Of a DNA stretch of 64,000 nucleotides, positions 1 to 64,000 are shown one piece after another (the stretch's first letter is position 1; each line of letters opens with the position of its first letter). Source of the DNA: Anaerolineales bacterium (GTDB taxonomy: Bacteria; Chloroflexota; Anaerolineae; Anaerolineales; Villigracilaceae); contig JAVEWN010000006.1 in NCBI GenBank assembly GCA_034004515.1, positions 6,615 through 70,614 on the forward strand. Reading direction: 5' to 3'. Below the pieces are notes generated by a model, which did no database searches, was not told where the DNA came from, and was given only the letters and a program-made list of their open reading frames with translations. The translations under genes were made by a program, and so were the position numbers.

Positions 1-159
1 GATAAGACTCCGCACTTCGTGCTGCTGGTCGAAGATTGGATGCGCCTCAGCAGCGAGTTGGATAGCGCGCGCGTCTCCGGGCGTATCCAGCAAAAAGGGA
101 AGCCAAAGCCCAAGCTAACGCCTGGCCTGCTGGATGACTTGAACAAACACCTTAAGTGA
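1..159 (+). CDS. 3' end of an unidentified CDS entering from the left edge (partial)
   Basis: Frame 1 is open from base 1 to TGA at 157-159 (...LLDDLNKHLK*). No recognisable domain in the 52 visible residues. Confidence 0.3.
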   Translation, partial: DKTPHFVLLVEDWMRLSSELDSARVSGRIQQKGKPKPKLTPGLLDDLNKHLK

Positions 160-340
160 CAGGCGTCATACTCAAACTTATGAATTACGTCACCAATAAA
201 AAGTGACATCCATAGCTGGACGAGCAATGCCCAAGCAGGTATCATACCAGCAAGAGATAGAGCGATAGCTCATACTGTCTCCTCCTTTGGCGAATGCCTC
301 CACTGGGTCCTCCCCCCGGTGGAGGCTGCGCTTTAAACAC

Positions 341-380
341 AAAACTTCCGAGGCCTTGCAGCCTCGGAAGTTTTATTTTG
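341..380 (-). terminator. Stem-loop terminator after the SET-domain gene
   Basis: Perfect 14-bp stem AAAACTTCCGAGGC / GCCTCGGAAGTTTT (341-354 / 361-374) with a 6-nt loop and T/A-rich flanks. Lies about 20 nt beyond the stop at 395-397. Confidence 0.65.
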
Positions 381-394
381 CTGAACGGGTTTCC

Positions 395-991
395 CTACTC
401 GTACAACGTGGCGGGGATGGCAACCGCTCCGCTGTAAGCATAGTTCTCGTGGCGGGGGGAACGGCGGGCCGCGGCGCGTTGTTCGCTGCGCCAGGCATCG
501 ATCTTACGCTGCACATGCGGCGCAAAAAAGCCTGCGTAACGCTTCTGCAGCTCGGGCAGGCGCCAGTCGTTGCCGGTCACGCTTCCACGGCAAGTACGCG
601 CGCCGCAGTTACAAGGGAACTCATCGTACGGGAGCGTATCGCTCATTGCATAATCAAAACATACTTCTTCGCCGGGATGTATATTACGCATTGCAACCAG
701 TGCTATCTGCCCCGAAAGCCCGGCATTGGGATTACAGGAGTGGTTGACATAATCACCTTCCCCGATCGGGCGCGGCACCAGGAAGTGGTTTTCTTCCACC
801 TGGATGCACAACGTCTGTTCAATTTCAGGAAGGGTAACAAAGGCGTCATATTCGTACACGACACCCCCGAAAACGGCTACGAGCTCGCCTTTTTTTAAAG
901 GCTGTTTGGCAAAAATGCCGTTTCCGTTGCCATCGGCTCTCGGGCGGCCTTGCAGCTTAGGTGACAGATGAGTACTGAGATGCTCTGACAT
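395..991 (-). CDS. SET-domain protein (putative protein-lysine methyltransferase)
   Basis: ORF track 198 aa. SET signatures NHSCNPN and EEVCFDY, plus a post-SET Cys cluster CNCGARTCRG. Confidence 0.85.
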   Translation of the reverse strand: MSEHLSTHLSPKLQGRPRADGNGNGIFAKQPLKKGELVAVFGGVVYEYDAFVTLPEIEQTLCIQVEENHFLVPRPIGEGDYVNHSCNPNAGLSGQIALVAMRNIHPGEEVCFDYAMSDTLPYDEFPCNCGARTCRGSVTGNDWRLPELQKRYAGFFAPHVQRKIDAWRSEQRAAARRSPRHENYAYSGAVAIPATLYE

Positions 992-1136
992 TCATACAAA
1001 TCCCTTTCTTTTCGAGTTAAAGATTGACGGCGTCCCCCCGGATGGCACCGGGCAAAACGCCAGAGGCGTTTAGTGTACAACAAATAACCAGACTGTAAAG
1101 GTTAAAAAGACCTGAATTTTTTATTCCCCAACACAC

Positions 1137-1166
1137 AAAAAAAAGTCCCTGCCGCAGTGGACAGGT
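1137..1166 (-). terminator. Probable intrinsic terminator downstream of nadD
   Basis: On the minus strand, a 6-bp stem CCTGTC / GGCAGG (one G-U pair) is followed by GAC and a run of 8 T (plus-strand A-run 1137-1144). Confidence 0.45.
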
Positions 1167-1285
1167 CTTTTTCGGCAGAAAAGCGATGGTTTTTTTACCG
1201 ATTCGGCAGGCAGATTTGGCTCAAATTTCAGATAATTTTATCAATCACAAAATCTGTTTCAAAGAAGCGCGCGGGTTGGGGAAAG

Positions 1286-1948
1286 TCAGGCTTTATCTCC
1301 CGCAGAAGCGTCAGAAAGATAAAGCCCCGCCTGGCAAACATATTCATAGACGCGCGGATGCAAGTAATACCGGAACGGCCGGCCCGCCGCGACACGCTGC
1401 CGCACCTGGCTGGACGAAATCTGGAGCAGAGGCACGTCCACCATCCGCACTTTGGCAGACAGGCCGGGCAGCCGCTTCTCAAGCACAGGCAAATCGACCC
1501 GATCATTCGGGCGGCGCATGACTCCCAGGGCCTGGCACAGCCGAAGGATTTCGTGCGGTTCGCGCCAGTCTGGCAGGGCGCGCAGCGAGTCGCCGCCCAT
1601 CAAAAAGACCAGTCCCTGCCCGGGGTTTTCGGCCTTGAGCAGGCGTAAAGTCTCCGCGGTGTACTGCGGGCTGGGCCGCCCAATTTCGACTTCACAAATT
1701 TCAAAGCGTGGCTCATCTGCAATTGCCCGTTGCAGCATCTCCAGCCGCTCGGCGACAGGTGTGATGGGGCGGGTCGGCTTATGAGGCGGGGCAGGGGTCA
1801 AGACCCACAGCAGACGATCCAGCCCAAGTTGCGCAAGCGACTCACACGCCAGGATCAAATGTCCAAGATGGGGCGGGTCAAACGTCCCGCCAAAAACGCC
1901 GGTCAGGCAGGGCGGCTTCACAAGATATCGCCTCAGACCCGCCGCCAT
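1286..1948 (-). CDS. nadD: Nicotinate-nucleotide adenylyltransferase
   Basis: GGTFDPPHLGH nucleotidyltransferase motif near the N-terminus. The ATG at 1948 overlaps the upstream gene by 16 nt. A GTG at 1921 with a GAGG upstream is an alternative start. Confidence 0.88.
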   Translation of the reverse strand: MAAGLRRYLVKPPCLTGVFGGTFDPPHLGHLILACESLAQLGLDRLLWVLTPAPPHKPTRPITPVAERLEMLQRAIADEPRFEICEVEIGRPSPQYTAETLRLLKAENPGQGLVFLMGGDSLRALPDWREPHEILRLCQALGVMRRPNDRVDLPVLEKRLPGLSAKVRMVDVPLLQISSSQVRQRVAAGRPFRYYLHPRVYEYVCQAGLYLSDASAGDKA

Positions 1949-2733
1949 TCAGCCAGCGGATTTCCGCCGCGCCAGAAATTGAGGCCATGCCAAAACAAGC
2001 CCAACTGCGAGAAAGCGAACCAGAGCAGAAAAACAGTCAGCGCAATGGAGGCAGTCTGCACCCAGCCCGGGAAAGACTGGCGGATCTCGCCCAATTGGGT
2101 GCGCCAACCGCCCAATTTCTGTTCGTAATCCACGATCACGAGCTGAAAGTTCTGCAAGTTCTGGATGGTTTCGCCCATGTCGCCGCCCATCAGGTAAGAA
2201 GCATCCTTCAAGAAGACAGCCGCTTGTTCAGCCAGGCCTTCCATATCTACAATTTGTTTATCGAGCGAGACGCCAATCGAAATAATTTCAGCCAGCAAAT
2301 CATCACCCGGCAGGTTCAAGTTCAAAAAGGGAATGTCGTTGATCTGCTGCAACGAAATGCGAATTTCCTCAACCGCCGTAACGACTTCACTAATTTGTTT
2401 ACGGGTTTCCTGCAAACCAGGCAGCATCTGGCCTTCCAGGTTGCCATCCACGATACCGAACATGGCCCGCGCCTGAGACAATTCGTCTTTGAGTTCGGCC
2501 AGGGTTTGCTCGGCAGATTCGACAATCCGCAGGGTGCGTTCAATTTCCAGGCGGGCATCTTTCAGGCTGGACTGGGCCAGTTCCAACTCGGAGTCAACTC
2601 CCTGAATGCGAGCCAAAACATCCCGCGTCAGGGGAGCTTTATAAAACCAGACCGCGCCGATACCGACCAGGCTGAACAGAAAGAAGAGGGCGCTCAGGCC
2701 AATTAAGGCCCCCGAAAGAATTTTTCTGATCAT
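1933..2733 (-). CDS. Membrane-anchored coiled-coil protein, function unknown
   Basis: Start moved to the internal ATG at 2733 (MIRKILSGALIGLSALFFLF..., preceded by AAAGGAA). N-terminal and C-terminal hydrophobic helices flank a long heptad-like E/L/Q-rich segment. Confidence 0.6.
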   Translation of the reverse strand: MIRKILSGALIGLSALFFLFSLVGIGAVWFYKAPLTRDVLARIQGVDSELELAQSSLKDARLEIERTLRIVESAEQTLAELKDELSQARAMFGIVDGNLEGQMLPGLQETRKQISEVVTAVEEIRISLQQINDIPFLNLNLPGDDLLAEIISIGVSLDKQIVDMEGLAEQAAVFLKDASYLMGGDMGETIQNLQNFQLVIVDYEQKLGGWRTQLGEIRQSFPGWVQTASIALTVFLLWFAFSQLGLFWHGLNFWRGGNPLAEWRRV

Positions 2734-2776
2734 GTTTATTCCTTTCTGTAACAAACCGCTTGCATAAAGCGATCCC

Positions 2777-2890
2777 GTCCTGAGCGGAGGCCCGCACGAT
2801 TCTGCGGGCCGCAGTCGAAGGGCATTTTCCTGCAAATCAGCCTGCGACTGTGCTCCCTTCGACTACGCTGAGAAACGCTCACTCAGGACG
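2777..2890 (+). repeat. Short intergenic repeat, family A copy 1
   Basis: About 70 nt (CCTGAGCGGAGGCCCGC..TTCTGCGGGCCGCAGTCGAAGG.CATTT.CC.GCAA.TCA.CCTGCGACT) matches the reverse complement of 22196-22280 with few substitutions. This copy carries an extra ~25-nt internal duplication. Confidence 0.7.
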
Positions 2891-2979
2891 AAAAATCTTA
2901 ATCTGCCATTATCAAAGTGGTACGATGTATTCATTATACGCGAGGAAGTTTTAGGGGCTATACGTGACATCCCCCCCCC

Positions 2980-3008
2980 TTGACAAAGCCAGACTGTTAG
3001 ACTATCAT
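2980..3008 (+). promoter_or_regulatory. Sigma-70-like promoter
   Basis: TTGACA (2980-2985), 17-nt spacer, TATCAT (3003-3008), upstream of the small ORF and ArsR-type gene. Confidence 0.5.
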
Positions 3009-3011
3009 CTA

Positions 3012-3029
3012 ATTAGATATATATCTAAT
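3012..3029 (+). promoter_or_regulatory. Candidate operator: perfect 18-bp palindrome
   Basis: ATTAGATATATATCTAAT is a perfect palindrome starting 4 nt after the -10 element. This is the typical position for a repressor (ArsR-family) operator. Confidence 0.5.
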
Positions 3030-3085
3030 AAAAATAGCTGCCTAACAGATTATTCGTACCCACTCAACAGAAGGAGAAAAACACG

Positions 3086-3262
3086 ATGACTCACACCCCA
3101 CAAATCTACGTCTTATTGGAAGAACGCGCCCGCCACGCCGCCCCCGATTGGAGCATTGAGCGCGCCCCAGCTCTACCGGCCGGTTTCGCCCGCTTCCGCC
3201 TGCATCTCGACTTGCAATTAGGGCCAATCTTCATTACAATCGGCGAGAAGATCGCGAGCTAA
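3086..3262 (+). CDS. Small hypothetical protein (58 aa), below the ORF-track length cutoff
   Basis: ATG at 3086 preceded by AAGGAG at 3071-3076, no internal stops, TAA at 3260-3262 (MTHTPQIYVLLEERARHAAPDW...GEKIAS). Sits between the promoter/operator and the ArsR-type gene. Confidence 0.4.
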   Translation: MTHTPQIYVLLEERARHAAPDWSIERAPALPAGFARFRLHLDLQLGPIFITIGEKIAS

Positions 3263-3297
3263 ACCGGCTCGCAGACCCGGCTCGTCAAGGAAATCGT

Positions 3298-4377
3298 ATG
3301 GCATCCAATCCAAACAGCGCGCGCCAGATCACGTGGGACTTTGGCACAGCGTATGAATTTTTCATCAGCTTGCAAGTGCTCCATAATCCCGAATATTATG
3401 GGGTGCGGGCCTCCTGGGCTGCCGGGGTCCGTTCACGCATCCCGGCGACTGAGCGCAAACTGCTCGAAGAAATCATGCCGTTCGTCGCGCCGCCTCTGGA
3501 TTGGATTTATGGCCTGCCCCAACCCAAAGATGCTTTAAGCGCGCTCTACAGCCTGCGCCAAATCCCCGCGGAGAAGCGTCTTGAGCAGGTTTTCATGGCC
3601 GAAGAACACCCGGAAGATGAATATTTCAGCCTGCTTCAGAAAATTTCTCGAAAATCCAGTTGGGATCAGGCCGATTTACAAGCCATCCGCAAAATGATGG
3701 GCAAAAAAGAAAAGGTCAAATATAACGACGAAAGCATCAGCCGTTTTCTGGAATGGTGGGTGCGGCCCGCAGAATTAGGCGAAGGCTACTTGAGCGCCCT
3801 GCAAGCCTACCAGCAGGCATTTTTTGAAGAAGAAGAACGGCGGGTGACGCCGGTCTTAAAAAATGGCCTGGAACACGCCCAAGAACTGGCCGCGAAATTA
3901 AGTACCCCGCAATTGCTGACGGAGCTTAGCCAGGGGGTACAATTTGCCGAAAACATTCTTGAAAAAGATTTGATTTTAATTCCGGCCTATTGGATCACGC
4001 CGCTGGTCATGTACCGCAATTTGGGCGAGCAAAAAACATTGATCCTGTTTGGCGCGCGCCCGGCCAATATGGCAGATATCCCCGGCGAGTTGGTTCCAGA
4101 TGATTTGCTGCGCAAGCTGAAAGCGCTGGCGGATCCGACCCGTCTTAAAATCCTGCGTTATCTTTCCAACGAAGAGTTGATGCCGTCTGAATTGGCTCGG
4201 CGGCTGCACCTGCGCGCGCCCACCGTTACCCACCACCTGAATGAACTGCGCCTGGCGGGTCTGGTCAACCTGCGCCTGCAAGGGCAGGAAAAACGCTATA
4301 CCGCCCGCCGGGAAGCCCTCCAGAATTCGTTTGACTTACTGCGCAACTTTCTGACTGCCGCCTCTGACGAAACCTAA
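3298..4377 (+). CDS. ArsR/SmtB-family transcriptional regulator with a ~260-aa N-terminal extension
   Basis: C-terminal winged HTH LKALADPTRLKILRYLSNEELMPSELARRLHLRAPTVTHHLNELRLAGLV. The N-terminal two thirds have no motif I recognise. Confidence 0.85.
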   Translation: MASNPNSARQITWDFGTAYEFFISLQVLHNPEYYGVRASWAAGVRSRIPATERKLLEEIMPFVAPPLDWIYGLPQPKDALSALYSLRQIPAEKRLEQVFMAEEHPEDEYFSLLQKISRKSSWDQADLQAIRKMMGKKEKVKYNDESISRFLEWWVRPAELGEGYLSALQAYQQAFFEEEERRVTPVLKNGLEHAQELAAKLSTPQLLTELSQGVQFAENILEKDLILIPAYWITPLVMYRNLGEQKTLILFGARPANMADIPGELVPDDLLRKLKALADPTRLKILRYLSNEELMPSELARRLHLRAPTVTHHLNELRLAGLVNLRLQGQEKRYTARREALQNSFDLLRNFLTAASDET

Positions 4378-4392
4378 GGACAGCCTTTTCTC

Positions 4393-5553
4393 ATGACCGA
4401 AACTGACTACGACCTGATCATCATCGGCGCTGGGCCAGCCGGCATTTCGACCGCGCTCCACCTCGCAAAAATATTTCCTGAGATCATCCAACGAACCCTG
4501 ATTCTTGAAAAAGCCCGCCACCCGCGCCACAAACTGTGCGGGGGCGGACTTTTGCCGGATGGCGAAATCATCTTAAAGCAATTGGGGCTTGATATTACCG
4601 AAATTGCGCACGTCGATGCGCCGTTTTCGCATTTCGACTTTGGCGGGCAGGGCCTGGCGATGACCGCCAACGACGGAACCGGAATCGCCTTCCGCTTGAT
4701 TCGGCGGGATGAGTTTGATGCCTGGCTGGCAGACAAAGCCCGCGTCAGCGGCTTCGAGATTCGGGAGGGCGTCACCGTCAAAACGGTAGAGGCTTCTGCC
4801 GAGGGATGTGTTGTCAGCACAGATCAGGGCGTTTTTCGGGCCAGGGCAGTGATCGGGGCAGATGGATCGAAGGGCAGCACCCGCCGGCTGGTGAATCCGC
4901 ACGAGAAGCCGCATTCGGCCCGAGCGTTGGAGCTGCTTGCATCCCCCAAACCGGGCTTATCGGCCCACGTTCAGCAGGATGCTTATTTCGATTTCCGCCC
5001 GATCATGGACGGGATTGGCGGTTATATCTGGGACTTCCCAACCCTGGTGGAGGGCGTTCCAACCCGCTGCTGGGGCATTTATGATGCCAATTTTAAGCCC
5101 GGCAAGGCGACGCGCGCCCTCAAAACCGTGCTGGCAGAAGAGATGAAAGCGCACGGTTATAACCTGGATGAGTATGAGGTTGAGGGCCACCCCATTCGCT
5201 GGTTCGAGGCTTCGGGCGAGTTTTCAATTCCCGGCCTGATTTTGGCCGGGGATGCCGCCGGAGTGGACGCGCTCTTCGGCGAGGGCGTTGCGCCTGCGCT
5301 GGGGTACGGACGGATCGCCGCGCAAGCGATTCAGGCCGCTTTTGAGAAGAATGATTTCTCTTTCAGCGACTACAAAAAACGGGTTTTAACTTCTGAAATG
5401 GGAAAATCGCTGCGCCTGCGGACGCTGACAGCCAAGGCCTTTTTCAGCCTGCGCAACGCGCCGCTGCAACGCTTTATCTGGACAAAAACGGGCGGGCCGA
5501 CCACCTGGTTTGTGCAAAAATTTTTGGTGTATTGGGCAAGAAGGCAAAAATAA
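4393..5553 (+). CDS. FAD-dependent oxidoreductase (geranylgeranyl reductase-like family)
   Basis: N-terminal dinucleotide fold DLIIIGAGPAGISTALHLA and a later GDAAG motif. Confidence 0.85.
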   Translation: MTETDYDLIIIGAGPAGISTALHLAKIFPEIIQRTLILEKARHPRHKLCGGGLLPDGEIILKQLGLDITEIAHVDAPFSHFDFGGQGLAMTANDGTGIAFRLIRRDEFDAWLADKARVSGFEIREGVTVKTVEASAEGCVVSTDQGVFRARAVIGADGSKGSTRRLVNPHEKPHSARALELLASPKPGLSAHVQQDAYFDFRPIMDGIGGYIWDFPTLVEGVPTRCWGIYDANFKPGKATRALKTVLAEEMKAHGYNLDEYEVEGHPIRWFEASGEFSIPGLILAGDAAGVDALFGEGVAPALGYGRIAAQAIQAAFEKNDFSFSDYKKRVLTSEMGKSLRLRTLTAKAFFSLRNAPLQRFIWTKTGGPTTWFVQKFLVYWARRQK

Positions 5554-5561
5554 GCCTCCCA

Positions 5562-5603
5562 AAAGCAAAAGATGAGAGCGGCCATGCTCTCATCTTTTGC
5601 TTT
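5562..5603. terminator. Bidirectional stem-loop between convergent genes
   Basis: Perfect 18-bp stem AAAGCAAAAGATGAGAGC / GCTCTCATCTTTTGCTTT with a 6-nt loop. It sits between the stop at 5551-5553 (+) and the recO stop at 5602-5604 (-). Confidence 0.7.
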
Positions 5604-6360
5604 AACCCTTTACACGTTTCAAAAATGCGGGCGTGTTCAGGCCGCGTTCGAGCAGATAGGTGAAATAGGCTTGCATCAGGCTTTCAAGTTCCTTTTGCTC
5701 CGCAGCGGTAGGATTGGCGCGGGCGGCGTCTTTGAAGCTGCTGCGCTGAAAATGACGCAGGTATTTGAGCGAGCCCATACTGATCGGCCATAATCCTGGC
5801 AGGCCGGCCCCGCAGCGCGGGCAAATGACTCCGCCGGAGGCCGCCGAGAAATATTGGTCTTCGGGCAAAATTTCGCGTTGACAATTGCTGCACAAAAACA
5901 ACTGCGGGCGAAACCCCAGGCTATCGAGCAGGCGCATCTCGTAAAAACGGAGGGCCAGCCAGGGTTCGATCTGCAAGGAAAGCCGGCCAAGGGTTTCGGT
6001 CAGCAGGCGAAAGATAACCGGATTACCGCCTTCCTCGTCGTAAGTGAAGCGGTCGAGCAGTTCCATCGCATAGGAAGCGTAGCCCATCAGCATCAAATCT
6101 TCGCGCAAGGGCAGGTAGGCATCCAGGGTTTCGACCTGGGTCACAATCGACAAGTCACGCGCGCGCGCCAGCTGGAGGGTGATGTGGGTAAACGGCTCCA
6201 GATGGCCGGCCTTGCGCGAGCGCATCTTGCGCGCGCCTTTGGCTACCGCACGCAGTTTGCCATACTCACGGGTATAAAGCGTCAGAATACGATCCGCTTC
6301 GCCCCAATCGGCGTGGCGCAAGACCACCGCTTCAACCCGGAAAGAGCGAGGCGCATCCAT
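5602..6360 (-). CDS. recO: DNA repair protein RecO
   Basis: Start moved to the ATG at 6360 (MDAPRSFRVEAVVLRH...). OB-fold N-terminus and a C-terminal zinc motif CSNC...CPRC. Confidence 0.85.
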   Translation of the reverse strand: MDAPRSFRVEAVVLRHADWGEADRILTLYTREYGKLRAVAKGARKMRSRKAGHLEPFTHITLQLARARDLSIVTQVETLDAYLPLREDLMLMGYASYAMELLDRFTYDEEGGNPVIFRLLTETLGRLSLQIEPWLALRFYEMRLLDSLGFRPQLFLCSNCQREILPEDQYFSAASGGVICPRCGAGLPGLWPISMGSLKYLRHFQRSSFKDAARANPTAAEQKELESLMQAYFTYLLERGLNTPAFLKRVKG

Positions 6361-6436
6361 ATCGGTAATTGGTAAATAGTAACTGGTAAGTAGTAACTGG
6401 CGGGTGGGGGCTATCCCAAACAGAGCCAATCACCAA

Positions 6437-6853
6437 TTACAAATTACCCTCTTTCCGAGGCAGCTTGGCCGGGGTAAAGGCCTCCGGCAGCAATTGGGCG
6501 ACCGTTGTTTCAAGCACCAGCTGGCCCTCGCCATTGGCAATTAAGACAATCGTTTCGAGGCCAAACTCGGCCAGCACCTGGCGGCAGCCGCCGCAGGGCG
6601 AGCCTCCGTTGTCCGTCACGACCGCGATGACCTCGAACTCGCGCTCGCCTTCTGAAACGGCCTTGTAGACCGCCACCCGTTCGGCGCACATCGTCGTCGG
6701 GTAGGCGGCGCTCTCCACGTTAACGCCGGTAAAAATGCGCCCGCTCACCGTCCGCAGGGCCGCACCGACCCGGTAATTGGAATAAGGGACATAGGCCCGT
6801 TTGCGGGCTTCGTTGGCAAAATCGATCAGGGCTTGTCGTTCTTCGTCAGTCAT
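6437..6853 (-). CDS. cdd: Cytidine deaminase
   Basis: Start moved to the ATG at 6853 (MTDEERQALIDFANEARK...), giving an ATGACTGA overlap with the glmU stop. Zinc ligand motifs CAERVA and PCGGCRQ. Confidence 0.9.
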   Translation of the reverse strand: MTDEERQALIDFANEARKRAYVPYSNYRVGAALRTVSGRIFTGVNVESAAYPTTMCAERVAVYKAVSEGEREFEVIAVVTDNGGSPCGGCRQVLAEFGLETIVLIANGEGQLVLETTVAQLLPEAFTPAKLPRKEGNL

Positions 6854-8207
6854 TCTTTTTATCCAGTTTTTTGATTGCGCGGGCGGGTACACCCACCACG
6901 AGTGTATCTTCGGGAACATTTCTGGTGACGACTGCGCCTGCGCCCGTCCGCGAGCGCGCGCCAATCTTGAGGGGCGCCACCAGCATCGTATCTGAGCCAA
7001 TAAAAACATCCTCGCCAATCGTGGTGGGGTGCTTATGCTGGCCGTCATAATTGCAGGTAATTGTACCCGCGCCAATATTGGTATTTGCGCCAATTTCGGC
7101 ATTGCCGATATACGAAAAATGGCCCATCTTGACGCCTTCGCTCAGGTGCGAATCTTTGACCTCGCCAAAATTCCCCATGTGAACATGGTTTCCAAGGTGG
7201 GCGCCCTTGCGCAGGCGCGCAAACGGGCCGATCTCGATATCGTTTTCAAGGACAGCGCTTTCCAGGTCAGACATCAGCAGCTTGCAACGGTCTCCAATTT
7301 TTGTGTTGCGGATGATGGTATTCGGCCCGATAGCGCAATCCTCGCCGATTTGGGTTTCGCCGTGCAAATACGTGTTCGGCCAGAGGACTGTATCCCGCCC
7401 AATCCGGACTCCCGCTTCGATGTAGATGGTCTCAGGCTGGATCATGGTCACGCCGTTCAGCAGGTGGGCGGTATTGATGCGTTTGCGCATGGCGGCTTCG
7501 GCCTCTGCCAGGTGAACGCGGCTGTTGACGCCAATCGTCTCGGCCATGTCGTCGAGCAGGATGGCCTGCACGGGCAGGTTCTGCTCGACCGCGAGAGCAA
7601 TCGTATCGGTCAGGTAATACTCACCCTTCGGCGAAAGCGGAATCCGTTTCAGCGCAGCCCAAAGCCATTCGGAGCGGAAGCAGTATGCGCCCACGTTGAG
7701 TTCCTTGAGCGCCAATTGAGCAGAATCGGCCTGAGCCTCCTCCACAATCGCAGCAACGCTGTCATCCGCCTTGCGAACAATCCGCCCAAAGCCACGCGGG
7801 TCTTGAGCGATGACGGTCAGCAAACTGATCGGGCCGGGGTTGGTCTGTTGGGCCGCTGCCAGGCGTTGAACCGTTTCGGGGCGCAGGAGCGGCATGTCGC
7901 CATAAGTGACCAGGACGAGATCAGACTGGCCCTTGAGCAGGCTTTCAGCCTGCATGACGGCGTGGCCGGTGCCAAGCTGCTCGGCCTGAATCGCAAAGCG
8001 GGCCGCTTCACCCAGCGCGGCCTGGACCGCTTCGGCCCCATGTCCAACCACCAGAACCGGAGTTTCAGTACCGGCGGCCCGGGCGGCTGCGAGGGCATAA
8101 AAAACCATCGGTTGGCCGCAGATTTTATGCAGCATTTTGGGCAGTTTGGACTTCATGCGCGTGCCTTGCCCGGCTGCAAGAATGAGAGGGGTTATTCTAA
8201 TCATCAA
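6846..8207 (-). CDS. glmU: Bifunctional UDP-N-acetylglucosamine pyrophosphorylase / GlcN-1-P N-acetyltransferase
   Basis: LAAGQGTRMKS nucleotidyltransferase signature plus a C-terminal left-handed beta-helix of hexapeptide repeats. TTG start. Confidence 0.95.
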   Translation of the reverse strand: MMIRITPLILAAGQGTRMKSKLPKMLHKICGQPMVFYALAAARAAGTETPVLVVGHGAEAVQAALGEAARFAIQAEQLGTGHAVMQAESLLKGQSDLVLVTYGDMPLLRPETVQRLAAAQQTNPGPISLLTVIAQDPRGFGRIVRKADDSVAAIVEEAQADSAQLALKELNVGAYCFRSEWLWAALKRIPLSPKGEYYLTDTIALAVEQNLPVQAILLDDMAETIGVNSRVHLAEAEAAMRKRINTAHLLNGVTMIQPETIYIEAGVRIGRDTVLWPNTYLHGETQIGEDCAIGPNTIIRNTKIGDRCKLLMSDLESAVLENDIEIGPFARLRKGAHLGNHVHMGNFGEVKDSHLSEGVKMGHFSYIGNAEIGANTNIGAGTITCNYDGQHKHPTTIGEDVFIGSDTMLVAPLKIGARSRTGAGAVVTRNVPEDTLVVGVPARAIKKLDKKND

Positions 8208-8228
8208 AGCTCCGAAATGGATGGTTGT

Positions 8229-8283
8229 GCAGAATGCAGAATGCAGAATGCAGAATTTTCATTCCACATTCTGCATTCTGCAT
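8229..8283 (-). repeat. Heptamer tandem repeat (GCAGAAT x4) folding into a long hairpin
   Basis: GCAGAAT repeats at 8229-8256, and CATTCTG x2 on the other arm. This gives a 23-bp stem (8234-8256 / 8261-8283) around a 4-nt loop. Lies between tRNA-Gln and glmU. Confidence 0.85.
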
Positions 8284-8293
8284 TTCAATGAGG

Positions 8294-8364
8294 CTGGGGC
8301 GCCTGGATTCGAACCAAGATCCACGGCTCCAAAGGCCGGTGTGCTGCCATTGCACCACGCCCCA
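8294..8364 (-). tRNA. tRNA-Gln (anticodon TTG)
   Basis: Hand-folded cloverleaf: acceptor TGGGGCG/CGCCCCA, D stem GTGC/GCAC, anticodon stem CCGGC/GCCGT with loop CTTTGGA, T arm CTTGG-TTCGAAT-CCAGG, discriminator G. CCA is not encoded. Confidence 0.85.
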
Positions 8365-8418
8365 GTGAGCGGGCAATATTGTATCACAGGGTTTTGCAGC
8401 ACGCAACCAGACAATTTT

Positions 8419-9444
8419 TTAGTCAGCATCCCCATTTTTGGGGGCCAGCCCCAACTGGGCGGCCTGTTCGTAGGTGAGTTTATCGGGCTCGGTATACTGC
8501 GGGCCTTGCTCGAGGGCCTGATCCCAAAAAGCATTGGCATCGATTTTGTTATCGGGTACTTTTCTGAGGAGTTCCTCGAATTCCAGCGGAATGGTGGCCG
8601 ATTCCATGAAAGCAGGGATTCCGTGCGGGATGGGTTCTTCAACCGGCGACTCGCCTTCGATTTGTTCAAAAATTTCTACAATTTTTTGTTTGCTGGCATT
8701 GAGCGTATTAATGGTTTTAGAAATGGACAATAAATCGGCCAGCCCGCGCCCAACCACCCACAAGACATGTGATTTTCCGAGCGGGATGAAAACAAGATCG
8801 TGCTCGTCGCAATCAAACAGGTGAAGATGGTAATTGCTCTTGCCCAACAAGCTGGCGGCTTTCTGGGCGGCGTTGTGCATCCCCATCAGCGAGGAAATCA
8901 ACGAAACCTTGTGGTTGGTGTCTGGCAGCTGGCCGGCTTCGGCCTGAACGTGCCCAAGGCTGTCGAGCAGGAAAACCGCGTCCGCAGCCAGGTCTTTGCG
9001 AATTCCTACCAGCAGGTCGGCCAGGGTTTGGTTATCTTCTGGCTCGGGCTCTGCGGAAGACTGCAAGATGGTGCGGGCCAGGCCGAGAGATCGCTCAACA
9101 GCGTCCAAAAAGTCGGCCATCGGGACGGGCTTGGTAAAGAAAGCATCTGCGCCTGCTTTCCCAATATCAGCCCGGGTTTTTGGTTCAGAGACGCCAGAAA
9201 TAATGATGATTTTCATCTCAGGATAGCGGGCGCGCATTTTTTGCATCAATTCAAGGCCGCTCATGCCCGGCAAGCGATAATCGACCACCAGCAAATCGAC
9301 CGAAACGCGGCTGGCTTCCAGCAGCGCTTCTTCGCCAGAAGGAGCTTCGCTCACATCCAGTCCCTGCTCAATTGTTTCAAGCGCCGAGCGTAATAAACGG
9401 CTTACTTCGCGCTGATCGTCCACAATCAAAATACGTTTTGTCAT
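8419..9444 (-). CDS. Response regulator: receiver domain fused to a Roadblock/LC7-like domain and an acidic tail
   Basis: Start set to the ATG at 9444 (AGGTGG upstream). REC motifs ILIVDDQ, LLVVDYRLPGMSG and IIIISG. The central region (AVFLLDSLGHVQAEAG...VFIPLGKSHVLWVV) resembles Roadblock/MglB-type domains. Confidence 0.8.
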   Translation of the reverse strand: MTKRILIVDDQREVSRLLRSALETIEQGLDVSEAPSGEEALLEASRVSVDLLVVDYRLPGMSGLELMQKMRARYPEMKIIIISGVSEPKTRADIGKAGADAFFTKPVPMADFLDAVERSLGLARTILQSSAEPEPEDNQTLADLLVGIRKDLAADAVFLLDSLGHVQAEAGQLPDTNHKVSLISSLMGMHNAAQKAASLLGKSNYHLHLFDCDEHDLVFIPLGKSHVLWVVGRGLADLLSISKTINTLNASKQKIVEIFEQIEGESPVEEPIPHGIPAFMESATIPLEFEELLRKVPDNKIDANAFWDQALEQGPQYTEPDKLTYEQAAQLGLAPKNGDAD

Positions 9445-9523
9445 TTTAACCACCTGAGATCGAGGATGGAAGTATTATAAATCAAAACTTTCCCCCGTCT
9501 CTGTCAAAGCGAGGGAAAGTCTG

Positions 9524-10537
9524 TCACTCATACAGCCAGCACGAAACCCAATGGTCTGCGCCAACTTCTTTGAGCAGCGGTTCTTCCTGCGAACAAATCT
9601 GCATGGCAACCGGGCAGCGCGGATGAAAGCGGCAGCCCTTTGGCGGGTTGAGCGGGCTGGGCACGTCCCCTTTAAGGATGGTGCGTTCGCGCTTGAGGGT
9701 CGGGTCTGGAATCGGAATGGCCGACATGAGGGCTTTGGTATAAGGGTGGAGCGGGTTGGCGAACAACTCATCCCGCGCTGTCAGCTCGACGATTTTACCC
9801 AGGTACATGACCGCCACGCGGTCTGAAATATGCTCGACAACGCTCAGGTTATGGGCAATGAAAAGGTAGGTCAGGCCGAATTCGGCTTGCAAATCTTTCA
9901 AAATGTTCAAAACTTGTGACTGAATGGAGACATCCAGGGCCGAAACAGGCTCGTCGCAAACGATGAATTTGGGCCGCAGCGCCAGGGCGCGCGCGATCCC
10001 AATCCGCTGGCGCTGCCCGCCTGAAAATTCATGCGGATAACGCCGGGCATGATAATCTTCGAGGCCAACTTTCTTAAGCGTGTCGAGCATCATCTCGAAA
10101 CGCTGCTGGCGATCACCCACGTTGTGGATGTTCAAGCCCTCCATCACCGATTCGCCAATCGGCATGCGCGGGTCAAGCGAGGCATACGGATCTTGGAAAA
10201 TGATTTGCATATTACGGCGCATGTGCTTTAATTCCGCGCCGCGTAATTTGAGCACGTTCTGACCGTCAAAAGTGACTTCCCCTGAAGTCGGCTCGATCAA
10301 CCGCAGCATCGAACGCCCGACGGTGGTTTTGCCGCAGCCCGATTCGCCCACCAGCCCCAATGTCTCTCCTTCACGGACGGTAAAGGAGACCTTGTCGACA
10401 GCCTGAACCTGGGCAACCACCCGCTGCAACAAGCCGGCCCGGACCGGGAAATATTTAACCAGATTCTCAACCTTAACCAACTCTTTGGTATTTTTGGGCA
10501 GCGTCGGTTGGGGCTGTCTTTCGAGCTTTTCTGTCAT
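9524..10537 (-). CDS. Oligopeptide/dipeptide-type ABC transporter ATP-binding protein (OppF/DppF-like), second pair
   Basis: Start moved to the ATG at 10537 (AGGAGA upstream). Walker [10 protein letters not shown], signature FSGGQRQR, C-terminal HPYT / CRFHPRC motif. Confidence 0.9.
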
Positions 10538-10556
10538 TTCTAAATCTCCTCGCTGC

Positions 10557-11597
10557 TTATTGCGCAAAGTCTGCGATCGATAGGGGCGCCTGATGACCTT
10601 CGGCATCCTGGTAAAGCCAGCAGCGCACCTTATGATCGTGTTCCGGCTCGCGCAAATCTGGAGATTGAAGCGTGCAAATTTCGAGGTGATACTCTTCCCG
10701 GGCGCGGCAGCGCGGGGCAAAGCGGCAGCCCACAGGCAGGTTGACCAAATTCGGCACCGAACCGGGAATGACTTCCAGCCGGTTTTTCAGCTTTCCCAAC
10801 ACCGGGATGGAGCCAATCAGTCCCTGGGTGTAAGGGTGCATTGGCCGCGCGAAAATGGTCTCGACGTTGGCCTGTTCAACGATTTGCCCGGCGTACATGA
10901 CCGCAACCCGCTCGCACATTTCCGAGACCACACCCAGATCGTGCGTAATCAGAATAATCGCCGTGCCAATATTCTCGCGCAAGTTACGCATCAGATCCAA
11001 GATCTGGGCCTGAATCGTAACGTCCAGGGCGGTGGTCGGCTCATCTGCGATCAGCAGGTTGGGCACGCAAGCCAGCGCCATTGCAATCATCACGCGCTGG
11101 GCCATTCCGCCCGAAAGCTCGTGCGGATAGGCCTCGGCCCGTCGATCTGGTTCAGGAATGCCCACCATCTGGAGCAGTTCAATCGCGCGCGCCAGACCCG
11201 CTTCCTTGCCCATGCCCTGATGAATGCTGAGCACCTCCGCAATCTGATCGCCAACCTTGAAAACCGGATTGAGAGCCGTTTGCGGCTGCTGGAAAATCAT
11301 CGAGATGCGGTTGCCTCGAACTTGGATCATCTCTTCTTCGCTGGCTCGGACCAGGTCTTTGCCTTCGAAAAAGATTTCACCTGCAATGATTTTCCCCGGG
11401 TCGCTGATCAGGCGCATAATTGAGAGCGAAGTAACGCTCTTGCCGCAGCCTGACTCGCCGACCAGACCCAAAACCTCCCCAGGGTTGACGTAAAAGTCGA
11501 CGCCATCGACCGCCTTGACCTCGCCATCTTCGGTGAAGAAATAGGTTTTTAGGTTTTTTACTTCCAGCAAGTGTTGGTTTGGTTCTTGTTGGTTCAC
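10557..11597 (-). CDS. Oligopeptide/dipeptide-type ABC transporter ATP-binding protein (OppD/DppD-like), second pair
   Basis: Walker A GESGCGKS, signature LSGGMAQR, Walker [10 protein letters not shown]-terminal HPYT / CRFAPRC. Confidence 0.9.
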
Positions 11598-11737
11598 GGG
11601 GATTCTCCAAAGAGCAGGGATGGTTATGATTATAGCAAAAAAACAGGAGCGAGACGCCTAAAATAAAAGTCGCCTTTGCTATTCATCGTAAAAATAAGAG
11701 GATTTATCGTCCCCAATTCTTAAAGAACCACAAAAAT

Positions 11738-11779
11738 GAAAAGGCCTGCCTTTGCCGTAAAGCAAAAGCAGGCCTTTTC
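11738..11779 (-). terminator. Intrinsic terminator ending the first ABC operon
   Basis: 17-18-bp stem GAAAAGGCCTGCCTTTGC / GCAAAAGCAGGCCTTTTC (one mismatch) with a 6-nt loop. It is followed on the minus strand by CATTTTTG, 46 nt after the stop at 11825. Confidence 0.7.
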
Positions 11780-11824
11780 CACGTTTATCGCCTCACAGTC
11801 CTGGATGAAGGAGAGCGATTGCGC

Positions 11825-12043
11825 TTATTTATCGTCAGAGTCACGCTTGCGCAGTTCGATTGCTTTCCAGGCGATTCCGATCGTGCCAAGAATCATGCCG
11901 CCAAGCTGGGCTGTGAATGCAAAGAAGTTGAGAAAAAAGGTGGATTCGATGACCTTTATTACCATCAGAAAAGGTAAGACAGCTCCCAACAAAGCCAGCA
12001 AAAAACCAATCACAATCCAGTTGCGCGGATGCTTAATATCCAT
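11825..12043 (-). CDS. Small two-helix membrane protein (72 aa)
   Basis: ORF track. Two hydrophobic helices (WIVIGFLLALLGAVLPFLMVI and FFAFTAQLGGMILGTIGIAW). Starts 3 nt after the ATPase gene stop and is followed by a terminator. Confidence 0.55.
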   Translation of the reverse strand: MDIKHPRNWIVIGFLLALLGAVLPFLMVIKVIESTFFLNFFAFTAQLGGMILGTIGIAWKAIELRKRDSDDK

Positions 12044-12045
12044 TT

Positions 12046-13074
12046 TTACTTATATAACCAGCAAGAAGTCTGGTGGCGCGGTTCGATCTCGAACTCTGGC
12101 GGCTCCTCGATCTCACATAAGCCTGGGATCATGCGCGAGCAACGCGGGTGGAAGCGGCAGCCCGGCGGAGGATTGACCAGGCTGGGCGGTTCTCCGGGGG
12201 GAACCTCTTTGTAAGACAAGGCATTGTTGGCGTCAGGGTCTGAAGTACCGGCCAAAAGGGCATTGGTGTAGGGATGGCTGGCGTTGTGCAGAATGTCGTG
12301 CACGCCTGATTTCTCAACCAATTTGCCCGCATACATGACAAAGATGCGCTCCGAGAAATAGCTGACGGTTGAAAGGTCGTGGGTGATATACATGACAGAC
12401 AAATCGTGCTGTTCCTGCAAGCCCCGCAGCAATTTAAGAATCTCAACCCGGACGGAGGCGTCCAGCATCGAAACCGGCTCGTCTGCCACCAGGAAGCGCG
12501 GCTCCATAATCATGGCGCGCGCAATTACAACACGCTGCTGCTGTCCACCGCTGAGCATGTGAGGGAATTTCTTCAAGAAATCGCTCACCGGACTCATCTT
12601 GACTTCTTCCATGACCTTGTAGACGCGGGCTTCGCGCTCCGCCTTATCCTTGACTCCGCCTACAATCAGCGGTTCTTCGAGAATACGCTCGACCGTCATA
12701 AAGGGCGGCAAAGCGCCGTACGGGTCCTGCTGGACGTATCCCACCTGCCCGCGATACCAGCGCATTTCGGCGGCGCTCATTTTGCTGATATCTTTGCCAT
12801 CAAAGAGGATTTCACCTTTTGTGGGGCGGTATAAAGCCAGGATGGTTTTCATCAAGCTCGATTTACCGCAGCCCGATTCGCCGACGACCGCAATTGCCTC
12901 GCCGCGCTGAACGTCAAAGGTGACGTTGTCCACAGCGCGGACGTATCCGGCATGACCAAAGCCCCAGCGCCGCAGTTCAAACCAAACATGTAAATTTTTG
13001 ATCGAGATCAAGACATCCCGTTTTTTTTGCTCAGTGATAACTTCAGAGGTGATCGTTTCAGCAGTCATACTCAA
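12046..13074 (-). CDS. Oligopeptide-type ABC transporter ATP-binding protein (OppF-like), first pair
   Basis: Walker [10 protein letters not shown], signature LSGGQQQR, HPYT and CRFHPRC motifs. ATGA overlap with the upstream ATPase gene. Confidence 0.9.
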   Translation of the reverse strand: MSMTAETITSEVITEQKKRDVLISIKNLHVWFELRRWGFGHAGYVRAVDNVTFDVQRGEAIAVVGESGCGKSSLMKTILALYRPTKGEILFDGKDISKMSAAEMRWYRGQVGYVQQDPYGALPPFMTVERILEEPLIVGGVKDKAEREARVYKVMEEVKMSPVSDFLKKFPHMLSGGQQQRVVIARAMIMEPRFLVADEPVSMLDASVRVEILKLLRGLQEQHDLSVMYITHDLSTVSYFSERIFVMYAGKLVEKSGVHDILHNASHPYTNALLAGTSDPDANNALSYKEVPPGEPPSLVNPPPGCRFHPRCSRMIPGLCEIEEPPEFEIEPRHQTSCWLYK

Positions 13075-14042
13075 CTCCCGTTTTCGTGTTCATACAACCA
13101 GCATTTGACAGTCCGCCCCTGTCTTTGGAAGACCGGCGGCTCCTGATCACATTTTTCAAAACGCGAAACGCAGCGCGCCGCAAAACGGCAGCCGGTAGGC
13201 GGGTTGATCAGGCTGGGAGGTTGTCCCGTAATAAACTCAAGCTCACTTGTCTGACGCAGGCGGGGAACGCTGGCCATCAACTTTTTAGAGTAGGGGTGCA
13301 ACGGCTCGGTGAAAAAGCGCATCGCGTCACCGGTTTCAACAATTTGACCGGCGTACATCACCGCCACGTCATCGGCCAGTTCACTGGAGGTGGCAATGTC
13401 ATGCGTAATCAGAATGAAACTGACGCCGAGGTCCTTTTTGATGCGCTTCAGCACGTTGAAAATATTGGCCTGGGTCAAGACATCCAGGGCCGAGGTTGGC
13501 TCGTCCAAAACTACCAGGTTGGGCGAGGTAATCAACGCCATGGCAATCGCCACGCGCTGGCGCATTCCGCCGCTTAGCTCAAAGGGGTAACGGTCAAGAA
13601 AATCGACAGAAATGCCCACGTGCTGGAACATTTTACGGCCCATCTCCAGGGCTTCCTGCTTGCTGACGCCGAGGTGGATGATGGCCGGTTCCGCCACCTG
13701 TTCGCCAACTTTCAGGACCGGGTTAAGCGAGTTCATCGCCGCCTGCGGCACCAAAGACATTGCCACCCAGCGCACATTTTGACGAAATTCTTCATCGTCT
13801 AACGCCATCGTGTCTTTGCCTTCGACAAAGACCTTGCCAGAATAAGCGTGGACGTTTCGCGGCAGCATCCGCAAGATGGCTTTGGCAAGCGATGTTTTTC
13901 CGCAGCCCGATTCGCCCAAAATCACGACGGCGCGGTGGTAATTAAGCTCAAGGTTGACCCCATCGACTGCCTGGACAACACCCGCTCCTGCGCGGAAATG
14001 GAGCAAGAGATCTTCTATGCGTAACAACATTTTATCAGCCAT
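13071..14042 (-). CDS. Oligopeptide-type ABC transporter ATP-binding protein (OppD-like), first pair
   Basis: Walker [10 protein letters not shown], signature LSGGMRQR, Walker B LVVLDEPT, C-terminal CRFAARC. Confidence 0.9.
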   Translation of the reverse strand: MADKMLLRIEDLLLHFRAGAGVVQAVDGVNLELNYHRAVVILGESGCGKTSLAKAILRMLPRNVHAYSGKVFVEGKDTMALDDEEFRQNVRWVAMSLVPQAAMNSLNPVLKVGEQVAEPAIIHLGVSKQEALEMGRKMFQHVGISVDFLDRYPFELSGGMRQRVAIAMALITSPNLVVLDEPTSALDVLTQANIFNVLKRIKKDLGVSFILITHDIATSSELADDVAVMYAGQIVETGDAMRFFTEPLHPYSKKLMASVPRLRQTSELEFITGQPPSLINPPTGCRFAARCVSRFEKCDQEPPVFQRQGRTVKCWLYEHENGS

Positions 14043-14047
14043 GTGGG

Positions 14048-15394
14048 TTACATCCCTCTAAGTCTCGGATTGAAGATACGGTCGAGGGCAAAGCCAAGCA
14101 TGGCAAAACCCAAACCGGTTACCATCAGCAAAACTGCCGGTTCCAAAATCCAGTAGTAATATCCCTTATATAAAGCGCCGTTGTTCTGGGCGTCGTTGAT
14201 GATCTTGCCCCAGGTGGGCAAAACCGGATCGCCAAGCCCAAGCACAGCCAGGGATGCTTCGAGGAAAACAAAAGCCGGGACAGACGAAACCAGGCCAGGG
14301 ATCAGCAGCGGAATCATACGCGGAATTAAGTATAAAAAGATGATGCGCGCATCTGAAGCGCCGTAAGCGCGCGCTGCTTCAATATACGTCGATTCTCTGG
14401 TTTGTAAGAAGATGGCCCGGTAACTTTTAATCGAGGCTGTAAAGATGCTGAGCAGGATGGTCGCGCCTAAAATAACCCAAATGCTGCGCGAATAAAACGT
14501 TCCCACCATAATCAAGATCGGCAGGAAGGGCAGCACCAGGTTAACTTCAGTGATACGCTGGATGAGTTCATCAACCCAGCCGCCGTACCAGGCCCCAATC
14601 GCGGCGATAATCATCGTCAGAACAGAAGTTCCAAGCGAAGCGATCAACCCGAAGGCCAGGGCGACCGGAATACCCCACATCAAGGGCAGGGTCAGGTCGC
14701 GGCGAGCGTGATCCGTACCGGCCAAGCCATACACCTGGCCGTGAAAGACAAACTCGGCATCGATGTCTGAGCCTTCTTCAAAAGTTACCCCTTTCAGGAC
14801 GAGCTGATAGGTTCCTTTAACCGGCACAAGCGGGCCTTCGGCGTCGAGGTTGGCAAACAAACCTTCGACCGGGCTGACGCCGCCCAGGCGGCGGATCAGC
14901 TTTTCGTCCTGTGAGAAGCGGTAAGTGACTTTATTGGCCACGCCAAAGTCTGAGACTCTGATTTCTCGTTGATCAGGGGTAATCAGCACAATCGAAACGA
15001 AAGGCTGCTTGCTTTCAAAAGTTGAATTGAAGTAAAGCAGCATTTCCTGCGGGAAAACGTCAAAATCATAATCAAAGGTATAGGTCAGGTTGATCCGGGA
15101 GGTGCCTTTATCGCCGGGGATCACCTCGCGAACCACGTCCGGGTCTGCGGAGGTCATCGAGAAAGACTCGGCCAGTTTCTTTTCGGTGAAATTGTTGAAC
15201 CAGGCCGGCGGCGCATATTTCGGATTTTTATACCAGACTTCCTCACCACCGCGCCATAAAGAGATGGCGGTGCTGTACGGGATGGTGATGACGACATAGA
15301 TTGAAGCAATGATCAACACCAAGACAACGATCAACCCGGCAATCGCAGAAGGGTATTGCAACAAACTGGAAAATGCTTTTTTTATGGTATTCAT
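14048..15394 (-). CDS. ABC transporter permease (OppC/DppC-like) with a long extracytoplasmic insert
   Basis: Multi-pass membrane protein with a ~200-aa loop after TM1 and the conserved permease core (YIEAARAYGASDARIIFLYLIPR). Start taken at the ATG at 15394, 2 nt after the upstream stop; a GTG at 15406 is possible. Confidence 0.9.
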   Translation of the reverse strand: MNTIKKAFSSLLQYPSAIAGLIVVLVLIIASIYVVITIPYSTAISLWRGGEEVWYKNPKYAPPAWFNNFTEKKLAESFSMTSADPDVVREVIPGDKGTSRINLTYTFDYDFDVFPQEMLLYFNSTFESKQPFVSIVLITPDQREIRVSDFGVANKVTYRFSQDEKLIRRLGGVSPVEGLFANLDAEGPLVPVKGTYQLVLKGVTFEEGSDIDAEFVFHGQVYGLAGTDHARRDLTLPLMWGIPVALAFGLIASLGTSVLTMIIAAIGAWYGGWVDELIQRITEVNLVLPFLPILIMVGTFYSRSIWVILGATILLSIFTASIKSYRAIFLQTRESTYIEAARAYGASDARIIFLYLIPRMIPLLIPGLVSSVPAFVFLEASLAVLGLGDPVLPTWGKIINDAQNNGALYKGYYYWILEPAVLLMVTGLGFAMLGFALDRIFNPRLRGM

Positions 15395-15395
15395 A

Positions 15396-16514
15396 TTAAT
15401 TCCCACCGCCCACTTTTACTCTGGGGTCAACCAACGCATAGGCAAAATCCAGCAAGAACACGGTAATTGCCAGAAGATAGGCATAAATAATAGTTGAACC
15501 CACAATCACCGGCGTATCGTACAGGCCAATCGCCTGGAACGAGGTACGGCCCAGCCCCGGCCACAGAAAAACGGTTTCGGTAATAATCGCGCCGGTCCAC
15601 AAACTGATCAGGATTAGCGCAAAATTGGTAATGATATTGGGCAGGGTCGGGCGCAAAATATAACGACTCTCAATATCGCGCGAGCGCAGGCCTTTGGCTT
15701 TGGCTAATTCCACGTAATCTTCACTGGAATAGATCAAAAAGAAAGTGCGCCAATTGTAAATGCTGATAAAAATGGAACTGATAATCAGGGACGAAGCAGG
15801 CAAAATCAGATGTTTCAGAAGACTAAGCGCATACTCGAACTTATTATCAGGCGGGGGAGCAGAAACCATGCCGCCAAAGGGCAGAACCCTCCAGATGGCC
15901 GCAAAGAGCAGAATGAAGAAAATACCGTAAAACCAGGGAGGCGCAGCCGAGGCGGGCGAGAGCGTAATCACCAACTTGTCCCAAAAGCTGCCGTATTGCC
16001 GCGAAAGGGCCAGCGCCAGATAAAGACTGAGGAAAAACAAAATGAGATTGGAGGTGCCCATTAGCAGCAGAGTCGCGGGCAGGCGTTCGAGAATAATCAA
16101 ACGGACCTGGCGCGAGCCGCTGTCGCTGGACATGTTGAGGGCGCGCCCCAAGTTCAATCGCAGGGCATTCCCCAGATAGCGAAAGTTTCGGATTGCGACA
16201 GGCGTATCCAGGCCCAGGCGTTTCTCTTGCAATCTGATCGTATCCTCGGCCAGTTTTTTCTTAACGTCTGTGGCCATACTTTTGTTCGCAGGGTTATTCA
16301 TCACCTGCATGGTGACATTCTCGCGAATTTCGGAGCGCATGATGTTGTCTACATAACCGCCCATATTTGCGATGTTAATCGTCAAATAAACGCCGATCAC
16401 AATCGTTACAAAAAGTGTGAGTAACCTCACACCGGTGTAACGCGCCACGCGCAAGAGGGTGCTGCTGCCTGAAGATTTTTTTTCAGATGAACCTGACTGG
16501 CTGCCTGATGTCAT
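15396..16514 (-). CDS. ABC transporter permease (OppB/DppB-like)
   Basis: Start moved to the ATG at 16514 (AAGAGGA upstream); the longer ORF would read through a hairpin. Permease core motif ELAKAKGLRSRDIESRYILRP. Confidence 0.9.
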   Translation of the reverse strand: MTSGSQSGSSEKKSSGSSTLLRVARYTGVRLLTLFVTIVIGVYLTINIANMGGYVDNIMRSEIRENVTMQVMNNPANKSMATDVKKKLAEDTIRLQEKRLGLDTPVAIRNFRYLGNALRLNLGRALNMSSDSGSRQVRLIILERLPATLLLMGTSNLILFFLSLYLALALSRQYGSFWDKLVITLSPASAAPPWFYGIFFILLFAAIWRVLPFGGMVSAPPPDNKFEYALSLLKHLILPASSLIISSIFISIYNWRTFFLIYSSEDYVELAKAKGLRSRDIESRYILRPTLPNIITNFALILISLWTGAIITETVFLWPGLGRTSFQAIGLYDTPVIVGSTIIYAYLLAITVFLLDFAYALVDPRVKVGGGN

Positions 16515-16538
16515 GCTCTGTCCTCTTAATTTAGGATA

Positions 16539-16569
16539 GATAGGGGCAAGGAGAACCCTTGCCCCTATC
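16539..16569 (-). promoter_or_regulatory. Intercistronic stem-loop between the binding-protein gene and the permease genes
   Basis: Perfect 13-bp stem GATAGGGGCAAGG / CCTTGCCCCTATC with a 5-nt loop. No U-tract follows on the minus strand. Confidence 0.7.
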
Positions 16570-16616
16570 CTGATCACTTTGTTTGGTGCATTTGAAGCCT
16601 AAAAAGCAGGCTTACC

Positions 16617-19181
16617 TTACGGAACGGTTACGAATTCAAAGCTGGTGAAGGTCGGGACACTCACGAGCATCGGAATAACCGCAACTTCGATCTTGCCGGA
16701 GCCAGCTTCGAGCTTGGCGGTAACATCAGCAGGAAGAACAACCTTGTACTGACCGTCTGCCACAACCTCAGCGGTGCCGACCAGTTCAACTTCGTTGTTG
16801 GCGTTGTAGAACAGGAATTTGACTTCTTTGATCTCATCCTGTGGGTAAGCTTCGCCCTTGAAGGTTACAAAGACATCAAAGGTGGCTTCCTGACCAATTG
16901 TTACCTGGCCGGGGCCATCCAACTCAGCGTCAGCCAGTTTGGGTTCGCCGAAGGTTGACCAGCGGTCAGCAAGATCAGGATAATCCGGGAAGTTCACCAG
17001 GGTCAGGGACTTTTCAGTCGTGAAGACTTTGTCCAAAACGTAAGGGCCGGTCCCAACGATCATGTGGCTGTGAGCAGCATAGAACTTGGCCAGGTTGTCG
17101 TAACGAGTCTTGGCTTCGTCCGCAGTAAGATACTGGCTCATGGTCGGGGCGTAGGGGATGTAGGATTCTTCAGCGGCCTGATCGAGGTATTTCTTCAGGA
17201 TTTCGAGGCTGGGTCCACCGACATAGCTCGTCCATTCGACTTTTTCGACATCGGCTTTATCAGCCGAGTAAGCCAACTCACCACCAGCTTCGGCCAGGTT
17301 ACCGATCGCGATTGTGTCCCAGCTGCCTTCACCAAAGGTGTAGGTCGGCCACAGGGAGTAAGCCATGTTTTCGGCATCGGGTTGGGTCAGGTCGGTGTAG
17401 AACTCAACCACCAACGGGTCAACCGAGGCAATTTTGAAGCCCTTGAAACTGGCCATGAAGGATTCAAAGACCGGCACAGCGGCTTCGTCATAGATGGCGC
17501 TTTCGGGCTTGGCGCGGTCAAAGGTCATAATCAGAGACATGACCACGTCGGCGGCGCTGAAGCTGCTGCCAGAGTGCCACTTGACGCTCGTGTAGAGATC
17601 CGCCGGGTAGGTGACAACCGATTTCAGGTTGGCGGTGGTGCCTTCAGCAACGGGGATGAAGGTCTGGGTGACGGCATCCCAATCGCCAAAGGCGTCGGTC
17701 GGGACGGCAATTTCGGGAGCGGTCTTGAGGGTGACCCAGTCGAGGGTCTGATTGGTGGGGGGCAGGCTGTCGAGCACGGTCACTTCAGCCGATTCAGCGC
17801 GCAGCGGCCAGACAAGACCGGTGTACGGGTCATTCATGAAGCCAGCACCAGCGGTGGCGCGCAGTGCGCCCTGGTCAAAGGTCCAGTTGCCACCGGCAAT
17901 CGGGTTCCAAGGATCGTTGAACAGGTTCTGGGTGGCCCATTTCAGTTGACCACCTTCCTGATCCTTAAAGCGCAGGGTGAAGGGGTAAATCTGGGCGCTT
18001 TCAATGCCGGCGGCCAGGTCGGAAGTGGCCTGAACAGTGCTGGCATACGGGGTGTAGTTTTTGCCGTCGATCAGGAAGACCTGGAAGGAGTCTTCCAAGC
18101 TGAGTTCCATGGCGCGGGCAAACATCTCGCGGCGCTGGTCGAGGGTCGTAAAGAGGCCGTTGTTCAGATCGTCGCCGAGTTTCTGGTATTCGGGATCAGA
18201 GACGTTGGCCAGGAAGACGGGCATACCCTGAACACTGGTGTTCAGGTACATCTGCTGGAACATGTTCTTTTCATCGCGGCTGATGGCGGTCGAGCTCCAG
18301 GCAGCGGTATAAGCATTCCACAAGCAGTCGGTCGGTTCGCTCTGAATCCAAAGCGGGGAGGCTTCAGACCCGGTCTTGTATTGGCTGTCAACGGTGAAGC
18401 CAACGGCCTCGAGCTGGGTGGTGAAGTAATCGCCGATCGGAATGCGGGTGCGGTCGCTGTCGTTGCGGATCAGTTGAATGACAACAACGGGAGCGTCGTT
18501 ATACATCCATTTGCCATCGGCACCCAGGGTAGCGCCCATCGCTTCCATCTCGGTCGCGATCATTTCCTTGCCCTTGTCGAGGTTATAAGCATACTTCGAT
18601 TCGAGGGCGCGGGCTACGTCGGCCATTTCAGCATAATCTGGGCCATTGGTCTGGATGGTGAAGAACTTGGCCAAACCACCGCCAGCATAAACTTCCTGGT
18701 TGATGTAGTCACGGTCGAGCAGGTAGTTGGTGGCTTCGCGGATCTTGCGGTTTGAGAAGGGATTGAGGACAGCCGTGTCGGTGCAAACAGCCGGGTTGTA
18801 GAGTTGATCGTAGTACAGGCCGTTTGAGGCAGAGTAGCTCAAGCCAGCTTCTTTAATAGCGGGCAGGTCTTTGGAAGAAAGGCCACTGGCGTAAATGTCG
18901 ATTGCGCCAGCCTGAATCTGCGTGATGGCAGAGTCTGAGGCGACAACAGACATGACAATTTCGTCCAGCCAGCCGCCCTTGCGGGTGGTGCGGGGCGCTT
19001 CGGTCGGTTCGGGAACCGTGGTTGCTTCGGGGGCAGCCGGTTCAGCGGGAGCAACAGTCGCTTCAACGGGAGCAGCCGGTTCAACCGGGGCAACCGGGGT
19101 GGCTGCCGGCGCACAAGCAGCGAGGACCATGCTGGCAATAATTACCAGGCCCAAAACGAACATCAAACGTTTCTTAAGCAT
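16617..19181 (-). CDS. Family-5 ABC substrate-binding lipoprotein, unusually long (854 aa)
   Basis: Lipobox LVIIASMVLAAC, Pro/Ala/Glu/Thr-rich linker, SBP_bac_5-like body, and an extra ~110-aa C-terminal segment. Confidence 0.9.
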   Translation of the reverse strand: MLKKRLMFVLGLVIIASMVLAACAPAATPVAPVEPAAPVEATVAPAEPAAPEATTVPEPTEAPRTTRKGGWLDEIVMSVVASDSAITQIQAGAIDIYASGLSSKDLPAIKEAGLSYSASNGLYYDQLYNPAVCTDTAVLNPFSNRKIREATNYLLDRDYINQEVYAGGGLAKFFTIQTNGPDYAEMADVARALESKYAYNLDKGKEMIATEMEAMGATLGADGKWMYNDAPVVVIQLIRNDSDRTRIPIGDYFTTQLEAVGFTVDSQYKTGSEASPLWIQSEPTDCLWNAYTAAWSSTAISRDEKNMFQQMYLNTSVQGMPVFLANVSDPEYQKLGDDLNNGLFTTLDQRREMFARAMELSLEDSFQVFLIDGKNYTPYASTVQATSDLAAGIESAQIYPFTLRFKDQEGGQLKWATQNLFNDPWNPIAGGNWTFDQGALRATAGAGFMNDPYTGLVWPLRAESAEVTVLDSLPPTNQTLDWVTLKTAPEIAVPTDAFGDWDAVTQTFIPVAEGTTANLKSVVTYPADLYTSVKWHSGSSFSAADVVMSLIMTFDRAKPESAIYDEAAVPVFESFMASFKGFKIASVDPLVVEFYTDLTQPDAENMAYSLWPTYTFGEGSWDTIAIGNLAEAGGELAYSADKADVEKVEWTSYVGGPSLEILKKYLDQAAEESYIPYAPTMSQYLTADEAKTRYDNLAKFYAAHSHMIVGTGPYVLDKVFTTEKSLTLVNFPDYPDLADRWSTFGEPKLADAELDGPGQVTIGQEATFDVFVTFKGEAYPQDEIKEVKFLFYNANNEVELVGTAEVVADGQYKVVLPADVTAKLEAGSGKIEVAVIPMLVSVPTFTSFEFVTVP

Positions 19182-19423
19182 TGTATTTCTCCTCCTGAGA
19201 AATTTAAAACGGATTGAGTGGATACAAAAAACTTGTGGATTTTACAGGGTTATCTAGCCGTTAATCACCTCCTTTTCAGAGGATTTTGCCGAATCGGAAA
19301 ACCCGACAATCGGAAAGATTTAGACCATCACTATAGCACAAGGGTTTTATAGAGTCAAGAAAGATTGGTTTGGCAACAGCCTGATAAAGAGTGATTTTCA
19401 ACAGAAACAGCAGATGTAAGCGT

Positions 19424-21385
19424 TTACGGCAGACGGCAGGCCGGATCGAGATCCAGTTCCTCGATGTTCCATAAATCCAGCAAAATATTGGGGCTGAGAT
19501 CGAAGTTGCACAGATCGGGGCGCATGGCCGCAACCTTCAAGCGCGCGTACAAAGGCAGGGAGGGCAGATCGTTGGCAAAAATAGATTGCAAGCGGGCATA
19601 ATTTTCTTTATAGGCGGGCTGATCGGGCAGGTTGCGCTGAGCCTGGCGGCAGAGCAGGTCGAAATCGGGGTTGCGGTAGCCCATGATGTTCATTCCCAGC
19701 CAATCATTACGGGCAGATGGAATTTCAGGTTCGGTATAGGCACTGCAAACCGGCTGCGGGCCAAGCGCGCCGATGGCATAAACCGCCAGGTCAAACTGGC
19801 GGCCAAAGAGCGGGCCGCCCGGCCCGGGGGCGTATAAATCGCTGACCGGCTGGTGCTGAACGTTGAGGCCCACGCCGCAGGCCCGCAGCGAAGCGGACAA
19901 AATCTCGGCCACCTGGCGGCGTTGGAGGGCGTCAGAGGTCTGGTAGTTGAGTTGCAAGGGCAGGCCGTCGGGCAAGCCCGCGACCGCACTCGAAGTGCGC
20001 GGCGTTGTAACATCTTGATCGGCATCGACCCAGCCAGCCTGCTCCAGCAATGCGCTGCCTTTATTAGGGTCAAAAGGATAGGCGGCGGCCTGTTCACTAT
20101 AAGCCGGATGTGAAGACGGGACAAAAGTAGCTGGAGCATACGTCAGGCCAGAGAAGACCTCGTCGACCACGCGCTGGCGGTCGAGGCAGTAGGCCAGGCC
20201 CTGGCGGGTGCGCAAATCGTCCAACAGGTTGGGGCGGTCTGTCAGGTCGATTCCATCTTCATACGAAGCGGGGCGAATCCCAAAATCAAGCCGTTCCATG
20301 ATATTGGTGTCGGTCACTGCCACGCGGGCGGTCTTGCTGTTTTCGAGTTCGAGCAATAATTCGAGTTGGGATTCGAGGCGCAGGCTCGCATCGAGCAGGT
20401 CGCACTCGCCGGAGGTCAGGGCGCTGATTCCGCTTTCGGTGTCTGGCAAAAAGCGGAAGGTGAGAATCTCAAAGGCCGGCAGGCCTTCTTCGGCGCGGAA
20501 GTAGTTGGGGTTTTTGCGCAGCCGAATCGATTCGCCGCGAGTCCAGTTTTCGAAAACGTAAGGCCCCCAGCCAAGCGGCGGACGGGATTCGACCTCAGCC
20601 CGGGCCAGCTCGGCAGCGGGGATTTCATTCCAGGCGTAGAAGGAGAGCGGCAGCCAGAAATTATCGGCATAGGTTGGGTCGAGAAATCCGGGGCGGCCCC
20701 ACCACTGGACGGTTAATTCGTCGACCGCTTCATAAACCTGGGTGCGGTCGATCAAATATTTGGAGGCGGGCGTTTCGGCATCGGAGGCGATCCGGTGGGC
20801 AAAGATTGTATCCTGGGCGGTCATGGGCCGGCCGTCGGACCAGCGGACTTCAGGATTGATGCGGAAGGTGACCACCATTTGATCGAGTTCAACTTCGCCG
20901 CTGCCGCTGTAGCGTTCGGCGCAGGCCAAATCATTACAGCCCGCCGGGAAAAATTCGGCCCCGGCATCGAGCAGCACGACTTCGTCGGCTGTATTAACGA
21001 TCAGATCGCCGCGCTTGGCCTTGACCGGTACGATTTCAGCATCGCCGTTTTCGAGGGAGGGGATGCTTTCGAGAATGACGGGTTGGTAGCCATCCAAAAA
21101 GACATCGATCGGGCCATCGTACAGCGCAGAAAGGACGCTGCGCGCGGCAGGGTTGGGGTTGCCGTAAGGGTAAAGTGTATTGGGTTCCTGCCCGAGGCAG
21201 ATGCTGAGATATTTTGGCTGCGGCTGGGTGGCTTCAGACTGAACGGCCGGCGCTGTGACTGTCGGGGTGGGCAGGGCCGAGGCGGAGGCGGGCGGCTCAG
21301 GGTTGGCGGTCGGGACGTTGCAAGCGCCGAGCAAGAAGCTCAACAAAAACAAGCTCAGGCCGTATTTGAGAAAAGGTGGATTCAT
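19424..21385 (-). CDS. Family-5 ABC substrate-binding lipoprotein (second copy)
   Basis: Start set to the ATG at 21385 (AGGAG upstream). Lipobox LLSFLLGAC, Pro/Ala/Thr linker, SBP_bac_5-like body. Confidence 0.9.
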   Translation of the reverse strand: MNPPFLKYGLSLFLLSFLLGACNVPTANPEPPASASALPTPTVTAPAVQSEATQPQPKYLSICLGQEPNTLYPYGNPNPAARSVLSALYDGPIDVFLDGYQPVILESIPSLENGDAEIVPVKAKRGDLIVNTADEVVLLDAGAEFFPAGCNDLACAERYSGSGEVELDQMVVTFRINPEVRWSDGRPMTAQDTIFAHRIASDAETPASKYLIDRTQVYEAVDELTVQWWGRPGFLDPTYADNFWLPLSFYAWNEIPAAELARAEVESRPPLGWGPYVFENWTRGESIRLRKNPNYFRAEEGLPAFEILTFRFLPDTESGISALTSGECDLLDASLRLESQLELLLELENSKTARVAVTDTNIMERLDFGIRPASYEDGIDLTDRPNLLDDLRTRQGLAYCLDRQRVVDEVFSGLTYAPATFVPSSHPAYSEQAAAYPFDPNKGSALLEQAGWVDADQDVTTPRTSSAVAGLPDGLPLQLNYQTSDALQRRQVAEILSASLRACGVGLNVQHQPVSDLYAPGPGGPLFGRQFDLAVYAIGALGPQPVCSAYTEPEIPSARNDWLGMNIMGYRNPDFDLLCRQAQRNLPDQPAYKENYARLQSIFANDLPSLPLYARLKVAAMRPDLCNFDLSPNILLDLWNIEELDLDPACRLP

Positions 21386-21520
21386 GCGGATCACTCCTGG
21401 GGCGGGAAGGAAATTTCATGTTTCGGGCAAAATATAACACAACTTGACTTTAGAGTTCGCTTTTATGAGTCTGGAGAAACAGGAAAGCTGGTTTAAAAGG
21501 CGATTAAAAACCAAATCTGG

Positions 21521-21604
21521 ACACGGATTTCGCGGATTAAACGAATTTACGCGGATTTTTTAAGAAAATCCGTGAGATTCCGCGTAACATGTGCAATCCG
21601 TGTA
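21521..21604. repeat. Cluster of CGGATT / AATCCG short repeats in inverted arrangement
   Basis: ACACGGATTTCGCGGATT, TACGCGGATTTTTT, AAAATCCGTGAGATTCCGCGTA and GCAATCCGTGT. The central pair forms a CGGATTTT/AAAATCCG hairpin. Located in the divergent spacer between the SBP gene and mscL. Confidence 0.6.
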
Positions 21605-21730
21605 CGAAAAAGCTGCGATTCAAATTGAACTCTAAACTCAAGAACACAAGAAGTAAGTTCTGAACGTGGGCTGATGAAAACCGAGGCCAGGGTGTAAAAT
21701 CGGGGTAACAAACATTCTGGAGGAGAAGCC

Positions 21731-22120
21731 ATGCTTAAAGAATTTCGTGATTTCGCCATGCGCGGAAACGTGATCGATTTGGCCGTTGGCGTGATTATTG
21801 GCGGCGCATTCGGCAAGATTGTCAGTTCGCTGGTCAATGACCTGCTGATGCCGTTGGTGGGGCTGGCCCTGGGCGGCGTCAACTTTTCAGAGCTGTCCTT
21901 TACCGTCGGTGAAGCGGTGATTAAGTGGGGCGCATTTGTGCAAACCGTGATCGACTTTGTGATGATCGCCTTTGTGATCTTCCTGATTGTGCGGGCGGCC
22001 AACAAGCTCAAGCAAGAAGAACCCGCACGGGCAGAGGCGACCACCAAAACCTGCCCGCAGTGTTTTACGGAAATCCCAATCCCGGCCCTGCGCTGCCCGC
22101 ATTGCACGTCGCAATTGTAG
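21731..22120 (+). CDS. mscL: Large-conductance mechanosensitive channel with a C-terminal Cys4 motif
   Basis: [35 protein letters not shown] is close to the canonical MscL N-terminus. The C-terminus is CPQC...CPHC. Confidence 0.95.
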
Positions 22121-22195
22121 GGATGGGTGCGCTCAGGACGGCTCGCAAGGTCGTGCGGACGGCTTTTTCTACTACCCGGAGCAGTTCAGATTTTT

Positions 22196-22280
22196 CACCC
22201 TGAGCGTAGTCGCAGGGTGAGTTGCGGGGAAATGTCCTTCGACTGCGGCCCGCAGAAGCGCGCGGGCCTCCGCTCAGGGC
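22196..22280 (-). repeat. Short intergenic repeat, family A copy 2
   Basis: The reverse complement aligns with 2777-2890 (see that entry). Confidence 0.7.
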
Positions 22281-22553
22281 GAAGTTGAGAGATGGTCAAG
22301 GTGGTTAAAAGAACCGCGCAGCGCTTCGCGGTTCAATTCTCAGCGTTGCGCCAGGACTTGCTCGCTTTAAGAACTTTGAAGTTAAATCCTTGCACAAAAA
22401 GCAAGAAAATTAAACACAACCCCACAAAATACGCGGGGCGCGAGGAAACGAAGTAAAAGCTTTAGGTTTTCCTTTGTGTCCGTCGTGACCTTCGTGTTTA
22501 AAGGTTTTCTTTTCCGGCTTGTCCGGGTTAAGAAAACGCTGTTTGAAGCCCAT

Positions 22554-22712
22554 GGTTTTCTCAAAGTCGCTTGACTGTTGGGTACAAATATGGCATGTCA
22601 TTGCGAACCCGGCGTTCTTCAGGCGGGTGAAGCAATCTCCTATCCTGTCAGGGGATTGCCGCGCCGCGAAAAAACTGCGGCTCGCAATCACATTTCCGAC
22701 TTTGAGAAAGCC
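22554..22712. repeat. MITE-like element with terminal inverted repeats, long copy (159 nt)
   Basis: Ends GGTTTTCTCAAAGTCG ... CGACTTTGAGAAAGCC are inverted repeats. Shares 102 of 107 positions with 62226-62332 and carries a 52-nt internal insertion. No coding capacity. Confidence 0.75.
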
Positions 22713-22836
22713 ATATTTAAAGCCCACTGCTTGATATTCAGGATTGGCGAAGTGGGTTACAATCCAGTTGCCGTGTTTGTTTTTGACGGGCCTGCGCCTG
22801 GCGTTTTTTACTCTCAAAGCACCCCCTTCTATTCTT

Positions 22837-25023
22837 ATGGACTTTCTCGACAAACTCAACCCCGCCCAAAAAAAGGCTGTCAGCGCCGGAGATGGGCCGA
22901 TTCTTGTGATGGCCGGCCCCGGCTCTGGCAAAACGCGCGTTCTGACTCAGCGGATCGCCTATCTGATTGCGTATGAAGGCGTGCGCCCGTACCAGATGCT
23001 GGCCGTGACCTTTACCAATAAGGCCGCCCGCGAAATGGGACAGCGGGTCGAGGCCTTGCTCGGCCCAGAGATGACGAGCGGCTTGTTCCTGGGGACGTTT
23101 CATTCCATCTGCGCCCGCCTGCTGCGGCGCGAAGCCGACAAACTGCCGGTTTCCTCCGATTTTGTGATCTTCGATGCCGATGACCAGCAGAATATCGTCA
23201 AACGGGTTACAAAAGAACTCAACCTGAACGACAAACTCTACCGCCCGGTGGTCGTCCATGCGGCCATCAGCAAGGCCAAGAACGAGTTGATTGGGCCAGA
23301 TAAATTCCCGGTCGTCACCTACCGCGACGAGGCCGTCAAACGCATCTACGGGCGCTACCAGGAAATGCTGCGCGACTCGAATGCGGTCGATTTTGACGAC
23401 CTGCTGCTGATGACCGCCAACCTGCTGGCCGATCACCCTGACGTGCGCGAAAAATACGCTCAACGCTTTCGGCACGTCCTGGTCGACGAATTTCAGGACA
23501 CGAACCAGGCCCAGTACACGCTCATCAAACATCTTTCCTCGGCGCACGGCAATATCTTTTGCGTTGGGGATGGCGATCAATCAATTTACGCCTGGCGTGG
23601 CGCAGATTACCGCAATATTCAAAGATTTGAAAAAGACTTTCCCGGCGCGCAGGTCATTCTGCTCGAACAAAACTATCGCTCCAAGCAAATCATTCTCGAT
23701 GCGGCCATGGCCGTCATCGACAAAGCCCATAACCGGCGCAAGAAAAAACTCTTCAGCGAACTCGGACCGGGCGAGCGCATCAACTATTACGAGGCCTTCG
23801 ACGACTATGGCGAGGCCAGTTTTGTGGTCGACAGCATCGCCCAACTGATTGCCAGCCGGCGCTTCGACCCCGGCGAATGCGCCGTGATGTACCGCACCAA
23901 TGCCCAATCGCGTCTGATGGAAGAAGCCTTCCTGGCGGCGCGCCTGCCCTATAAATTGGTGGGAGCGCAGCGTTTCTATGGCCGGCGCGAAGTCAAAGAT
24001 ATGATTGCCTTCCTGCGCCTGGTTCACAACCCCGCCGACGAAATCTCGCTCGACCGGGTCATCAACATCCCGCCGCGCGGGATTGGGGATAAAACCCTGC
24101 TGACGCTGCATAGCGTTGCCCGCGGCGCCCGTCTCAGCCCCGGCTCTGTCCTGCTGGACCTGGCGCGCGGATCAGACTCGCCTTATTTTGCCCAGTTTAG
24201 CGGACGGGCCGGCCTGGCCCTGGCCGGTTTTGGGGCAAATTTCTCGGCCTGGCGCGGCGTGGCCTCGGCCTACACCGTCCCCGAACTGTTCGACAAAATT
24301 CTAGCAGACATCCGCTATCAGGATCATATCGAGGATGGCAGCGAAGAGGGCAAGGAACGCTGGGAGAACGTGGTTGAACTGCGCCGCCTGGCTCAGGAAT
24401 ACGAAAGCCGGACTCTGTCCGAATTTCTTGAAAACGTAGCCCTGATCTCAGACCAGGACACCCTCAGCGAAAACCAGAACGCCCCGACCCTGCTGACCCT
24501 GCACGCCGCCAAAGGACTGGAATTTGGGGCAGTCTTCATCGTCGGGCTGGATGACGGCACCCTGCCGCACAGCCGCTCTTTTGACGAACCAGAGCAGATG
24601 GAGGAGGAACGCCGCCTGTTCTACGTCGGCATGACGCGCGCCAAAGACGCGCTTTACCTGGTGCGCGCCCTGCAACGCGGCGGACGCGGCTACTCTGAAA
24701 GCACGATTCCGTCCCGCTTTTTGGAAGATGTTCCGGGCGAGTTATTAAATGGAAAGAGCCGCGCGGGTGGCGGCGGCCGGCGAGGCGGGACAGGTTACAA
24801 TCCGCGCCGCGACAGCTGGACACTGCCCTCCCCCCGGCAGGCAGCCCCAATCATCGCGCCCAAGTTCCGGGCCGGGATGCGCGTCAGTCATCCGACCTGG
24901 GAAGAAGGGATCGTGCTCGACAGCCGCATCCAGCAGGACGATGAGATTGTGGATGTGATCTTCGAGAGCGTGGGGATGAAGCGCCTTTCGGCAACCCTGG
25001 CGCACTTGACTATCTTGAAGTAA
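22837..25023 (+). CDS. uvrD: ATP-dependent DNA helicase, UvrD/PcrA family
   Basis: Start moved to the ATG at 22837 (MDFLDKLNPAQKKAV). Motif I AGPGSGKT, motif II VDEFQDTN, and other SF1 motifs. Confidence 0.9.
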   Translation: MDFLDKLNPAQKKAVSAGDGPILVMAGPGSGKTRVLTQRIAYLIAYEGVRPYQMLAVTFTNKAAREMGQRVEALLGPEMTSGLFLGTFHSICARLLRREADKLPVSSDFVIFDADDQQNIVKRVTKELNLNDKLYRPVVVHAAISKAKNELIGPDKFPVVTYRDEAVKRIYGRYQEMLRDSNAVDFDDLLLMTANLLADHPDVREKYAQRFRHVLVDEFQDTNQAQYTLIKHLSSAHGNIFCVGDGDQSIYAWRGADYRNIQRFEKDFPGAQVILLEQNYRSKQIILDAAMAVIDKAHNRRKKKLFSELGPGERINYYEAFDDYGEASFVVDSIAQLIASRRFDPGECAVMYRTNAQSRLMEEAFLAARLPYKLVGAQRFYGRREVKDMIAFLRLVHNPADEISLDRVINIPPRGIGDKTLLTLHSVARGARLSPGSVLLDLARGSDSPYFAQFSGRAGLALAGFGANFSAWRGVASAYTVPELFDKILADIRYQDHIEDGSEEGKERWENVVELRRLAQEYESRTLSEFLENVALISDQDTLSENQNAPTLLTLHAAKGLEFGAVFIVGLDDGTLPHSRSFDEPEQMEEERRLFYVGMTRAKDALYLVRALQRGGRGYSESTIPSRFLEDVPGELLNGKSRAGGGGRRGGTGYNPRRDSWTLPSPRQAAPIIAPKFRAGMRVSHPTWEEGIVLDSRIQQDDEIVDVIFESVGMKRLSATLAHLTILK

Positions 25024-25068
25024 ACCGCGCCCTCCGCTCAGGGCTTAAACAACCAATAGGAGAAAACC

Positions 25069-26082
25069 GTGGCACAAACCTTAAAAATCGTTATCCCGAT
25101 GGCCGGCTGGGGCACACGCATGCGCCCGCAAACCTGGAGCAAGCCCAAGCCGCTGGTCAGTGTGGCGGGGAAAACATCGTTGGATCATCTGATGCAGATG
25201 TTCGCGACCATTCCGGCCTCATTTGATGTCGAATACATCTTCATCATCGGGCCGCATCTGGGGGAGCAGATCCCGGTTTACATCGAAAAGAATTATCCGC
25301 ACCTCAAAGCGAGCTATGTCGTGCAGGAAGAAATGAAGGGCCAGTCGCACGCGCTCTGGCTGGCGCGCCATTCCTTGCATGGCCCAACCATGATGGTTTT
25401 TTCAGACACCCTGGTTGAAACCGATTTCTCCTTCATCCAGGATGAAAAGCTGGATGGGGTAGCCTGGGTCAAGCCGGTTCCGGATCCACGGCGATTCGGC
25501 GTGGCCGAAGTGGATGGGCAAGGCCAGATCACGCGCCTGATCGAAAAGCCGCAAGGCCTGGAAAACAACCTGGTGCTGGTAGGCTGCTATTTCTTCAAAA
25601 AAGGCGAGGCACTGGTTGCCGCCATCGATGAGCAGCTCAAACGCCAGGTGCAGTTGAAAGGCGAGTACTTCCTGGCAGACGCCATCAACATCATGATCGA
25701 ACACGGCGCAAAAATGCGCCCGGAAAAAGTGGAGGTCTGGCTGGACACCGGCACAATCGAGGCGACTCTTGAGACCAACCTTTACATGCTCGAACATGGC
25801 CGCGACAACTCCGCCGAGGCCAGCCAATCTAAAGATCTGACGATTGTGCCGCCGGTTTTCATTCATCCCAGCGCCAAAGTGGAGTGGGCCGTGATTGGGC
25901 CGCATGTCTCAATCGGGGCAGACTGCGAGGTCAGCCACTGCATCATCAGCAACAGTATCCTGGATGAGGGCGCAGTCGCCACCCAATCGGTGCTGCACGG
26001 CTCTTTTGTCGGCAGGCAGGCCAGGGTGGAGGGGCGCTCTCACACCGTCAACATCGGCGACAACAGCAGCATCCAGTTTTAG
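25069..26082 (+). CDS. Sugar-phosphate nucleotidyltransferase with a C-terminal hexapeptide-repeat domain
   Basis: GTG start after AGGAGA. PMAGWGTRMRP signature of glucose-1-phosphate nucleotidyltransferase-like enzymes. Substrate not assignable. Confidence 0.85.
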   Translation: MAQTLKIVIPMAGWGTRMRPQTWSKPKPLVSVAGKTSLDHLMQMFATIPASFDVEYIFIIGPHLGEQIPVYIEKNYPHLKASYVVQEEMKGQSHALWLARHSLHGPTMMVFSDTLVETDFSFIQDEKLDGVAWVKPVPDPRRFGVAEVDGQGQITRLIEKPQGLENNLVLVGCYFFKKGEALVAAIDEQLKRQVQLKGEYFLADAINIMIEHGAKMRPEKVEVWLDTGTIEATLETNLYMLEHGRDNSAEASQSKDLTIVPPVFIHPSAKVEWAVIGPHVSIGADCEVSHCIISNSILDEGAVATQSVLHGSFVGRQARVEGRSHTVNIGDNSSIQF

Positions 26083-26092
26083 GGACATTTTA

Positions 26093-26131
26093 TAGTAGGA
26101 CAAGGTGACATCTTGTCCTACTATTTTTTTT
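26093..26131 (+). terminator. Intrinsic terminator
   Basis: 12-bp stem TAGTAGGACAAG / CTTGTCCTACTA with a 7-nt loop, then T8. Starts 11 nt after the stop at 26080-26082. Confidence 0.85.
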
Positions 26132-26181
26132 GCAAGGTCTGTACAATGAGAATACCTATTCTCACCCCTATTGGAGGATTC

Positions 26182-27360
26182 ATGCAGGCAAATGTTAAAA
26201 AGAGTTATGTATCAAAACGCGCCGCAGAATTGAAGCCGAGCGGCATTCGGAAATTCTTCGATATTGTCGCCACCATGAAAGATGTCATCTCGCTCGGCAT
26301 TGGCGAACCGGATTTCACCACTCCAAAGCCAATTCTGGATGCCGGTATCCGCTCTCTCGCCAGTGGTGAGACCCATTACACCTCCAACGCGGGCAAAATA
26401 GAATTGCGCCAGGGGATCGCGAAGAACCTGCTGGAGCGCTACAACGTCAAATACGACCCGGCCACGGAGATTATCGCGACCGTCGGCGTTTCAGAAGCCT
26501 TATACCTGACCTTTATGGCCCTGCTCGACCCCGGCGATGAAGTCATCATCCCGACCCCGTGCTTTGTCTCGTACCAGGCCGAAGTCTATCTGGCGGGCGG
26601 TATTCCGGTTGAGATCCCCAGCCGGCTTGAGAATAATTTTTCGGTCGACCCGGCGGATATTCGCAAGGCCATCACGCCGCGCACCCGGGTCATTTTCATC
26701 GGCTATCCCAACAACCCGACCGGGGCGGTTGCCGAGCGCGCGACCATGATCGAAATTGCAAAAATCGCCGAAGAATTCGACCTGATGGTTGTCTCCGACG
26801 AAATTTACGACCGCCTGGTGTATGGGTTTGAGCATGTCTGCTTCCCCGCTCTGGGAGAAAGCATTCGCCGCCGGACCGTGCTGCTGGGCGGATTTTCCAA
26901 AAGCCACGCCATGACCGGTTGGCGGATCGGCTATGCCGCCGCCCCGCCTGAGATCATCGCCGGGCTGGTACGCATCCACCAATACACGATCATGTCCGCG
27001 CCGACCACCGCCCAGGATGCCGCCATCGAAGCCCTCAAAAGCGGCGAACCGCACGTGGAAGAGATGCGCAACGAGTATGACCGCCGCCGCAAATTAATTG
27101 TCGGCGGGCTAAACCGGCTTAGCCTGGATACTTTCGAGCCGCGCGGCGCGTTTTACGCCTTCCCCAACATCAGCGCCAGCGGCATGGACGATGAAACCTT
27201 CGCCGAGAAATTGCTGCAAGAAGAAAGCGTCGCGGTTGTGCCAGGCTCTGCATTTGGCACGGGCGGGGATGGCTTTGTGCGCTGCTCTTACGCGACCGCC
27301 TACGACAAAATCGAAGAAGCCCTGCGGCGCATGGAAAAATTTATGGAACGCCACGGGTAA
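26182..27360 (+). CDS. Class I/II pyridoxal-phosphate aminotransferase (aspartate aminotransferase-like)
   Basis: Start moved to the ATG at 26182 (GGAGGA upstream). PLP-lysine motif GFSKSHAMTGWRIGY. Confidence 0.9.
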   Translation: MQANVKKSYVSKRAAELKPSGIRKFFDIVATMKDVISLGIGEPDFTTPKPILDAGIRSLASGETHYTSNAGKIELRQGIAKNLLERYNVKYDPATEIIATVGVSEALYLTFMALLDPGDEVIIPTPCFVSYQAEVYLAGGIPVEIPSRLENNFSVDPADIRKAITPRTRVIFIGYPNNPTGAVAERATMIEIAKIAEEFDLMVVSDEIYDRLVYGFEHVCFPALGESIRRRTVLLGGFSKSHAMTGWRIGYAAAPPEIIAGLVRIHQYTIMSAPTTAQDAAIEALKSGEPHVEEMRNEYDRRRKLIVGGLNRLSLDTFEPRGAFYAFPNISASGMDDETFAEKLLQEESVAVVPGSAFGTGGDGFVRCSYATAYDKIEEALRRMEKFMERHG

Positions 27361-27382
27361 ACCATTTCCCCAATCATGGCAA

Positions 27383-27414
27383 GGGGCGGGCAATCAGCCC
27401 GCCCCTGTTTTTTT
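27383..27414. terminator. Bidirectional terminator between convergent genes
   Basis: GGGGCGGGC-AATCA-GCCCGCCCC followed by TGTTTTTTT. It overlaps the last codons of the minus-strand methyltransferase gene. Confidence 0.75.
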
Positions 27415-28038
27415 CCACCACAGCCCGCTGAATTCCGGCAGGGTCGTACTTTCAACTTCTGCGGCCAGCTGCTCTCCGAAGAAAAAACCAAGCAACTCGC
27501 GGGCCTCGGCCAGGCTTTCAAAGCGATAATCGGTCGTAATCTGCCGAAAGTCGCACCCTTTTTGAGCGAGCCAGGTGTAATAATCGTTCAAATGATCAAG
27601 ACGGATGGGGGCCGGGTGTCCGGTGCCGAGCGACTCAATCAGAATCACCATGCCGCCGGGGCGCAGAATGCGCACAATCTCGCTCCAGCCTGCTTCCAGT
27701 TGTGAGCGGTCTCCCCAGACTGAAAGATAGCTAAAGCTCCAGCCGGATACCACCAAATCGGCGCTGGCCGCGGCAATCGGCAGCTGGCGATGGTCGGCGA
27801 CCTGCGCCTGGCAGTTGTCCAGCCCGGCAGACCTGAAAGACTGAGCGGCCACCCTCAGCATGGCAGCGGAACCATCCAAGGCCCACAGGCTGCGGGCCTT
27901 CGGCCCAAGCAAACGCCCGAGACGGCCCGTCCCCGCCCCCAGGTCAACAATATCCAGCCCGGCGGTAGGAATAATCGCTTCAATCGCCCTGAGCAGGTTG
28001 CCGTGATGGTCCTCACGCTGAATCAAGCGCTCGTACAT
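27394..28038 (-). CDS. Class I SAM-dependent methyltransferase
   Basis: Motif I VDLGAGTGRL and the post-I acidic residue pattern. Confidence 0.85.
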   Translation of the reverse strand: MYERLIQREDHHGNLLRAIEAIIPTAGLDIVDLGAGTGRLGRLLGPKARSLWALDGSAAMLRVAAQSFRSAGLDNCQAQVADHRQLPIAAASADLVVSGWSFSYLSVWGDRSQLEAGWSEIVRILRPGGMVILIESLGTGHPAPIRLDHLNDYYTWLAQKGCDFRQITTDYRFESLAEARELLGFFFGEQLAAEVESTTLPEFSGLWWKKTGAG

Positions 28039-28084
28039 CCCGGCGTGCTGGGCGTAGACTTCCTTTTCGCTGGGGATGACGGCC

Positions 28085-28843
28085 TCAGGCTTTTTTGCGG
28101 CGTTGGAGGATGCTGTAAATCGCCAGCCCTAAAGCCAGGGCAGCAGCCAGCCAGGCGCTATTGGCCACAAGCGGAACGCCGGCCTGTTTGACGGCGATCC
28201 CAATAAAAGACCAGACAAAAACGAAGAGATAGGCTGCATCGCGGCGGGTAAAGGCCATCAAAATCCCCAAAACGGAGGCGACGACCAGCATGATTACCGC
28301 CCAGGCCTCCGGCGCAATCCCCAACCCGTTCCAGCCGGCGTCGTACAACCAGCTGGTGAAATTGGCAATCGTCGCAACGCTGACCCAGCCCAGATAAACG
28401 CTAAAGGGAATATCCACGCTCCAGCGTTCGGCGGTGCTAATGGCAGTGCGGCCTACATCCAGCTTAAGATAGCTGACAATCAGCGTGCCGAGCAAAGCCA
28501 GCATGACCAGGACGCTCAGATCAAACTGGTTGTAATGCCAGCAAAACAGCCAGAACGCATTGAAGACGCCGCTCAAGGCAAACCAGTAGCCAAGTTTTTG
28601 CAAACGCGGGTTATTCTTTTGGGCGGGCAAAAACTGGTAGATGGTAAAAGCGATCCAGCCAAGATAGACAACGCCCCAGATGGCAAAGACGTAGCCCGCC
28701 GGGACGAAAAAGACCTTGAAGCGGTCTGAGATTTCGCCGGTATCCTGCCCATTGAGGGGCAAGGTGCTTGCGAGGATATTGATGGTCAGGGCCAGGACAA
28801 CCGAAAGGGCATTGGCCGCTTGTCGTAAAGTGTTTTTGGACAT
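28085..28843 (-). CDS. Trp-rich multi-pass membrane protein, TspO/MBR-related
   Basis: AGGAGA RBS. N-terminal pattern LPLNGQDTGEISDRFKVFFVPAGYVFAIWGVVYLGW, as I recall from TspO-like proteins. 7-8 predicted helices. Confidence 0.6.
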   Translation of the reverse strand: MSKNTLRQAANALSVVLALTINILASTLPLNGQDTGEISDRFKVFFVPAGYVFAIWGVVYLGWIAFTIYQFLPAQKNNPRLQKLGYWFALSGVFNAFWLFCWHYNQFDLSVLVMLALLGTLIVSYLKLDVGRTAISTAERWSVDIPFSVYLGWVSVATIANFTSWLYDAGWNGLGIAPEAWAVIMLVVASVLGILMAFTRRDAAYLFVFVWSFIGIAVKQAGVPLVANSAWLAAALALGLAIYSILQRRKKA

Positions 28844-29063
28844 ATTTTTCTCCTATTCTTTCTTCAAAAATGAAAACATGTTCTTATTGTACCGCCAAGC
28901 AGCCCAAATGCTATTTAAAAATGGGTTTTTCCCAGGCCGGGCTTTGGCAAAGCGAGATGATTTCATAAAAAACAGCCAACCGGGCGGTTTTGCGCCAGAA
29001 TGTGGGATAATGAACATAACCTAAGTTTTAAGCTGTAAAATTCCCAAAGAACAGGATGTCACC

Positions 29064-29204
29064 TTGGCCAAAGTTAATTATAAACACGAAAAACGTCAGA
29101 AAGAACTCGACAAAAAAAAGAAAAAAGAGCAGAAGATAAAAAAGAAGCAGGAAAAGAAAGAGATAACGCCTGCCGAAAATAAAACTGAGACTTCACAAGA
29201 GTAG
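29064..29204 (+). CDS. Possible Lys-rich micro-protein (46 aa)
   Basis: TTG start at 29064, open to TAG at 29202-29204 (MAKVNYKHEKRQKELDKKKKKEQKIKKKQEKKEITPAENKTETSQE). A strong terminator follows directly. Weak RBS (AGGA). Confidence 0.35.
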   Translation: MAKVNYKHEKRQKELDKKKKKEQKIKKKQEKKEITPAENKTETSQE

Positions 29205-29206
29205 CC

Positions 29207-29247
29207 AACAAGCAGGGCGTCCCAACTGGGACGCCCTGCTTGTTTTC
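29207..29247 (+). terminator. Strong stem-loop terminator between convergent genes
   Basis: Perfect 17-bp stem AACAAGCAGGGCGTCCC / GGGACGCCCTGCTTGTT with a 4-nt loop, followed by TTC (so GTTTTC on the plus strand). Confidence 0.8.
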
Positions 29248-29265
29248 AAACCTTCAGCTCTGTTC

Positions 29266-29892
29266 TCAGGGAGTCGGAATTGGGGTGCCTTCACCCGCCA
29301 CAACAATTTCCACGCTGACAAATTCGCCGAAAAGCTCGCCGCGGCCATTCGCCAGACGCCAGACGCCGGAGTATTCGCCGGGTGTGTTGGGCGCAAATAA
29401 TCGGACGCTGACATTGGCCTGACCCTGCGGCGCAACCGTCTGACCGATCTCGCGGGTATTGCCCTGCATCAGGTTGCCGGTCACAAAAACAATCGTGTAA
29501 CCTGGCTTCCAGGTGCAAGTGCCTGTGTTTTGAAATGTCCAGGTTTTTTCAAAGACCTGGCCGCGCGCCAGAATCGTACCGTCTGGGATGGTGACATCTG
29601 CCACAAAGGCAGAATTATCACAAAAATTGTTCGTGACAGAGGTGGGGACAATCGGCGTGAGCGAGGGGGTTTCGGTAATTGTAGCGGTGGGCGTGACCGT
29701 CGCGCTGGGGGTGGAGGTCGGTTCCAGCGTCGGCGTTTGGGTAGCCTGGGCGGCGATGGTCTGGGCAATCGCCGCTTCGACCTGGGCGGTGGCTTCCTGG
29801 GCGGTGCTGATGCTGATCGATCCGCAGCCAGCCAGGAGCGCCGTCAGGAGCGGCAAGCTGAAAAGCAAATTTTTGATGGATGGTTTTAACAT
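29266..29892 (-). CDS. Lipoprotein with an NBR1-type Ig-like domain
   Basis: Start set to the ATG at 29892 (GAGGAA upstream). Lipobox LLTALLAGC and a Thr/Pro/Ala linker. The C-terminal domain DVTIPDGT...FEKTWTFQNTGTCTW...GEYSGVWRL matches the NBR1/Ig-like pattern. Confidence 0.75.
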   Translation of the reverse strand: MLKPSIKNLLFSLPLLTALLAGCGSISISTAQEATAQVEAAIAQTIAAQATQTPTLEPTSTPSATVTPTATITETPSLTPIVPTSVTNNFCDNSAFVADVTIPDGTILARGQVFEKTWTFQNTGTCTWKPGYTIVFVTGNLMQGNTREIGQTVAPQGQANVSVRLFAPNTPGEYSGVWRLANGRGELFGEFVSVEIVVAGEGTPIPTP

Positions 29893-30063
29893 GGTCTTAT
29901 TCCTCAATCGCTGGTTCAAACAGATTGGAAAGCACCCATTCTAACACCTTCCTGGCCTTGAAAACGCTGATTCAAACGAGACCAGTATGACGTTCCTCAA
30001 CCCAAATTGTAAACGAGATCGCCTTTTGACGTTTTTTTGACGCTGCCTGGTTACAAAAGAAAC

Positions 30064-30270
30064 ATGACCACGACCCCCTACCGCTCTTACCTGCTGCGCC
30101 TGTGGCTCGAACCGAGCAACCCGCCTGAATGGCGCGCCATGCTCGAAAGCCCGTCCAGCGGCGAACGGCACGGATTCTCCAGCCTGAAGGCGCTCTTTGC
30201 TTTTGTGGAGCAGGAGGCCGAGCGGTTGGAAAGTGAAACCAACGCGCGGACAGACCCGAATTTTCCTTAA
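30064..30270 (+). CDS. Small hypothetical protein (68 aa)
   Basis: ATG at 30064 inside ORF 30037-30270. Sequence YRSYLLRLWLEPSNPPEWRAMLESPSSGERHGFSSLKALFAFV. No assignable function. Confidence 0.45.
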   Translation: MTTTPYRSYLLRLWLEPSNPPEWRAMLESPSSGERHGFSSLKALFAFVEQEAERLESETNARTDPNFP

Positions 30271-30314
30271 ATTTATTCGCGTCTTCTGCGCCCTCATCAA
30301 AAGGAGATTCACCC

Positions 30315-32321
30315 ATGAAAAAGTTCATTCCGCTTTGTCTCGTTTTTTTATTATTACTGACCAGCCTGGCCTGCAACTTTGGCGCGCAGCCCGCCGCCGA
30401 ACCGACTCCGGTCGAGACGGACGCCTGCTGCACCAACGAGCCGCCCACCCTGCAAGAAACCGTCGCGCCTGACGCGGCTGCCACCCCCGTCCCGCCCGGC
30501 GGGCCGCAAACTTCCGGGCTGGAAACTGGCCGGTATCCCTTCACCAACGCCAACGTCGTGCTCGATTTGGTCGTCTACAAAGGCGTCATCCATGCCGCCA
30601 CGTTGGGCGGGCTGGTCACCTGGCGGCTGGACAGCGGCTATTCGATGCGCTATACCCCACTGGATGGGATGGGACACGTCAGCGCCAACGCCATTGTCTA
30701 CTGCGAAATCCCGCAGCCGAGGATTTTGGTCGGGACCCTGAGCGGGATCAGCGTCTACGACCCGAACAGCGGTCTGTGGGAAAAAGGCTTAACCTTCCCT
30801 GCCGAAAGCCGGGTGGATGTCAGCAGAATCGAACGGCTGTACTGTGACCAGGCCAACAACCGCCTGCTGATTGGCTACAACGGCCTGGGCATCTACGACT
30901 TGAAAAGCGGCGGCTTCCAGCATTTCACCAGCAAGGAAGGCCTGTTGTGGGATTCGGTCAGAGGCATCACCGTCAACGGCCAGGACATCTGGATCGCGAG
31001 CGGCTACAAGGGCATCGCAAAAATCTCCAACGGACAGGTGAAAACCTACAGCGCCGCCGACGGAATGCCCGACGAACGCGCCAATGCGCTGGCCTTTGCC
31101 CAGGATGGGACGCTGTGGGTCGGCGCTTCGAGCGGCATCCAATCCTTTAAGGCGGATAAATGGACGCTTTACGGCTCAGACAGCCCGGCCGCTTTGGGCA
31201 ATGTCGACCAAATCCGGGTTGCGCCAGACGGCAAACTGTGGCTCACCACCCTGCCGCTCGGCGTCGGCAGGCTGTGCCAGTTCAACCCGAAAACCGCGGC
31301 CTGCGACGTGGATTTCAAGGAAATCGATCAGCAGGGCATTTTGGCCCTGGCCCTGACCGAATCGGGCGGGCCGGTCTATGGCACGAGCAAGGGCGTCTAT
31401 GTTTTCGAGAACGGCGCGGCCAAAGCCTTCAAAACCGACGACCAACTCGCCAGCAACTACGTTGATTCGTTCGCCTCCGCGCCCGACGGCATGTTGTGGG
31501 TCGGCAGCGACGCCGGCATCCACGTCCTCGACCCGGCCAACCCGGCCGCCAAGTGGCAAACCTTCCGCCAGACTGAAACCCCCGAAATGGGCGGCAGTTG
31601 GGGCAAGGCAATCGCTATCGCCCCGGACGGAAGCGTCTGGCTGGCAGCGACCAACGGTTCCGCCAGCCGCTACCAAAACGGGGCGTGGACCGCCTTCAAA
31701 GACATCTACTCCTTCGACACGGTCGCGGTCGATGGCCAGGGCCGGGCCTGGTTCGGCGATGACAGCAAGGGCGTGGTCGTCCTGAACGGCGACGGTTCAC
31801 AGGCGATGAGCTTCAGCAGCGCCAACGGCCTGCCCGGTGACAACGTCCAGGCGATTGTGGTCGATTTATCGGGCCGGGTCTGGATCGGGACGAACGAGGG
31901 CCTCGCCAAATACGAAAATGAGATGCTTGAAGTGGTTTTCGGCAAAGATACGAAAGAAATCCCCAACAAATACATCCGCGCCCTGGCGGTAGATTCGACT
32001 GGCGCACTGGTGATTGGCACCTTTACCGGCGTCGCCCGCTATGACGGGACCCGGGCCGAAGTGCTGGTCGATTTTCTCAAAGACGGCTTCAGCGAAGCGC
32101 GCCTGACGACGCTGGCTGTGTCTCCCGCTGGCGCGGTCTGGGTGGGGACCGACAAGGGCCTGCTGGCCCAACAAAACGGGGCCTGGAAACTGCTCACTAC
32201 CGCCGACGGCCTGCTGACCAACTACATCTCGGCCCTGCACGTCGACCAGTACGGCGCGGTCTGGGTCGGGGGCGGCGGCTCCAACTTCGACGGCGGCGGG
32301 ATGTTGCAAATTGTGCCATAA
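30315..32321 (+). CDS. Lipoprotein made of 'two-component regulator propeller'-type repeats
   Basis: AAAGGAGA RBS and lipobox LLLTSLAC. At least 9 repeats of the pattern hWhGT..GL..a (TLWVGASSGIQSF, MLWVGSDAGIHVL, RVWIGTNEGLAKY, AVWVGTDKGLLAQ, ...). Confidence 0.8.
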   Translation: MKKFIPLCLVFLLLLTSLACNFGAQPAAEPTPVETDACCTNEPPTLQETVAPDAAATPVPPGGPQTSGLETGRYPFTNANVVLDLVVYKGVIHAATLGGLVTWRLDSGYSMRYTPLDGMGHVSANAIVYCEIPQPRILVGTLSGISVYDPNSGLWEKGLTFPAESRVDVSRIERLYCDQANNRLLIGYNGLGIYDLKSGGFQHFTSKEGLLWDSVRGITVNGQDIWIASGYKGIAKISNGQVKTYSAADGMPDERANALAFAQDGTLWVGASSGIQSFKADKWTLYGSDSPAALGNVDQIRVAPDGKLWLTTLPLGVGRLCQFNPKTAACDVDFKEIDQQGILALALTESGGPVYGTSKGVYVFENGAAKAFKTDDQLASNYVDSFASAPDGMLWVGSDAGIHVLDPANPAAKWQTFRQTETPEMGGSWGKAIAIAPDGSVWLAATNGSASRYQNGAWTAFKDIYSFDTVAVDGQGRAWFGDDSKGVVVLNGDGSQAMSFSSANGLPGDNVQAIVVDLSGRVWIGTNEGLAKYENEMLEVVFGKDTKEIPNKYIRALAVDSTGALVIGTFTGVARYDGTRAEVLVDFLKDGFSEARLTTLAVSPAGAVWVGTDKGLLAQQNGAWKLLTTADGLLTNYISALHVDQYGAVWVGGGGSNFDGGGMLQIVP

Positions 32322-32415
32322 GCATAGGGTGAGGAGGGCGGTTAAAGCCGCCTCCTCGCCCACGCCAAAACCGCACTCCTTAAAAGTTTGGATCGTATCC
32401 TGAAAGGAAAAATCG

Positions 32416-33111
32416 ATGAAAAACAAAACAATTCTGCTGGCCGTCTTCGTCCTGGCTGGCCTGCTGCTCTCGGCCTGCAAAGTCAACTTTATCACCGACC
32501 TCCAAAGCAGCGGCGCTGGCACTTACACCCAGGAAATTGGTTTCGAGGGTGACGAAGCCTCAATGGCCGGGCTGAGCGACGGCAGCGAGGATTTCTGCGC
32601 CAAACAGAACGAAGAACTGCCGCCCGGCACCTCCATCCGCCAGGAGACGCGCAACGAAGCCGAAACCTGGTGCGTTTACGAAACACCGTTCAAGTCCATC
32701 GAAGAGTTGCAAGCCATCTATGGCGCGACCGATACCCGCATCAACGAAATTTCCATCGTCGATGGCAAACTGACTTACGATATCAGCCTCGACCTGAGCG
32801 GCGACAGCGGCGCGCCCATGGGGGCCGACATTTTCTGGATCGTCAACATGCCGGGAAAACTGATCGAAAACAACGCCAGCCAGCAATCTGACAACACCCT
32901 GAAATGGAAACTGGTCGGCGGCGAACTCAATAACATCCGCGCGGTCAGCGAAATTGGCGGGCTGAACTTCGATCTGGGCGGCGATTGGGTTGGGTACGTC
33001 TTGGGCGGCGGCTTTTTGCTGTGCGTGTGCTGTTTCGTGCCGCTGGTCATCGCCGCGCTGGCCTTCTTCCTGATTCGGCGCAAGAAACAGGCCGAACCTT
33101 CCGCCGCTTAG
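32416..33111 (+). CDS. Lipoprotein with a C-terminal transmembrane anchor
   Basis: Lipobox AGLLLSAC, a ~170-aa soluble domain, and a C-terminal helix GGGFLLCVCCFVPLVIAALAFFLI followed by RRKK. The architecture is reminiscent of LppM/DUF3153-type proteins (recollection only). Confidence 0.65.
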   Translation: MKNKTILLAVFVLAGLLLSACKVNFITDLQSSGAGTYTQEIGFEGDEASMAGLSDGSEDFCAKQNEELPPGTSIRQETRNEAETWCVYETPFKSIEELQAIYGATDTRINEISIVDGKLTYDISLDLSGDSGAPMGADIFWIVNMPGKLIENNASQQSDNTLKWKLVGGELNNIRAVSEIGGLNFDLGGDWVGYVLGGGFLLCVCCFVPLVIAALAFFLIRRKKQAEPSAA

Positions 33112-33147
33112 CCACGGGCTGCTGATCGCGCATTACAGGAGACTGAA

Positions 33148-33792
33148 ATGGACGATATCCTCCTCAACCTGATTGTTTTCGCCGCTTTGGCAATAGTTGG
33201 CGGGCTGGTGTTTGTTCTCGTCCGCCAGCGACAAGCCCAAAGCAGGCAGGAAATCATTCAAATGGCCGCCGAAAAAGGCTGGCAAATCGAAACCCTGCGC
33301 GAACCGCTCCGGTGGGGAGAGCGGCTCATTTCCCCAGGCTGGCGTCTGGAAGCAACTTCCCGCGCCAGCGGGCGGGAACTGGACTCCGGTTCGAGCGATG
33401 TTGCCATGCAGACGGTCTGGAGCGCCGACCAGCCCGGCCCGACCCTGCTAATCGGCGAACGCAGCTCCCAGGCAAATCTCGGCTCTCTGGGCGGGATGCT
33501 CCAGCAGCAGGTTTTACAGCTTGCCCTCGGCCCAGATGCAAATGGGCTGACCGAAATCCGGGCTGGGAGCGCGGCCTTCCAGCAGAAATACATGCTCTGG
33601 GCCCAAAACCCGGCTGATGTGCGCCTCTCCACGCAGCTGGAGTCGATCCTGCTCGAATGGAAAGGGATCAAGCCGATCATTAAACGCACCTCCGCAGGCC
33701 TGACCATTGAATTACAGGGCGCGCACCTGAAAACCGCGCCCGATTTGTTACGGCTGGTCGATTTAGGCGAGACCTCGCTGAAAACGCTCTAA
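33148..33792 (+). CDS. N-terminally membrane-anchored hypothetical protein
   Basis: AGGAGA RBS. N-terminal helix LNLIVFAALAIVGGLVFVLV. No recognisable domain. Confidence 0.6.
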   Translation: MDDILLNLIVFAALAIVGGLVFVLVRQRQAQSRQEIIQMAAEKGWQIETLREPLRWGERLISPGWRLEATSRASGRELDSGSSDVAMQTVWSADQPGPTLLIGERSSQANLGSLGGMLQQQVLQLALGPDANGLTEIRAGSAAFQQKYMLWAQNPADVRLSTQLESILLEWKGIKPIIKRTSAGLTIELQGAHLKTAPDLLRLVDLGETSLKTL

Positions 33793-33809
33793 AAAGAAAA
33801 GAGTTTGCG

Positions 33810-34922
33810 ATGAAAACCAAAATGAAAATCCTCCTGTCCGGCCTGTGGGGGCTTGGGTTGCTGCTCTCAGGCTGCGCCTTGCCGGGCGCGCTTCAACCCG
33901 GCGCGCCTGCGTCAGCAAACAAAGCTGAACAACCTGCTGCCTCGGCTACAACACTCACAGAATCAGCGCCCGGCGAGTCGCCCGCCGCAATCTCTCCAAC
34001 ACCAGCCGAGACACTACCCGTTGCCAGTGAGGCGGCCCCGACAGAAATTGCGATCAGCCACCAAAGCAGGCCGGGGAATCCGCTTTACAGCCAGGCCCTG
34101 CCCGGGGAATGCAACACCGGCTTCAATTACAAAATCGGATTCCGGGTGCGGCCGCCCTGCGATACCTGGGGCACCAATATGCTCGAACGCGCCGTCTCGG
34201 CAGATATGAGCAGCTTCTATCACTATATCGACATCCTTAGCGCCCGGGTCGGCAAATCCGGCGACTGGTTTTACGCCAGCTTCGATCTGTTCGGAGCCGG
34301 GATGGCCGAGGAGGGCGTTCCGCTGACCTATTTCTTCGAACTGGACCTGGACCAGAATGGGCGCGGAGACATTTTGCTGGCGGTGCAAGACCTTGACCTG
34401 TACATCAGCGAGTGGAGCGTGACCGGCGTCCGCGCCTGGCGCGACCTGAACGGCGATGTCGGCGGCCCGACCGCCGTCCGCCCGGACGGCCAATCTGGGG
34501 ACGGCTACGAGACCCTGGTTTTTGATCAGGGCCTGGGCGACGATCCCGACCTGGCCTGGGTGCGCCACAACCCGGACAACTACCAAAGGATTGAGTTTGC
34601 CTTCAAACCGGCCCTGCTGGACAGGAAAGAATCCTTCATGTTGTGGGCGGGAGCCATGCGCGGCCGCTTCGACCCGCAGGCCTTTGACCTGGTCGACAGC
34701 CAATCCGAAACCGCGTTGTACGAGGTGGACACCACCTGCGGCTGGGTTTTCGGTCACGAAAAAGGCTACAACCTCAAGAAATGTTTCGTCGCGCCTGACC
34801 CGACCAAGGCTCCCCAAGAGGAGAGCGGCCCCGCCATCTGCATCAAGCCGCCGCACCCGAACCCACAAGATGGCGGCTGGGTCTGGAACGAAGCCAAATG
34901 CAAATGGGAACTGTGGAATTAG
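33810..34922 (+). CDS. Hypothetical lipoprotein
   Basis: Lipobox LGLLLSGC and a Pro/Ala/Ser/Thr linker. The Cys-containing C-terminal domain is of unknown family. Confidence 0.6.
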   Translation: MKTKMKILLSGLWGLGLLLSGCALPGALQPGAPASANKAEQPAASATTLTESAPGESPAAISPTPAETLPVASEAAPTEIAISHQSRPGNPLYSQALPGECNTGFNYKIGFRVRPPCDTWGTNMLERAVSADMSSFYHYIDILSARVGKSGDWFYASFDLFGAGMAEEGVPLTYFFELDLDQNGRGDILLAVQDLDLYISEWSVTGVRAWRDLNGDVGGPTAVRPDGQSGDGYETLVFDQGLGDDPDLAWVRHNPDNYQRIEFAFKPALLDRKESFMLWAGAMRGRFDPQAFDLVDSQSETALYEVDTTCGWVFGHEKGYNLKKCFVAPDPTKAPQEESGPAICIKPPHPNPQDGGWVWNEAKCKWELWN

Positions 34923-34939
34923 GCAAAAAGAGAGCACAG

Positions 34940-36412
34940 ATGAAAAACAGATTTTTCCTGGCATTCCTGGCGCTCCTGCTCGCTTCGCTGGCCTGTAAGA
35001 CCGTCCAGCCCGCAGCGCCAGATGCCCCATCCAGCGCGCCGCCTGTCCTCCGCGCAGCAATCACCGCGACAGCGACTGTCCGACCTGCGCCGACCGGCCC
35101 GCTTCCGCAACCAGCCGCCGCCCGCCCGGGGACAATCTACTGGCCGATGCAGGCCTTCTCCGAAACCGGCGACCCCGATTTTGCCACCGGTCAGCCGGAC
35201 GTGAGCAACTGCGCCGAAGCGATGCAGCCCACCTGGGCGGCCTCCGCCTCCGACCAGCCCGCCAGCCTGACCCTGACCTACCCGACGCCCGTCCTCGCCA
35301 GCCAAATCGACCTGTACACACTCGGACAGCCCGGCGACCTGCTGCGGGTCGAGGTGCGGAACAGCCTCTCCGGGTTGGGACGGGTGATCCATGACGGCGG
35401 GCAGGCTGCGCTGAGCCTGCCCGAAGCCCTGAGCGACCCGTCGCAGGGAAGTTGCCCGGCCAAACTCTCCCTGCCGGTGAAGGTCGATTTCGAAGTCGAC
35501 CTGGTCATCGTCACGGTCGCCGCCTCCCCCAATCCCCTCCAAATCGATGCGGTTGGCCTGGCCGGGGAACTGCTTGGCCTGATCGAACCGCCGGTTTTCT
35601 GGCGCGTGCCGCTGCCCGGAACGCCGGTCAGCCTGGCGGTCAACCAAAACGGGTTGGTTTTTGCCGCGACCGAGCCGGACGGCCTGTTCACGTATGATGT
35701 CGAAGGAAACCAACTCAAGCAGCATTCCATTCCCAACGGAGCCCAACTAACCGACGTGACCGCCGACCCCTTCGGCAACTTTGTGATAATCGATGACGGC
35801 TACGGCTGGTTTATCCTGATGTCGCCCGAAGGCGAACATCTGACCATCGGCGGCGAGTACCTGTACGGCCAGGGAGCGGTCAGCCCCGCCGACGGCAATC
35901 TTTATGTCCTGAAAGATAAATCCATCCTGGTTTACACCAGCGACACCGCCGAATTCCTGCGCGAAATGGCGATTGATGAACTGCCCGCCTACAGCAGCCT
36001 GGCCTTTGACCCCGCCGGGCGATTGTTCAGCCTTCGCAACCCGCAATGGCAGCCGGAACTGCTCCAACTCGACCCACAGACCGGGGCCGAACTGGATGCC
36101 ATCCCGCTCGCCCGCGCCAACCAATACCCCGTCGAAATTGTTGCGCGTGACCTGGCGATTGACGCCAGCGGTAATTTTTATGTGCTGTTCCAGATGAACA
36201 CCGGCCAAATCGCGATCCATGTCCTCGATTCGCAGGGCAGCTTCGTCAGCCGCTTTGGCCGCCTGACCTCCGACCCTGACGACTGGCCGGAAGGCGCGTT
36301 TTTCGACGCGCGCGCCCTGGCCGTCAGCCCCGATGGCCGTTTCGTGCTGGTCGCCGATGGGTACGATGAAACTTCCTACCTGACCGCCTTTCTGCTGGAG
36401 CCGGAACCATGA
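34940..36412 (+). CDS. Lipoprotein with a C-terminal NHL-like six-blade propeller
   Basis: Start moved to the ATG at 34940 (MKNRFFLAFLALLLASLAC). Repeats PFGNFVIIDDG, PADGNLYVLKD, DPAGRLFSL, DASGNFYVLF and SPDGRFVLVADG. Confidence 0.7.
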   Translation: MKNRFFLAFLALLLASLACKTVQPAAPDAPSSAPPVLRAAITATATVRPAPTGPLPQPAAARPGTIYWPMQAFSETGDPDFATGQPDVSNCAEAMQPTWAASASDQPASLTLTYPTPVLASQIDLYTLGQPGDLLRVEVRNSLSGLGRVIHDGGQAALSLPEALSDPSQGSCPAKLSLPVKVDFEVDLVIVTVAASPNPLQIDAVGLAGELLGLIEPPVFWRVPLPGTPVSLAVNQNGLVFAATEPDGLFTYDVEGNQLKQHSIPNGAQLTDVTADPFGNFVIIDDGYGWFILMSPEGEHLTIGGEYLYGQGAVSPADGNLYVLKDKSILVYTSDTAEFLREMAIDELPAYSSLAFDPAGRLFSLRNPQWQPELLQLDPQTGAELDAIPLARANQYPVEIVARDLAIDASGNFYVLFQMNTGQIAIHVLDSQGSFVSRFGRLTSDPDDWPEGAFFDARALAVSPDGRFVLVADGYDETSYLTAFLLEPEP

Positions 36413-38319
36413 AACTGCGCTTTTTGGGAATCGGAATGTTGTTCACGCTCTGGCTTTCTGCCTGTGGCCCGGGCTTTGGGCCTGCCCCCAGCTTAACCCC
36501 GGCGGAAGAGACGCCCCGTATCTTATCCACCGTTACCCAGGCCGCCGCCATCCTGACACCTTCCCCGCCTCCAACGCAATCGTCCACAGCCTCCCCAATT
36601 CTCCAATCTACCGATTTGCCAACTTCCAATTTACCAATCACCCCATTACCCATTACCCAATTACCAATCGCCACTTGTTTAGCTGACAGCCTTCAATCTT
36701 TCGCCTACCTGCCCAATTCCATCGTCCTGCTTGAAATCCTGCCCCTCGAAGACGGCAGCCTGCTCCTGCGCGGCCTGCTCGACGACAAACCCGGCACCTG
36801 GCTCGCCAAAACCGACCCCGCCGGAATGATTCTCTGGCAAAACGTTTATGGCAGCGGCTCGTGCAGCCTGCGCCCCGGCCCCAACGGCAGTTTCGTGCTC
36901 GAATTTGGAAGAACCAGCCTCGAAATCGCCGGGGATGGTTCGCTGGTTGGGAACGGCTACAGCGTCCCCTGGTTTCAACGCAACGCCGATGACAGCCTGA
37001 CCCTCCTCTCCGGCGGACGGGTGGCCCATCTCAACAGCGCCAAAAACTGGGCTTACAGCATCAAGGATTTCGGCGGCTTCGCGCTTCCGGCCTCCGATGG
37101 CGGCGCATGGTTTGCTTACGCGGGTGTCTATACAGATACGTCGGTTTATTATGCCCCGCAATGCACCGATATCAAGGTCATCAAAATCCTGCCGGGTGGT
37201 GAGGTCATCCAGCGCGTGTACGGCAAACTGGTCGGCGACGAAACCCTCGAATTTCTCTATCCGGCCAACGACGGCGGCGCGCTGCTGGCCGGTTCGCACG
37301 CCTACGAAGAACTCGCCCCCGATTACGACATCTGGCTGATGAAACTAAACGCCAGCGGCGGGCTGTCCTGGCAGACGACGCTCAAGCTGCCGCCCCATCA
37401 TGAAACCCTGACTGGGATTTATTTCCTTAAAACCGGCTATCTGGCCGTCCTGACAACGCCCGTCGAAAACGACAATCCGCTGCTGGTGCGGCTGAAACCC
37501 AACGGCAGCCTGGCCTGGCAGAAAATTCTGACCTCCAGCCGCGGCACGGTCCAAATCAGCGCTGTGGCCGAAACCGCAGATGGCGGCCTGCTGCTGGCCG
37601 GTGAAACCTGGGAAAAGAACAACGTCTACTGGCTGGCCCGGCTCGACTCGCGCGGCAACCTGCTCTGGGAGAAAACCCTCGGCTACTACGGCTTGGCCGA
37701 CGCGCCAGGCACAAGCGTAACCGCCATTCTGCCGCTTGCGGACGGCGAAATCCTGCTCGGCGGCAGCAGCGATTTGGTCGGGAATGCCATTAACGCAGCC
37801 TCGTCCGCCTGGTTGGCGCAGATTCCCGATTCCGGGCAGGTTTTCGGCCTGATCAGCCTGCAACCCGGCAAATTTACGGTCATTTCCAGCCTCGCCAGCC
37901 GCCCGAACAACTTGCCGAACGAGGTCTTGGCCCTAGACAAAATTTTCTGGGACGAGACGGAGGCCGAAGTCACGCCGATCGATCTCCAGCCGGTCTCGGT
38001 CTGCCTGCCCGCCGAAGCCTCCTTCCCCACCCCGGCAGCGCTCCCCAGCCTGACGCCTTCTCTGACCCCCACGCCTTCTTTCACCCGCGATCTGTACCTG
38101 TCCAATCCGCCCATGCAGGGCGACGATGTGCGGATGCTGCAAGAGCGCCTGCTCGAGCTGGGCTACAGCGAAGTCGGCCTGCCGGATGGCATCTTTGGCA
38201 AAATGAGCGAGGCCGCCGTGCGCCGCTTCCAGCAAAACAACGGCCTGGAAGTGGATGGTTACCTCGGCCCCAAAACATGGCGCACGCTCTTCAGCCCCGA
38301 TGCGGCCCGTGGAGGGTAG
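36409..38319 (+). CDS. Lipoprotein with a repeat propeller and a C-terminal peptidoglycan-binding domain
   Basis: ATGA overlap with the previous gene. Lipobox TLWLSAC. Repeats of the type DGG.LLAG...W(L/M)..L...G...W. The C-terminal LQERLLELGYSEVGLPDGIFGKMSEAAVRRFQQNNGLEVDGYLGPKTWRTLF matches the PG_binding_1 pattern. Confidence 0.75.
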   Translation: MKLRFLGIGMLFTLWLSACGPGFGPAPSLTPAEETPRILSTVTQAAAILTPSPPPTQSSTASPILQSTDLPTSNLPITPLPITQLPIATCLADSLQSFAYLPNSIVLLEILPLEDGSLLLRGLLDDKPGTWLAKTDPAGMILWQNVYGSGSCSLRPGPNGSFVLEFGRTSLEIAGDGSLVGNGYSVPWFQRNADDSLTLLSGGRVAHLNSAKNWAYSIKDFGGFALPASDGGAWFAYAGVYTDTSVYYAPQCTDIKVIKILPGGEVIQRVYGKLVGDETLEFLYPANDGGALLAGSHAYEELAPDYDIWLMKLNASGGLSWQTTLKLPPHHETLTGIYFLKTGYLAVLTTPVENDNPLLVRLKPNGSLAWQKILTSSRGTVQISAVAETADGGLLLAGETWEKNNVYWLARLDSRGNLLWEKTLGYYGLADAPGTSVTAILPLADGEILLGGSSDLVGNAINAASSAWLAQIPDSGQVFGLISLQPGKFTVISSLASRPNNLPNEVLALDKIFWDETEAEVTPIDLQPVSVCLPAEASFPTPAALPSLTPSLTPTPSFTRDLYLSNPPMQGDDVRMLQERLLELGYSEVGLPDGIFGKMSEAAVRRFQQNNGLEVDGYLGPKTWRTLFSPDAARGG

Positions 38320-38424
38320 CGAACTTTAAATTGGTCGCTTTTCAGGATCAGTTCATTCACAATTCGCGCTTCGAAAACGCGCTTTTCATCAACAACAATC
38401 CGCCTGTGGCCTGGTGCGGGCGGT

Positions 38425-38928
38425 TTAGGCGGGCGGATTTTGCGCGAGGAAAGACTCAATGCAGGCCGCAAGACCGTCGACATCGTCCAGGTCAAACACG
38501 GGGACGCTTGTCTTGAGGGCGATATCGCTTGCATAGGCGATTAAATTCTCAGGAGCGCTGATTGGCTCAGAACTCAACCCGCTCCGTATAATTTCAATCG
38601 AAGGTTTGCCGGCATTCTTGTAACCTTCGACAAGGATTAAATCAACATCGGCAATCTCGCGGACGATTTCATCGAGGGTCAGCTCTTTTTTGAGAAGGCG
38701 ATAAGAGGCCAGCTTATCGGGCGCGGCAATGACGACATGTTCGCTGCCCGCCCGGGCATGCCGCCAGCTATCTTTTTGGGGCTGGTCAATTTCAAAGCCG
38801 GCGTGTGAGTGGTGTTTCACCGTCGCAATGTGATAGCCCCTGCGTTTTAGCTGCGGGATGAGCTTTTCGAGTAGGGTGGTCTTTCCAGCGCCAGACCTGG
38901 CAATGATGGTAATGACAGGAATCGACAT
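38425..38928 (-). CDS. mobB: Molybdopterin-guanine dinucleotide biosynthesis adapter protein MobB
   Basis: Start moved to the ATG at 38928 (GAGGAG upstream). Walker A ARSGAGKTTL, then VKHHSHAGFEID and LILVEGYK as in MobB. The longer ORF would overlap the upstream gene. Confidence 0.85.
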   Translation of the reverse strand: MSIPVITIIARSGAGKTTLLEKLIPQLKRRGYHIATVKHHSHAGFEIDQPQKDSWRHARAGSEHVVIAAPDKLASYRLLKKELTLDEIVREIADVDLILVEGYKNAGKPSIEIIRSGLSSEPISAPENLIAYASDIALKTSVPVFDLDDVDGLAACIESFLAQNPPA

Positions 38929-38936
38929 GAGTCTCC

Positions 38937-39671
38937 TCAGGGCAAGAACAGGATCAAGATCAAGAGAGAGGCCTCCCCAAGAATGAGCCATCCGTCCAGT
39001 GTGCCAATTTTGAGGGGCGTCGTGCGGCTTAGCTCGGGCCGAAAGGCGCGCGCTTCTGCCGCAAGCACAATCTGATCGGCGTGGCGCAGCGAATTGGTCA
39101 GAATCGTCAGCAACAACAATTGGATTGCGCGCCACCAATTGGCGCGCAATCCGCCGCGCATGCGCAGGCTGTGCCAGGCATTCGTGCTGGATTGGCGCAG
39201 GTCGGGCAGCAGGTTGGCCGCCACCCCGATTGAAAAACCCAACCCCTGCAATCCGCCGCGTTCGATCAAACCGGCCAGCTCGGTAATATTGACCGAACTC
39301 GAAAGGCCGTCCGCCGCCAGCAAAATGGCAACGGCCCGCAGGGTCATCTGGGCGCCATTCATCAAGGCAACCGAAGAAACGGGCAAGCCCAAAATCATCC
39401 AATCAGGGCCGCTTTCCGGGACGCCAAAAAACACGTTGACCAGAAACAAGCCGCCCAGGATGAGCAGCCAGCGCGGGCGGGCCAGGCGCTGCAAGGCAAA
39501 CGGATAAGCCGCCACCAGGACCACGAGCGTGAGCAGGGCCGGCACAAGCCCGCGTGAGAGCGGCGGCAGGAGAACCATGCCGATTGCCCACAGAAAAATG
39601 CTCAAATGAGCCAGGCTCCCAAAGCGGGGCCTGGCTTTTTGGGGTTCGCGCATGGATTGGGCCGCTTTCAT
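38937..39671 (-). CDS. ecfT: ECF transporter transmembrane (T) component, CbiQ/EcfT family
   Basis: Multi-pass membrane protein with the C-terminal Arg-containing coupling region (AWHSLRMRG...ADQIVLAAEARAF) typical of CbiQ/EcfT. Confidence 0.75.
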   Translation of the reverse strand: MKAAQSMREPQKARPRFGSLAHLSIFLWAIGMVLLPPLSRGLVPALLTLVVLVAAYPFALQRLARPRWLLILGGLFLVNVFFGVPESGPDWMILGLPVSSVALMNGAQMTLRAVAILLAADGLSSSVNITELAGLIERGGLQGLGFSIGVAANLLPDLRQSSTNAWHSLRMRGGLRANWWRAIQLLLLTILTNSLRHADQIVLAAEARAFRPELSRTTPLKIGTLDGWLILGEASLLILILFLP

Positions 39672-39673
39672 CC

Positions 39674-40114
39674 TTATGGGATTGCGATAATCTCTGTCAG
39701 CTGGCGCGGATTCAGCTTGCCGCCTTCTTTTGGCAGCACCATCCGAAAGGGTGCGTCTTCGGCGCTGAGCGGGCCATCGGCCTGGGCATAGGCCACAATC
39801 GTATCGGGGAGGTTATAAAGCGCGGCATCATAGTTGGCCGAAAAGCCGTCTGCGGCGACTGCTTTGACTGCGGAGAGCGCAGCGGGATCAATGCCGGCAT
39901 CCGCCAGCAAAACTGTCAACGGTACGCCGAGGTAGGTGATACCGTTGATCGTGGCTTGTGCATCCCCGAGCGCCTTGAGATCGGCGTTGGTGTAGGTTTT
40001 TTCAAGGGTGCCGTTCGACACTTTCAAAGCGTCGGCAGCGGGGGTCTGGGCGGCAGGCGCACAAGCTGCCAGGGCCACCATCAAAGCCAAACTCAAAAGT
40101 AAAAAGCGTTTCAT
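39674..40114 (-). CDS. Small lipoprotein with a molybdopterin-oxidoreductase-like (sulfite oxidase fold) domain
   Basis: Lipobox LMVALAAC. GVPLTVLLADAGI...AVAADGFSANY...GPLSAEDAPFRMVLPKEGGKLNPRQLTEIIAI resembles the Oxidored_molyb signature (GVPL..LL, DGY, G-P-x-R-L-V-V-P...K-W-L..I). Confidence 0.55.
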   Translation of the reverse strand: MKRFLLLSLALMVALAACAPAAQTPAADALKVSNGTLEKTYTNADLKALGDAQATINGITYLGVPLTVLLADAGIDPAALSAVKAVAADGFSANYDAALYNLPDTIVAYAQADGPLSAEDAPFRMVLPKEGGKLNPRQLTEIIAIP

Positions 40115-40136
40115 TAGTAGAGTCTCCTATCAGAAA

Positions 40137-40745
40137 TTAGATTTCAAGCGGTTCGGGCAGGGTTGCGCCCAGTCTTATTTTTAAAACTTGTCCAAGTTTC
40201 CAGCCCAGCCAACCGCCCAGGCCGCCGACTGCCAGGTGCAAAATGACCAGGGCCAGCACAATCCACAAGGCGGCCTGAGCCGGCAGCCGAAACAGGCGGC
40301 TGCCCGTATCCAGCAAATCGAGCCAGACGACAAACAGGTTGCGGCCAAACAAAAGCGCGCCGGTCACGAAAGGCTGGACAACCGTCCATAAGGATGCGCC
40401 GGCGCTGGCAAAGATAAAAGCCAGCATGGACGGCTTCGGGAAGATATCCAGAATCAGTTCCGCAACCAGGGCTTCGGTCAAGATGCCGACCATGGGCCCA
40501 ATCAGGATATTGCCAATGCTGAATAATTTCAGCGTCATCGCGATCAGGCCGATGAAAATAGTGGAGCCGCGCCGCGGCACAAACAGACGGGCAATCGAGG
40601 CCACCATTACGCCAATCACCGAAAGCATCATGCCGCTCAAGGGCAAATGGATGGCGTGCAGCACCGAACCCAGGCTGATCTCTACCAGGCCCCACAACGC
40701 CCCAAATACAGCCAGGGTTACGAGTTCGCGGGTTGAAAATTTCAT
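40137..40745 (-). CDS. ECF transporter substrate-capture (S) component, specificity unknown
   Basis: Start set to the ATG at 40745 (MKFSTRELVTLAVFGALWGLVEI...). About 200 aa with six hydrophobic helices, positioned between the ECF ATPase and T genes. Confidence 0.6.
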   Translation of the reverse strand: MKFSTRELVTLAVFGALWGLVEISLGSVLHAIHLPLSGMMLSVIGVMVASIARLFVPRRGSTIFIGLIAMTLKLFSIGNILIGPMVGILTEALVAELILDIFPKPSMLAFIFASAGASLWTVVQPFVTGALLFGRNLFVVWLDLLDTGSRLFRLPAQAALWIVLALVILHLAVGGLGGWLGWKLGQVLKIRLGATLPEPLEI

Positions 40746-40765
40746 AATTGTCCTTTCCACTCAAA

Positions 40766-42274
40766 TTAATTTGCAGGATACCCGTCCGGCAGCGGGCTGG
40801 TTTTATCAGGATCAGGGCCGGAAGCGCGGCCCATCGAAACGGGATCAATTTTCCCGTCGAGCGTGATGCGGCCTTTCTCCATCAAAATAACACGGCGCGC
40901 GTAGCGATGCACCAATTTATAGTCATGGGTAATCAGCAAAATGGCAGCGCCCTGGGCGTTGAGCTGCATCAGGCAATCCATCAGTTGTTGCAGGTGACGC
41001 CAATCCTGCCCGAGGGTAGGCTCATCGAGAATGACCAGGGCGGGGCGCAGGGCAATGCAGGAGGCCAGGGCGGTGCGCTGCTGCTGCCCAATCGACAGCG
41101 AAAATGGGCGGCGGGCGCGCAGCAGGAGCAGGTCTGCGCTGGCAAGCGTCTGTTCGTGGATGTGCTCGTCAAAGCTGCGATAATTGCGCGGGCCGAACGA
41201 AACTTCTTCCTCGACCGAATCGGTAAAGAGCTGGTCGGCAGGGTTTTGAAATAGCAGGGCAATATCCAGGCCGGGGCGCGGGCGGGATGTGCCGCGCACG
41301 AGCGTTTTCCCGCTCAGGGGTTTGAGCAGTCCCGCCGCGGCCAGGGCCAGGGTCGATTTGCCCGTGCCATTGTTGCCAACCAGGGCGACAAACTCGCCGG
41401 GGAAAATTTTCAGATCGATGTCGTGGATGATGGCCTGACCGTTGTAGCCGGCGGTAATATTTCGGAGGTCAAGCAAGGGCGGCTGACCGGCGGGAGGCTG
41501 CCCGTTCGGGACCAGCAAGCGCGACCAGTCCGCGAGCGACTCCATCGTCGGACGGCGCAAACCAAACTTGCGGCGAATTTCGTGATCGCCGAGCACCTCT
41601 TCAAAATTGCCTTGAGCCACCTGCTGGCCTTCGTCCAGCACCAGCACTTTGTCTGCAATCCGGCGCACCTCGGCCAGGCGATGTTCGATCAGCACGATTG
41701 TCAGGCCAAATTGACGGCGCAGGTTTTCGAGGGCCGCGATGACACTTTGGGTACCCGGCACATCCAGCGAGGCGGTCGGTTCATCCAGCACCAGCACCTG
41801 GGGACGCATGGCCAGGGCGGCCGCGATAGCGATCCGCTGAATCTGTCCGCCAGAGAGGTTGGCGGGCTTTTTATCGCGCAATTCGGTCAGCCCAAGCGCC
41901 TCGAGCGCCCAATTGACGCGGGCCGCAACTTCATCTTCTGGAAAGCCGAGGTTGCGCGGGCCAAAAGCAATTTCATCGTCCACGCGCAAGTGGAAAAGCT
42001 GGGCGCGCGGATTTTGGAAAACGACGCCGACCTTTTGCGAGATTTCTGCGAGAGGCGTGTGGAGGACATCCAGGCTGGCCACCGTCACCTGGCCCTCGAC
42101 CTGGGCCGGAATCGAATGGGGGATAATTCCCGTCAGGACACGCGCCAGGGTCGACTTGCCGCAGCCAGAAACGCCGGTCACAATCAGGCATTCAGCGGCC
42201 TTCAGGCTGAGCGAAACCTGCTGCAAAACCCGGCTGGGCCCGTACGAGACGGTTAAGTCAGAAACCTGGATCAT
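40766..42274 (-). CDS. Fused tandem ABC ATPase (EcfA1-EcfA2-like)
   Basis: Start moved to the ATG at 42274 (MIQVSDLTVSYG). Two Walker A motifs (GVSGCGKST, GNNGTGKST), two signatures (LSGGQIQR, LSIGQQQR) and two Walker B motifs (VLVLDEPT, LVILDEPT). Confidence 0.9.
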   Translation of the reverse strand: MIQVSDLTVSYGPSRVLQQVSLSLKAAECLIVTGVSGCGKSTLARVLTGIIPHSIPAQVEGQVTVASLDVLHTPLAEISQKVGVVFQNPRAQLFHLRVDDEIAFGPRNLGFPEDEVAARVNWALEALGLTELRDKKPANLSGGQIQRIAIAAALAMRPQVLVLDEPTASLDVPGTQSVIAALENLRRQFGLTIVLIEHRLAEVRRIADKVLVLDEGQQVAQGNFEEVLGDHEIRRKFGLRRPTMESLADWSRLLVPNGQPPAGQPPLLDLRNITAGYNGQAIIHDIDLKIFPGEFVALVGNNGTGKSTLALAAAGLLKPLSGKTLVRGTSRPRPGLDIALLFQNPADQLFTDSVEEEVSFGPRNYRSFDEHIHEQTLASADLLLLRARRPFSLSIGQQQRTALASCIALRPALVILDEPTLGQDWRHLQQLMDCLMQLNAQGAAILLITHDYKLVHRYARRVILMEKGRITLDGKIDPVSMGRASGPDPDKTSPLPDGYPAN

Positions 42275-42413
42275 GCCGCGGCCTGTGGGCCGCTGCGCCT
42301 GCCCATTCGAAGGCCCAAGACCTGGTGCGGGCACAGATGCGGATGAATTGCCGCGCTTTTTTGCAAGAAATCTTGTAAAGTTGTCACCTTTGCCTGACTT
42401 TCAAGTAAAGCGA

Positions 42414-42446
42414 TTAAAAAACTCGCCCGGCGGGAACCAGGCGAGT
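42414..42446 (-). terminator. Intrinsic terminator inside the 5' leader of the ECF operon (putative expression platform)
   Basis: Minus strand: ACTCGCCTGG-TTCCCG-CCGGGCGAGT (10-bp stem with one G-U pair) followed by TTTTTTAAT. Lies about 140 nt upstream of the start codon. Confidence 0.6.
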
Positions 42447-42459
42447 TTTGAGGCCGTTG

Positions 42460-42605
42460 CAGGGTCTCAGCTCCTTTCCAAGTCGATCCCATTTGCGGTG
42501 AGACTTCGGGAGGCCGCCCTGTTTCCGGGGAAACCCTTGCCCTGCGCGCAGGGCTGTCCAGTCTGCCATGACTTTCGTTTTAGACAGAAAAGATCGGAGT
42601 GATTT
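42460..42605 (-). ncRNA. Structured leader RNA; candidate Moco/Tuco riboswitch aptamer
   Basis: The minus-strand leader contains, in order, ACUCCGAUC, the hairpins GCCCUG-CGCG-CAGGGC and GUUUCC-GG-GGAAAC, GGCCUCCCGAAG, and UGGAAAGGAGC enclosed by a GUCUCA/UGAGAC helix. These strings match my recollection of the Moco motif core. Not verified with a covariance model. Confidence 0.45.
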
Positions 42606-42725
42606 TGGGGACAGGTTCTTTTGAACTCGTCCCAATTTGATGATACTGAACTTTGCGTTATTTCACATCATGATTTTGGATGGTTTTTCTTATTACCCGA
42701 AAGAGTGAAGCCGGAGCCGGGGGAT

Positions 42726-42941
42726 TCATTTGGTGAGTGATTTCTTCACCTTTTCCAATTCGTCGAGCATGTCCAGCTCTGTTTTTAACTCGTCAGAAAA
42801 GGAGGCGAGATAGGCTTTCACGTTGCGCACAAATTTACCGATCTCACGGGCAGAGCGGGCCAGCCGTTCAGGGCCAAGCACGATCGCTGCCAGCAAGAGA
42901 ATAACAAGCAGTTCATTGCTGCCAATCCCAAAAATATCCAT
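42726..42941 (-). CDS. Twin-arginine translocase TatA/TatB-family protein (second copy)
   Basis: MDIFGIGSNELLVILLLAAIVLGPERLARSAREIGKFVRNVK: an N-terminal TM helix, then G-P, then an amphipathic helix. Confidence 0.85.
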   Translation of the reverse strand: MDIFGIGSNELLVILLLAAIVLGPERLARSAREIGKFVRNVKAYLASFSDELKTELDMLDELEKVKKSLTK

Positions 42942-42942
42942 A

Positions 42943-43746
42943 TCAACCTCGCCTGACCAACGCTGCCAGGAGGATGCTGACCAGGTACAGGCCCATCAGC
43001 GGCAGCATCACCAATCCCATGTTGACCGGGTCAACCGTGGGTGTAACCGCCGCAGCGACGATCGCCATGATCACCAGGGCATAGCGCCAGCCTTCCAGCA
43101 GCTGTTTTGCGGAGACGAATTTCAGCTTGGCCAGGAACATAATCACCAGCGGCATTTCAAAACAGAGGCCGATCCAGAACATTAAGCGTGTGATGAAATC
43201 GAAATAGTTTTCAGGGCGAACCTGGGTGGTAATGCCCAGAAAATTCGTCAGGAAAGGGACTGCCGTCGGCAGCATTACAAACCAGGTGAAAGCCACTCCG
43301 CCCGCAAAGAGGATCGTCGCAAAAGGCACGATGAGCAGTAGCCAGCGGCGTTCGCTCGTTTTCAGGCCGGGCAGGATGAAGGCCATCAACTGATAAATGA
43401 TGAAGGGCATCCCCAGGATGAACCCGCCCAGCAGGGAAACCTTCATAAAGGTGGCGATGTTCTCGGTAATCTCGATTGAGATTAGTTTCTCCGTGCCGCC
43501 GATCGGCGCGGCCAGGTAATCGATAATCTGCTGCGCGAAGATAAAGCTGAAAGCGGTCGCGGCCACCAGCGCGGCAAACGCCTTGAACAGCCTGCGACGC
43601 AGTTCGTCCAGGTGCTGAAGCAAGGGGGCCGAAGTTTCAAGCTGGGTGCTGGCTTTTTGATGGGCGCGTCCAAATGCGCCCAAGTAGCCAGCCCAGTTCC
43701 GTTTGGCCTTCTTCTCCGCTAACGTTTCCTTGTCACGCGCAGACAT
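42943..43746 (-). CDS. tatC: Twin-arginine translocase subunit TatC
   Basis: LLQHLDELRRRL start region, six TM helices, conserved TatC layout. Confidence 0.9.
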   Translation of the reverse strand: MSARDKETLAEKKAKRNWAGYLGAFGRAHQKASTQLETSAPLLQHLDELRRRLFKAFAALVAATAFSFIFAQQIIDYLAAPIGGTEKLISIEITENIATFMKVSLLGGFILGMPFIIYQLMAFILPGLKTSERRWLLLIVPFATILFAGGVAFTWFVMLPTAVPFLTNFLGITTQVRPENYFDFITRLMFWIGLCFEMPLVIMFLAKLKFVSAKQLLEGWRYALVIMAIVAAAVTPTVDPVNMGLVMLPLMGLYLVSILLAALVRRG

Positions 43747-43926
43747 TTATTCCTTCGCGGCTTTATCCGCTGAGGCGTTCTCGTCTGGTTTGCCAGAGAG
43801 TCCTTCGCGGAATTCGCGCATCCCTTTCCCCAATTCACCAGCGATCTTGCCAATCCGTCCCACGCCGAAGAGCAGGACAATGATAACCAGGATGATGAGC
43901 AGTTCGGGCGTTCCCAAGCCAAACAT
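43747..43926 (-). CDS. tatA: Twin-arginine translocase subunit TatA (59 aa, missing from the ORF track)
   Basis: Hand translation: AAGGAG RBS, ATG at 43926, MFGLGTPELLIILVIIVLLFGVGRIGKIAGELGKGMREFREGLSGKPDENASADKAAKE, TAA at 43747-43749, directly abutting the tatC start. Confidence 0.85.
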   Translation of the reverse strand: MFGLGTPELLIILVIIVLLFGVGRIGKIAGELGKGMREFREGLSGKPDENASADKAAKE

Positions 43927-43936
43927 AGTATTCTCC

Positions 43937-45259
43937 TTATATATCCGATAAACGAAAATCTTTAGGGTAGGTCAGGTCAAGTTTGAGTTCCCGCAGGTAG
44001 GTTTCCCCGCCACGCTCCTCGAGGACGTTAGTCGATATACCCACCTCGATATCGAGTTTTTTCAACATCCTGATCTTGCTGACATGAAAAACAAGGCTGC
44101 CGGGCTTGTCACCGGCCCTGTAATCGCGATAGCCATTCTTTTGGAAAGCCGCCTTTGCGATTTCGGCGTCTTTGCCAAAGACCTTGGCCGCCTTCAAGAA
44201 GTAGTCGCGGCGTGAAAAGTATAGCACATTCATTTTAACGGGCTTCAGATCCTGCTGATAAATCTGGCCGGTGTGTTTGTTTTCGAGCGAGCAGTAATGG
44301 ACGCCCAGTTGCAGGCCTTGCTCCAAAGCAAACTCGATCAGGTCGAGGCAGGCCTGCTCACTGCCGGCCACAGGCAGCCCGCCGGCATACCAGTAGTTGT
44401 ACAGCACCCGGAAAGGCCGGGCTTTGATCAGATAGCCGCGCGCGCGGTATTCCTGGGCGTTGTGGAGCGGGAAACAAAATTCGAGCAAGTTGATTCCGAA
44501 GACGCCCAAACGCTCCAGTTCAAGCAAAATTTCCTGCATGGCCTCCCGCGAATCGGGTAAAACCGGCATCTCGACCATGACGTTCGGGATATACTCACGC
44601 GCCAGAGCGATCTGGTCGAAGGTGTGCTGGCGCGCGGTGGGCGTATCTTCAACCCGAATGCTGAAACGGATTTCATCCATGCCGGCCTCTTTGAAGGCCT
44701 GCAAGGTCTCACGCTCCAGCTGATCGCCGCAGGTGTAAAGACGCGTATAGGCTTTGGGAAAGTTCTGGCGGGCATGTTGGAAAAAGTTGATCGTTTCTTC
44801 TTTGTAAAGCAAGGGTTCACCGCCGGTCAGAGCCAAATGCTGGGCAGGCCCGCCGCTCTGTTGGAGGGCGTCCAGTTCGGCGGCTACGTCGCGTTTATGC
44901 TCGCGGTGATGCTGATAGTCTTCCTGGTTCGGGTTGAAACAGAAAAAACAATCGCGGTGACATTTAAGCGAGATAAAGAATGTTCTGCTGCCAATGCCGC
45001 GCTGGCAAGCCAGGCAACCGCCCGAGATGCGCTGGGTATAGACGCTTTTCGCATCATTGCGCACGATTGCGCCGCGTTTACCCAGATCAGACAGGCGCTG
45101 GGCCACCTGCTGGCTGTCATCCAGCGCTTCAACGTCGAGGCCCATCTGGCGCACCTGATCCATGAAATCCTGATAGATTTGGACGTACTGCCCGGCCTGT
45201 GACCTCAGTTCAGGGTTGCGGATGGAGGCCAGTGTACTCTCGTTGATCTCAATAATCAT
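43937..45259 (-). CDS. Radical SAM protein, unknown substrate
   Basis: CX3CX2C cluster CHRDCFFC at about residue 100 and a GGEPLL SAM-binding motif. Overlaps the upstream gene by 11 nt. Confidence 0.85.
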   Translation of the reverse strand: MIIEINESTLASIRNPELRSQAGQYVQIYQDFMDQVRQMGLDVEALDDSQQVAQRLSDLGKRGAIVRNDAKSVYTQRISGGCLACQRGIGSRTFFISLKCHRDCFFCFNPNQEDYQHHREHKRDVAAELDALQQSGGPAQHLALTGGEPLLYKEETINFFQHARQNFPKAYTRLYTCGDQLERETLQAFKEAGMDEIRFSIRVEDTPTARQHTFDQIALAREYIPNVMVEMPVLPDSREAMQEILLELERLGVFGINLLEFCFPLHNAQEYRARGYLIKARPFRVLYNYWYAGGLPVAGSEQACLDLIEFALEQGLQLGVHYCSLENKHTGQIYQQDLKPVKMNVLYFSRRDYFLKAAKVFGKDAEIAKAAFQKNGYRDYRAGDKPGSLVFHVSKIRMLKKLDIEVGISTNVLEERGGETYLRELKLDLTYPKDFRLSDI

Positions 45260-46451
45260 CGGGCTGCTCCACTGCTACAGGTTTGTTCCGTTTAAATCCG
45301 GGCGGCAGGACAGAACCAAACCGGTTTTCACGGCGGTATTGGCACAGCTCGCACAGCCGCGTGGCCCCGCGTTTTGCCGTCAGCGCGGCGCACTGCTCAC
45401 ATTTGATCAACTCACCCGCCTGGAGGACAGCGATGGCGTCCCCAAAAATATCCGCAAACTGGGGCGAACGGTCGAGGCGGATGGCATCCGGCGCGCAAAC
45501 GTGGACGCACAATCCGCAAGCCACGCAGTCCGGCGCGGCGAATTTTAGGGCGAAGGTGGTTTGGTCTTCATCTTTTTCAAACTGCAAAGCGCCGGTTGGG
45601 CAGGCCCGCGCGCAGGCGGCGCAGGCGGTGCAGGCTGCACTGACTTGGAGCGAGCCGAATCCAAACTCTCCCAGGTTTAAGTTTTCAGCCGCGCTGGGGG
45701 CAGGCAAATGGCCGAGTGCGTTGACGGTGCGTTTGTGGTTGCGCCCGGGGCGCGGGCCAGCCTGAGTCTGTCCATATTGCATGGCGCGCGCCATCGCAAC
45801 CTGACCCTGGCGGGCCAGCATCCGAAACAGGTCGCGCCGCGAGAGCGGCGGGTTGCTGGCGTTCCAGAGCGGGCGCTCGATTGCCTGGTCGAGGCCGGAG
45901 ACGCAGCGCAACGAGTCGCCGCGACCCCAGGCTGCAAGCAGCTCTTTGGCGCGCGCAACCTGGGCTTCGACTTCGGGCTGCAAAGCGGCCCATTTGCAAG
46001 TGGAACAGGCATCAGTCCGGGCCACGACCTGTTCGAGGCCGAGCGCGGCCAGGGCCAGGTAAGTCCCGCTCCCCAGCCCGGCGAGACAGCCTCGAACCTG
46101 GATGCCCACGCTCGTTTGGGCGATGCCGGCCTCGCAAGCAGGATTCAACTCACAAAGCAGTTCGAGGGTCTGATCTTCCAGGTGGGTGACAGCGTTCAGA
46201 AGCGGCGTGACCGCATCGTCCGCGCTGTACGCGCCGACCGGGCAGACCGTCAGGCAGGCCAAACAGCCCTCGCATTTTTTCGGGTCGAGGCTTGGCGGTT
46301 GGCCGGGCGTAATCGCGCCGACCGGGCAGATATTAAAACATGCCGCGCACTCTGAATGCTGGTCACGCGTATGCAGGCAGCGTTCAGCATCCAAAATGAC
46401 TTGCGAACGGTCAAGTGAGGCAAACCGTTCGGCAGCATCGAGCAGACTCAT
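45249..46451 (-). CDS. Multi-cluster 4Fe-4S ferredoxin-domain protein (about 400 aa)
   Basis: Start moved to the ATG at 46451 (ATGA overlap with torD-like). Motifs CAACFNICPVG, CEGCLACLTVCPVG, CTACAACARACPTG and CVACGLCVHVCAPD, plus extra Cys pairs. Confidence 0.8.
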   Translation of the reverse strand: MSLLDAAERFASLDRSQVILDAERCLHTRDQHSECAACFNICPVGAITPGQPPSLDPKKCEGCLACLTVCPVGAYSADDAVTPLLNAVTHLEDQTLELLCELNPACEAGIAQTSVGIQVRGCLAGLGSGTYLALAALGLEQVVARTDACSTCKWAALQPEVEAQVARAKELLAAWGRGDSLRCVSGLDQAIERPLWNASNPPLSRRDLFRMLARQGQVAMARAMQYGQTQAGPRPGRNHKRTVNALGHLPAPSAAENLNLGEFGFGSLQVSAACTACAACARACPTGALQFEKDEDQTTFALKFAAPDCVACGLCVHVCAPDAIRLDRSPQFADIFGDAIAVLQAGELIKCEQCAALTAKRGATRLCELCQYRRENRFGSVLPPGFKRNKPVAVEQPDDY

Positions 46452-47152
46452 AGCGTGGCTACCTTCGGCAGGGGCACTTGCAGCATCTGGGCCGCGGCCA
46501 ACAGCGCGCCATGCGCCAGATGGGCCATTCCGCGATAGAAATCGGTCGAGGCGTGCTGCTTGGCCAGGGTCGCCCAAGCCGGCCCCCAGCGCAGGAGATG
46601 CTCCAAGAGAAAATCACGCTGAGCTTGCAGGACATCGTCCAGCGATTGCTGATCTGCCTGTTCGATTGCCCGCAAGCCGCGCGAGGCAAGGTGAGACACA
46701 AAAAGCAGTTCCAAACCGATGTGATCGTCTGGTTCCTTGTTAATTTGTTCGATCTGCATCCCAAAACGCGCATACCAGTTGCGCACCTGAATGGTTTGCT
46801 CCTGGAAGACGAGCCGCTCGTTGTTGAAGTAAACCGATTCCCAGGGAACCGCGGGCATGGAACCCAAGCCAATAAACAAGCGGGTATAGTCCATTCTCAG
46901 ATCATTAAATTTCTGGTCAGAAATGCCGCCGGCCTGTTCGTCCGCCCACTTTTGGAGAATTTCCAAGCCGCGCACGATTTCGATCTGGGCTGCGCCAAAC
47001 GGCGATTCGCTAAAGACCTCGTCGCTGACCAATTGATTCAGCCATTCACGGTCTGGCTCCTGGTAGAGCGCTCTGCCGAGCAAGCTGAATAGTAATACTT
47101 CTCCGACAAGTGCTGCCGTTAAGTCGTCTGTTAAGATCATTTTATTGTTCAT
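46448..47152 (-). CDS. TorD/DmsD-family molybdoenzyme maturation chaperone
   Basis: DYTRLFIG...PWESVY...DHIGLELLF pattern typical of the TorD/DmsD family. Confidence 0.8.
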   Translation of the reverse strand: MNNKMILTDDLTAALVGEVLLFSLLGRALYQEPDREWLNQLVSDEVFSESPFGAAQIEIVRGLEILQKWADEQAGGISDQKFNDLRMDYTRLFIGLGSMPAVPWESVYFNNERLVFQEQTIQVRNWYARFGMQIEQINKEPDDHIGLELLFVSHLASRGLRAIEQADQQSLDDVLQAQRDFLLEHLLRWGPAWATLAKQHASTDFYRGMAHLAHGALLAAAQMLQVPLPKVATL

Positions 47153-47164
47153 TGCGTCTCCAAT

Positions 47165-50140
47165 TTAATTCTGGCGGATTTTGAAGCGCCGCCAGGCTAA
47201 GTATAGGCCTCTGATTAAGAATGCTGCAATAACAATCAGCACCACTATATACGTAACGAAGGTCACAGCTTGGGCAATGTTAATTCCAATTTGGGCCAGG
47301 CGGTCACGGATTTGGGCCGGGAGGGAGGGTTCCCATTTGGCTGGCAAGAGGGTTTCATCCCCGCGTGGAAGCGACACAACCAGCGTTCCCTCATGAGCGA
47401 CCGGGATGGGGAGATTCTGTTCGGAAAGGAAAACCATTTCTCCGGCTCTGACTGGCACTTCCTGCCCGTCCCGCGTCCGAATGAGGGCTTCTCCCTCGAA
47501 CAAATACAACCAACCGCCCCGCGCCGGGTGATATTCCAAAGCAAAGGAACCGCGCGTTAGCGTGATCTGTTTGCCCGCCACGCGGAAATTGAGTGCTTCG
47601 GCCTTTTGGTTCTGGCCCCAGACCCAGCCGGTTGCCAGGCTGCGAATCCCCAGCGATTCTTCGGAGATCGTCTCAGGCGGTAGGGTGATGTTTCCATCTC
47701 CCCAGGGCAGGAGCCTGGTTTCTGGCTGGCGAACCAGTGCAAAGTCGATCTTCTGGGCCGGCCCGTCCGCCAGGTCCACCACCCGGGCCTGGCTGTAATA
47801 ACCGGGCGCGTTGGCAATCAGGGTGGCTTTTAGCGGGTCGAGGCCAAAGATGCGATACTCCCCGTTAAGCGGATTAACGGGGGAGGCCGGGTCTGAGGCG
47901 GCTGTCGCCCAGCCAAAGGGCAGCGAGACTCCATCCTGGCCGGACAAGCGCCCGGCAGCCCAGGCGTTGCCAGTCTTCTGGATCTCGATTGTGATCTCAG
48001 CTTGAGCATCTTTGGTCAGATCAACCTGGGAGGCGGCCGCCTGGTAGCCGCGTCTGTTCGCGGATGGATCCAGAAACAGCTGGTATTTACCGCTCGGCAG
48101 GTCGGCGAAGGTGAAATTTCCATTTTCCGCCAGCGTGGTGTGGGAGGTTCCATCCGGCAGATGGACAGCCCAGATCTCGAACGGTTCGAGCCGGTCGGGG
48201 CTGGTCAACTGTCCGCTGATCTGGCCCTGACTGGTGCGGACAAAGACTGTCACCGGATCGTGGCCGGCTGCGCCGGGCGCAAGCTCTACCACAACCGATT
48301 CGAGGCTCTCGTACAAATATCCATTCAGGGAAGTGGGCGGAACGCTGATCGTGTATTGGGTCGCGGCCTGGGAAAGGGCTTCGAGGGACAGCCGGGCAAT
48401 GCCGTTCGCGTCGCTGGTTTCGCCTGCAAATTGGTCGCGCCATTCATACAGGATGGCCGCCGCGCGCACAGAAAGCCCGGAAATGGGCTCGCCATTCTTG
48501 CTATCAAGCACGCGCACGTCCATTTCCAAATCCCTGCCCGTATCGACAGTAAACCAGCGTTCGTCCGAAGCCTGCCCGCCATTCGGAGAAGCAGCCGTGA
48601 TGAGAAGTTGAACCTGTCCATCTGGCAGGGAAGCCTGGCTTTTGAATTCCTCGTGACAGGAGGCGCAATCCGGGTCAGCAGCTTTGGCTCCGGCCACGAT
48701 CATGGCCCCCTCCGGGTTGATGGCAAGGCTGAAGGTAAATGCACCATCCGACTCTGGTTGGGTGAATAATTCGGCAGTCCGTTGCCCGCCCGACCAGATT
48801 TCCATTCTGACGGTAACTTCGTTTTGCGGGCCAGTATAAAATACGCGCCCAACCACAAATGCCGGAGAAAAATTGCGTCCGCTGCTATACAACGTTTCCC
48901 CATTGGTGGGGTAGTTGATCTGAACCGCGAGATTTTCAGACGAGATCGGAAGCCCGACCGGGTCGGCGGGTGGAAGATAGGTAATCGGAGATACCGCCTT
49001 GCTTGAGCGCGGGAAGAAGGGGCACCAGTTCATGCTGACGCCATTGACATGGCACGATTCGCAGCTCATTTGAATGACGCGCGGCGGGGCGCTCATCCCG
49101 ATTGGATGGTGACAGGCCCGACAGTCGCTGGGAGTATCTGCCTGCGGAAAATCTGCGGCGCTCGGGTTACTTAAATCCCACAGCCGGAGCGTGTTGTCGC
49201 TCGAACCCGAAGCGACGGTTTTTCCATCCGGGGCGAAGGCGACGCTGTAAACAAAATCCGTGTGTCCCACCAGGGTGCGCAGCAGGCGGCCATCAGCCGT
49301 GTCCCATAACTTGACGGTGGCATCGACAGACCCGCTCGCCAGGCTTTTGCCGTCGGGTGAGAAGGATAAACTCAGGACGCTGGCGCGATGGTCAGCAAGG
49401 AAATATTTTATCTGGCCCGAAGCAACATCCCATAAAATGACTTTGGTATCGAACGCGCCCGAAGCCAGCGTTTTGCCATCGGGCGAGAAGGCCAGCCCCC
49501 GCACCCAATCCTTGTGCCCCTTAAGCGTTTTGACCAAACTCCCGCTTGAAGCATTCAACAACTGGACGGTGGTATCCTGCAAGCCCACCGCGAGCAGCTC
49601 GTCATCCGGCGAGAACACCAAGACTCGCGCCCCAGGCGAACCGGCGATGGACAAGGCCTCGCTCCCGCTTTCAACGTTCCAAATCCGGATGATGTCATCA
49701 TCCGCAGCGGTCGCAAGCAAAGCGCCATCCGAAGAGAAGGCAATACTGCGCACCCAGCCGTTATGGGCGGCAATCGTTCGGATTTCCTTTTCGTCAGAAA
49801 GACGCCAAAAGCGGAGTGTGCCATCGAACAATCCCGCAGCGACGGTCTGTCCATCCGGGGAAAAAGCCACGCTGCGCGCCCAGACTGCGGTGCTAAAAAA
49901 ATGCGCCTGTGAGAATTGCTGTGTATCAAAAATGGAAACGCCCGCAGATCTGGCAACTGCCAGCCATTTGCCATCCGGGGAATAAGCGACCGAATTGGCG
50001 ATGTCGCGTCCGGCGCTGGAAAGAGTAATAACACGGCTGCCGCCATCCGGAGACAACTGGAAAGCGGTGGAAGGAGTCGGAAAGCAGAATGAAATCAGAA
50101 TAATAACTGAAAGGGTCAGTAAATAGCGTTTGAGAGCCAT
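47165..50140 (-). CDS. Fusion protein: signal/anchor, 7 WD40 repeats, three CxxCH heme motifs, Ig-like domains, a FecR-like domain, C-terminal TM helix
   Basis: Start moved to the ATG at 50140 (MALKRYLLTLSVIILISF). WD40 repeats are of the form GH.D.V.S.AFSPDGK.LASGS.D.T..LWD. CRACH is encoded at 49109-49123, CESCH at 49049-49063 and CASCH at 48653-48667. The FecR-like stretch is GKQITLTRGSFALEY...GEALIRTRDGQEVPVRAGEMVFL. The C-terminal helix is VTFVTYIVVLIVIAAFLI. Confidence 0.8.
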   Translation of the reverse strand: MALKRYLLTLSVIILISFCFPTPSTAFQLSPDGGSRVITLSSAGRDIANSVAYSPDGKWLAVARSAGVSIFDTQQFSQAHFFSTAVWARSVAFSPDGQTVAAGLFDGTLRFWRLSDEKEIRTIAAHNGWVRSIAFSSDGALLATAADDDIIRIWNVESGSEALSIAGSPGARVLVFSPDDELLAVGLQDTTVQLLNASSGSLVKTLKGHKDWVRGLAFSPDGKTLASGAFDTKVILWDVASGQIKYFLADHRASVLSLSFSPDGKSLASGSVDATVKLWDTADGRLLRTLVGHTDFVYSVAFAPDGKTVASGSSDNTLRLWDLSNPSAADFPQADTPSDCRACHHPIGMSAPPRVIQMSCESCHVNGVSMNWCPFFPRSSKAVSPITYLPPADPVGLPISSENLAVQINYPTNGETLYSSGRNFSPAFVVGRVFYTGPQNEVTVRMEIWSGGQRTAELFTQPESDGAFTFSLAINPEGAMIVAGAKAADPDCASCHEEFKSQASLPDGQVQLLITAASPNGGQASDERWFTVDTGRDLEMDVRVLDSKNGEPISGLSVRAAAILYEWRDQFAGETSDANGIARLSLEALSQAATQYTISVPPTSLNGYLYESLESVVVELAPGAAGHDPVTVFVRTSQGQISGQLTSPDRLEPFEIWAVHLPDGTSHTTLAENGNFTFADLPSGKYQLFLDPSANRRGYQAAASQVDLTKDAQAEITIEIQKTGNAWAAGRLSGQDGVSLPFGWATAASDPASPVNPLNGEYRIFGLDPLKATLIANAPGYYSQARVVDLADGPAQKIDFALVRQPETRLLPWGDGNITLPPETISEESLGIRSLATGWVWGQNQKAEALNFRVAGKQITLTRGSFALEYHPARGGWLYLFEGEALIRTRDGQEVPVRAGEMVFLSEQNLPIPVAHEGTLVVSLPRGDETLLPAKWEPSLPAQIRDRLAQIGINIAQAVTFVTYIVVLIVIAAFLIRGLYLAWRRFKIRQN

Positions 50141-50209
50141 GAATTGTCCTGATAAGGACAGGGGCGGATATAAATCCGCCCCTGTCCTGTGTAAAGAGCA
50201 AGCAGGCAA

Positions 50210-51106
50210 CTACAGACCAATACCCACTTTCGTTGCGTAGAAGATGTAGCGTCCCATCGTCTCGCCTAGCAGGACAAGGATGAAGGCGCTGTAGACCACA
50301 TTCGCCAGGACCGCTTCCCGGCCCACGACAGAAGCATTCTTATACATATAGAAGGCCAGCAAGCCCGCTCCGGCGAAGACAAAGACCAGGCGCAGAACAA
50401 ACATGCCGCCCAGCGGGCCGATCATCAGACCGAGGCTCTCCAGCGCGGCTGCGCCCTGGGTGGAAAGGTAGATGGCGTAGACTGGCAGGACTACGAACTC
50501 AACGCCCACCAAGACGATCGCCGCCAGCGCGATACCACGCAGGGCGTCGCGAAACAGGCTGAGTTGGATCTCATCTTTGGAACGGGTTGCCACCAAGGCC
50601 ACGGCCACCAGCAACGCGCCCAGCAAAAGGGAGGTCGTGATGAAGGTGATCGGCGTGGCAAAGGTATTCCAAGCCGGTTGGGTGCGGATCATGTAGACCT
50701 GGGCCATGGCATAGGTCTGAAACAAGCCGACCGCGGCGGCAACCCAGCCAATGACCGTGCGAACGGAATCGGATGATATTTTGCGCCACTGCATGACGGT
50801 GTAAATCCCCGCCAGGATCACAAAGATCACGACAATAATCACCTCACGGCTCAGCCAGGATGAGCCCAGGTTGGGGACAGCCCGGGTAATGTTAAGCGGG
50901 TTTCCCAGGTGCAGCAGGGAGGCCAGCAGAGCCAGCAGAATGATGGGCACGACGATAAAAAGCGGCTTATCGGTCAGCCGATCGGCCTGTTCCAGGCCCG
51001 CTTTGCGGACAGCATAGGTGCGAACGATCAAGAGGATGATCAACGCGCCAGTTGAAACCTGTCCGAGGATAGTAAAGATGAGCAAAGACCATTCACGGAT
51101 ATCCAT
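50210..51106 (-). CDS. DmsC-type membrane anchor subunit (8 helices)
   Basis: Polytopic protein immediately after the DmsB-like gene. MDIREWSLLIFTIL..., SSWLSRE and MAQVYMIRTQPAWN motifs are shared with the paralog at 55069-55989. Confidence 0.8.
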   Translation of the reverse strand: MDIREWSLLIFTILGQVSTGALIILLIVRTYAVRKAGLEQADRLTDKPLFIVVPIILLALLASLLHLGNPLNITRAVPNLGSSWLSREVIIVVIFVILAGIYTVMQWRKISSDSVRTVIGWVAAAVGLFQTYAMAQVYMIRTQPAWNTFATPITFITTSLLLGALLVAVALVATRSKDEIQLSLFRDALRGIALAAIVLVGVEFVVLPVYAIYLSTQGAAALESLGLMIGPLGGMFVLRLVFVFAGAGLLAFYMYKNASVVGREAVLANVVYSAFILVLLGETMGRYIFYATKVGIGL

Positions 51107-51118
51107 ATCACTTCTCCT

Positions 51119-51733
51119 TTAATCGATATTCAGAACTTTGCCGCCGCCAGATTTGGAGGTGCGGGTATCCTTGTGGGGAGTGTAGACGATGGCGGGCCGG
51201 GTCAGGGACGGGTCAGGCATGGGAGCCGGGTTGTTGAGCACTCCGTGTTTGGCTTTCAGTTCATTGATATCGCCATATTCCAGTGCGCGGTAAGGGCAGG
51301 CTTCGACACAGGCCGGCTTTCCGCCCTTTTCCTGAAGCTCGATGCAGAAATCGCACTTCGTCATAACGCCCGCATCCTCGTTGAACTGCGGCGCACCGTA
51401 CGGGCAAGCCCAGGAGCAGTAGCGGCATCCGATACATTGATCGGGATTGATGAGAACGATCCCATCCTCCCGTTTGCTGATGGCAGAGGCCGGGCAAACT
51501 TCCATGCAGATCGGCTGTTCGCAGTGCATACAGGCGGTGGAGACGAAGTAATGGAAGACGCCGCTCGGTACGCTCTGGTCGCCATCCTGAATCCATTCGC
51601 CGCCGCCGTATTCGTAGACACGCCGCCAGCGCACCCCGGTCGGTAAATCTTTGCGGTCTTTGCAGGCAATCTCGCAGGCTTTACAGCCTGTGCAGTTTGC
51701 CAGGTTAACATAGAAACCAAGTTGTTTAGCCAT
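51119..51733 (-). CDS. 4Fe-4S electron-transfer subunit of a DMSO-reductase-family enzyme (DmsB-like)
   Basis: Four Cys groups: CTGCKACEIAC, CMHCEQPICMEVCP, CIGCRYCSWACPYG and CDFC...CVEACP. Confidence 0.9.
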   Translation of the reverse strand: MAKQLGFYVNLANCTGCKACEIACKDRKDLPTGVRWRRVYEYGGGEWIQDGDQSVPSGVFHYFVSTACMHCEQPICMEVCPASAISKREDGIVLINPDQCIGCRYCSWACPYGAPQFNEDAGVMTKCDFCIELQEKGGKPACVEACPYRALEYGDINELKAKHGVLNNPAPMPDPSLTRPAIVYTPHKDTRTSKSGGGKVLNID

Positions 51734-51744
51734 GATAATCTCCT

Positions 51745-54153
51745 TTAAGCCTTCTCAACCTGCACCAGGTTGGTGTGTTGCGGGTTGCCCTTGGCAAAAG
51801 GTGTCGGGTGATACTTGGTTAACGTGTTCGTACAACCACGAATATCCACACCATTTTCGTCCGGGGTAAACCAGGCCCCTTGCGGCAGGCTGGTGACGCC
51901 TGGGCGCAGGCGGTTTGTAACATACGCCGGAACCCGAACCACGCCGCGATCATTGAATATTTTGACCATATCGCCGTTCTTGATATTGCGCAGATCGGCA
52001 TCGAGCGTGTTCATCCATAAGGACTGAACATGCGCTTCCTGCAAAGCAGCCACATTATCAAAGGTGGAATGGGAACGTTGAACCGCGTGGTGACCAACCA
52101 TCAAAAGCGGGTACTTCTCGCGCAGCGGATCGCTGACCCCTTCCCACTCAGGGATGTATTGCGGAATGGCAGGAATCTCTTGCGGGCTATTCAGCGCGGC
52201 CAGGGTCGGCGAGTAGACCTCGATTTTACCGGTCGGGGTTCTGAGCGGATTGGCAACCGGGTCTGCGCGGAAGTCTTTGCCCGCAATGATCCCGCCGCCG
52301 CCAGTTTTTTTGTAATAGCCGATCTCTTTGAACTCTTCGTAGGTTGGGAAGTCTTCGTTCTTTTCCCGGGCAACCGCTACCATATCGCGCAGCCACTCTT
52401 CACGGGTGGTGTGCCCGTCGCGGAATTCTTCGCCCAGGCCGAGACGGTCTGCCAGCTGTTCGGCCACCCAAAGCACATCTCTGGTTTCGTAGAGCGGCTC
52501 GATTAGCTGATGGTTGAAGAGCACAAAGTTCGATTTGCCTTCGCCGTTTCCACCGGTGATGTTTTCGGCTTCGAAGTGGGTGGTATCAGGCAAGAGGATA
52601 TCTGCCATCTTGGCGCTGTGGGTCATGACGACATCTGCGACGACGATAAATTCCAACTTGGTGTCGTCTTGCAGCATTTTGGTGGTGGCGTTGACGTCCG
52701 AGTGCTGATTGGTGATGCAGTTGCCAGCCCAGTTCCACATGAATTTCATGTCTGAGCTCATTTTGTCCGCGCCCTTAATCAGGTCACGCAGCCCGGAGGT
52801 CATCTCGTGGCCGCGCTCGATGAAATCGGGCCACATATAAACAGAGATGGTGGTTTTTACGGGATTTTCGCCAGCCGGGAAACTGCCGATGCTGATGTTT
52901 GTGCCGCCGCTTGGGCGAGTGCCCGTGCCGCCGCCAGGGATACCGAAATTGCCGGTCATCGCGGCCAGGATGGGCAGGGCCCGGACTGGCTGTTCGCCAT
53001 AGGCCCGGCGCTGCATTCCCCAGCCCTGAATCATGGCACAGGGTTTGGTGCTGGCAATCTCATGCGCCAGTTTAATGATGCGTTCGGCAGGAATGCCGGT
53101 GATGGGGGCAGCCCAGGCGGGCGTTTTCGCGGTTTTATCCGCGCCGCGCCCCATGATATAAGCCATGTATGAGGAATTAGGCGGAGCGCCTTCGGGCAGC
53201 GTATCTTCGTCAAAGCCGACCGCGTGGGTTGCCATGAACTCCTTATCGTACATCTCATCCTTGACCATGACATACGCCATGGCGTCCATCAAGGCGTTGT
53301 CGGTTCCAGGGTAGATCGGAATCCAGTCTGCTTCCAAGGCAATCGCTGTGTCATTGTAGACCGGGTCCACGACAATGAACTTGGCCCCGGCTTCTTTTGC
53401 CATCAAGTAATGGTAGCCCATGCCTTTGCCGCCGGCTCGGGTAACCATGCCGTTGTCAGAGACGAGCAGCACCAATTTGGAATTGACGAGGTCATCGGCG
53501 GAATTGCTGCCCATGTTGGTAATCAGAGGCATGGCAGCAGAATAGCAAGCCGTGCTGTAAGTTCCATAGAAATTGACGTAGCCGCCGAACAAGTGCATCA
53601 TCCGCGCAATCGGGCCAACGCCCTTATAGGTGTTGTCGATCCCGCCCGCAATCTGACCGGTAGCGTAGTTGTAGTAAATTGATTCGTTGCCGTATTTTTC
53701 TTTAACTTCCTTCAACTTATTCGCAATCGTATCCAGGGCTTCTTCCCAGGAAATGCGCTCAAATTTTCCTTCGCCGCGTTTGCCAACCCGTTTCATGGGG
53801 TATTTCAAGCGTTCTGGCGAATAAACGCGCCATCGTTGAGAGCGGCCGCGCAAACACGGGATCGCCTTGGGTTGTTCAAAGGTGTCGACCGGGTCCTGGT
53901 CCGGCAACATGCGTACAACCGTGCCATCTTTGACTTCGGCCCAAAGAATACAGCGGCTGCCGCAGTTATGATAGCAGCTGGTGGTCATAATCTCGCTGCT
54001 CTCGGCAGCAGCAGCCTGAGCGGCTTTCAAGCCATAACTTACGCCTCCGGCCAATGCAGCGGTGCCGCCCAATGCCGCGCTCCACTTCAAGAAGCTGCGC
54101 CGGGAGAGAACCGTATCGGTCAGGGTTTTTGTTAGGAAATCCTTTTCAGTCAT
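51745..54153 (-). CDS. Molybdopterin oxidoreductase catalytic subunit (DmsA/YnfE-like), Tat-exported
   Basis: Twin-arginine signal SRRSFLKWSAALGGTAALAGG. N-terminal FS0 cluster motif CYHNCGSRC. 802 aa with DMSO reductase family layout. Substrate not assignable. Confidence 0.9.
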   Translation of the reverse strand: MTEKDFLTKTLTDTVLSRRSFLKWSAALGGTAALAGGVSYGLKAAQAAAAESSEIMTTSCYHNCGSRCILWAEVKDGTVVRMLPDQDPVDTFEQPKAIPCLRGRSQRWRVYSPERLKYPMKRVGKRGEGKFERISWEEALDTIANKLKEVKEKYGNESIYYNYATGQIAGGIDNTYKGVGPIARMMHLFGGYVNFYGTYSTACYSAAMPLITNMGSNSADDLVNSKLVLLVSDNGMVTRAGGKGMGYHYLMAKEAGAKFIVVDPVYNDTAIALEADWIPIYPGTDNALMDAMAYVMVKDEMYDKEFMATHAVGFDEDTLPEGAPPNSSYMAYIMGRGADKTAKTPAWAAPITGIPAERIIKLAHEIASTKPCAMIQGWGMQRRAYGEQPVRALPILAAMTGNFGIPGGGTGTRPSGGTNISIGSFPAGENPVKTTISVYMWPDFIERGHEMTSGLRDLIKGADKMSSDMKFMWNWAGNCITNQHSDVNATTKMLQDDTKLEFIVVADVVMTHSAKMADILLPDTTHFEAENITGGNGEGKSNFVLFNHQLIEPLYETRDVLWVAEQLADRLGLGEEFRDGHTTREEWLRDMVAVAREKNEDFPTYEEFKEIGYYKKTGGGGIIAGKDFRADPVANPLRTPTGKIEVYSPTLAALNSPQEIPAIPQYIPEWEGVSDPLREKYPLLMVGHHAVQRSHSTFDNVAALQEAHVQSLWMNTLDADLRNIKNGDMVKIFNDRGVVRVPAYVTNRLRPGVTSLPQGAWFTPDENGVDIRGCTNTLTKYHPTPFAKGNPQHTNLVQVEKA

Positions 54154-54256
54154 TCCTCGCCTCCATTGTATTGAGTAGATGTTTCCATTCGCTCACGAAG
54201 AGCTGCCCCTCTATCCGCAATGAAAATCTGTTTTTTATTATTTTCCATTTTCACTC

Positions 54257-54313
54257 TCCTGATAGTTTTAACGGCCAGACCAGCCATATTTGTGCTTTTA
54301 TACACTATCAGGA
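54257..54313 (-). promoter_or_regulatory. 10-bp inverted repeat pair in the dmsA-like promoter region
   Basis: TCCTGATAGT (54257-54266) and ACTATCAGGA (54304-54313) are exact reverse complements 37 nt apart. They bracket a TATAAA element on the minus strand, 105-160 nt upstream of the ATG at 54153. Confidence 0.3.
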
Positions 54314-54387
54314 TACCCCCAACCCCGCCCGCTCACATCCTTCTGTGGGACAATCCGGCCTCACCCGAAAGAGTGATCCCTGAAAAA

Positions 54388-55044
54388 CTATCCGTCGCGC
54401 GGCATCACCAAGCCGTGTTTCATGGCATACGTAGCTGCCTGAGTCCGATTCTCAAGCTGTAATTTTCCCAAAATACTTTTTAGATGGCTTTTAACCGTGT
54501 TAATCGAGATCGAAAGCTTCTCGGCAATGATCTGGTTCGTCGCGCCGCTTGCAACCAGTCGCAGCACAAATAGCTCTCTTTCGGTCAGGGCCTGTTCGCC
54601 CTTCTCGTCATCCACCATCCGGTTGGCAACCGCCTTCAAGAGTTTTCCGGCAATGGCGCGGGTCATAGCCGGCTCGCCGGAGATGACTCCCTTCAGGAGG
54701 TCGAACAATTCATCCGCGTCCAGGCTTTTCAGCAAATAACCTGCGGCTCCCACCTGAACCGCCTCGTATAGATGTCCATCTCTTTCGGAGGAGGTCAGCA
54801 TCACAATCGAGATTTCAGGAAAGCGGGCGTGGATCTTCTTGGCAGCCTGCAAACCATCCATCTCCGGCATATAAATATCCATCAGGATCACGTCCGGGTG
54901 CAGTTGCTCAGCCATCTGAACGGCTTCTTCGCCGGTTTCCGCCTCACCGATCACTTCGACCAGGTCCTGACGGGTTCGCATCAAGCTGATCATCCCCTGG
55001 CGGAACAGTTTATGGTCATCGGCAATCAATACTTTTATGGGCAT
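54388..55044 (-). CDS. NarL/FixJ-type response regulator (REC + LuxR HTH)
   Basis: KVLIADDHKLFRQG and DVILMDIYMPEMDG receiver motifs. C-terminal HTH LTERELFVLRLVASGATNQIIAEKLSISINTVKSHLKSILGKL. Confidence 0.92.
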   Translation of the reverse strand: MPIKVLIADDHKLFRQGMISLMRTRQDLVEVIGEAETGEEAVQMAEQLHPDVILMDIYMPEMDGLQAAKKIHARFPEISIVMLTSSERDGHLYEAVQVGAAGYLLKSLDADELFDLLKGVISGEPAMTRAIAGKLLKAVANRMVDDEKGEQALTERELFVLRLVASGATNQIIAEKLSISINTVKSHLKSILGKLQLENRTQAATYAMKHGLVMPRDG

Positions 55045-55068
55045 GGGTACTCACTTTCGCTATTGGGG

Positions 55069-55989
55069 TTAAACACCAATCCGAACATGGGTCGCATAAA
55101 AAAGGAAGCGGCCCAGAATCTCGCTGACCAATATAACAATACAGGCGCTGTAAACGGGCACCATTAACTCTTTCAGATCTTGATCGGACTGAATGGCCCG
55201 GAAAACCGAGCTTGCCAGCCAGATAATTCCAGCCAGCGGCAGCCCCAGTCGCAGCACCAGCAAGGGCAGATATAAACTTGTCAATAATTCAAAACTGGCT
55301 TGGGCCCAGGCGTCCCCGGCCCGCAAGAAAGAAATCTGATAAAAGTTGAGGGCCAGAATACCCAGCCAGGCCAAAATCGAAGCATAGGTGGCCCCAACCA
55401 AAATTTTACGAACCAGCAAGCTGCGCTGACCAAACTGCTGGCCTTCAAGCACCGTTGAAAAGGATAGATCCATCAGCAGGATGGTGGGTAAAGCAATAAA
55501 GCCGAGCGTGAACACGGAAGCATAAAAAGAAAAAACTGTGATCGGTGAATTCCAGGCTGTCTGGGTCGGCAGCAGATAAATCTGCGCCATGCAGAAGACC
55601 ATAATCAGCCCAAACCCAATCGCCAGCCAGCCCAGCCCGGAAATGAGTTTGTCGTGACCGGCTGTAAACCAATGCAGCCAGAGCAGCCAGGTAATTGTCA
55701 GCGAAAAGAGCAAGGTAAAAACGATCTCGCGGCTCAGCCAGGAGGAGCGGAAGTTTAACACGGCCAAAAATGACCGAAAAGGCTGACTCAAATGAAAATG
55801 CGACCCGACTATGGCCATGACAATCGTAATTGAGATGATTGCAAGCGGAATTTTGGCAATCTGCCTGAGGGCAGGGTAGCCGAGGCTGGCGAGGTGGCGG
55901 GCCCGGATAATCCAGAGCAGCATAAAAACGCCGACAGACAACTGCATCAAGATGGTATAGACCGGCAAAGCCCATTCACGCACGTTCAT
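55069..55989 (-). CDS. DmsC-family polytopic membrane protein (paralog of 50210-51106) located between kinase and regulator
   Basis: Start set to the ATG at 55989 (GAGGTG upstream; MNVREWALPVYTILMQL). Shares SSWLSREI, MAQIYLLPTQTAWN and GRFLFYATHVRIGV with the operon DmsC (SSWLSREV, MAQVYMIRTQPAWN, GRYIFYATKVGIGL). Confidence 0.75.
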   Translation of the reverse strand: MNVREWALPVYTILMQLSVGVFMLLWIIRARHLASLGYPALRQIAKIPLAIISITIVMAIVGSHFHLSQPFRSFLAVLNFRSSWLSREIVFTLLFSLTITWLLWLHWFTAGHDKLISGLGWLAIGFGLIMVFCMAQIYLLPTQTAWNSPITVFSFYASVFTLGFIALPTILLMDLSFSTVLEGQQFGQRSLLVRKILVGATYASILAWLGILALNFYQISFLRAGDAWAQASFELLTSLYLPLLVLRLGLPLAGIIWLASSVFRAIQSDQDLKELMVPVYSACIVILVSEILGRFLFYATHVRIGV

Positions 55990-56002
55990 AAAACCATTCA
56001 CC

Positions 56003-58084
56003 TCAATTTGTCGGGAAAGTATCTGGCTTGGCCGCAAGCCAGGAAGGGTTGTTTGGCAGCTTTTCTTGCGGCAAACACGGTAAAGCGCACTCAACCCGCG
56101 TGCCTGCCCCGGGGAAAGAGTGGACCGTTACACAGCCCTGGACACTGGAAGCGCGTTCCCGCATGGTCTCCAGGCCAAAACTGCGCTTTGAACCCTGGGC
56201 CGCAAAACCAATCCCATCGTCCAATACGGACATGTGAATGTAGTCCGTTTGCTGCTCGTTTTTATAATCGATCAGTACCTTCACGTGGGTCGCCTGGGCG
56301 TGCTTGCGGACATTAGCCAGCGCTTCCTGAAGGATGCAGACCAACTGCACCTCGGCCACAGAAGCAAGATTCAGGTTTCCCTCAATCTTGTTGATAAATT
56401 CAGTTTCAATGCCGGTCTGGATTCCAAATTCCTGCAAATATTCATCGATGGCAGAAGCCAATCCCTTTTCGCTGGCGAGCGTCGTCCGCAGGCTGAGGAT
56501 GTTCTCGCGCACATCGGCATTTGCGACCGAAATCGCCTGCCGCATTTGTCCAAGCTCTGTCTCCAGGTCTGCGCGGCGGTCTTGTTTGAGCAAAGCGCCC
56601 AAGGTCTGAACCTGCAAATTTAAATAACCCAGCACTTGGGCCAGGCCATCGTGCATTTCGCGCGCGATGCGGGAGCGCTCTTCAGTGATCGATAAAGACT
56701 GCAATTGTGAAGTCATCAGGCCATGCTGAAGCGCGATCACGACCTGATCGGCCATATACTCCAGCCAGATTAAATCTACATCCGAATAGGCCTTGGCCTC
56801 TTTCCGGGCAATCCAAATTCCCCCAATCGGTCTATGATCCAAGGCAAAAGAAACCACCGCAACCGCCTCCATTTTATCGTGCGAAAAAAGGCCGGCCTGG
56901 CTCAAATCTGCCAACACTTCCTCTCCGGCAGAGCGGAAGGAGCGGGTCGATTGCAAAGCATTCAGAATGAGCGCGCTCTGGATGGGAGTGGGCGCAGCCA
57001 GCAGTTCGGTTTGCTGGCCGTTTGAATAACATTTCAGTTCCAGGGAAGAATAATCGTCCTGGAGCAGCCCCAAGCCGGCAAAGTCCGAATTCAATAAGTT
57101 GCGCGCGTTCTCGATGATATAGAGCAGGATGCCGTCCACATCTTCGAGTTCGGTGATCTTGCGGTTGATGCTGACCAGGACCTCTGCCCAATTTTCAGCA
57201 ATCTGGCGGGCTGCGATCTGGCTCTCGATGGCCGCTTTTTGAGCGCGGTCGCGTTCCATCTCCAAAAATACGAGTTGGCGTTTGCGAAGCGCGTCGAACA
57301 CGCCCAGGCCTCTCACCATAAAAATGGTGAGCGTAAGCGTAGAGAGCAGCCGCCAAAATTGGATCGGCATGCCGGTTACCTCCAGCACTTTTTGATAATC
57401 GAGCCAGGGAGTCATCAGCCCATACGACGGCACCCCGCCGATATGTTCGCCGATAAAAGCGTTACTGATGACGCGGTCATAGTTGTAATACGAAGCCGGC
57501 CCATACGGCGCAGCCGGGACAATCAACCCCAAGACAAAGGCCTCGAACAAAAAAGCCAGGCCGGTTGCCAGCATTAAGCCAGAAATATCGATCAGGCCCT
57601 GTTTTCTTTGGGCGTGCGCCTGGCGCAGAAAACCAATCCCTGCCATGATACTGCCTGGCAGATAAAGCAGATATCTCGACCAGATATCGATTGGAATTTC
57701 AATCGGTGAAGGGGTGATAAACGTGGTGGCCGCATAGGCGAAGACGTACGAAATCGGGACGATCAAAATACCGAGGATAAATATCGCCCAGGTTGGGAGC
57801 GGCGTCAGGTCTTTTAAGATGTGCCAGCCAAATATCAAAAGCAGCAAGCCGCTGAGTGGTTGGGCAACCACCCGCAAGACCTTTAAGACGATCAGGTACT
57901 CGTCGACACTGCCGCCCACCAGGAACATATCGACCCAGCTGGTAATCCCGCTTACAAATCCAAAGGCGGCCAGCCACGGCAGCTGCTTTTTAAGTGCGAA
58001 ATCCCCGCTTTGCCGAAATTGCAAATACGCAGCCAGCCCCAATCCCCCAAAACACAGCCCGTTAACAAAATAGATAATCATCAT
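56003..58084 (-). CDS. Membrane sensor histidine kinase (multi-TM sensor, GAF-like domain, HisKA_3, HATPase)
   Basis: About 7 N-terminal helices. NarX-type H-box ARELHD-like REMHDGLAQVL, N-box EALANVRKHA, G-box VLDDGIGF ... GAGTRVE. Confidence 0.9.
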   Translation of the reverse strand: MMIIYFVNGLCFGGLGLAAYLQFRQSGDFALKKQLPWLAAFGFVSGITSWVDMFLVGGSVDEYLIVLKVLRVVAQPLSGLLLLIFGWHILKDLTPLPTWAIFILGILIVPISYVFAYAATTFITPSPIEIPIDIWSRYLLYLPGSIMAGIGFLRQAHAQRKQGLIDISGLMLATGLAFLFEAFVLGLIVPAAPYGPASYYNYDRVISNAFIGEHIGGVPSYGLMTPWLDYQKVLEVTGMPIQFWRLLSTLTLTIFMVRGLGVFDALRKRQLVFLEMERDRAQKAAIESQIAARQIAENWAEVLVSINRKITELEDVDGILLYIIENARNLLNSDFAGLGLLQDDYSSLELKCYSNGQQTELLAAPTPIQSALILNALQSTRSFRSAGEEVLADLSQAGLFSHDKMEAVAVVSFALDHRPIGGIWIARKEAKAYSDVDLIWLEYMADQVVIALQHGLMTSQLQSLSITEERSRIAREMHDGLAQVLGYLNLQVQTLGALLKQDRRADLETELGQMRQAISVANADVRENILSLRTTLASEKGLASAIDEYLQEFGIQTGIETEFINKIEGNLNLASVAEVQLVCILQEALANVRKHAQATHVKVLIDYKNEQQTDYIHMSVLDDGIGFAAQGSKRSFGLETMRERASSVQGCVTVHSFPGAGTRVECALPCLPQEKLPNNPSWLAAKPDTFPTN

Positions 58085-58367
58085 GGGAGACTCAGCAGCT
58101 TATACCCGCTCCGGCCACAAATTGCTATTTCAAAACGCATGGACACGCAATTTTGGGCCGGGGCATTATATAATAGCCTTGAATACGCTCTTTATTCTAA
58201 CGCCTGACCTTGCTCCTGGCAGGTGATAATCGTCACCAAAAGTGAGTGCAAAGGTAAACTTTATCCGATCCACCAGGCTGCCGAAAAACCTGCGCAAATT
58301 AGGCCAGATGTTTATTAGCCGCCTTGCTCCCAAACCCAGCGCCGCAACCCTTAAAAGGAAATTTCCC

Positions 58368-60419
58368 ATGCCCAAACTCCGCTACCCCGCCACGCCCACC
58401 GTCAATCAAAGCGATGATTTTCACGGCACACTGGTCGGCGACCCGTATCGTTGGCTCGAAGAGGTCGATGCGCCTGAAACCCGGGCCTGGGTCCAGGCCC
58501 AGAACGAACTGACCTACCGCTATCTTGAAAAAATCCCGGCTCGTGAGCGGCTTACAAAACGGCTGACGGCCCTCTGGAATTACGCCAAAGCCGGCGCGCC
58601 CTTCCAGCGCGGCGGGTTGTACTTCCAATTCCGTAATACCGGCCTGCAAAATCAAGACATCCTCTACGTGGCAGACGCGCCCGCCGCCGCCGGGCGTAGC
58701 CTGCTTGACCCCAACCGCCTCAGCCCAGACGGGACAGCCGCCCTCAACGCCTATTCCGTCAGTGACGATGGCCGCTGGCTGGCCTACGCCATCAGCAGTT
58801 CCGGCTCTGACTGGCAGGAATGGCGCATCCGCGATGTCCAAAGCGGGCTCGACCTGCCCGAAACGCTGACCTGGAGCAAGTTTTCCGGCGCGGCCTGGGC
58901 CAAAGACAGTTCCGGCTTTTACTATGGGCGCTACCCCGCGCCCGCCGCCGGAGAAACCTATCAGCAGGCCAATTACAACCAGCAGCTCGTTTTCCACCGC
59001 CTCCAAACGCCCCAGAGCGAAGACAGCCTGGTCTACGCCCGCCCCGACCAGCCCGAATGGAGTTTTGGGGCCGAAATCAGCGACGATGGCCGCTACCTGC
59101 TGCTGACCGTCGGGCAGGGTACGGACAGCCGCAACCGCTTCTTCTACAAAGATTTGCAATTAAACGGAGAAATGCTGGAGTTGATTCCCAACCTCGAAGC
59201 GGCCTACAGCTTTGTCGGCAACGATGGCCCGCTCTTTTATTTCCAAACGGATCGCAACGCCCCGGGCGGCTGCCTGCTTTCGATTGACATCCGCCAACCC
59301 GATCCGGCCCACTGGCAGACCCTCATCGCGGAAAGCGAGGACGTGCTCGAAAGTGTCCATCTCTTCGGGGAGCAGTTTGTGGCGGTCTATTTGCACGACG
59401 CCCGCCACATCCTGCGCCGCTTTGGGCTGGATGGCGCGCCCCTCGCAGATATTCCCCTGCCCGGGCTGGGTTCGCTGCCGGCCCTGAGCGGAAAACGCGC
59501 CCAACAGGAGATGTTCTACACCTTTAGCGGCTACCTGGCCCCGGCCAGCGTTTATCGCTACGATTTTAAGAGCGGCCAGAGCGAGCTGATCTTTACCCCG
59601 CAGCTTGATTTCGATTTCTCGGCTTACGAAACCCGCCAGGTTTTCGTCCCATCCAAAGACGGCACAAAAATCCCGATGTTTCTGACCCACAAAAAGGGAC
59701 TGGTCTGCGACGGGCAAAACCCGACCCTGCTGTATGGCTATGGCGGGTTCAATATTTCCTATCTGCCGGCTTTCGCCGTCCAATACCTGGCCTGGCTCGA
59801 GCTGGGCGCGGTCTTTGCGGTCGCCAACCTGCGCGGCGGCAGTGAATACGGCGAAGAATGGCATCAGGCCGGGATGCTCCACAACAAACAAAACGTCTTT
59901 GACGATTTCATCGCCTGCGCCGAGTGGTTGATTGCCGAAAAAGTGACCTGTACGCCCAAACTGGCAATCGAAGGCCGCTCGAATGGCGGCTTGCTGGTCG
60001 GCGCGTGCATGACCCAACGGCCCGACCTGTACGGGGCCTGCCTGCCGATTGTCGGCGTGATGGACATGCTGCGCTTCCACAAATTCACCATCGGCTGGGC
60101 CTGGGTCAGCGATTACGGCTGTGCCGACGACCCGCAATTTTTCCCGACGCTGTATGCCTATTCCCCCTACCACAACCTCAGGCCGGGAACAGTCTACCCC
60201 GCGACGCTTGTCCTGACCGGGGATCACGACGACCGGGTCGTGCCGGGCCACTCGTTCAAGTTCGCCGCTGCGCTCCAGGCCGCCCAGGCCGGCGATGCTC
60301 CGGCCCTGATCCGCATCCAGACCAAAGCCGGGCATGGGATGGGCAAACCGACGGCCATCTTAATCCAGGAGTGGGCCGATATCTTCGCCTTCCTGGTGCA
60401 AGCCCTGGCGATGGAGTAA
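58368..60419 (+). CDS. Prolyl oligopeptidase (S9A family)
   Basis: Start moved to the ATG at 58368 (AAGGAA upstream; MPKLRYPATPTVNQSDDFHG..DPYRWLE). Catalytic Ser motif GRSNGGLL, then GDHDDRV and KAGHG. Confidence 0.9.
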   Translation: MPKLRYPATPTVNQSDDFHGTLVGDPYRWLEEVDAPETRAWVQAQNELTYRYLEKIPARERLTKRLTALWNYAKAGAPFQRGGLYFQFRNTGLQNQDILYVADAPAAAGRSLLDPNRLSPDGTAALNAYSVSDDGRWLAYAISSSGSDWQEWRIRDVQSGLDLPETLTWSKFSGAAWAKDSSGFYYGRYPAPAAGETYQQANYNQQLVFHRLQTPQSEDSLVYARPDQPEWSFGAEISDDGRYLLLTVGQGTDSRNRFFYKDLQLNGEMLELIPNLEAAYSFVGNDGPLFYFQTDRNAPGGCLLSIDIRQPDPAHWQTLIAESEDVLESVHLFGEQFVAVYLHDARHILRRFGLDGAPLADIPLPGLGSLPALSGKRAQQEMFYTFSGYLAPASVYRYDFKSGQSELIFTPQLDFDFSAYETRQVFVPSKDGTKIPMFLTHKKGLVCDGQNPTLLYGYGGFNISYLPAFAVQYLAWLELGAVFAVANLRGGSEYGEEWHQAGMLHNKQNVFDDFIACAEWLIAEKVTCTPKLAIEGRSNGGLLVGACMTQRPDLYGACLPIVGVMDMLRFHKFTIGWAWVSDYGCADDPQFFPTLYAYSPYHNLRPGTVYPATLVLTGDHDDRVVPGHSFKFAAALQAAQAGDAPALIRIQTKAGHGMGKPTAILIQEWADIFAFLVQALAME

Positions 60420-60611
60420 GGTTGGACGGAGCCAGGCGCGCCAACGTTCGGCCCGGCCTGTGGGTAGAGATTATTTTGAAACAAGCCCAATCGAGCGGTA
60501 AACTGACCGCGGGAATCGTCCAATACGGGCGGCGCAACCCTTCGATAAACTCAGGGCGATTCGCCCTCGGCTCAGGACTTGCCGTAGCACCGATGTAAGA
60601 GGGCTAATTTT

Positions 60612-61514
60612 CTACTGATAGTGCCGCTGCAATTCGGAGGCGTATTGCGCTCCCACCGTTTTGCGGTTCTCGGCCAGCCAATCGCCCAGGCGCGTTTTGC
60701 AGCGCGGCGGTTCAGAAGAGACCAGCAGCCCGGCCATCAGGCCATCCACTTCTTGGGGGGTCAGCAGCACGTCGCCCACGAACAGGCTCAGGAATTGAGC
60801 AGCCGTCAGCGCCAGGCGCGGCGGGAGATGCAGGATCGGCTTCGGATGTGCGATGCTTTTGCCGATTAGCGCAACCAACTCGTCAAAGCTGAAAATATCC
60901 GGGCCAACGGCGTCCCAGATGAAGGATTCGTCCATGCCCCCCGCCTGAACCGCCAGGCCGGCCAGGTCATCCACAAAAACAGGCTGAATGCCGTACTGCC
61001 CGTCGCCGATCTGCCCAAAGAACGGCAGCCGTCTCTGCAGCCAGGCGATGTTGTTGATCAGGATGTCTTCCGCGCCAAAAAGGACGGTCGGGCGCAGGAT
61101 GGCGTAACTCAGGCCGCTTTCCATGACGGTCTGCTCGTTGGCGGCCTTGCCCCAGTAATACGGCAGGTGCGACGTGGCGGACGGGTTGGCAATGCTAATG
61201 TGGACAATCCGCCGCAGGCCCGCCTGAACGGCCGCCTGGACGAGGGTGCGCGTGTTTTCGACAGCCCGCTGCTGGGTGTTTGGGCCGCGGTCGAAACGCA
61301 CCCAATAGGTGTTGTAGAGCGTCTCCACACCTTGCAGGCTGCGGGCCAGCTCGGCCTGGTCGAACACCAGCGGGTAGGCTGTGACTTTCCCGTCAAACGG
61401 ATCCGGGCGCTGCGGGTGGCCGGTCAGGGTGATAACTTCGTGTCCCTGGGCCAGCAAGCGGCGGGTAATGTATTTTCCAGAGTAGGAAAAAGCTCCAGTA
61501 ACGGCGATTTTCAT
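60612..61514 (-). CDS. NAD(P)-binding atypical SDR (NmrA/epimerase-like)
   Basis: N-terminal Rossmann motif MKIAVTGAFSYSGKYITRRLL. About 300 aa. Confidence 0.8.
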   Translation of the reverse strand: MKIAVTGAFSYSGKYITRRLLAQGHEVITLTGHPQRPDPFDGKVTAYPLVFDQAELARSLQGVETLYNTYWVRFDRGPNTQQRAVENTRTLVQAAVQAGLRRIVHISIANPSATSHLPYYWGKAANEQTVMESGLSYAILRPTVLFGAEDILINNIAWLQRRLPFFGQIGDGQYGIQPVFVDDLAGLAVQAGGMDESFIWDAVGPDIFSFDELVALIGKSIAHPKPILHLPPRLALTAAQFLSLFVGDVLLTPQEVDGLMAGLLVSSEPPRCKTRLGDWLAENRKTVGAQYASELQRHYQ

Positions 61515-61592
61515 TTTGTCTCCTCATTGATAAATGGCAACACGAAACAGACCGATGGCGCAGGCCTCGGTAATAAGCGGATTTCTGCCGCG

Positions 61593-62117
61593 TTATTTCA
61601 GGATTTTCAGAACAGTTTGGACGGTGTTCAAGCCGAGACTATCCAGGCGCGCAACCGCGTTGGAGAGGGTATCCAGCGCGGCGAAGAAGTCCTTCAAGGC
61701 CCGCACGCGCTCAATCAGGAAGACATGCTCTGGCTCAGACGCCTCCGCGCCTGCTTCCAATTTCTCAAGCGTTTCAGCCACGGAGGCCACAGCCTGGTTA
61801 AACTCGTTATTCTGACGTTCTTTCAGGATCGAGCGAATGGACTTGTAAAAATCGGCTTCGGCCTGGTAATAATCCTTGCGGTCGCCCAGTCGCTGCACAG
61901 AATGGATCAGGCCCATCCGGGCCAGCGCGCGCACGTTGGTGCTGATCGCGCCTTTTGTCAGCCCGGTCTGTTGGACGAGTTCATCCAGCGAAAGCGGTTC
62001 GGGGGAGAGGTAAAGCACGCCAAAGATGGCCCCCACGCCCTTGGGCAGGCCCCAAAACTGGCTGATGCCGCTCATGCCGGTCACAAAGTTTTGTTTGATG
62101 TCTTCCAGTTCGCTCAT
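61593..62117 (-). CDS. GbsR/MarR-family transcriptional regulator
   Basis: WGLPKGVGAIFGVLYLSPEPLSLDELVQQTGLTKGAISTNVRALARMGLI is a winged HTH of the GbsR/OpuAR type. Confidence 0.8.
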   Translation of the reverse strand: MSELEDIKQNFVTGMSGISQFWGLPKGVGAIFGVLYLSPEPLSLDELVQQTGLTKGAISTNVRALARMGLIHSVQRLGDRKDYYQAEADFYKSIRSILKERQNNEFNQAVASVAETLEKLEAGAEASEPEHVFLIERVRALKDFFAALDTLSNAVARLDSLGLNTVQTVLKILK

Positions 62118-62134
62118 ACTGTCTCTTTCTGTTC

Positions 62135-62152
62135 GTTTAGTAACAACTAAAC
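62135..62152. promoter_or_regulatory. Candidate operator palindrome upstream of the GbsR/MarR gene
   Basis: GTTTAGT-AACA-ACTAAAC (7-bp perfect arms) lies 18-35 nt upstream of the ATG at 62117. Confidence 0.4.
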
Positions 62153-62225
62153 AAAGTATATATCAGTTTGTGTTGCATGTCAAGAGAAGAGAGATGCGTT
62201 TTGGTGGACAGTTGTGGTGGGCAAT

Positions 62226-62332
62226 GGTTTTCTCAAAGTCGATTGACTGTTGGGTACAAATAGGGCATGTCATTGCGAACCCGGCGTTCTTCAGCCGGGC
62301 GAAGCAATCACATTTCCGACTTTGAGAATGCC
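62226..62332. repeat. MITE-like element, short copy (107 nt)
   Basis: Same terminal inverted repeats as 22554-22712 (GGTTTTCTCAAAGTCG ... CGACTTTGAGAATGCC). 5 substitutions over the shared 107 nt. Lacks the 52-nt insert. Confidence 0.75.
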
Positions 62333-62478
62333 ATGTGTGGTTGGCCTGGCCGAAATTTCGTTCTCTCCCGTCCCGGGGTATAATTTTCCTGTCCGCTTGC
62401 TAACGTGATTGGGCGCAGAAGAACGCTTGGTCCCGTTCCGCAGCTGAACCTTTTCAAATTTTCACGAGGAGATTGACC

Positions 62479-62910
62479 ATGAAGGAACAGGAACAACCCA
62501 TTCTACAGGTCTTGGACCGCTATAAAGCGGCAGTCAACAAAAAAGATGTCGACGCATTCGTCGCTCTATACGACCAAGATGTAGTGGTTTTCGATTTGTG
62601 GGCCGAATGGTCTTATAAAGGTCTTCAAGCATGGCGAAGAATGGTGGTAGATTGGTTTGGTTCGCTGGGCAGTGAACGGGTAATGGTTGAGATAAATAAT
62701 GTCCAAGTAGTTACAGAAGATCGTATCGCAAGCGTCCACGCATTTGTCACCTTTAAAGGAGTTTCATCCGCAGGAGAAGAATTGCGGGCGATGCAGAATC
62801 GATTTACATGGATCTTGAAAAATAAAGAAGGTGTATGGAAAATCATCCATGAACATTCTTCCGCGCCTATTAATTTCGAGACATCAAAGGTTATTCTCCA
62901 GCATCCATGA
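62479..62910 (+). CDS. NTF2-like / SnoaL-DUF4440-type small protein
   Basis: ATG at 62479 after GAGGAG. The pattern VDAFVALYDQDVVVFD...WKIIHEHSS is typical of the ketosteroid-isomerase-like fold. Confidence 0.65.
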   Translation: MKEQEQPILQVLDRYKAAVNKKDVDAFVALYDQDVVVFDLWAEWSYKGLQAWRRMVVDWFGSLGSERVMVEINNVQVVTEDRIASVHAFVTFKGVSSAGEELRAMQNRFTWILKNKEGVWKIIHEHSSAPINFETSKVILQHP

Positions 62911-63010
62911 AGACACCCTTGAAATACAAAGCCGTCGGAAAAGCGCGTAGCGGACAGTAGAAATGCTGGCGGCCTACAAGCAATATTCTCCATTTTTTAT
63001 AGGAGCAAAC

Positions 63011-63319
63011 ATGTATGGTTTGATTGGAAAAATTAAAGCTGTACCCGGCCAACGGGATACGTTAATTTCAATTTTGATTAATGGCATAGCGGGCATGCCG
63101 GGCTGTGTAAGTTACGTCGTGGCACAAGATCAAGCGGATCAAGATGCCCTTTGGGTGACGGAAGTTTGGATAAGCGAAACGAGTCATCACGAATCGCTCT
63201 CCCTTCCATCTGTTCAGAAGGCAATTAGGCTTGGGAAACCTCTCATTGCTGGTTTTGGCGAACGGTTTGAGACAACACCGATTGGTGGCCAGGGGCTTTC
63301 TGACCACTCGATTTCCTAA
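63011..63319 (+). CDS. Antibiotic-biosynthesis-monooxygenase (ABM/Dabb) domain protein
   Basis: ATG at 63011 after AGGAG. About 100 aa with MYGLIGKIKAVPGQRD...CVSYVVAQDQADQDALWVTEVW, as in ABM-fold proteins. Confidence 0.7.
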   Translation: MYGLIGKIKAVPGQRDTLISILINGIAGMPGCVSYVVAQDQADQDALWVTEVWISETSHHESLSLPSVQKAIRLGKPLIAGFGERFETTPIGGQGLSDHSIS

Positions 63320-63409
63320 TAGTTCAAGATTAGCGTCTGATAGAAGACAAGGGCTTGACCACCAGACGAACGTGGCGAGCCGCGTAAAACGGTGATTTAC
63401 AGGCTGATA

Positions 63410-64000
63410 ATGAAAATATTGACTCAAAAAAATGTGCAGCCGCCCCAATTTCCCAAGCACATGCCGAGCGGGTTGCTTGCAGCGCTTGAGGACGATGGCG
63501 AGTATTCGACGCTTGCGTTGTCCGGCTGTAACTTGGCTAACTCGAAAGCATCTTATCTGCTCTTCGAACAGATTTTATTTCGACGGGTGACGCTCGGCCC
63601 ATCCCAACATACGAAACCTCGCTTTGTGGATTGCCAGCTTGAAGCTTCTGACTTATCGGGGATTGACTGGGAAAAAGCGCGCTTTCGCCGCGTCGAGTTT
63701 CTGGGCTGTCGACTGATGGGCGCGCAACTGCTCGATGCAGAATTCGAGGATGTCACCTTCAAGGATTGCAATTTGGAAAGCGCCGTTTTCTCATCGGCCA
63801 AGTTCAGCGCTGCCTGTTTTGAAAACTGTTTGTTGCCTGATGTATCTTTTGAAAGCACGGATTTATGCGGGGTAGTTTTCGATAACTGCGACCTGGCTCA
63901 AGCAGATTTGCGTCAAGCCAGGCTCAACGGCACAGATTTCAGAAGTTCACGCTTGGGCGGCATCCAGGTCGGCGCTCAAGAGCTAAAAGGAGCGATTGTG
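63410..64000 (+). CDS. Pentapeptide-repeat protein (partial, runs off the right edge)
   Basis: Hand translation from the ATG at 63410 is open to base 64000 (197 codons). It contains tandem A(D/N)LxX-type pentapeptides (CNLESAVFSSAKFSAACFENCLLPDVSFESTDLCGVVFDNCDLAQADLRQARLNGTDFRSSRL). Absent from the ORF track because there is no stop in the window. Confidence 0.8.
   Translation, partial: MKILTQKNVQPPQFPKHMPSGLLAALEDDGEYSTLALSGCNLANSKASYLLFEQILFRRVTLGPSQHTKPRFVDCQLEASDLSGIDWEKARFRRVEFLGCRLMGAQLLDAEFEDVTFKDCNLESAVFSSAKFSAACFENCLLPDVSFESTDLCGVVFDNCDLAQADLRQARLNGTDFRSSRLGGIQVGAQELKGAIV

Follow-up and report, generated by a model that had tools for sequence, protein, structure and literature searches.

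The window analysed here, a 64,000-nucleotide stretch of an Anaerolineaceae (Chloroflexota) MAG, carries a cluster of envelope-protein genes which we read, with a probability of roughly 0.55, as a modular operon that encodes extracytoplasmic proteins of binding type and is controlled by a SARP/AfsR-type activator. The original prediction had suggested that six of these genes encode a multi-protein cell-envelope complex; it mentioned the small gene ahead of them in passing, and overlooked both the role of that gene and the SARP-type promoter and regulator as the organising principle of the locus.

Gene content and lipoprotein signature

The genes of the cluster, referred to below as g0 to g6, are as follows.

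g0, 30064-30270, plus strand: cytoplasmic small protein of 68 aa, first gene of the operon
g1, 30315-32321, plus strand: lipoprotein (lipobox LTSLAC), free-standing, with Reg_prop-type beta-propeller repeats
g2, 32416-33111, plus strand: LppM-domain lipoprotein (lipobox LLSAC); Cys-rich TM helix at the C-terminus, basic tail
g3, 33148-33792, plus strand: single-pass membrane protein, alpha/beta domain without known relative, mosaic 3' end
g4, 33810-34922, plus strand: lipoprotein (lipobox LLSGC) comprising a Pro/Ala-rich tether, a beta-sandwich and a C-terminal tail that contains Cys
g5, 34940-36412, plus strand: lipoprotein (lipobox ASLAC), N-terminal domain and putative NHL-like beta-propeller
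g6, 36409-38319, plus strand: lipoprotein (lipobox WLSAC), repeat (propeller-like) region and C-terminal PG_binding_1

The six co-directional genes predicted between 30315 and 38319 are present as open reading frames at exactly these positions, with gaps of at most 94 nt and a single ATGA overlap. From g0 to g6 the intergenic distances are 44, 94, 36, 17, 17 and -4 nt, where the negative value marks the overlap of g5 and g6, and a purine-rich Shine-Dalgarno (SD) element can be read before each of g1 to g6. The flanking genes are unrelated, with an NBR1-Ig lipoprotein, TspO and a methyltransferase upstream and MobB and an ECF/Mo cluster downstream.

The five lipoboxes and one N-terminal anchor that had been predicted can be read directly, the former in g1, g2, g4, g5 and g6 and the latter in g3. 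A crude regular-expression scan of the 2913 ORFs of the genome marks exactly these five genes and leaves g3 unmarked, against a genome-wide background of 127 lipobox-like ORFs (4.4%); five such genes among six consecutive ones are found at this single place, where ~0.003 windows would be expected by chance. The genome also contains three matches to Lgt (PF01790) and one to LspA/signal peptidase II (PF01252), all above cut-off. With a signal peptide and lipobox Cys each, g1, g2, g4, g5 and g6 are predicted lipoproteins of the Lgt/LspA pathway.

Putative promoter, regulator and the g0 family

Directly upstream of g0 stands the pattern TTTGACG-N4-TTTGACG, whose heptamers start 11 bp apart at 30025 and 30036 and which occurs once in the 3.57-Mb genome. 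The features of this region are as follows.

30025-30046, plus strand: pair of 11-bp direct repeats (TTTGACGTTTT / TTTGACGCTGC), candidate site for binding by a SARP-type regulator
30052-30057, plus strand: -10-like hexamer TACAAA, 9 nt past the 3' heptamer and 6 nt ahead of the g0 ATG

The arrangement was compared with the rule for SARP promoters, namely direct repeats 11 (or 22) bp apart with the 3' repeat ~8 bp from the -10 element, as in the afs box at -40 to -19 (PMC10936776). The geometry here, with starts 11 bp apart and 9 nt to TACAAA, fits that rule. With TACAAA only 6 nt away from the g0 ATG, the mRNA would be leaderless, and g0 has no SD ahead of it, in contrast to g1-g6; transcription would start at or near the ATG, and on the assumption that it starts there the repeats lie at about -39 to -18. 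The conserved box stands before the first gene only. Its repeats are kept in all orthologous loci, before g0 or, where g0 is missing (L035), before g1, and the GTTACAAAA block of the -10 region is kept in the orthologous loci as well. Paralogous loci have CTGAACG-N4-CTGAACG in place of TTTGACG-N4-TTTGACG, with the repeats ~6 bp farther from the best -10 candidate.

The regulator, of about 1050-1100 aa, has the order wHTH-BTAD-NB-ARC-TPR, which is the 'large SARP' or AfsR architecture. In this genome it is encoded on another contig, C180, and its BTAD scores 65.1 bits (cut-off 22.1), Trans_reg_C 23.4 bits (slightly below the cut-off of 26.2) and NB-ARC 22.1 bits (marginally below the Pfam cut-off of 23.5, with AAA_16 alongside), followed by TPR_12 at E 4e-40 and TPR_MalT. 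NB-ARC is present in the precomputed Pfam matches of its orthologues, and the EmbR SARP domain (2fez, residues 14-264) matches it at E 1e-10. The C180 protein carries both the wHTH and BTAD pair and the NB-ARC and TPR pair that define a large SARP, a class described as exclusive to actinobacteria (PMC10972967).

In almost every related locus the regulator gene is divergent from and adjoins g0: it does so in G001, G002, G003, G005, G008, G010, L032, L034, L038, L043 and L044, lies ~2.6 kb upstream of g0 in L037, and is likewise divergent beside g0 in the 35%-identical paralogous loci L039-L041. The predicted recognition-helix region of the paralogous regulators differs (LRQxLS vs LRVLLN), as their repeats do. 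The regulator is a candidate to bind the repeats at 30025-30046. In the genome under study it sits between guaB and tatD, unlinked to g0, so that control here would be exerted in trans.

The g0 protein, with the motif Y-x2-YLLRLW ... WRAxLE ... GF..L..LF.F and 60-89% identity across 53 clusters, belongs to a large, unnamed family: a profile search retrieves 5683 cluster representatives, and g0 has no match in Pfam or NCBIfam. Among 301 Chloroflexota genomes, 23 contain the family. Of the 23 loci fetched, one of them the window's own, about 15 have a BTAD regulator within 1.5 kb of the family member. In Chloroflexota the family usually accompanies BTAD regulators.

The closest known system is AfsR-afsS of Streptomyces coelicolor, in which a large SARP (SARP domain, NOD/NB-ARC and TPR) activates an adjacent small-protein gene via a 22-bp box that is made up of a direct repeat of 11 bp in two copies. 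The likeness extends to the domain order of the regulator, to repeats of 11-bp period that overlap the -35 region at nearly the same distance as the afs box, and to the immediate target, which adjoins the regulator gene and encodes fewer than 100 aa. The differences lie in the phylum, in the mostly divergent orientation of the regulator and its unlinked position in this genome, and in an operon that runs on into envelope lipoprotein genes instead of controlling an antibiotic cluster. g0 is not known to resemble AfsS.

Core genes

Reg_prop repeats are matched in g1 at E 5e-22 in Pfam, and in the PDB the protein matches domains of Bacteroides hybrid two-component sensors (4a2l/3v9f) at E 2e-27. 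Its size leaves room for two propellers. It shares the propeller repeats with these sensors and differs from them in being a lipoprotein that ends after its Reg_prop repeats, the searches finding no Y_Y_Y domain, TM segment, kinase or receiver. PorZ (PMC8545088) is an example of such double propellers as a free-standing surface protein, which binds the glycan A-LPS. An assignment of g1 to PorZ of the T9SS was rejected (NCBIfam NF052228, 76.9 bits vs a cut-off of 260; no T9SS context). Within the genus g1 is 66-80% identical, and its paralogues (35-41% identity) likewise follow a regulator-g0 pair.

The middle three genes had been thought to lack nameable domains, which holds for g3 and g4 in Pfam but not for g2, an LppM-domain protein (PF21946, 30.1 bits vs a Pfam cut-off of 27, aligned over model positions 62-152 only) whose orthologues match LppM in 7 of 7 cases, at best with E 1e-9. 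The Pfam domain is common to g2, its orthologues and M. tuberculosis LppM (Rv2171; 2nc8), but the relationship is very distant (g2 matches 2nc8 weakly, at E 0.23) and the phylum differs. According to a 2016 paper in Structure, LppM reportedly combines a lipobox with a C-terminal TM helix, an unusual architecture that g2 and its orthologues share. Phosphatidylinositol mannosides, to which LppM binds (PMC6151718), are not an expected constituent of Chloroflexota.

An acidic N-terminus, a TM segment and the residues RQRQ precede the alpha/beta domain of g3. g3 has 84 homologues, with identities of 44% or more and no Pfam match among them, and its AF2 model (pLDDT 87.8) finds no fold match in the PDB, the best being TtfA (6t84) at a non-significant probability of 0.47. 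The description of the six products as envelope proteins is supported; judging solely from the positive-inside rule, the globular domain of g3 probably faces the cytoplasm and does not lie on the surface. Some relatives' operons contain a further gene, gX, for a 3-TM protein with a predicted cytoplasmic domain; others are without it, and in this genome it has been deleted.

Optional cassette

The g4 protein, with a conserved DxDxDGRGD loop, represents a multi-copy Anaerolineales family that is found in 22 of 41 related genomes, in up to 5 scattered copies each. Its 164 homologues are without Pfam match, some being fused to CarboxypepD_reg or SdrD_B domains, and its AF2 model (pLDDT 84.9) has weak, non-significant fold matches to a putative carbohydrate-binding protein (4iyk, E 0.018) and glucodextranase.

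Three propeller types had been predicted in the cluster; that of g1 is firmly matched, while matches for the other two are weak. For g5, Pfam NHL reaches 8.7 bits, below the cut-off of 20, the NHL domain of TRIM3 in the PDB matches at E 1.9e-5, and a 56%-identical homologue in L045 matches NHL at E 0.004. The N-terminal domain of g5 is 31% identical to a PAPPA-annotated protein of L042 (Pfam PF25900 as indexed in related loci), and g5-like genes come after g3 or g1 in L034, L037, L038 and L045. The repeat region of g6 has weak matches to DUF5122, delta-60 and PQQ_2, all below cut-off. The predicted PG_binding_1 domain of g6 is borne out in full: the C-terminal 58 residues match the whole model (positions 1-57 of 57, 74.6 bits vs a cut-off of 23, E 7e-21) and, in the PDB, the PG-binding domains of endolysins and SleB. 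Unlike wall proteins such as SleB, endolysins and those with L,D-transpeptidase-associated domains, g6 joins this domain to a repeat or propeller partner, with no hydrolase or transpeptidase domain attached.

Domain searches found no catalytic domain in the products of g0-g6, only binding-type domains, and none of the PADLOC anti-phage models matches g0-g6, the regulator giving a generic TPR match only.

Strain and genus variation

In a blastn comparison with a sister strain (L071), both flanks are 99.5% identical and one segment of the window is absent, the identity within g3 ending at 33665.

33666-38413, plus strand: strain-variable segment (g3 3' end, g4, g5 and g6), replaced by 234 nt in L071

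Sequencing runs X4 and X8-X11 show the joint of the short form (33629 to 38414); X1 contains both forms, the short one as the minor of the two, and X2 the long form. In runs labelled 'metatranscriptomic', a single contig spans g0-g3 and contigs break at the promoter region; these contigs are assemblies that give neither strand nor local depth, and DNA could be included.

Synteny of the six genes, which the original prediction had made its own test, is borne out only in part: all six are kept together in two of ~10 related genomes, G003 and G001 (both of the same genus), while most other relatives hold subsets only. Specifically, G005, G002 and G010 have only g0-g1-(gX)-g2-g3, G008 has its genes divided over contigs and is without g1, and L043 has g0-gX-g2-g3, again without g1; more distant loci have g1-g3-g5, g0-g1-g5 or, as in L042, g3 alone. 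The order g0-g1-g2-g3 recurs in at least eight genomes.

Alternative explanations

A fixed stoichiometric complex of six surface proteins for sensing, adhesion or polymer capture, as originally proposed, would agree with the close spacing on one strand, the ATGA overlap, the envelope location or membrane association of every product and the retention of the whole set in G003 and G001. The near-identical strain without g4-g6 and the differing subsets in relatives make it unlikely nonetheless, as do the sporadic gX and the scattered, multi-copy g4 family. The opposite reading, that unrelated lipoprotein genes adjoin by chance, could appeal to the variable composition, but it is already disfavoured and very improbable given the unique lipobox run, the recurring core order and a common conserved promoter box before the first gene only. 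Capture of a nutrient polymer in the manner of a PUL, with surface glycan-binding lipoproteins feeding a transporter, is suggested by the propellers, the CBM-like beta-sandwich with its weak match to a Bacteroides carbohydrate-binding protein, and the sensing of glycans by Bacteroides Reg_prop proteins. At all loci examined, however, no glycoside hydrolase, transporter or SusC/D-like gene lies in or beside the cluster, and PG_binding_1 points to the cell's own wall, which leaves little probability for this reading too.

Somewhat less remote, yet still doubtful, is a split trans-membrane signalling system, in which g1 would be the extracellular sensor, g2, gX and g3 the relay, and g0 and/or the cytoplasmic domain of g3 would act on the TPR of the STAND regulator, making the operon autoregulated. 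Reg_prop is best known as a sensor domain of hybrid two-component systems (Pfam description), the linkage of regulator, g0 and g1 is tight even among paralogues, g3 and gX have predicted cytoplasmic domains, and TPR domains mediate protein-protein contacts (PMC10972967). Against this stand minimal paralogous modules (regulator-g0'-g1') without a membrane-spanning protein, a locus without g1 (L043) and one with g3 alone (L042), and the unlinked regulator of this genome. A bolder extension is comparably doubtful: outside actinobacteria, SARP-type STAND regulators might have the YLLRLW proteins as obligate partner and first target, in a widespread two-gene switch similar to AfsR-AfsS. In Anaerolineaceae this switch would be wired to a split sensor made of the extracellular Reg_prop lipoprotein and of g2, gX and g3 in the membrane, and feedback on the regulator TPR would come from the cytoplasmic parts of these membrane proteins, or from g0 itself.

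Proposed model

The available data are best explained by a model in which the activator-controlled modular operon is switched on by the regulator encoded on C180, which combines a SARP domain (OmpR-type wHTH and BTAD), an NB-ARC ATPase and a TPR sensor. Acting on the g0 promoter, it would occupy the two 11-bp repeats, which overlap the -35 region, as a side-by-side dimer and recruit RNA polymerase to a weak promoter. Transcription would begin at or beside the g0 ATG and yield a leaderless mRNA that carries first g0, for the putative hallmark cytoplasmic partner of regulators of this kind, and then the cargo genes. The genus core of this cargo would comprise the g1 double propeller, the LppM lipoprotein g2, which is also predicted to be TM-anchored, the novel, presumably cytoplasmic-facing domain of g3 and, in some genomes, gX; g4 with its beta-sandwich, g5 with a jelly-roll-like domain and NHL-like propeller, and g6 with its propeller and PG_binding_1 would form an optional, recombining cassette. 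Judged by their domains, the products are most likely ligand- or wall-binding modules on the outer face of the membrane, which may bind glycans or glycolipids and provide peptidoglycan tethering, and whose set varies from strain to strain.

The gene cluster and its products

The cluster consists of six forward-strand genes, preceded by a small open reading frame and neighbored by a divergent lipoprotein gene:

29266-29919, minus strand: NBR1-type Ig lipoprotein, diverging from g0
30064-30270, plus strand: g0, small open reading frame
30315-32321, plus strand: g1, lipoprotein with Reg_prop repeats
32416-33111, plus strand: g2, lipoprotein with an LppM domain
33148-33792, plus strand: g3, membrane-anchored protein of 214 aa
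33810-34922, plus strand: g4, lipoprotein of 370 aa
34940-36412, plus strand: g5, lipoprotein with weak NHL-like similarity
36409-38319, plus strand: g6, lipoprotein with a PG_binding_1 domain

The six genes lie exactly where the original prediction had placed them, and their tight packing is borne out, with 44 nt between g0 and g1, subsequent gaps of 94, 36, 17 and 17 nt, and a final ATGA overlap (-4 nt). A purine-rich ribosome-binding site stands in front of each of g1-g6, and none in front of g0. As predicted, g1, g2, g4, g5 and g6 have an N-terminal signal peptide that ends in a lipobox, and g3 has a hydrophobic anchor at its N-terminus; Lgt (three copies) and LspA are encoded in the genome. 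In a crude genome-wide scan, lipobox-like reading frames amount to 4.4%, and only in this cluster are five of six consecutive genes flagged (~0.003 expected). The flanks are unrelated, comprising UvrD, nucleotidyltransferase, aminotransferase, methyltransferase, TspO and NBR1-Ig lipoprotein genes upstream and, on the opposite strand downstream, MobB, a Mo-oxidoreductase-fold protein and an ABC ATPase. The NBR1-type gene keeps its place in a sister strain (contig L071), and tblastn over the fetched loci of other species found no copy; since neither it nor MobB is kept beside the cluster in other species, they are not part of it. Searches for paralogues of g0-g6 in the same genome and for defense-system matches to g0-g6 (PADLOC) found none, and terminator and promoter consensus scans gave no signal over shuffled background.

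The g1 product carries Reg_prop repeats (Pfam, E 5e-22), and among solved structures it is nearest to the sensor domains that hybrid two-component systems of Bacteroides have in the periplasm (E 2e-27). Unlike those sensors, it lacks everything C-terminal of the propellers, which agrees with its earlier description as a free-standing propeller of the two-component-regulator type; its score also falls far under the PorZ equivalog cut-off. The last 17 residues of g1 (GGGGSNFDGGGMLQIVP, window 32271-32321) are invariant among all orthologues inspected and could form a propeller closing strand or a recognition tag. The three middle proteins had been thought to lack nameable domains, which holds for g3 and g4 but not for g2, an LppM-domain protein (30.1 bits vs a gathering score of 27; seven of seven orthologues tested also match) with a lipobox and a Cys-rich C-terminal transmembrane helix. 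Such a Cys-rich helix is found both in g2 (LLCVCCFVPLVI, window 33039-33075) and in gX (VPVMCCCLFGLF, locus L036, 9526-10500), and each is kept across orthologues. Several genomes have, between g1 and g2, a gene gX (~310 aa, three transmembrane segments) that the window lacks, having lost it at the g1-g2 spacer (32322-32415); a remnant of 82 aa with the first two transmembrane helices persists in genome G005 (locus L044, 6998-7246). Homology of gX to g3 was ruled out (hhalign probability 0.7%).

The 84 homologues of g3 are all close and without a Pfam domain. AF2 models g3 confidently (pLDDT 87.8), and Foldseek found no PDB match to the model at E <= 0.001; TtfA (probability 0.47, TMq 0.39) was set aside as a fold relative and kept as a lead only. 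The acidic N-terminus (MDD) and the RQRQ/RRKQ residues after the transmembrane helix suggest, by the positive-inside rule, that the globular domain of g3 should be cytoplasmic. The g4 protein is one of a family that is multi-copy in Anaerolineales and has no Pfam assignment, and its model (pLDDT 84.9) is a beta-sandwich that weakly resembles carbohydrate-binding proteins; Foldseek returned only generic beta-sandwich or Ig matches. Searching the PDB with g3 and g4, by sequence and by profile, found nothing. The g5 protein is weakly NHL-like, and related loci encode small proteins that share its N-terminal domain and are indexed as Pfam 'PAPPA' (PF25900). The predicted C-terminal domain of g6 is a full PG_binding_1 (E 7e-21), and the region N-terminal of it gives weak propeller-repeat matches. 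No product of the cluster contains a catalytic domain.

Conservation and strain variation

All cluster genes were compared by tblastn with loci taken from ten genomes within the genus, plus eleven that belong to other MAGs. The complete g0-g6 set occurs in G003 and G001 only, and the other loci hold subsets. Specifically, G005, G002, G010 and L032 carry g0-g1-(gX)-g2-g3 followed by unrelated genes, L038 carries g1-gX-g2-g3-g5-g6, L034 and L045 carry g1-g3-g5, L037 carries g0-g1-g5, L043 carries g0-gX-g2-g3 with a PAPPA-type protein, and L042 carries g3 alone; G008 has g0-g4 on one contig and g2-g3-g5 on another, without g1. Outside the genus, g1 and g3 were not detected among the 40 nearest genomes.

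Two forms of the window's locus are present in public sequencing runs. The 33-kb Logan contig L071 is 99.5% identical to the window at 27148-33665 and 38414-43000, with the same flanking genes, and between these matching flanks the window has 4748 nt (the g3 3' end, g4, g5 and g6) versus 234 nt in L071, which encode a different g3 C-terminus. Bioreactor runs X4 and X8-X11 also contain the short-form joint, which landfill run X1 carries as a minor form beside the long form; the independent fuel-cell run X2 likewise has the long form. The window's g3 3' end shares 84% nucleotide identity with the G003 locus, and the g2-g6 part is nearer to G003 (83-86%) than g0-g1 (78%), which indicates that the locus is a mosaic. 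As one of two strain forms lacks g4-g6, these genes are not obligatory subunits but form a cassette that can be exchanged.

Four runs with a metatranscriptomic label, all from the short-form strain, have g0-g3 continuous on one contig, and contig breaks fall between the NBR1 gene and g0, at 29922-30044 or 30079. This pattern, from contigs that carry neither strand nor local depth and may include DNA carry-over, is compatible with a transcript that runs from g0 through g3; a search for an RNA run covering the g4-g6 segment found none.

The regulator and the small-protein family

SARP regulators have been described as tied to antibiotic clusters. In almost every locus related to the present one, a divergent gene of ~1050 aa just upstream of g0 encodes a regulator of this type, with Trans_reg_C, BTAD, NB-ARC and TPR domains, and three paralogous loci likewise have a regulator, with g0' preceding g1' (35-38% identical to g1). 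No regulator was found beside the cluster in the window; the orthologue (65% identical) lies at C180:5495-8815 on another contig of the genome, between guaB (IMPDH) and tatD, apart from its presumed target and unlike all relatives examined. Over its first 260 residues, this regulator matches the EmbR SARP domain (E 1e-10). A contig filed under a Chitinophagaceae MAG (L041) shares 93.5% nucleotide identity over 4.6 kb with the regulator-g0'-g1' locus L040 of Chloroflexota MAG OH_SDB_50 and is probably mis-binned.

The window sequence directly in front of g0 is TTTGACG-TTTT-TTTGACG, 9 nt, TACAAA, 6 nt, ATG. The 3.57-Mb genome contains this repeat pattern a single time, and all orthologous loci keep it; in L035 it directly precedes g1. 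The paralogous loci have CTGAACG-N4-CTGAACG instead, and the predicted recognition-helix region of their regulators also differs (LRVLLN vs LRQxLS). The geometry equals that of SARP targets, in which direct repeats are 11 bp apart, the 3' repeat is separated from the -10 element by ~8 bp, and the afs box spans -40 to -19 (PMC10936776). SARPs have been described as restricted to actinobacteria (PMC10972967). The candidate -10 element precedes the ATG by just 6 nt and g0 lacks a Shine-Dalgarno sequence, so that its mRNA is probably leaderless.

The 68-aa g0 product has an invariant Y-x2-YLLRLW motif, followed by WRAxLE and a helix-like GF..L..LF.F segment, and neither Pfam nor NCBIfam has a model for it. 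Searched with a profile, 1.84 billion cluster representatives yielded 5683 family members at E <= 0.001, nearly all 60-110 aa long. The family is present in 23 of 301 sampled Chloroflexota genomes, and ~15 of the 23 fetched loci (the window's own included) have in their 1.5-kb flank a BTAD regulator that is divergent or lies upstream on the same strand; several also have, upstream, repeats with an 11-bp spacing. AfsR and its small target gene, afsS, form a comparable pair. P0264 from the representative library (3802 aa, 35 matched stretches of the motif region) may be a giant repeat protein of g0-like units or a mis-called reading frame. G054, from another Chloroflexota family, has eleven g0-like genes (e.g. 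L048 and L070), of which at least L070 adjoins a BTAD regulator.

Interpretation

We put at slightly better than even, roughly 55%, a model in which the cluster is a SARP-activated operon headed by g0, with non-enzymatic envelope proteins as its modular cargo. The core would consist of the Reg_prop lipoprotein, the LppM-like lipoprotein and membrane protein g3, to which the optional cassette would add three more binding lipoproteins, including one with a peptidoglycan tether. The regulatory and organizational part of this model is well supported by comparative evidence; from fold classes only, we infer that the proteins may bind wall or extracellular glycans or glycolipids and contribute to surface variation.

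The original prediction saw one multi-protein envelope complex in all six products. Such a fixed machine now appears quite improbable, as g4-g6 are missing from L071 between nearly identical flanks. A nutrient-capture locus, comparable to a PUL, is about equally doubtful and was rejected because the cluster has neither enzymes nor transporters. A split sensor signaling to a STAND regulator is slightly less doubtful and still unlikely; chance adjacency of the genes is the most improbable of these readings.

The individual domains and the regulator class of the SARP-operon model are already known. What is new is that they are combined in Chloroflexota, that SARP-type regulators are linked to a large unnamed small-protein family, and that the locus has a recombining cassette and two uncharacterized folds. 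The confident AF2 models of g3 and g4 have no significant PDB fold match. Strain-level swapping of surface-lipoprotein genes by recombination inside g3 bears on surface variation in the filamentous Anaerolineae of bioreactors and landfills. Judged from sequence, SARP regulator architecture and promoter geometry also appear to occur in Chloroflexota, where they would drive cell-envelope genes. As the constant neighbor of these regulators, the small-protein family makes the role of the small partner directly testable, a question shared with AfsS.

Follow-up and report, generated by a model that had tools for sequence, protein, structure and literature searches.

A minus-strand operon in an Anaerolineales genome is best explained as a dedicated group I ECF-type ABC importer of the molybdenum-cofactor (Moco) regulon. 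The operon looks like an undescribed supply route for molybdenum enzymes, serving either cofactor or pterin salvage or molybdenum/tungsten uptake, and we found no prior description in the literature of a Moco-riboswitch ECF importer with a SUOX-fold lipoprotein. The window, which is the whole stretch of 64,000 nt that was analysed, comes from Anaerolineales bacterium GCA_034004515.1 (contig JAVEWN010000006.1, positions 6,615-70,614, forward strand). The first-pass annotation of this DNA had read the operon as a Mo/W or Moco-salvage importer and left the choice among these substrates open; our results support that reading. All the minus-strand genes that it named are present where it had placed them, as judged by profile matches and translations, and the Tat system and DMSO-reductase-family enzyme that it saw upstream are there as well, in the form of TatA/B, TatC and a Mo-bisPGD oxidoreductase with a Tat signal. 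Gene content, riboswitch identity, fold assignments and the conservation of the module and of its Moco gene neighbourhood were established. In transcriptional order, the operon consists of the following elements, with gaps of 20, 22, 2 and 8 nt between the ATPase, S, lipoprotein, T and MobB genes:

42454..42611, minus strand: Moco riboswitch aptamer with P3 stem (RF01055)
42413..42448, minus strand: intrinsic terminator, 13-bp GC-rich hairpin and U tract (folding, sequence reading)
42271..42387, minus strand: 38-codon ORF, remnant of an FmdE-family gene (N-terminal match to full-length FmdE)
40766..42274, minus strand: fused EcfA-EcfA' double ABC ATPase, 502 aa (two ABC_tran domains)
40137..40745, minus strand: S component, 202 aa, all-helical membrane protein, distantly YkoE-like (AF2 model, Foldseek)
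39674..40114, minus strand: Sec-type lipoprotein, 146 aa, truncated Cys-free SUOX (Moco-binding) fold (PF00174, AF2, Foldseek)
38937..39671, minus strand: T component of the CbiQ/EcfT family, 244 aa (PF02361 CbiQ, 42.9 bits)
38425..38928, minus strand: MobB, 167 aa, last gene of the operon (TIGR00176, 142 bits; PF03205, 144 bits)

Upstream of it lie, also by profile matches:

42726..42941, minus strand: TatA/B, which together with TatC lies immediately upstream of the riboswitch
42943..43746, minus strand: TatC
43937..47152, minus strand: radical-SAM protein, polyferredoxin and TorD/DmsD-type chaperone
50210..54153, minus strand: DmsABC-like block for a Tat-exported Mo-bisPGD oxidoreductase
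51745..54153, minus strand: its catalytic subunit with TAT signal (PF00384, PF01568, PF04879)
51119..51733, minus strand: its DmsB-like subunit (Fer4_11)
50210..51106, minus strand: its DmsC-like anchor (DmsC)

What had been described as a structured leader is the Moco riboswitch, an identity that the first reading missed. The RF01055 match spans the full model (1-135) and scores 54.6 bits (gathering score 36; E 2.6e-10), with the P3 hairpin GCCCUGCGcGCAGGGC matched. The terminator that follows is the expression platform of this riboswitch; its hairpin, at -26.6 kcal/mol (z -3.75), is more stable than any of 200 shuffled versions. A homologous riboswitch was detected 5' of the ATPase gene at 60 of 67 genome loci and 26 of 30 metagenome loci. 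Of 10 sites that nhmmer had detected in nine loci and that were checked with Rfam, 8 reached the RF01055 gathering score, with confirmation at this score in L020, L026, L033, L053, L060 and L068. P3-containing variants of this class track Moco and not Tuco (Regulski et al. 2008, PMC2408646), and the class has been shown to repress upon Moco binding (PMC2408646).

The core subunits are those of an ECF transporter. The ATPase scores above cutoff with both TIGR04520 (372.9 bits) and TIGR04521 (373.8 bits), and the T component carries two coupling-helix X-R-X motifs, LRMRGG and EARAF, as read from its translation. The S component resisted clean assignment to any known ECF-S family: the protein of the window has no Pfam or NCBIfam match and no PDB match by sequence, and it attains 11.5 bits with PF09819, the gathering score of which (25.2) is reached by a few of its homologues. 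Its AF2 model (pLDDT 85) retrieved ECF S components as top Foldseek matches (5edl, 5kc4_E and 4huq_S), the nearest solved fold being YkoE (5edl; E 0.02, 19% identity). Relatives of this protein begin at MKFSTRE, and W18, E22, K73, E91 and E96 are invariant throughout the family. The operon thereby resembles YkoEDC, the group I thiamine/HMP system of Bacillus subtilis, which also combines a fused double ATPase with a dedicated S and T component in one riboswitch-controlled operon. However, the similarity of S is remote, the riboswitch is a TPP element there and a Moco element here, the present operon includes a lipoprotein of the SUOX fold as well as the Moco genes mobB, fmdE and an NTPase gene, and YkoF is absent.

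Could this then be an ordinary vitamin or metal ECF transporter, either for thiamine/HMP like YkoEDC or for cobalt/nickel as in CbiQ-type systems, with Mo genes as chance neighbours? The JGI name of some homologues of S is 'ABC-type thiamin/hydroxymethylpyrimidine transport system permease', the Pfam family matched by the T component is 'Cobalt transport protein', and the PF09819 threshold is passed by a few of the S homologues. We nevertheless hold this to be highly improbable: the Moco element is the sole riboswitch in the window, where neither a TPP nor a cobalamin element was found, and it precedes the operon in about 90% of loci; CbiM/NikM and CbiN are absent; the S protein of the window stays well below the PF09819 gathering score; and the lipoprotein has a SUOX fold, while Moco genes lie inside or adjacent to the operon.

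The module as an importer of the Moco regulon is supported by its conservation. It was seen in about 130 sampled loci, mostly from Anaerolineae, in which the order EcfAA-S-Lipo-T recurs; these loci are independent, and the arrangement is far beyond chance. Of 71 species-level genome loci, 65 have the lipoprotein gene between S and T. The reciprocal scan, in metagenomes, showed S and T on either side of it at all 63 loci that left room for both (63/63), and the family was seen only in this position. Some close relatives (L056, L062) dispense with the lipoprotein. In L074, L076 and L080, from phyla expected to be diderm, it is absent and a TonB-dependent receptor stands beside S and T. Linkage to Moco genes is also tight among homologous operons, as a survey of their neighbourhoods showed for the riboswitch, mobB, mobA, moeA, moaA and fmdE: mobB lies directly 3' of the T gene at 16 of 65 genome loci, MobB, FmdE, MoeA, MobA or MoaA is encoded within 5 kb downstream at 31 of 65, and MoaA, MoeA and MobA adjoin the operon in several genomes. 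On the other side, Tat genes occur within 2.5 kb upstream at 30 of 67 genome loci, and the radical-SAM/polyferredoxin/chaperone block is kept as a unit upstream of them in about 20 or more loci. The DmsABC-like oxidoreductase of the window is likely a client of the cofactor supply.

We propose that the lipoprotein is an extracytoplasmic capture protein. The first-pass annotation had taken it for a truncated molybdopterin-binding domain of the sulfite-oxidase/YedY type, and its quoted peptides, among them AADGFSANY, were found in the translation; the DGFxxNY motif is invariant in the ECF-linked family. Indeed, the protein scores above the Pfam threshold for PF00174 (30.0 bits, gathering score 24; profile positions 56-159 of 169), and its AF2 model is a confident truncated SUOX fold (pLDDT 86.7). 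In the PDB, the model comes closest to the pterin-binding PruR proteins (7kom, Foldseek E 4e-7; TM 0.68/0.74), including the neopterin complex 7rkb, and to SUOX Moco domains, with SorA, YedY and chicken SO also retrieved. PruR (Agrobacterium, Vibrio and Klebsiella; 7kou, 7kom, 7kp2, 7rkb) is, like the lipoprotein, a small secreted protein that consists almost wholly of a degenerate SUOX fold and lacks the Mo-ligating cysteine; PruR binds pterins at the equivalent of the Moco site (PMC11194511). The resemblance is structural only: no sequence-level match to PruR was detected, and the whole lipoprotein family is devoid of tryptophan, so that the PW motif and the pterin-stacking tryptophan of PruR are missing. 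Moreover, the lipoprotein is lipid-anchored and partnered with an ECF transporter, whereas the partner of PruR is a DcpA-type c-di-GMP enzyme. The two probably represent independent reductions of the SUOX fold.

YedY and SorA are periplasmic SUOX enzymes exported by Tat. The lipoprotein bears a Sec lipobox (LAAC) and not a Tat signal, and would thus reach the outside without cofactor. This counts for a rival explanation in which the ECF complex sends cytoplasmic Moco or MPT outward to load the Sec-exported apo-lipoprotein, which would be an extracytoplasmic Moco holder (enzyme, carrier or sensor). ECF-type exporters that supply extracytosolic proteins with a cofactor do exist, and their genes colocalise with client genes (PMC9973259). 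In Listeria, the ECF-like S and T subunits of EetB/FmnA are genetically linked to an extracytosolic cofactor-binding protein, just as S and T enclose the lipoprotein gene at essentially every locus, and Moco biosynthesis genes are adjacent. We consider export very unlikely, however. The mature lipoprotein has no cysteine that could serve as a Mo ligand, and its Moco domain is missing the N-terminal third, which makes catalysis unlikely. EetB/FmnA exports FAD with borrowed ATPases; here, the riboswitch is followed by a complete ECF set of the operon's own and, together with the TonB-dependent receptors, which are importers and accompany S and T without the lipoprotein in the three relatives expected to be diderm, this points to import. 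Furthermore, a riboswitch class that represses on Moco binding (PMC2408646) fits acquisition and not the export of a surplus.

As to what is imported, we lean towards a pterin of the molybdopterin type, for example Moco, MPT or cPMP, to which we give close to an even chance. In L014, L020 and L026, a canonical ModA/ModB transporter with its own second Moco riboswitch lies 3 kb from the ECF operon, which points to a pterin over the free oxyanion. The TonB-dependent receptors and the YkoE-like fold of S point the same way, as do W18, E22, E91 and E96 of S, which are invariant across phyla and would be unfavourable for MoO4(2-). YkoE is the S component for a heterocyclic vitamin, and carboxylates are classic recognition groups for 2-amino-pteridine or guanine rings. 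The PruR and SUOX matches of the lipoprotein and the P3 stem of the riboswitch (the Moco-tracking variant in PMC2408646) also count for a pterin, and riboswitches for other cofactors govern ECF importers that bring in the very cofactor sensed, or precursors of it (PMC3766115). Against it count the missing PruR tryptophans in a likeness that is structural only, the dispensability of the lipoprotein in L056 and L062, and the adjoining MoaA, MoeA and MobA genes, which indicate that these organisms are not obligate Moco auxotrophs. In addition, free Moco and MPT are chemically labile, and to our knowledge Moco uptake has never been shown in a prokaryote.

The main rival is that the metal is imported, as molybdate, tungstate or another Mo/W species, either sulfidic or in an organic complex, with the lipoprotein as capture or hand-off protein; we regard this as a real, if on balance improbable, possibility. 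It may find a parallel in CbiMNQO/NikMNQO (under B12-riboswitch or NikR control), group I ECF systems in a cofactor regulon that import the cofactor's metal and use additional extracytoplasmic or membrane components (CbiN, NikK/NikL). Among ECF systems, it is those of the metal type that are known to have accessory proteins outside the cytoplasm. The B12 riboswitch that governs CbiMNQO is an equally good analogy for metal import. Nevertheless, S is YkoE-like and not CbiM/NikM-like, with three invariant membrane glutamates, CbiN is absent, the accessory protein has a SUOX fold, and the metal substrate would be an anion; we know of no ECF transporter for an anion. The transporters so far reported under Moco riboswitches all carry Mo/W oxyanions, namely modABC and tupABC (PMC2408646; PMC3766115 supplement). 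The canonical importers ModABC/TupABC/WtpABC share regulon and riboswitch class with the operon, but their architecture is wholly different, being that of type I ABC systems that rely on a periplasmic binding protein.

At least five protein clusters (P0313, P0331, P0434, P0435 and P0441) join a related small SUOX-like domain to the N-terminus of a bona fide ModA, the ModA part (TIGR01256) scoring 135 and 133 bits in P0313 and P0331. This ties the domain to the uptake of molybdate and counts against a pterin; in these fusions, however, the domain has lost the DGFxxNY motif. In P0412, the only such fusion followed by ModB, the SUOX-like part is only a faint precomputed PF00174 match. FmdE, too, is common to the ECF operon and the riboswitch-controlled modAB operon of L014, L020 and L026. 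A TehB-like methyltransferase inserted between ATPase and S at 27 of 75 genome loci likewise favours metal import, and with a full Moco biosynthesis pathway nearby, the metal is an obvious need. On the other hand, ModAB in the same loci would make a metal importer redundant unless specific for W or another Mo species, the riboswitch is not of the Tuco type, and TonB-dependent receptors would be unexpected for a 160-Da oxyanion. Judging from the Pfam coverage, the oxyanion-pocket arginines of SUOX enzymes would mostly fall in regions of the fold that the lipoprotein lacks.

With a pterin as substrate, we infer the following mechanism, in which the import direction, the OFF logic, the hand-off to S and, above all, the substrate are our interpretation. 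Transcription would begin 5' of the Moco-sensing riboswitch, with the terminator directly after the aptamer. When Moco is plentiful, the transcript would most likely terminate (an OFF switch, judging by the analogous moaA element of E. coli); when it is scarce, EcfA-A', S, lipoprotein, T and MobB would be produced. The lipoprotein would pass through Sec in the unfolded state and be held by its lipid anchor on the outer side of the membrane, Anaerolineae being taken as monoderm. There, this cysteine-free half of a sulfite-oxidase Moco-binding fold may capture the scarce pterin of the molybdopterin type, be it Moco, MPT, cPMP or a compound closely derived from these, and pass it to S, which would topple within the T/A-A' scaffold on ATP hydrolysis and free the pterin inside. 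Adjacent MoeA, MobA, MobB and FmdE functions could then complete Mo-bisPGD for enzymes that Tat exports, among them the DmsABC-like reductase encoded nearby. In L074, L076 and L080, whose phyla are expected to be diderm, the TonB-dependent outer-membrane receptor appears to assume the capture role.

The operon of the window is an atypical, reduced form, a state that the first-pass annotation overlooked. It lacks the NTPase gene that sits 5' of the ATPase gene in most relatives and the methyltransferase found in about one third of them. Its FmdE remnant ends in a stop codon that overlaps the start of ecfA (ATGA). More than 40 related loci contain a full-length FmdE gene whose N-terminus the remnant matches (HLCPRQVLGVR motif), and in L112 and L114 a full FmdE gene occupies its position.

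The minus strand of the window carries, between positions 38425 and 42611, a riboswitch-preceded operon of five genes, laid out as follows.

Riboswitch, leader and operon
42454..42611, minus strand: Moco riboswitch aptamer (RF01055 over all 135 model positions, 54.6 bits, gathering score 36)
42413..42448, minus strand: intrinsic terminator, a 13-bp GC-rich hairpin with a U tract (-26.6 kcal/mol, z -3.75)
42271..42387, minus strand: 38-codon ORF, a decayed FmdE N-terminus (HLCPHQVLGLR), its stop overlapping the ecfA ATG
40766..42274, minus strand: fused EcfA-A' ATPase, exceeding the cutoffs of both ECF ATPase equivalog models
40137..40745, minus strand: S component, a 202-aa helical membrane protein
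39674..40114, minus strand: lipoprotein of 146 aa (PF00174)
38937..39671, minus strand: T component, CbiQ/EcfT (PF02361)
38425..38928, minus strand: MobB (TIGR00176, PF03205)

From ecfA to mobB the intergenic gaps are 20, 22, 2 and 8 nt. The gene-by-gene account of the first-pass annotation proved accurate, and what it had called a structured leader is real and is now identified as a Moco riboswitch. The P3 hairpin aligns in the RF01055 match, which makes it the Moco-type and not the Tuco-type variant; the P3 stem correlates with Moco versus Tuco recognition among Moco riboswitches (PMC2408646). Folding of the riboswitch leader gave no convincing antiterminator, thus its ON/OFF logic is something that we infer. 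A sigma-70 promoter scan of 38200..42800 returned no promoter, the sigma-70 model being uninformative for Chloroflexota. The terminator scan also flagged a perfect 13-bp inverted repeat inside the T coding region (39122..39152, minus strand: GGATTGCGCGCCA-ATTGG-TGGCGCGCAATCC), which may be a chance occurrence or an internal regulatory or processing hairpin.

The 502-aa ATPase holds two ABC_tran domains within a single protein and scores 372.9 bits on TIGR04520 (cutoff 315) and 373.8 bits on TIGR04521 (cutoff 330). The T component scores 42.9 bits on PF02361 against a gathering score of 25, and two X-R-X coupling motifs, LRMRGG and EARAF, can be read in its translation. MobB reaches 142.4 bits on TIGR00176 (cutoff 76.2) and 144.2 bits on PF03205 (cutoff 26.6). 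By its architecture the system is a group I ECF transporter, with YkoEDC as its nearest known counterpart; the lipoprotein encoded between S and T breaks the ECF "rule" that no extracytoplasmic binding protein is required.

This arrangement is conserved. A scan with an S profile, one genome per species, gave 80 loci, nearly all from Anaerolineae/Chloroflexota MAGs; the few others came from Zixibacteria, Eisenbacteria, Calditrichaceae and the FCB group.

Conservation of the operon among the genome loci
Lipoprotein gene placed between S and T: 65 of 71
Moco-riboswitch element no more than 1.5 kb ahead of the ATPase: 60 of 67
NTPase (PF03266) immediately upstream of the ATPase: 58 of 67
Tat genes just upstream: 30 of 67
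TehB-like methyltransferase present: 27 of 75
T followed directly by mobB: 16 of 65
T followed directly by an fmdE-family gene: 12 of 65
At least one of mobB, mobA, moeA, moaA, fmdE or modA in the 5 kb downstream: 31 of 65

Conversely, running the lipoprotein profile against metagenome contigs added 80 more loci. Wherever a contig left room, S was found immediately upstream of the lipoprotein (63/63) and T immediately downstream (63/63), and all 60 metagenome loci holding both S and T had the lipoprotein between them. Eight of ten nhmmer-detected riboswitch sites tested, from nine loci, reached the RF01055 gathering score in Rfam. The typical order is riboswitch, NTPase, EcfAA, a methyltransferase at some loci, S, lipoprotein and T, followed by MobB, FmdE, MoeA, MobA or MoaA. 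The association of homologous operons with Mo-cofactor genes, which the first-pass annotation had named as one test of its reading, is seen downstream (31/65), and the Moco riboswitch is seen upstream (60/67). The methyltransferase is a TehB-like class I SAM enzyme encoded between the ECF ATPase and S, for example at L006:5779-6423. A LysM-repeat protein encoded after T in two related loci (L077, L078) was considered as an alternative binding protein; hhalign showed no relation to the lipoprotein, and we therefore treat it as an unrelated neighbour.

The window operon has neither the NTPase nor the methyltransferase. Between the riboswitch terminator and ecfA it has only the 38-codon ORF, whose motif, HLCPxQVLG(L/V)R, recurs in more than 40 FmdE genes. 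Two related loci (L112, L114) carry an intact FmdE at this position and most other relatives carry the NTPase, hence the window operon is a reduced version. MobB was also tried as a stand-in for the missing NTPase, but no association was seen across loci (Fisher p = 0.37).

The S component of the window has no Pfam or NCBIfam match of its own: it scores 11.5 bits (E 0.34) on PF09819 (YkoE, COG4721), whose gathering score is 25.2, and it does not match the CbiM family. A few homologues, P0202 and P0240 among them, just reach the PF09819 gathering score, 115 of the 120 homologues listed have no Pfam domain on record, and JGI labels some as thiamine/HMP permeases. An AF2 model of the protein (pLDDT 85) was compared with the PDB using Foldseek, and three of the five top matches were ECF S components: 5edl, 5kc4_E (TmRibU) and 4huq_S. 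YkoE (5edl) was the best match, with probability 1.0 and a TM score of 0.60, the E-values being modest, 0.02 at best. The S profile found no PDB sequence even at E 10, so it is Foldseek that provides the fold assignment. Five residues, W18, E22, K73, E91 and E96, are invariant in the family across phyla. Placement among the known ECF-S families was not clean, and on its modelled fold we assign the protein to the ECF S components, as a new family distant from YkoE.

That the operon is a thiamine or cobalt system under a wrong annotation can in effect be dismissed. YkoE systems are found in a TPP-riboswitch and thiamine context, whereas the window has a Moco riboswitch, present at 60/67 loci, and no TPP riboswitch, and the PF09819 score is only 11.5 bits. 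In CbiMNQO and NikMNQO, a CbiM/NikM-type S component is accompanied by CbiN/NikN (or NikK/L); here, in contrast, S lacks a CbiM match and the operon has no CbiN-like gene.

The first-pass annotation had described the lipoprotein as a truncated sulfite-oxidase-type Moco domain, and both the profile match and the structural model bear this out. It scores 30.0 bits on PF00174 (Oxidored_molyb) against a gathering score of 24, although the match covers only profile positions 56-159 of 169. It has a Sec-type lipoprotein signal with the lipobox LAAC (MKRFLLLSLALMVALAAC) and no twin-arginine motif in this signal. The lipobox residue Cys18 is the only cysteine in the whole family alignment, so that the Mo-ligating cysteine is absent, and there is no tryptophan anywhere in that alignment. 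The soluble domain has 128 residues. An AlphaFold model built with 21 homologues as input was confident (pLDDT 86.7), and its best PDB matches were PruR proteins (7kom, E 4e-7, TM 0.68/0.74; also 7kos, 7kp2 and the neopterin complex 7rkb), followed by the Moco domains of SorA, YedY, SorT and chicken sulfite oxidase (TM 0.67-0.72 to SorA, YedY and the chicken enzyme, normalised to the lipoprotein query). With the SUOX molybdoenzymes (sulfite oxidase, YedY/MsrP, SorA, SoxC) the lipoprotein thus shares PF00174, but it lacks their Mo cysteine and the Tat export, with cofactor already loaded, of their periplasmic members.

The SUOX fold of PruR, a small secreted protein without the Mo cysteine, takes pterins where the Moco site would lie (PMC11194511), and the lipoprotein resembles PruR in being small, secreted, degenerate and without the Mo cysteine. 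The two nevertheless differ in several respects. The PW motif of PruR and its pterin-stacking Trp are absent from the lipoprotein, and the operon partner of PruR is a DcpA-type diguanylate cyclase/phosphodiesterase, whereas the lipoprotein is partnered by ECF S and T at 63/63 loci. Among PDB sequences the lipoprotein profile found SoxC only (E 0.0015), and PruR did not match even at E 10. Since a sequence match is lacking and the conserved tryptophans of PruR are missing, we keep the lipoprotein outside PruR and read it as an independent reduction of the SUOX fold; likeness to PruR is accordingly treated as analogy, not membership. A search of 1.84 billion representative proteins showed the lipoprotein family to be small, with 22 clusters at E<=1e-30 and 284 at E<=1e-3. 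Tandem copies, up to about ten, of the same truncated SUOX-like domain occur in large proteins such as P0282 (1556 aa), P0302 (1234 aa) and P0286 (454 aa), as identified by partial PF00174 matches.

At the level of mechanism the system is best read as an ECF importer that would feed Mo-enzyme maturation and is presumably repressed by Moco. The first-pass annotation had proposed an importer of Mo/W or for Moco salvage; our results support this reading, and we lean towards a molybdopterin-type pterin (Moco, MPT or cPMP) as the substrate, on the strength of a second riboswitch-controlled unit, of TonB receptors, of the invariant S glutamates and of precedent among riboswitch-controlled ECF systems. 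The first three of these speak against a mere further molybdate pump. At three loci a second Moco riboswitch lies about 3 kb downstream of the ECF operon (L014:12623-12756, L020:12613-12770, L026:12988-13144). Placed after mobB-mobA-moaA, it governs a 98-aa ORF, FmdE, canonical ModA (TIGR01256, 151 bits) and ModB, so that two riboswitch-controlled uptake systems stand side by side.

At three other loci only, from phyla expected to be diderm (Eisenbacteria, L074:218-6117; Calditrichaceae, L076:7935-12650; the FCB group, L080:5422-10521), S and T occur without the lipoprotein, and a TonB-dependent receptor is encoded next to them, as is the NTPase. Receptors of this kind as a rule take up nutrients that are scarce or bulky, B12 and thiamine for instance, and not a 160-Da oxyanion. 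In L076 the receptor gene is located between T and the NTPase, clustered with genes for a Mo-bisPGD enzyme, TorD and MobA; a short-chain dehydrogenase directly follows the NTPase, and a second S paralogue is encoded beside a multihaem cytochrome and a Mo-bisPGD enzyme. The NTPase of L080 is part of a 372-aa protein. Judged by the classic ways in which pterins and guanine are recognised, the three membrane-embedded glutamates of S would suit a 2-amino-pteridine-type ring; they would be awkward for MoO4(2-). ECF systems under riboswitch control usually take up the cofactor that is sensed, or precursors of it (PMC3766115).

We tentatively suggest, at a little under an even chance, that this ECF system is the first prokaryotic importer salvaging a molybdopterin-type compound (Moco, MPT or cPMP). 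In the Anaerolineae, taken to be monoderm, the Cys-free SUOX-fold lipoprotein would catch the substrate outside the cell, and in presumably diderm relatives a TonB-dependent receptor would take over this role.

Import of a Mo/W species instead of a pterin is a strong rival, which we consider less likely but quite possible. A small SUOX-like domain related to the lipoprotein is found at the N-terminus of genuine ModA proteins (TIGR01256: P0313, 135 bits; P0331, 133 bits), and P0434, P0435 and P0441 show the same fusion. A sixth ModA fusion (P0412, L161:776-2023) is followed by ModB, its SUOX part being seen only as a faint precomputed PF00174 match. Through these fusions the domain is tied to molybdate uptake in Rosetta-stone fashion; the link is weakened in that the DGFxxNY motif, invariant in ECF-linked lipoproteins, is lost from the ModA-fused domains. 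FmdE is also common to the ECF operon and the modAB operon. Furthermore, MoaA, MoeA and MobA are encoded nearby, thus these organisms can make Moco de novo, and the pairing of a B12 riboswitch with CbiMNQO shows that a cofactor riboswitch can govern an ECF importer of a metal. Together, the ModA fusions, the shared FmdE, the nearby moa/moe/mob genes and the CbiMNQO precedent are the reasons for retaining Mo/W import.

Transport could also run outwards, the ECF complex loading the Sec-exported lipoprotein with Moco after the pattern of EetB/FmnA, the flavin exporter of Listeria (PMC9973259). Export is disfavoured by the lack of a cysteine to ligate Mo, by the TonB receptors and by the class of riboswitch, and we regard it as very improbable.

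To our knowledge, characterised ECF substrates are all B-type vitamins, their precursors, queuosine precursors, or Ni2+/Co2+; we know of no bacterial transporter for Moco or pterin intermediates, and of no ECF system for Mo or W. Either substrate would therefore add a new class to the ECF transporters, and the S family, the type of accessory protein and the substrate class are new whichever hypothesis is right. The Moco regulon gains a further gene set; so far only modABC and tupABC had been listed among its transporters (PMC2408646; supplement of PMC3766115). Should the substrate be a pterin, Moco or cPMP would join B12 and thiamine as a cofactor traded like a vitamin in anoxic communities, with relevance to models of auxotrophy and syntrophy and to the cultivation of Anaerolineae, and the system would offer a protein tool with which cPMP or Moco could be stabilised or delivered. 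Should it be a metal, this would be the first anion-transporting ECF and a clue to Mo/W acquisition in sulfidic habitats. The degenerate SUOX fold would acquire a second non-enzymatic role, besides PruR signalling. In the full-text literature we found no description of a Moco-linked ECF system, database-only annotations (e.g. SEED, RegPrecise) being possible, and nothing relevant on ECF with molybdate, tungstate or molybdopterin, or on FmdE with Mo/W transport. A 2026 review of bacterial pterins states that how pterins cross membranes is unknown (PMC13259868), and a paper on a Caldithrix genome mentions just an MFS molybdate transporter close to a Moco riboswitch.

The Tat system and the DMSO-reductase-family enzyme noted on first inspection are both present upstream on the same strand, the latter as a DmsABC-like Mo-bisPGD oxidoreductase with a Tat signal.

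Genes upstream of the operon
Upstream of the operon, minus strand: TatA/B and TatC
43937..47152, minus strand: radical-SAM protein (440 aa), polyferredoxin (442 aa) and TorD/DmsD chaperone
47165..50209, minus strand: 1014-aa WD40 protein, between dmsC and the TorD chaperone gene, inside the DmsABC-like operon
54388..55044, minus strand: LuxR-type response regulator
55069..56094, minus strand: second DmsC-family membrane protein, directly upstream of the Mo-enzyme operon
56003..58084, minus strand: GAF/HisKA_3 histidine kinase

Some 20 or more related loci keep the radical-SAM/polyferredoxin/TorD block, together with TatC and TatA, upstream of their riboswitch, and the block may be a set of maturation factors for the adjacent Mo enzyme; the radical-SAM protein has a weak MoaA/HxsC-like N-terminus. 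The 1014-aa protein combines a WD40 beta-propeller, CxxCH-type motifs, a carboxypeptidase-regulatory-like domain and a C-terminal membrane helix. Finally, the histidine kinase and response regulator genes flank that of the second DmsC-family protein, and the three (54388..58084) possibly form a sensor module built on a DmsC-like anchor.

Follow-up and report, generated by a model that had tools for sequence, protein, structure and literature searches.

The 20-kb gene run described here is probably a lineage-conserved molybdoenzyme supercluster of the Anaerolineales (Chloroflexota) with three functional units: a sensor module, a DmsABC-type reductase operon that includes tat genes, and a Moco riboswitch ahead of ECF importer genes and mobB. 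It lies within a window of 64,000 nt, the whole stretch of DNA that was analysed.

Gene content and organization

The 18 genes and leader RNA were all identified on the minus strand in the order given in Table 1, based on the ORF listing, Pfam, NCBIfam, and Rfam. An earlier note had described a single-strand 20-kb run of these genes, combining regulatory, catalytic, chaperone, and Tat export functions with a putative cofactor/metal supply line; every element was found, gene identities and order agreed with that description, and the supply line proved to be linked to molybdenum. The same genes were predicted by an independent gene caller in a metagenome contig encoding an identical DmsA (L086), up to the ecfA start where that locus ends, with the kinase start at 58054 instead of 58084. 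Genes on both flanks (36409-38319 and 58242-60419) are on the plus strand, and the minus-strand run thus ends sharply.

The earlier note had also regarded the run as one module, which held for strand and order; by gene spacing, however, it is three transcription-unit-sized blocks, not one. Intergenic gaps were 0-24 nt or overlaps, except for 234 nt between the response regulator (RR) gene and dmsA and ~450 nt, containing the riboswitch, between tatB and ecfA; from dmsA to tatB, no gap was above ~70 nt. The first unit comprises genes for a sensor histidine kinase (HK), a DmsC-like membrane protein, and the NarL-type regulator. The second is a tightly packed 11.4-kb operon, including dmsABC, genes for a WD40/three-haem protein, dmsD, genes for a polyferredoxin and a radical SAM protein, and tatA-tatC-tatB. 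The third consists of the Moco riboswitch with its terminator, followed by the ECF importer genes and mobB. These boundaries were drawn from gene spacing alone, and a promoter/terminator consensus scan for them was uninformative.

Table 1. Features of the cluster in order of transcription (positions in the window).
Feature	Position	Strand	Evidence
Sensor histidine kinase	56003..58084	-	Multi-TM N-terminus, GAF, HisKA_3, HATPase_c; NarX/NarQ class (Pfam, NCBIfam)
DmsC-like membrane protein, 306 aa	55069..55989	-	PF04976, E = 5e-16; between kinase and regulator
NarL/LuxR-type response regulator	54388..55044	-	PF00072 + PF00196
RR-dmsA intergenic region	54154..54387	-	Sequence-invariant blocks (alignment of 15 orthologous regions)
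dmsA, molybdopterin (bis-MGD type) catalytic subunit	51745..54153	-	TIGR02166, 963.6 bits (cut-off 777.7); Pfam
dmsB, iron-sulfur (4Fe-4S ferredoxin-domain) electron-transfer subunit	51119..51733	-	TIGR02951, 239.7 bits (cut-off 214.1); PF13247
dmsC, membrane quinol-oxidising anchor	50210..51106	-	PF04976, E = 2.9e-31
Exported WD40/three-haem protein, 991 aa	47165..50140	-	Signal peptide, WD40 propeller, three CXXCH haem-c motifs, CarboxypepD_reg domains, C-terminal TM anchor (Pfam)
DmsD/TorD-family Tat-proofreading chaperone	46448..47152	-	PF02613, E = 7.5e-32
Polyferredoxin, NapF-like, 400 aa	45249..46451	-	Two 2x[4Fe-4S] domains and extra Cys motifs (Pfam)
Radical SAM protein, 440 aa	43937..45259	-	CHRDCFFC = CX3CX2C; PF04055/PF13353
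tatA, 59 aa	43747..43926	-	Read from sequence; PF02416 in L086 gene call
tatC	42943..43746	-	TIGR00945, 189.2 bits (cut-off 132.7); PF00902
tatB-like, 71 aa	42726..42941	-	TIGR01410, 58.2 bits (cut-off 56.5); PF02416
Moco riboswitch aptamer, P3-containing type	42451..42613	-	RF01055, 54.6 bits (gathering score 36)
Intrinsic terminator (expression platform)	42417..42449	-	13-bp hairpin then U6; RNA fold -26.6 kcal/mol, z = -4.5
FmdE-like gene remnant (N-terminus), TLQDFLQKSAAIHPHLCPHQVLGLRMGRR	42295..42381	-	tblastn, 48-54% identity to relatives' FmdE genes
ecfAA', fused EcfA-EcfA' ATPase, 502 aa	40766..42274	-	TIGR04521, 373.8 bits (330); TIGR04520, 372.9 bits (315)
Putative S (substrate-capture) component, 202 aa	40137..40745	-	Seven helices in AF2 model, pLDDT 86.5
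Lipoprotein, 146 aa	39674..40114	-	Lipobox LAAC; truncated sulfite-oxidase (SUOX) fold; PF00174, E = 4.7e-7; AF2 pLDDT 86
EcfT (CbiQ-family) transmembrane coupling component	38937..39671	-	PF02361, 42.9 bits (cut-off 25)
mobB, molybdopterin-guanine dinucleotide synthesis adaptor GTPase	38425..38928	-	TIGR00176, 142.5 bits (cut-off 76.2); PF03205

Sensor module

Genes for the kinase, the DmsC-like protein, and the regulator stay together as a set: the HK gene was upstream of the DmsC-like gene in 40 of 40 metagenome loci, and the RR gene was downstream of it in 38 of 38. The DmsC-like protein shared 32% identity with the operon's own DmsC (BLASTP), and the closest NCBIfam model for the regulator was NarL (168.6 bits, under the cut-off of 250). 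The invariant blocks of the RR-dmsA region included a 16-bp palindrome, TCAC(C/T)C-N4-G(G/A)GTGA (~54361-54376), which makes this region a candidate operator/promoter, and a search for RNA structure within it gave nothing convincing. The NarX/NarL-class kinase and regulator, with the DmsC-like partner, would presumably activate a dms promoter in this gap.

Reductase and accessory proteins

By sequence criteria, DmsA is a true DmsA/YnfE-subfamily enzyme. It carries a twin-arginine leader (SRRSFLK) and, near the N-terminus, the Cys motif CYHNCGSRC, and is 48% identical to Escherichia coli DmsA over the full length. Inspection of the active-site ligand, as the earlier note had proposed, identified Ser as the molybdenum ligand (in YSTA), aligned with Ser147 of R. 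sphaeroides DorA. The substrate, previously regarded as unknown, is not open-ended in class, because the protein passes the curated DmsA/YnfE model TIGR02166 and has the Ser ligand; DmsABC would be a menaquinol-dependent S-/N-oxide (or selenate/tellurate-type) reductase. The chaperone, which scored 89 bits against the DmsD model (under the cut-off of 162), would bind the DmsA Tat leader. This leader is near-identical in A subunits only 30-38% identical to that of the window, which fits a shared DmsD. The operon shares with E. coli dmsABC and ynfEFGH-dmsD (ynfI) a Tat-exported Ser-ligated bis-MGD subunit, a four-cluster DmsB, a DmsC anchor, and a DmsD-family chaperone. The E. coli dms system is controlled by FNR and ModE, and the tat operon is unlinked; in the window, genes for a dedicated two-component system and an additional DmsC-like protein lie upstream of the operon, which itself adds the WD40/three-haem, polyferredoxin, radical SAM, and tat genes.

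The three CXXCH motifs of the WD40/three-haem protein were position-conserved among the ~1000-aa orthologues listed, and the protein would sit at the cell surface. Variant cassettes encoded c7/c3-type cytochromes and a CarboxypepD_reg protein in its place. Encoding a DmsAB-type reductase with a multihaem c-type cytochrome component is shared with Shewanella dmsEFABGH, a cytochrome-linked, surface-exposed DMSO reductase. In contrast to that system, the window contains a DmsC quinol anchor and no outer-membrane porin or decahaem protein, and its haem protein is tail-anchored and fused to a WD40 propeller and CarboxypepD_reg domains.

The polyferredoxin matched the NapF model TIGR00402 below the cut-off (E = 3e-10), and its gene adjoined the tat genes in 54 of 59 loci. 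The radical SAM gene was immediately 5' of tatA in 55 of 67 loci; its product gave only generic NCBIfam and PDB matches and no described family. Both are putative cytoplasmic maturation factors, or in the case of the polyferredoxin a redox partner, roles that are guesses from gene position alone.

Conservation and genomic context

The surroundings of tatC were compared across 80 species-level genomes, almost all of which carry an Anaerolineales or Chloroflexota label, and counts were taken over loci with enough flanking sequence. The cassette order was kept in most of them, and the genes were not dispersed, in line with the earlier view of the cassette. TatB was present in 75 of 79 loci, DmsD in 51/55, DmsB in 48/50, DmsC in 38/50, the WD40-haem protein in 32/52, and the ECF ATPase in 34/65.

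The earlier note had further proposed that the 20 kb forms a self-contained respiratory module, exchanged horizontally and equipped with a Tat system and a transporter of its own, for an unknown oxyanion or S/N-oxide acceptor. The complete gene set on one strand is consistent with this, as are the variation of flanking genes between genomes and the occurrence of two cassettes in each of two MAGs (L015/L024 and L047/L056). Further, the identity of the window to L013 and L018 was 85-87% for dmsAB but just 50-76% across the remainder of the cassette. In other lineages, the same scaffold holds A subunits with 30-38% identity or an enzyme resembling Psr/Phs; the swap seems confined to the catalytic subunits. 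Against movement as a unit, dozens of species of one order share the gene order, with tatC identity falling smoothly from 82% to ~61%. Codon usage matched the flanks (RSCU r = 0.967, compared with 0.978 between the two flank halves; GC3 0.667 in the island and 0.698 in the flanks), and GC showed no step; the proposed comparison of GC and codon usage did not set the island apart. The flank ORFs scanned included no integrase or transposase, and no repeats were found at the cluster edges; no tRNA gene was adjacent, the only one being 30 kb away. The contigs from MAGs labelled with other phyla (L027, L043, L074) look mis-binned; the values of L043 were identical to those of the Anaerolineales MAG L044. 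Together with the constraint on substrate class from TIGR02166 and the Ser ligand, these data make a horizontally exchangeable module very improbable.

The tatA start is 10 nt past the radical SAM stop codon, and this spacing, with the small gaps from dmsA to tatB, makes co-transcription of the tat genes with the enzyme likely. The TatA-TatC-TatB translocase would export folded DmsAB. As in Bacillus subtilis phoD-tatAdCd, a substrate-linked Tat system of monoderm bacteria, tat genes are beside, and judging from spacing probably co-expressed with, a Tat substrate; here, a TatA/TatB/TatC trio closes a molybdoenzyme operon at its 3' end. The closest tatC of nearly every related genome was at this position, and just two MAGs had two such loci; tatACB may therefore simply be the organism's sole Tat system. 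It is accordingly possible, if somewhat doubtful, that the clustering has no dedicated function, and that a housekeeping Tat system and a general Moco regulon lie beside the main Tat substrate by chance. The riboswitch unit is self-controlled, and relatives place moaA, a molybdate-type binding protein, or fmdE there, in agreement with such an arrangement. Tight spacing from dmsA to tatB speaks for linkage to the enzyme, and the arrangement is kept although the catalytic enzyme type changes, which suggests selection for linkage.

Moco riboswitch and ECF importer

The leader RNA was confirmed as a genuine Moco riboswitch by the Rfam match, covariation, and terminator. A purpose-built covariance model scored 131 bits on it and found the same position occupied in 57 of 75 loci; compensatory changes were observed in 23 of 36 pairs, with strong covariation including P3. 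P3-containing Moco RNAs go with Moco genes, not tungsten-cofactor genes (Regulski et al., 2008; PMC2408646). The aptamer family with its P3 stem, its covariation, and control of molybdenum-related supply genes are shared with the riboswitches before moaABCDE and modABC described there. In contrast, the phyla listed in that study do not include Chloroflexi, the transporters described there serve molybdate or tungstate (ModABC, for example) whereas the one in the window is ECF-type, and the expression platform in the window is a transcription terminator.

All 34 ECF loci had the riboswitch upstream. In the window, the FmdE remnant frame closes with a TGA overlapping the ecfA ATG. In loci without ECF genes, the riboswitch position precedes FmdE and a TauE-like permease, MoaA, or both. 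L052 has a second riboswitch upstream of FmdE and a molybdate-type (ModA-type) binding protein, a pair also found in L040 by tblastn. These replacements and the pair identify the position as a Moco-supply slot.

The importer would consist of the fused EcfAA', in which each of TIGR04521 and TIGR04520 was matched by two stretches, a YkoE-like S component, EcfT, and an extracytoplasmic mini-SUOX lipoprotein. The S component itself had no Pfam match; in an alignment of 37 sequences, 36 of them relatives, 21 matched PF09819 (YkoE-type) and eight PF09605, and the top three Foldseek hits were the S components FolT and RibU, with weak values (E = 0.5-0.9). As in group I ECF systems (CbiMNQO/NikMNQO, YkoEDC), one operon combines ECF-type ATPases with a T component of the CbiQ family and a small S component, which has several helices and a distant relationship to YkoE. 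Differences include the fused ATPases, the added lipoprotein, and Moco control instead of TPP or B12 control. ECF transporters are by definition independent of extracytoplasmic binding proteins, which makes the lipoprotein anomalous. It has neither the Mo-ligating Cys nor any Trp (alignment), and Foldseek returned PruR pterin-binding proteins first (E = 5e-7, target-normalised TM 0.74, rmsd 2.4 A), then SUOX enzymes. With PruR (PDB 7kom, 7kp2, 7kos, 7rkb) it shares a small secreted single-domain truncated SUOX fold without Mo-ligating Cys. In contrast to PruR, it lacks the PW motif and W160, has no DcpA-type partner, and is encoded inside a transporter operon. In relatives, the ECF units add NTPase_1, a TehB/TPMT-like methyltransferase, and FmdE.

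The cargo is most likely molybdate, at about even odds. The ECF genes (34 loci) and a TauE/SafE-family small-anion permease (9 loci) occupy the same slot with no overlap, which points to a small anion. An ECF system beside the riboswitch-controlled ModA-type protein (L052 and, by tblastn, L040) would make a second molybdate importer partly redundant. Alternatively, the module could import a Moco precursor (cPMP, molybdopterin, or Moco itself) for pterin salvage: the PruR-like lipoprotein would capture the pterin outside the cell and pass it to the S component, and MobB and FmdE would help complete the cofactor. PruR as the closest structure and the missing Mo-ligating Cys suit this reading. 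Most of the cargoes known for ECF transporters are vitamins or cofactor precursors, among them folate, a pterin derivative, and Moco-sensing control would suit end-product repression of a salvage route. One PruR structure was solved with neopterin bound (PMC11194511), and how pterins cross membranes is not known according to a 2026 review (PMC13259868). Zero tryptophan in the lipoprotein, however, makes the PruR PW motif and Tyr/Trp pterin sandwich impossible, no sequence-level similarity to PruR was detected, and several genomes have MoaA close to the ECF genes, which indicates that they retain de novo synthesis. A further point is the strong oxygen lability of Moco and its precursors. Taken with the mutual exclusion of the ECF and TauE/SafE genes, these points make pterin salvage unlikely.

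In the literature searched, there was no report of an ECF transporter for an oxyanion/molybdate or a Moco pterin precursor, and the ECF importer under a Moco-sensing RNA is the most unusual and new piece of the cluster. When Moco is plentiful, the P3-type riboswitch and terminator would stop transcription, and when it is scarce, read-through into the ECF importer and MobB genes would occur. Because control of the transporter lies with cofactor status and not with the regulator of the enzyme, it looks like a general Moco-supply unit rather than one dedicated to the reductase.

Organization of the gene cluster

The most interesting element of the cluster is a riboswitch-gated ECF importer with a mini-sulfite-oxidase (SUOX)-fold lipoprotein; the enzyme itself is ordinary. 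The ORF map together with Pfam, NCBIfam and Rfam searches recovered every gene that the earlier note had listed, all on the minus strand and in the order it gave: NarX/Q-class sensor kinase with a GAF domain, DmsC-like protein, NarL-type response regulator (RR), dmsA, dmsB, dmsC, WD40-haem protein, DmsD/TorD-family chaperone, polyferredoxin, radical SAM protein, tatA, tatC, a tatB-like gene, leader RNA, four ECF genes and mobB. The same genes were called by a separate gene caller on a 33-kb metagenome contig with an identical DmsA, as far as this locus (L086) extends, namely to the beginning of ecfA. The strand run has sharp ends, since the neighbors on either side are encoded on the plus strand. 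Coordinates are collected in the feature table.

The run divides into three blocks by gene spacing. The first comprises the kinase, DmsC-like and RR genes (spacing ≤24 nt). The second, 234 nt further on, contains the ten genes from dmsA to tatB, which overlap or are separated by 0-12 nt, except for about 70 nt ahead of the WD40 gene. The third starts about 110 nt past tatB and consists of the leader RNA with its terminator, ecfAA', the S component, the lipoprotein, ecfT and mobB (spacing 2-22 nt). In a scan of consensus promoters and terminators, promoter counts were at chance level and the riboswitch terminator was missed.

Features of the window and of related loci (L-numbers)
Feature	Sequence	Positions	Strand	Remark
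tRNA	window	8294-8364	-	sole tRNA in the window (Rfam)
Peptide/oligopeptide-type ABC transporter cluster	window	12046-21394	-	two very large family-5 binding proteins (854 and 656 aa), two permeases
Secreted/unknown genes	window	30315-38319	+	abut the mobB end of the cluster
Secreted protein with peptidoglycan-binding domain	window	36409-38319	+	neighbor at the mobB end; 636 aa
Lipoprotein	window	39674-40114	-	146 aa
S component	window	40137-40745	-	202 aa
FmdE N-terminal remnant	window	42295-42381	-	29 codons
Moco riboswitch	window	42454-42611	-	RF01055, full-length match
RR-dmsA gap	window	54154-54387	-	
16-bp palindrome	window	~54361-54376		just past the RR stop codon
Sensor triad	window	54388-58084	-	kinase, DmsC-like, RR
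Prolyl oligopeptidase	window	58242-60419	+	neighbor at the kinase end
SnoaL-like gene	window	62473-62910	+	GC 0.436, GC3 0.425
WD40-replacing cytochromes and CarboxypepD_reg protein	L023	2459-6513		similar loci also found
WD40-replacing cytochromes and CarboxypepD_reg protein	L066	1791-5802		
Psr/Phs-like subclade	L039	6710-7876		
Extra Moco riboswitch	L040	18950-19112		beside the tat-adjacent copy
Extra Moco riboswitch	L052	18557-18719		beside the tat-adjacent copy
Distant Moco riboswitch	L060	19413-19582		sole match there
Distant Moco riboswitch	L041	8511-8671		sole match there
Distant Moco riboswitch	L043/L044	18459-18619		sole match there

Conservation in related genomes

TatC was chosen as the anchor for comparison because it lies near the middle of the run and has no cassette specificity. 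The TatC-anchored set consisted of 80 loci from species-representative genomes, nearly all of them MAGs labeled Anaerolineales or Chloroflexota and some assigned to Candidatus Villigracilis/Villigracilaceae, with TatC 50-82% identical to that of the window. These loci were searched with all 18 window proteins. The cluster is a lineage-typical supercluster, whose co-location is meaningful and kept across the lineage; the co-location of the cassette genes proposed from the sequence thus holds, and dispersal in relatives was not seen among the 80 loci. The four most distant loci (TatC 50-58%; labeled Ardenticatenia, Anaerolineae, Anaerolineales and Chloroflexi, one each) had none of the tabulated features. 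No prior description of a dms cluster in Anaerolineae or Villigracilis was found in the literature searched.

Occurrence of cluster features by tatC in the TatC-anchored set (denominators: loci whose flank was long enough)
Feature	Loci
tatB-like gene	75/79
Radical SAM gene	55/67
Polyferredoxin	54/59
DmsD-family gene	51/55
DmsB-type gene	48/50
DmsC	38/50
WD40-haem protein	32/52
Riboswitch ≤1.2 kb downstream of tatC	57/75
ECF ATPase	34/65
mobB	11/41

Two MAGs each contained two tatC loci of cassette type (L015/L024 and L047/L056). The full dms cassette was present in both L015 and L024; in the other pair it was found only in L056, the upstream sequence of L047 being too short. These pairs are either mixed bins or real duplications; the latter would support a separate Tat system for each cassette. 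Anaerolineales-type cassette contigs also occurred in MAGs labeled Syntrophothermus, Gammaproteobacteria and Desulfobacterales (L027, L043 and L074). Cross-phylum transfer was rejected for these, and mis-binning is probable, because L043 and the Anaerolineales MAG L044 gave identical values.

Genomic context and exchange of the catalytic subunits

The suggestion that the cluster is a horizontally exchangeable module was not borne out, given the lineage-wide gene order, the flank-like composition and the lack of mobility genes among the flank ORFs scanned, of border repeats and of an adjacent tRNA. A comparison of GC content and codon usage with the flanks, which had been proposed as a check, revealed no composition break: GC showed no step at the cluster borders, GC3 was 0.667 in island genes and 0.698 in flank genes, and RSCU values of island and flanks were correlated (r = 0.967) to a degree comparable with one flank half against the other (0.978). 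No integrase or transposase was found among the Pfam-scanned flank ORFs, which covered about 15 kb on the low-coordinate side and 6 kb on the high-coordinate side and encoded ordinary proteins including a UvrD-type helicase, an aminotransferase, parts of a peptide ABC transporter, an NAD-binding protein and a MarR regulator. The window's tRNA is 30 kb away from the cluster, and direct repeats at the borders were limited to shared matches of ≤10 nt. Patchy presence among close relatives was not seen, as cassette genes lay by tatC in the large majority of the 80 genomes.

Elsewhere in the window, GC fell to 0.48-0.53 at the high end (61000-64000), where the SnoaL-like gene was far below every other gene measured. 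The plus-strand genes at the mobB end encoded a two-component-regulator-propeller repeat protein, an LppM-like lipoprotein, three ORFs without a Pfam family and the peptidoglycan-binding-domain protein.

Within the cassette, the catalytic part looks exchanged, judging from sequence identities. DmsA and DmsB of the window shared 85-87% identity with their counterparts in L013 and L018, against 50-76% for the remaining cassette proteins; L008 and L009 had an equally close TatC, yet their DmsA was only 60-64% identical. Other lineages encoded longer DmsA-like proteins (867-892 aa) that scored under the TIGR02166 cut-off, and in one subclade the scaffold was the same but held a Psr/Phs-like enzyme with a DsrP/NrfD-like anchor and lacked the radical SAM and WD40 genes. 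The Tat leader of the divergent A subunits was almost as in the window (…LTRRSFLKWSAALGGTAALAGG). Because the leader is nearly the same across divergent A subunits, the pattern is consistent with one DmsD and one Tat system being shared by whichever enzyme fills a variable slot. The Psr/Phs-like subclade comprised L039, L037, L040, L046, L052 and L080. Upstream of the polyferredoxin gene, L039 carried a SclA/cysteine-desulfurase-family gene and L040 a similar ORF in the same place.

DmsABC enzyme, Tat genes and accessory proteins

DmsA matched the NCBIfam model TIGR02166 (dmsA_ynfE) with 963.6 bits against a cut-off of 777.7, and shared 48% identity with E. coli DmsA along the full length of the protein. 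Its scores were far under the equivalog cut-offs, at about half of each (DmsA model, 811/1600; YnfE, 838/1675; YnfF, 790/1650), and no single acceptor is therefore assigned. Inspection of the active-site ligand residues, also suggested beforehand, found a Ser where Rhodobacter DorA has its molybdenum ligand, Ser147: the YSTA segment aligned with DYS(147)TA of R. sphaeroides DorA and YGDYSSA of E. coli DmsA. The N-terminal Cys group (FS0 site), CYHNCGSRC, aligned with CTVNCGSRC of E. coli DmsA and was accompanied by a twin-arginine leader, SRRSFLK (PF10518). The genes 3' of dmsA encode the Fe-S subunit DmsB (TIGR02951, 239.7 bits versus 214.1) and the membrane anchor DmsC (PF04976, E = 2.9e-31). 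The enzyme is accordingly classed, at the level of sequence, as a putative S-/N-oxide or selenate/tellurate-type reductase of the DmsA/YnfE subfamily. What had been called an unknown substrate is constrained to a class by the family match, the Ser ligand and the identity to E. coli DmsA.

Among the Tat proteins, TatC matched TIGR00945 (189.2 bits versus 132.7) and the TatB-like protein TIGR01410 (58.2 bits versus 56.5); TatA (59 aa) matched PF02416 in the gene call of L086.

The WD40-haem protein contained a signal peptide, three CXXCH motifs, CarboxypepD_reg domains and a C-terminal membrane anchor, and the CXXCH positions were conserved in the orthologues of roughly 1000 aa among those listed. 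Cassettes lacking it encoded, in its place, two c7/c3-type multihaem cytochromes and a 615-655-aa CarboxypepD_reg protein homologous to its C-terminal part. An exported haem module is thus a constant partner of these DmsABC enzymes, putatively as an electron route or surface scaffold. The polyferredoxin weakly resembled NapF and adjoined the tat genes even in loci without the radical SAM gene, which accompanied DmsC-anchored enzymes only; both are putative maturation factors. PDB sequences matched the radical SAM protein only in a generic, viperin-like core. Neither NCBIfam nor Pfam assigned a specific family to this protein, to the S component, to the polyferredoxin or to the WD40-haem protein.

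Sensor module

Metagenomes scanned with the DmsC-like protein of the sensor triad, which is 32% identical to DmsC, yielded relatives L088-L149. The kinase gene was upstream of the DmsC-like gene in 40/40 loci and the RR gene downstream in 38/38. Since the two flank it in all loci, the sensor module has the quinol-anchor homologue as a constant third component. To our knowledge, no such fixed partner of a two-component system has been described, and the invariable triad suggests a sensing mode with the quinol-anchor homologue as co-sensor.

An alignment of 15 orthologous loci revealed invariant blocks in the RR-dmsA gap: the palindrome TCAC(C/T)C-N4-G(G/A)GTGA, followed by GGATG, GTAT..C(C/T)T and AGGAG. 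A structured RNA in this leader was rejected, as there was one hairpin only. Because RNA covariation was almost nil, the blocks are read as DNA sites, and the gap is a candidate operator/promoter. In the window, a uORF of 33 codons lies past AGGAG and its end overlaps the dmsA start; its start codon was not conserved in the other loci.

Moco riboswitch and the supply slot downstream of tat

The leader RNA pointed out in the earlier note is a Moco riboswitch, as indicated by Rfam match, covariation and terminator. The match covered model positions 1-135 with 54.6 bits (gathering threshold, 36). A covariance model built from an alignment of 36 orthologous leaders placed the riboswitch directly 3' of tatB in most loci. 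Across these 36 sequences, 23/36 pairs had two-sided compensatory changes, and 92% of cells were paired, compared with 36-52% when the partner column was slid. All five pairs of helix 3 (P3) covaried. RNAs containing P3 are associated with Moco genes and those lacking it with tungsten-cofactor genes (Regulski et al., PMC2408646). Directly after P1, a 13-bp hairpin with U6 was predicted (-26.6 kcal/mol, z = -4.5), and through this expression platform, abundant cofactor most likely leads to termination of transcription.

All 34 ECF loci (34/34) were preceded by the riboswitch. In ECF-less loci, the riboswitch at the same position was followed by an FmdE-family gene together with a TauE/SafE-family permease, MoaA or both. 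What follows the riboswitch, either these genes or the ECF genes, marks the position downstream of tat as a slot for Moco supply. The ECF transporter, regarded earlier as private to the enzyme, is better described as a supply unit controlled by cofactor status than as an accessory of this enzyme alone. No prior description of a Moco riboswitch ahead of an ECF transporter was found in the literature searched.

Further riboswitches were detected 7-8 kb downstream of tat. L040 and L052 contained an extra copy, followed in L052 by FmdE and a molybdate-type binding protein; the same pair was detected in L040 by tblastn. In L060, L041, L043 and L044, the distant riboswitch was followed by FmdE and a TauE-like permease, except for L060, where FmdE alone was present at the locus end.

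The FmdE remnant lies between the riboswitch terminator and ecfA, and its TGA stop codon overlaps the ecfA ATG. In most relatives, the ECF operon included NTPase_1, and many also had a TehB/TPMT-like methyltransferase and an FmdE gene. The window lineage has lost these three genes from its ECF operon, because relatives have a full FmdE and usually NTPase_1.

ECF transporter, lipoprotein and possible cargo

In EcfAA', two ECF-class ATPase domains are fused: the single 502-aa protein matched TIGR04521 (373.8 versus 330) and TIGR04520 (372.9 versus 315) with two stretches each. The EcfT/CbiQ-family coupling component matched PF02361 (42.9 bits versus 25). The 202-aa membrane protein had no Pfam match of its own and no match in a PDB sequence search; in its alignment with 36 close relatives (37 sequences), 21 matched PF09819 (YkoE-type) and 8 matched PF09605. 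Its AF2 model (pLDDT 86.5) comprised seven helices, and the three best Foldseek matches were, weakly, to FolT and RibU (E = 0.5-0.9, TM 0.44-0.51). It is taken to be a putative S component. Thiamine/HMP, the cargo implied by the names of S-component homologues in some JGI records, was rejected because the Moco riboswitch precedes the ECF genes, in the window as in the 34 loci, and MobB/FmdE adjoin.

ECF transporters are defined as working without an extracytoplasmic solute-binding protein. Contrary to this criterion, a lipoprotein gene was conserved between the S and T genes, accompanying the S component in relatives (29/53 versus 30/54 loci). The protein has the lipobox LAAC and weakly matched the molybdopterin-binding domain of sulfite oxidases. 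The best Foldseek match of its AF2 model (pLDDT 86) was PruR (7kom; E = 5e-7, target-normalized TM 0.74, rmsd 2.4 A), followed by the Moco domains of sulfite dehydrogenases and YedY. PruR proteins are periplasmic pterin binders of about 140-170 aa with a truncated SUOX fold, one of which was solved with neopterin bound; PruR has a PW motif in place of Cys and a pterin pocket of N102, Y104 and W160 (PMC11194511). Like PruR, the lipoprotein is small, secreted and of truncated SUOX fold without the Mo-ligating Cys, its only Cys being the lipobox Cys18. Unlike PruR, it contains no Trp and can therefore have no PW motif or Tyr/Trp pterin sandwich, and its neighbors are ECF components, whereas PruR is partnered in its operon by a DcpA-type GGDEF/EAL or related sensor. 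There was no sequence-level similarity between the two, and a profile search of PDB sequences did not reach PruR. Invariant residues included the basic K84, K133 and R137, and R124 was nearly invariant. From its modeled structure, the lipoprotein would work like a small extracytoplasmic ligand-capture protein and is not considered a PruR family member.

Molybdate, tungstate or a related oxyanion has about an even chance of being the cargo. Molybdate is the default cargo of a Moco-repressed transporter, and the ECF genes and a TauE/SafE-type small-anion permease occupied the same slot in 34 and 9 loci, respectively, with zero overlap, the pattern expected for non-orthologous replacement. Several of the invariant lipoprotein residues are basic, as would suit an oxyanion. 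TehB/TPMT-like methyltransferases, an enzyme type tied to oxyanion detoxification, are encoded in some relatives, although this link is weak. Import of something else is possible but doubtful. That a pterin of the Moco pathway (cPMP, molybdopterin or Moco itself) is captured by the lipoprotein and imported seems unlikely. The lipoprotein has a PruR-like architecture, yet the PruR pocket residues are missing. End-product repression suits a salvage route and the module is linked to MobB and FmdE, but MoaA is found near the ECF genes in several genomes. Vitamins and cofactor precursors are the typical ECF cargo; Moco-pathway pterins, however, are labile. The literature search returned no report of an ECF transporter for molybdate/oxyanion or a Moco-pathway pterin. 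How pterins cross bacterial membranes is not known, according to a 2026 review (PMC13259868).

Biological implications

In a large, mostly uncultured order including Candidatus Villigracilis/Villigracilaceae genomes, a Tat machine, putative maturation factors and a molybdenum supply line stay physically linked to a molybdoenzyme slot of variable content. With its Tat leader conserved from one type of catalytic subunit to another, this represents a natural plug-in arrangement, which could guide heterologous molybdoenzyme expression. Either cargo would add a substrate class to those reported for ECF transporters. If the pterin reading were true, these Chloroflexi would scavenge the cofactor or its precursors from the community. 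The ECF importer is a candidate answer to how pterins or molybdenum enter such cells.
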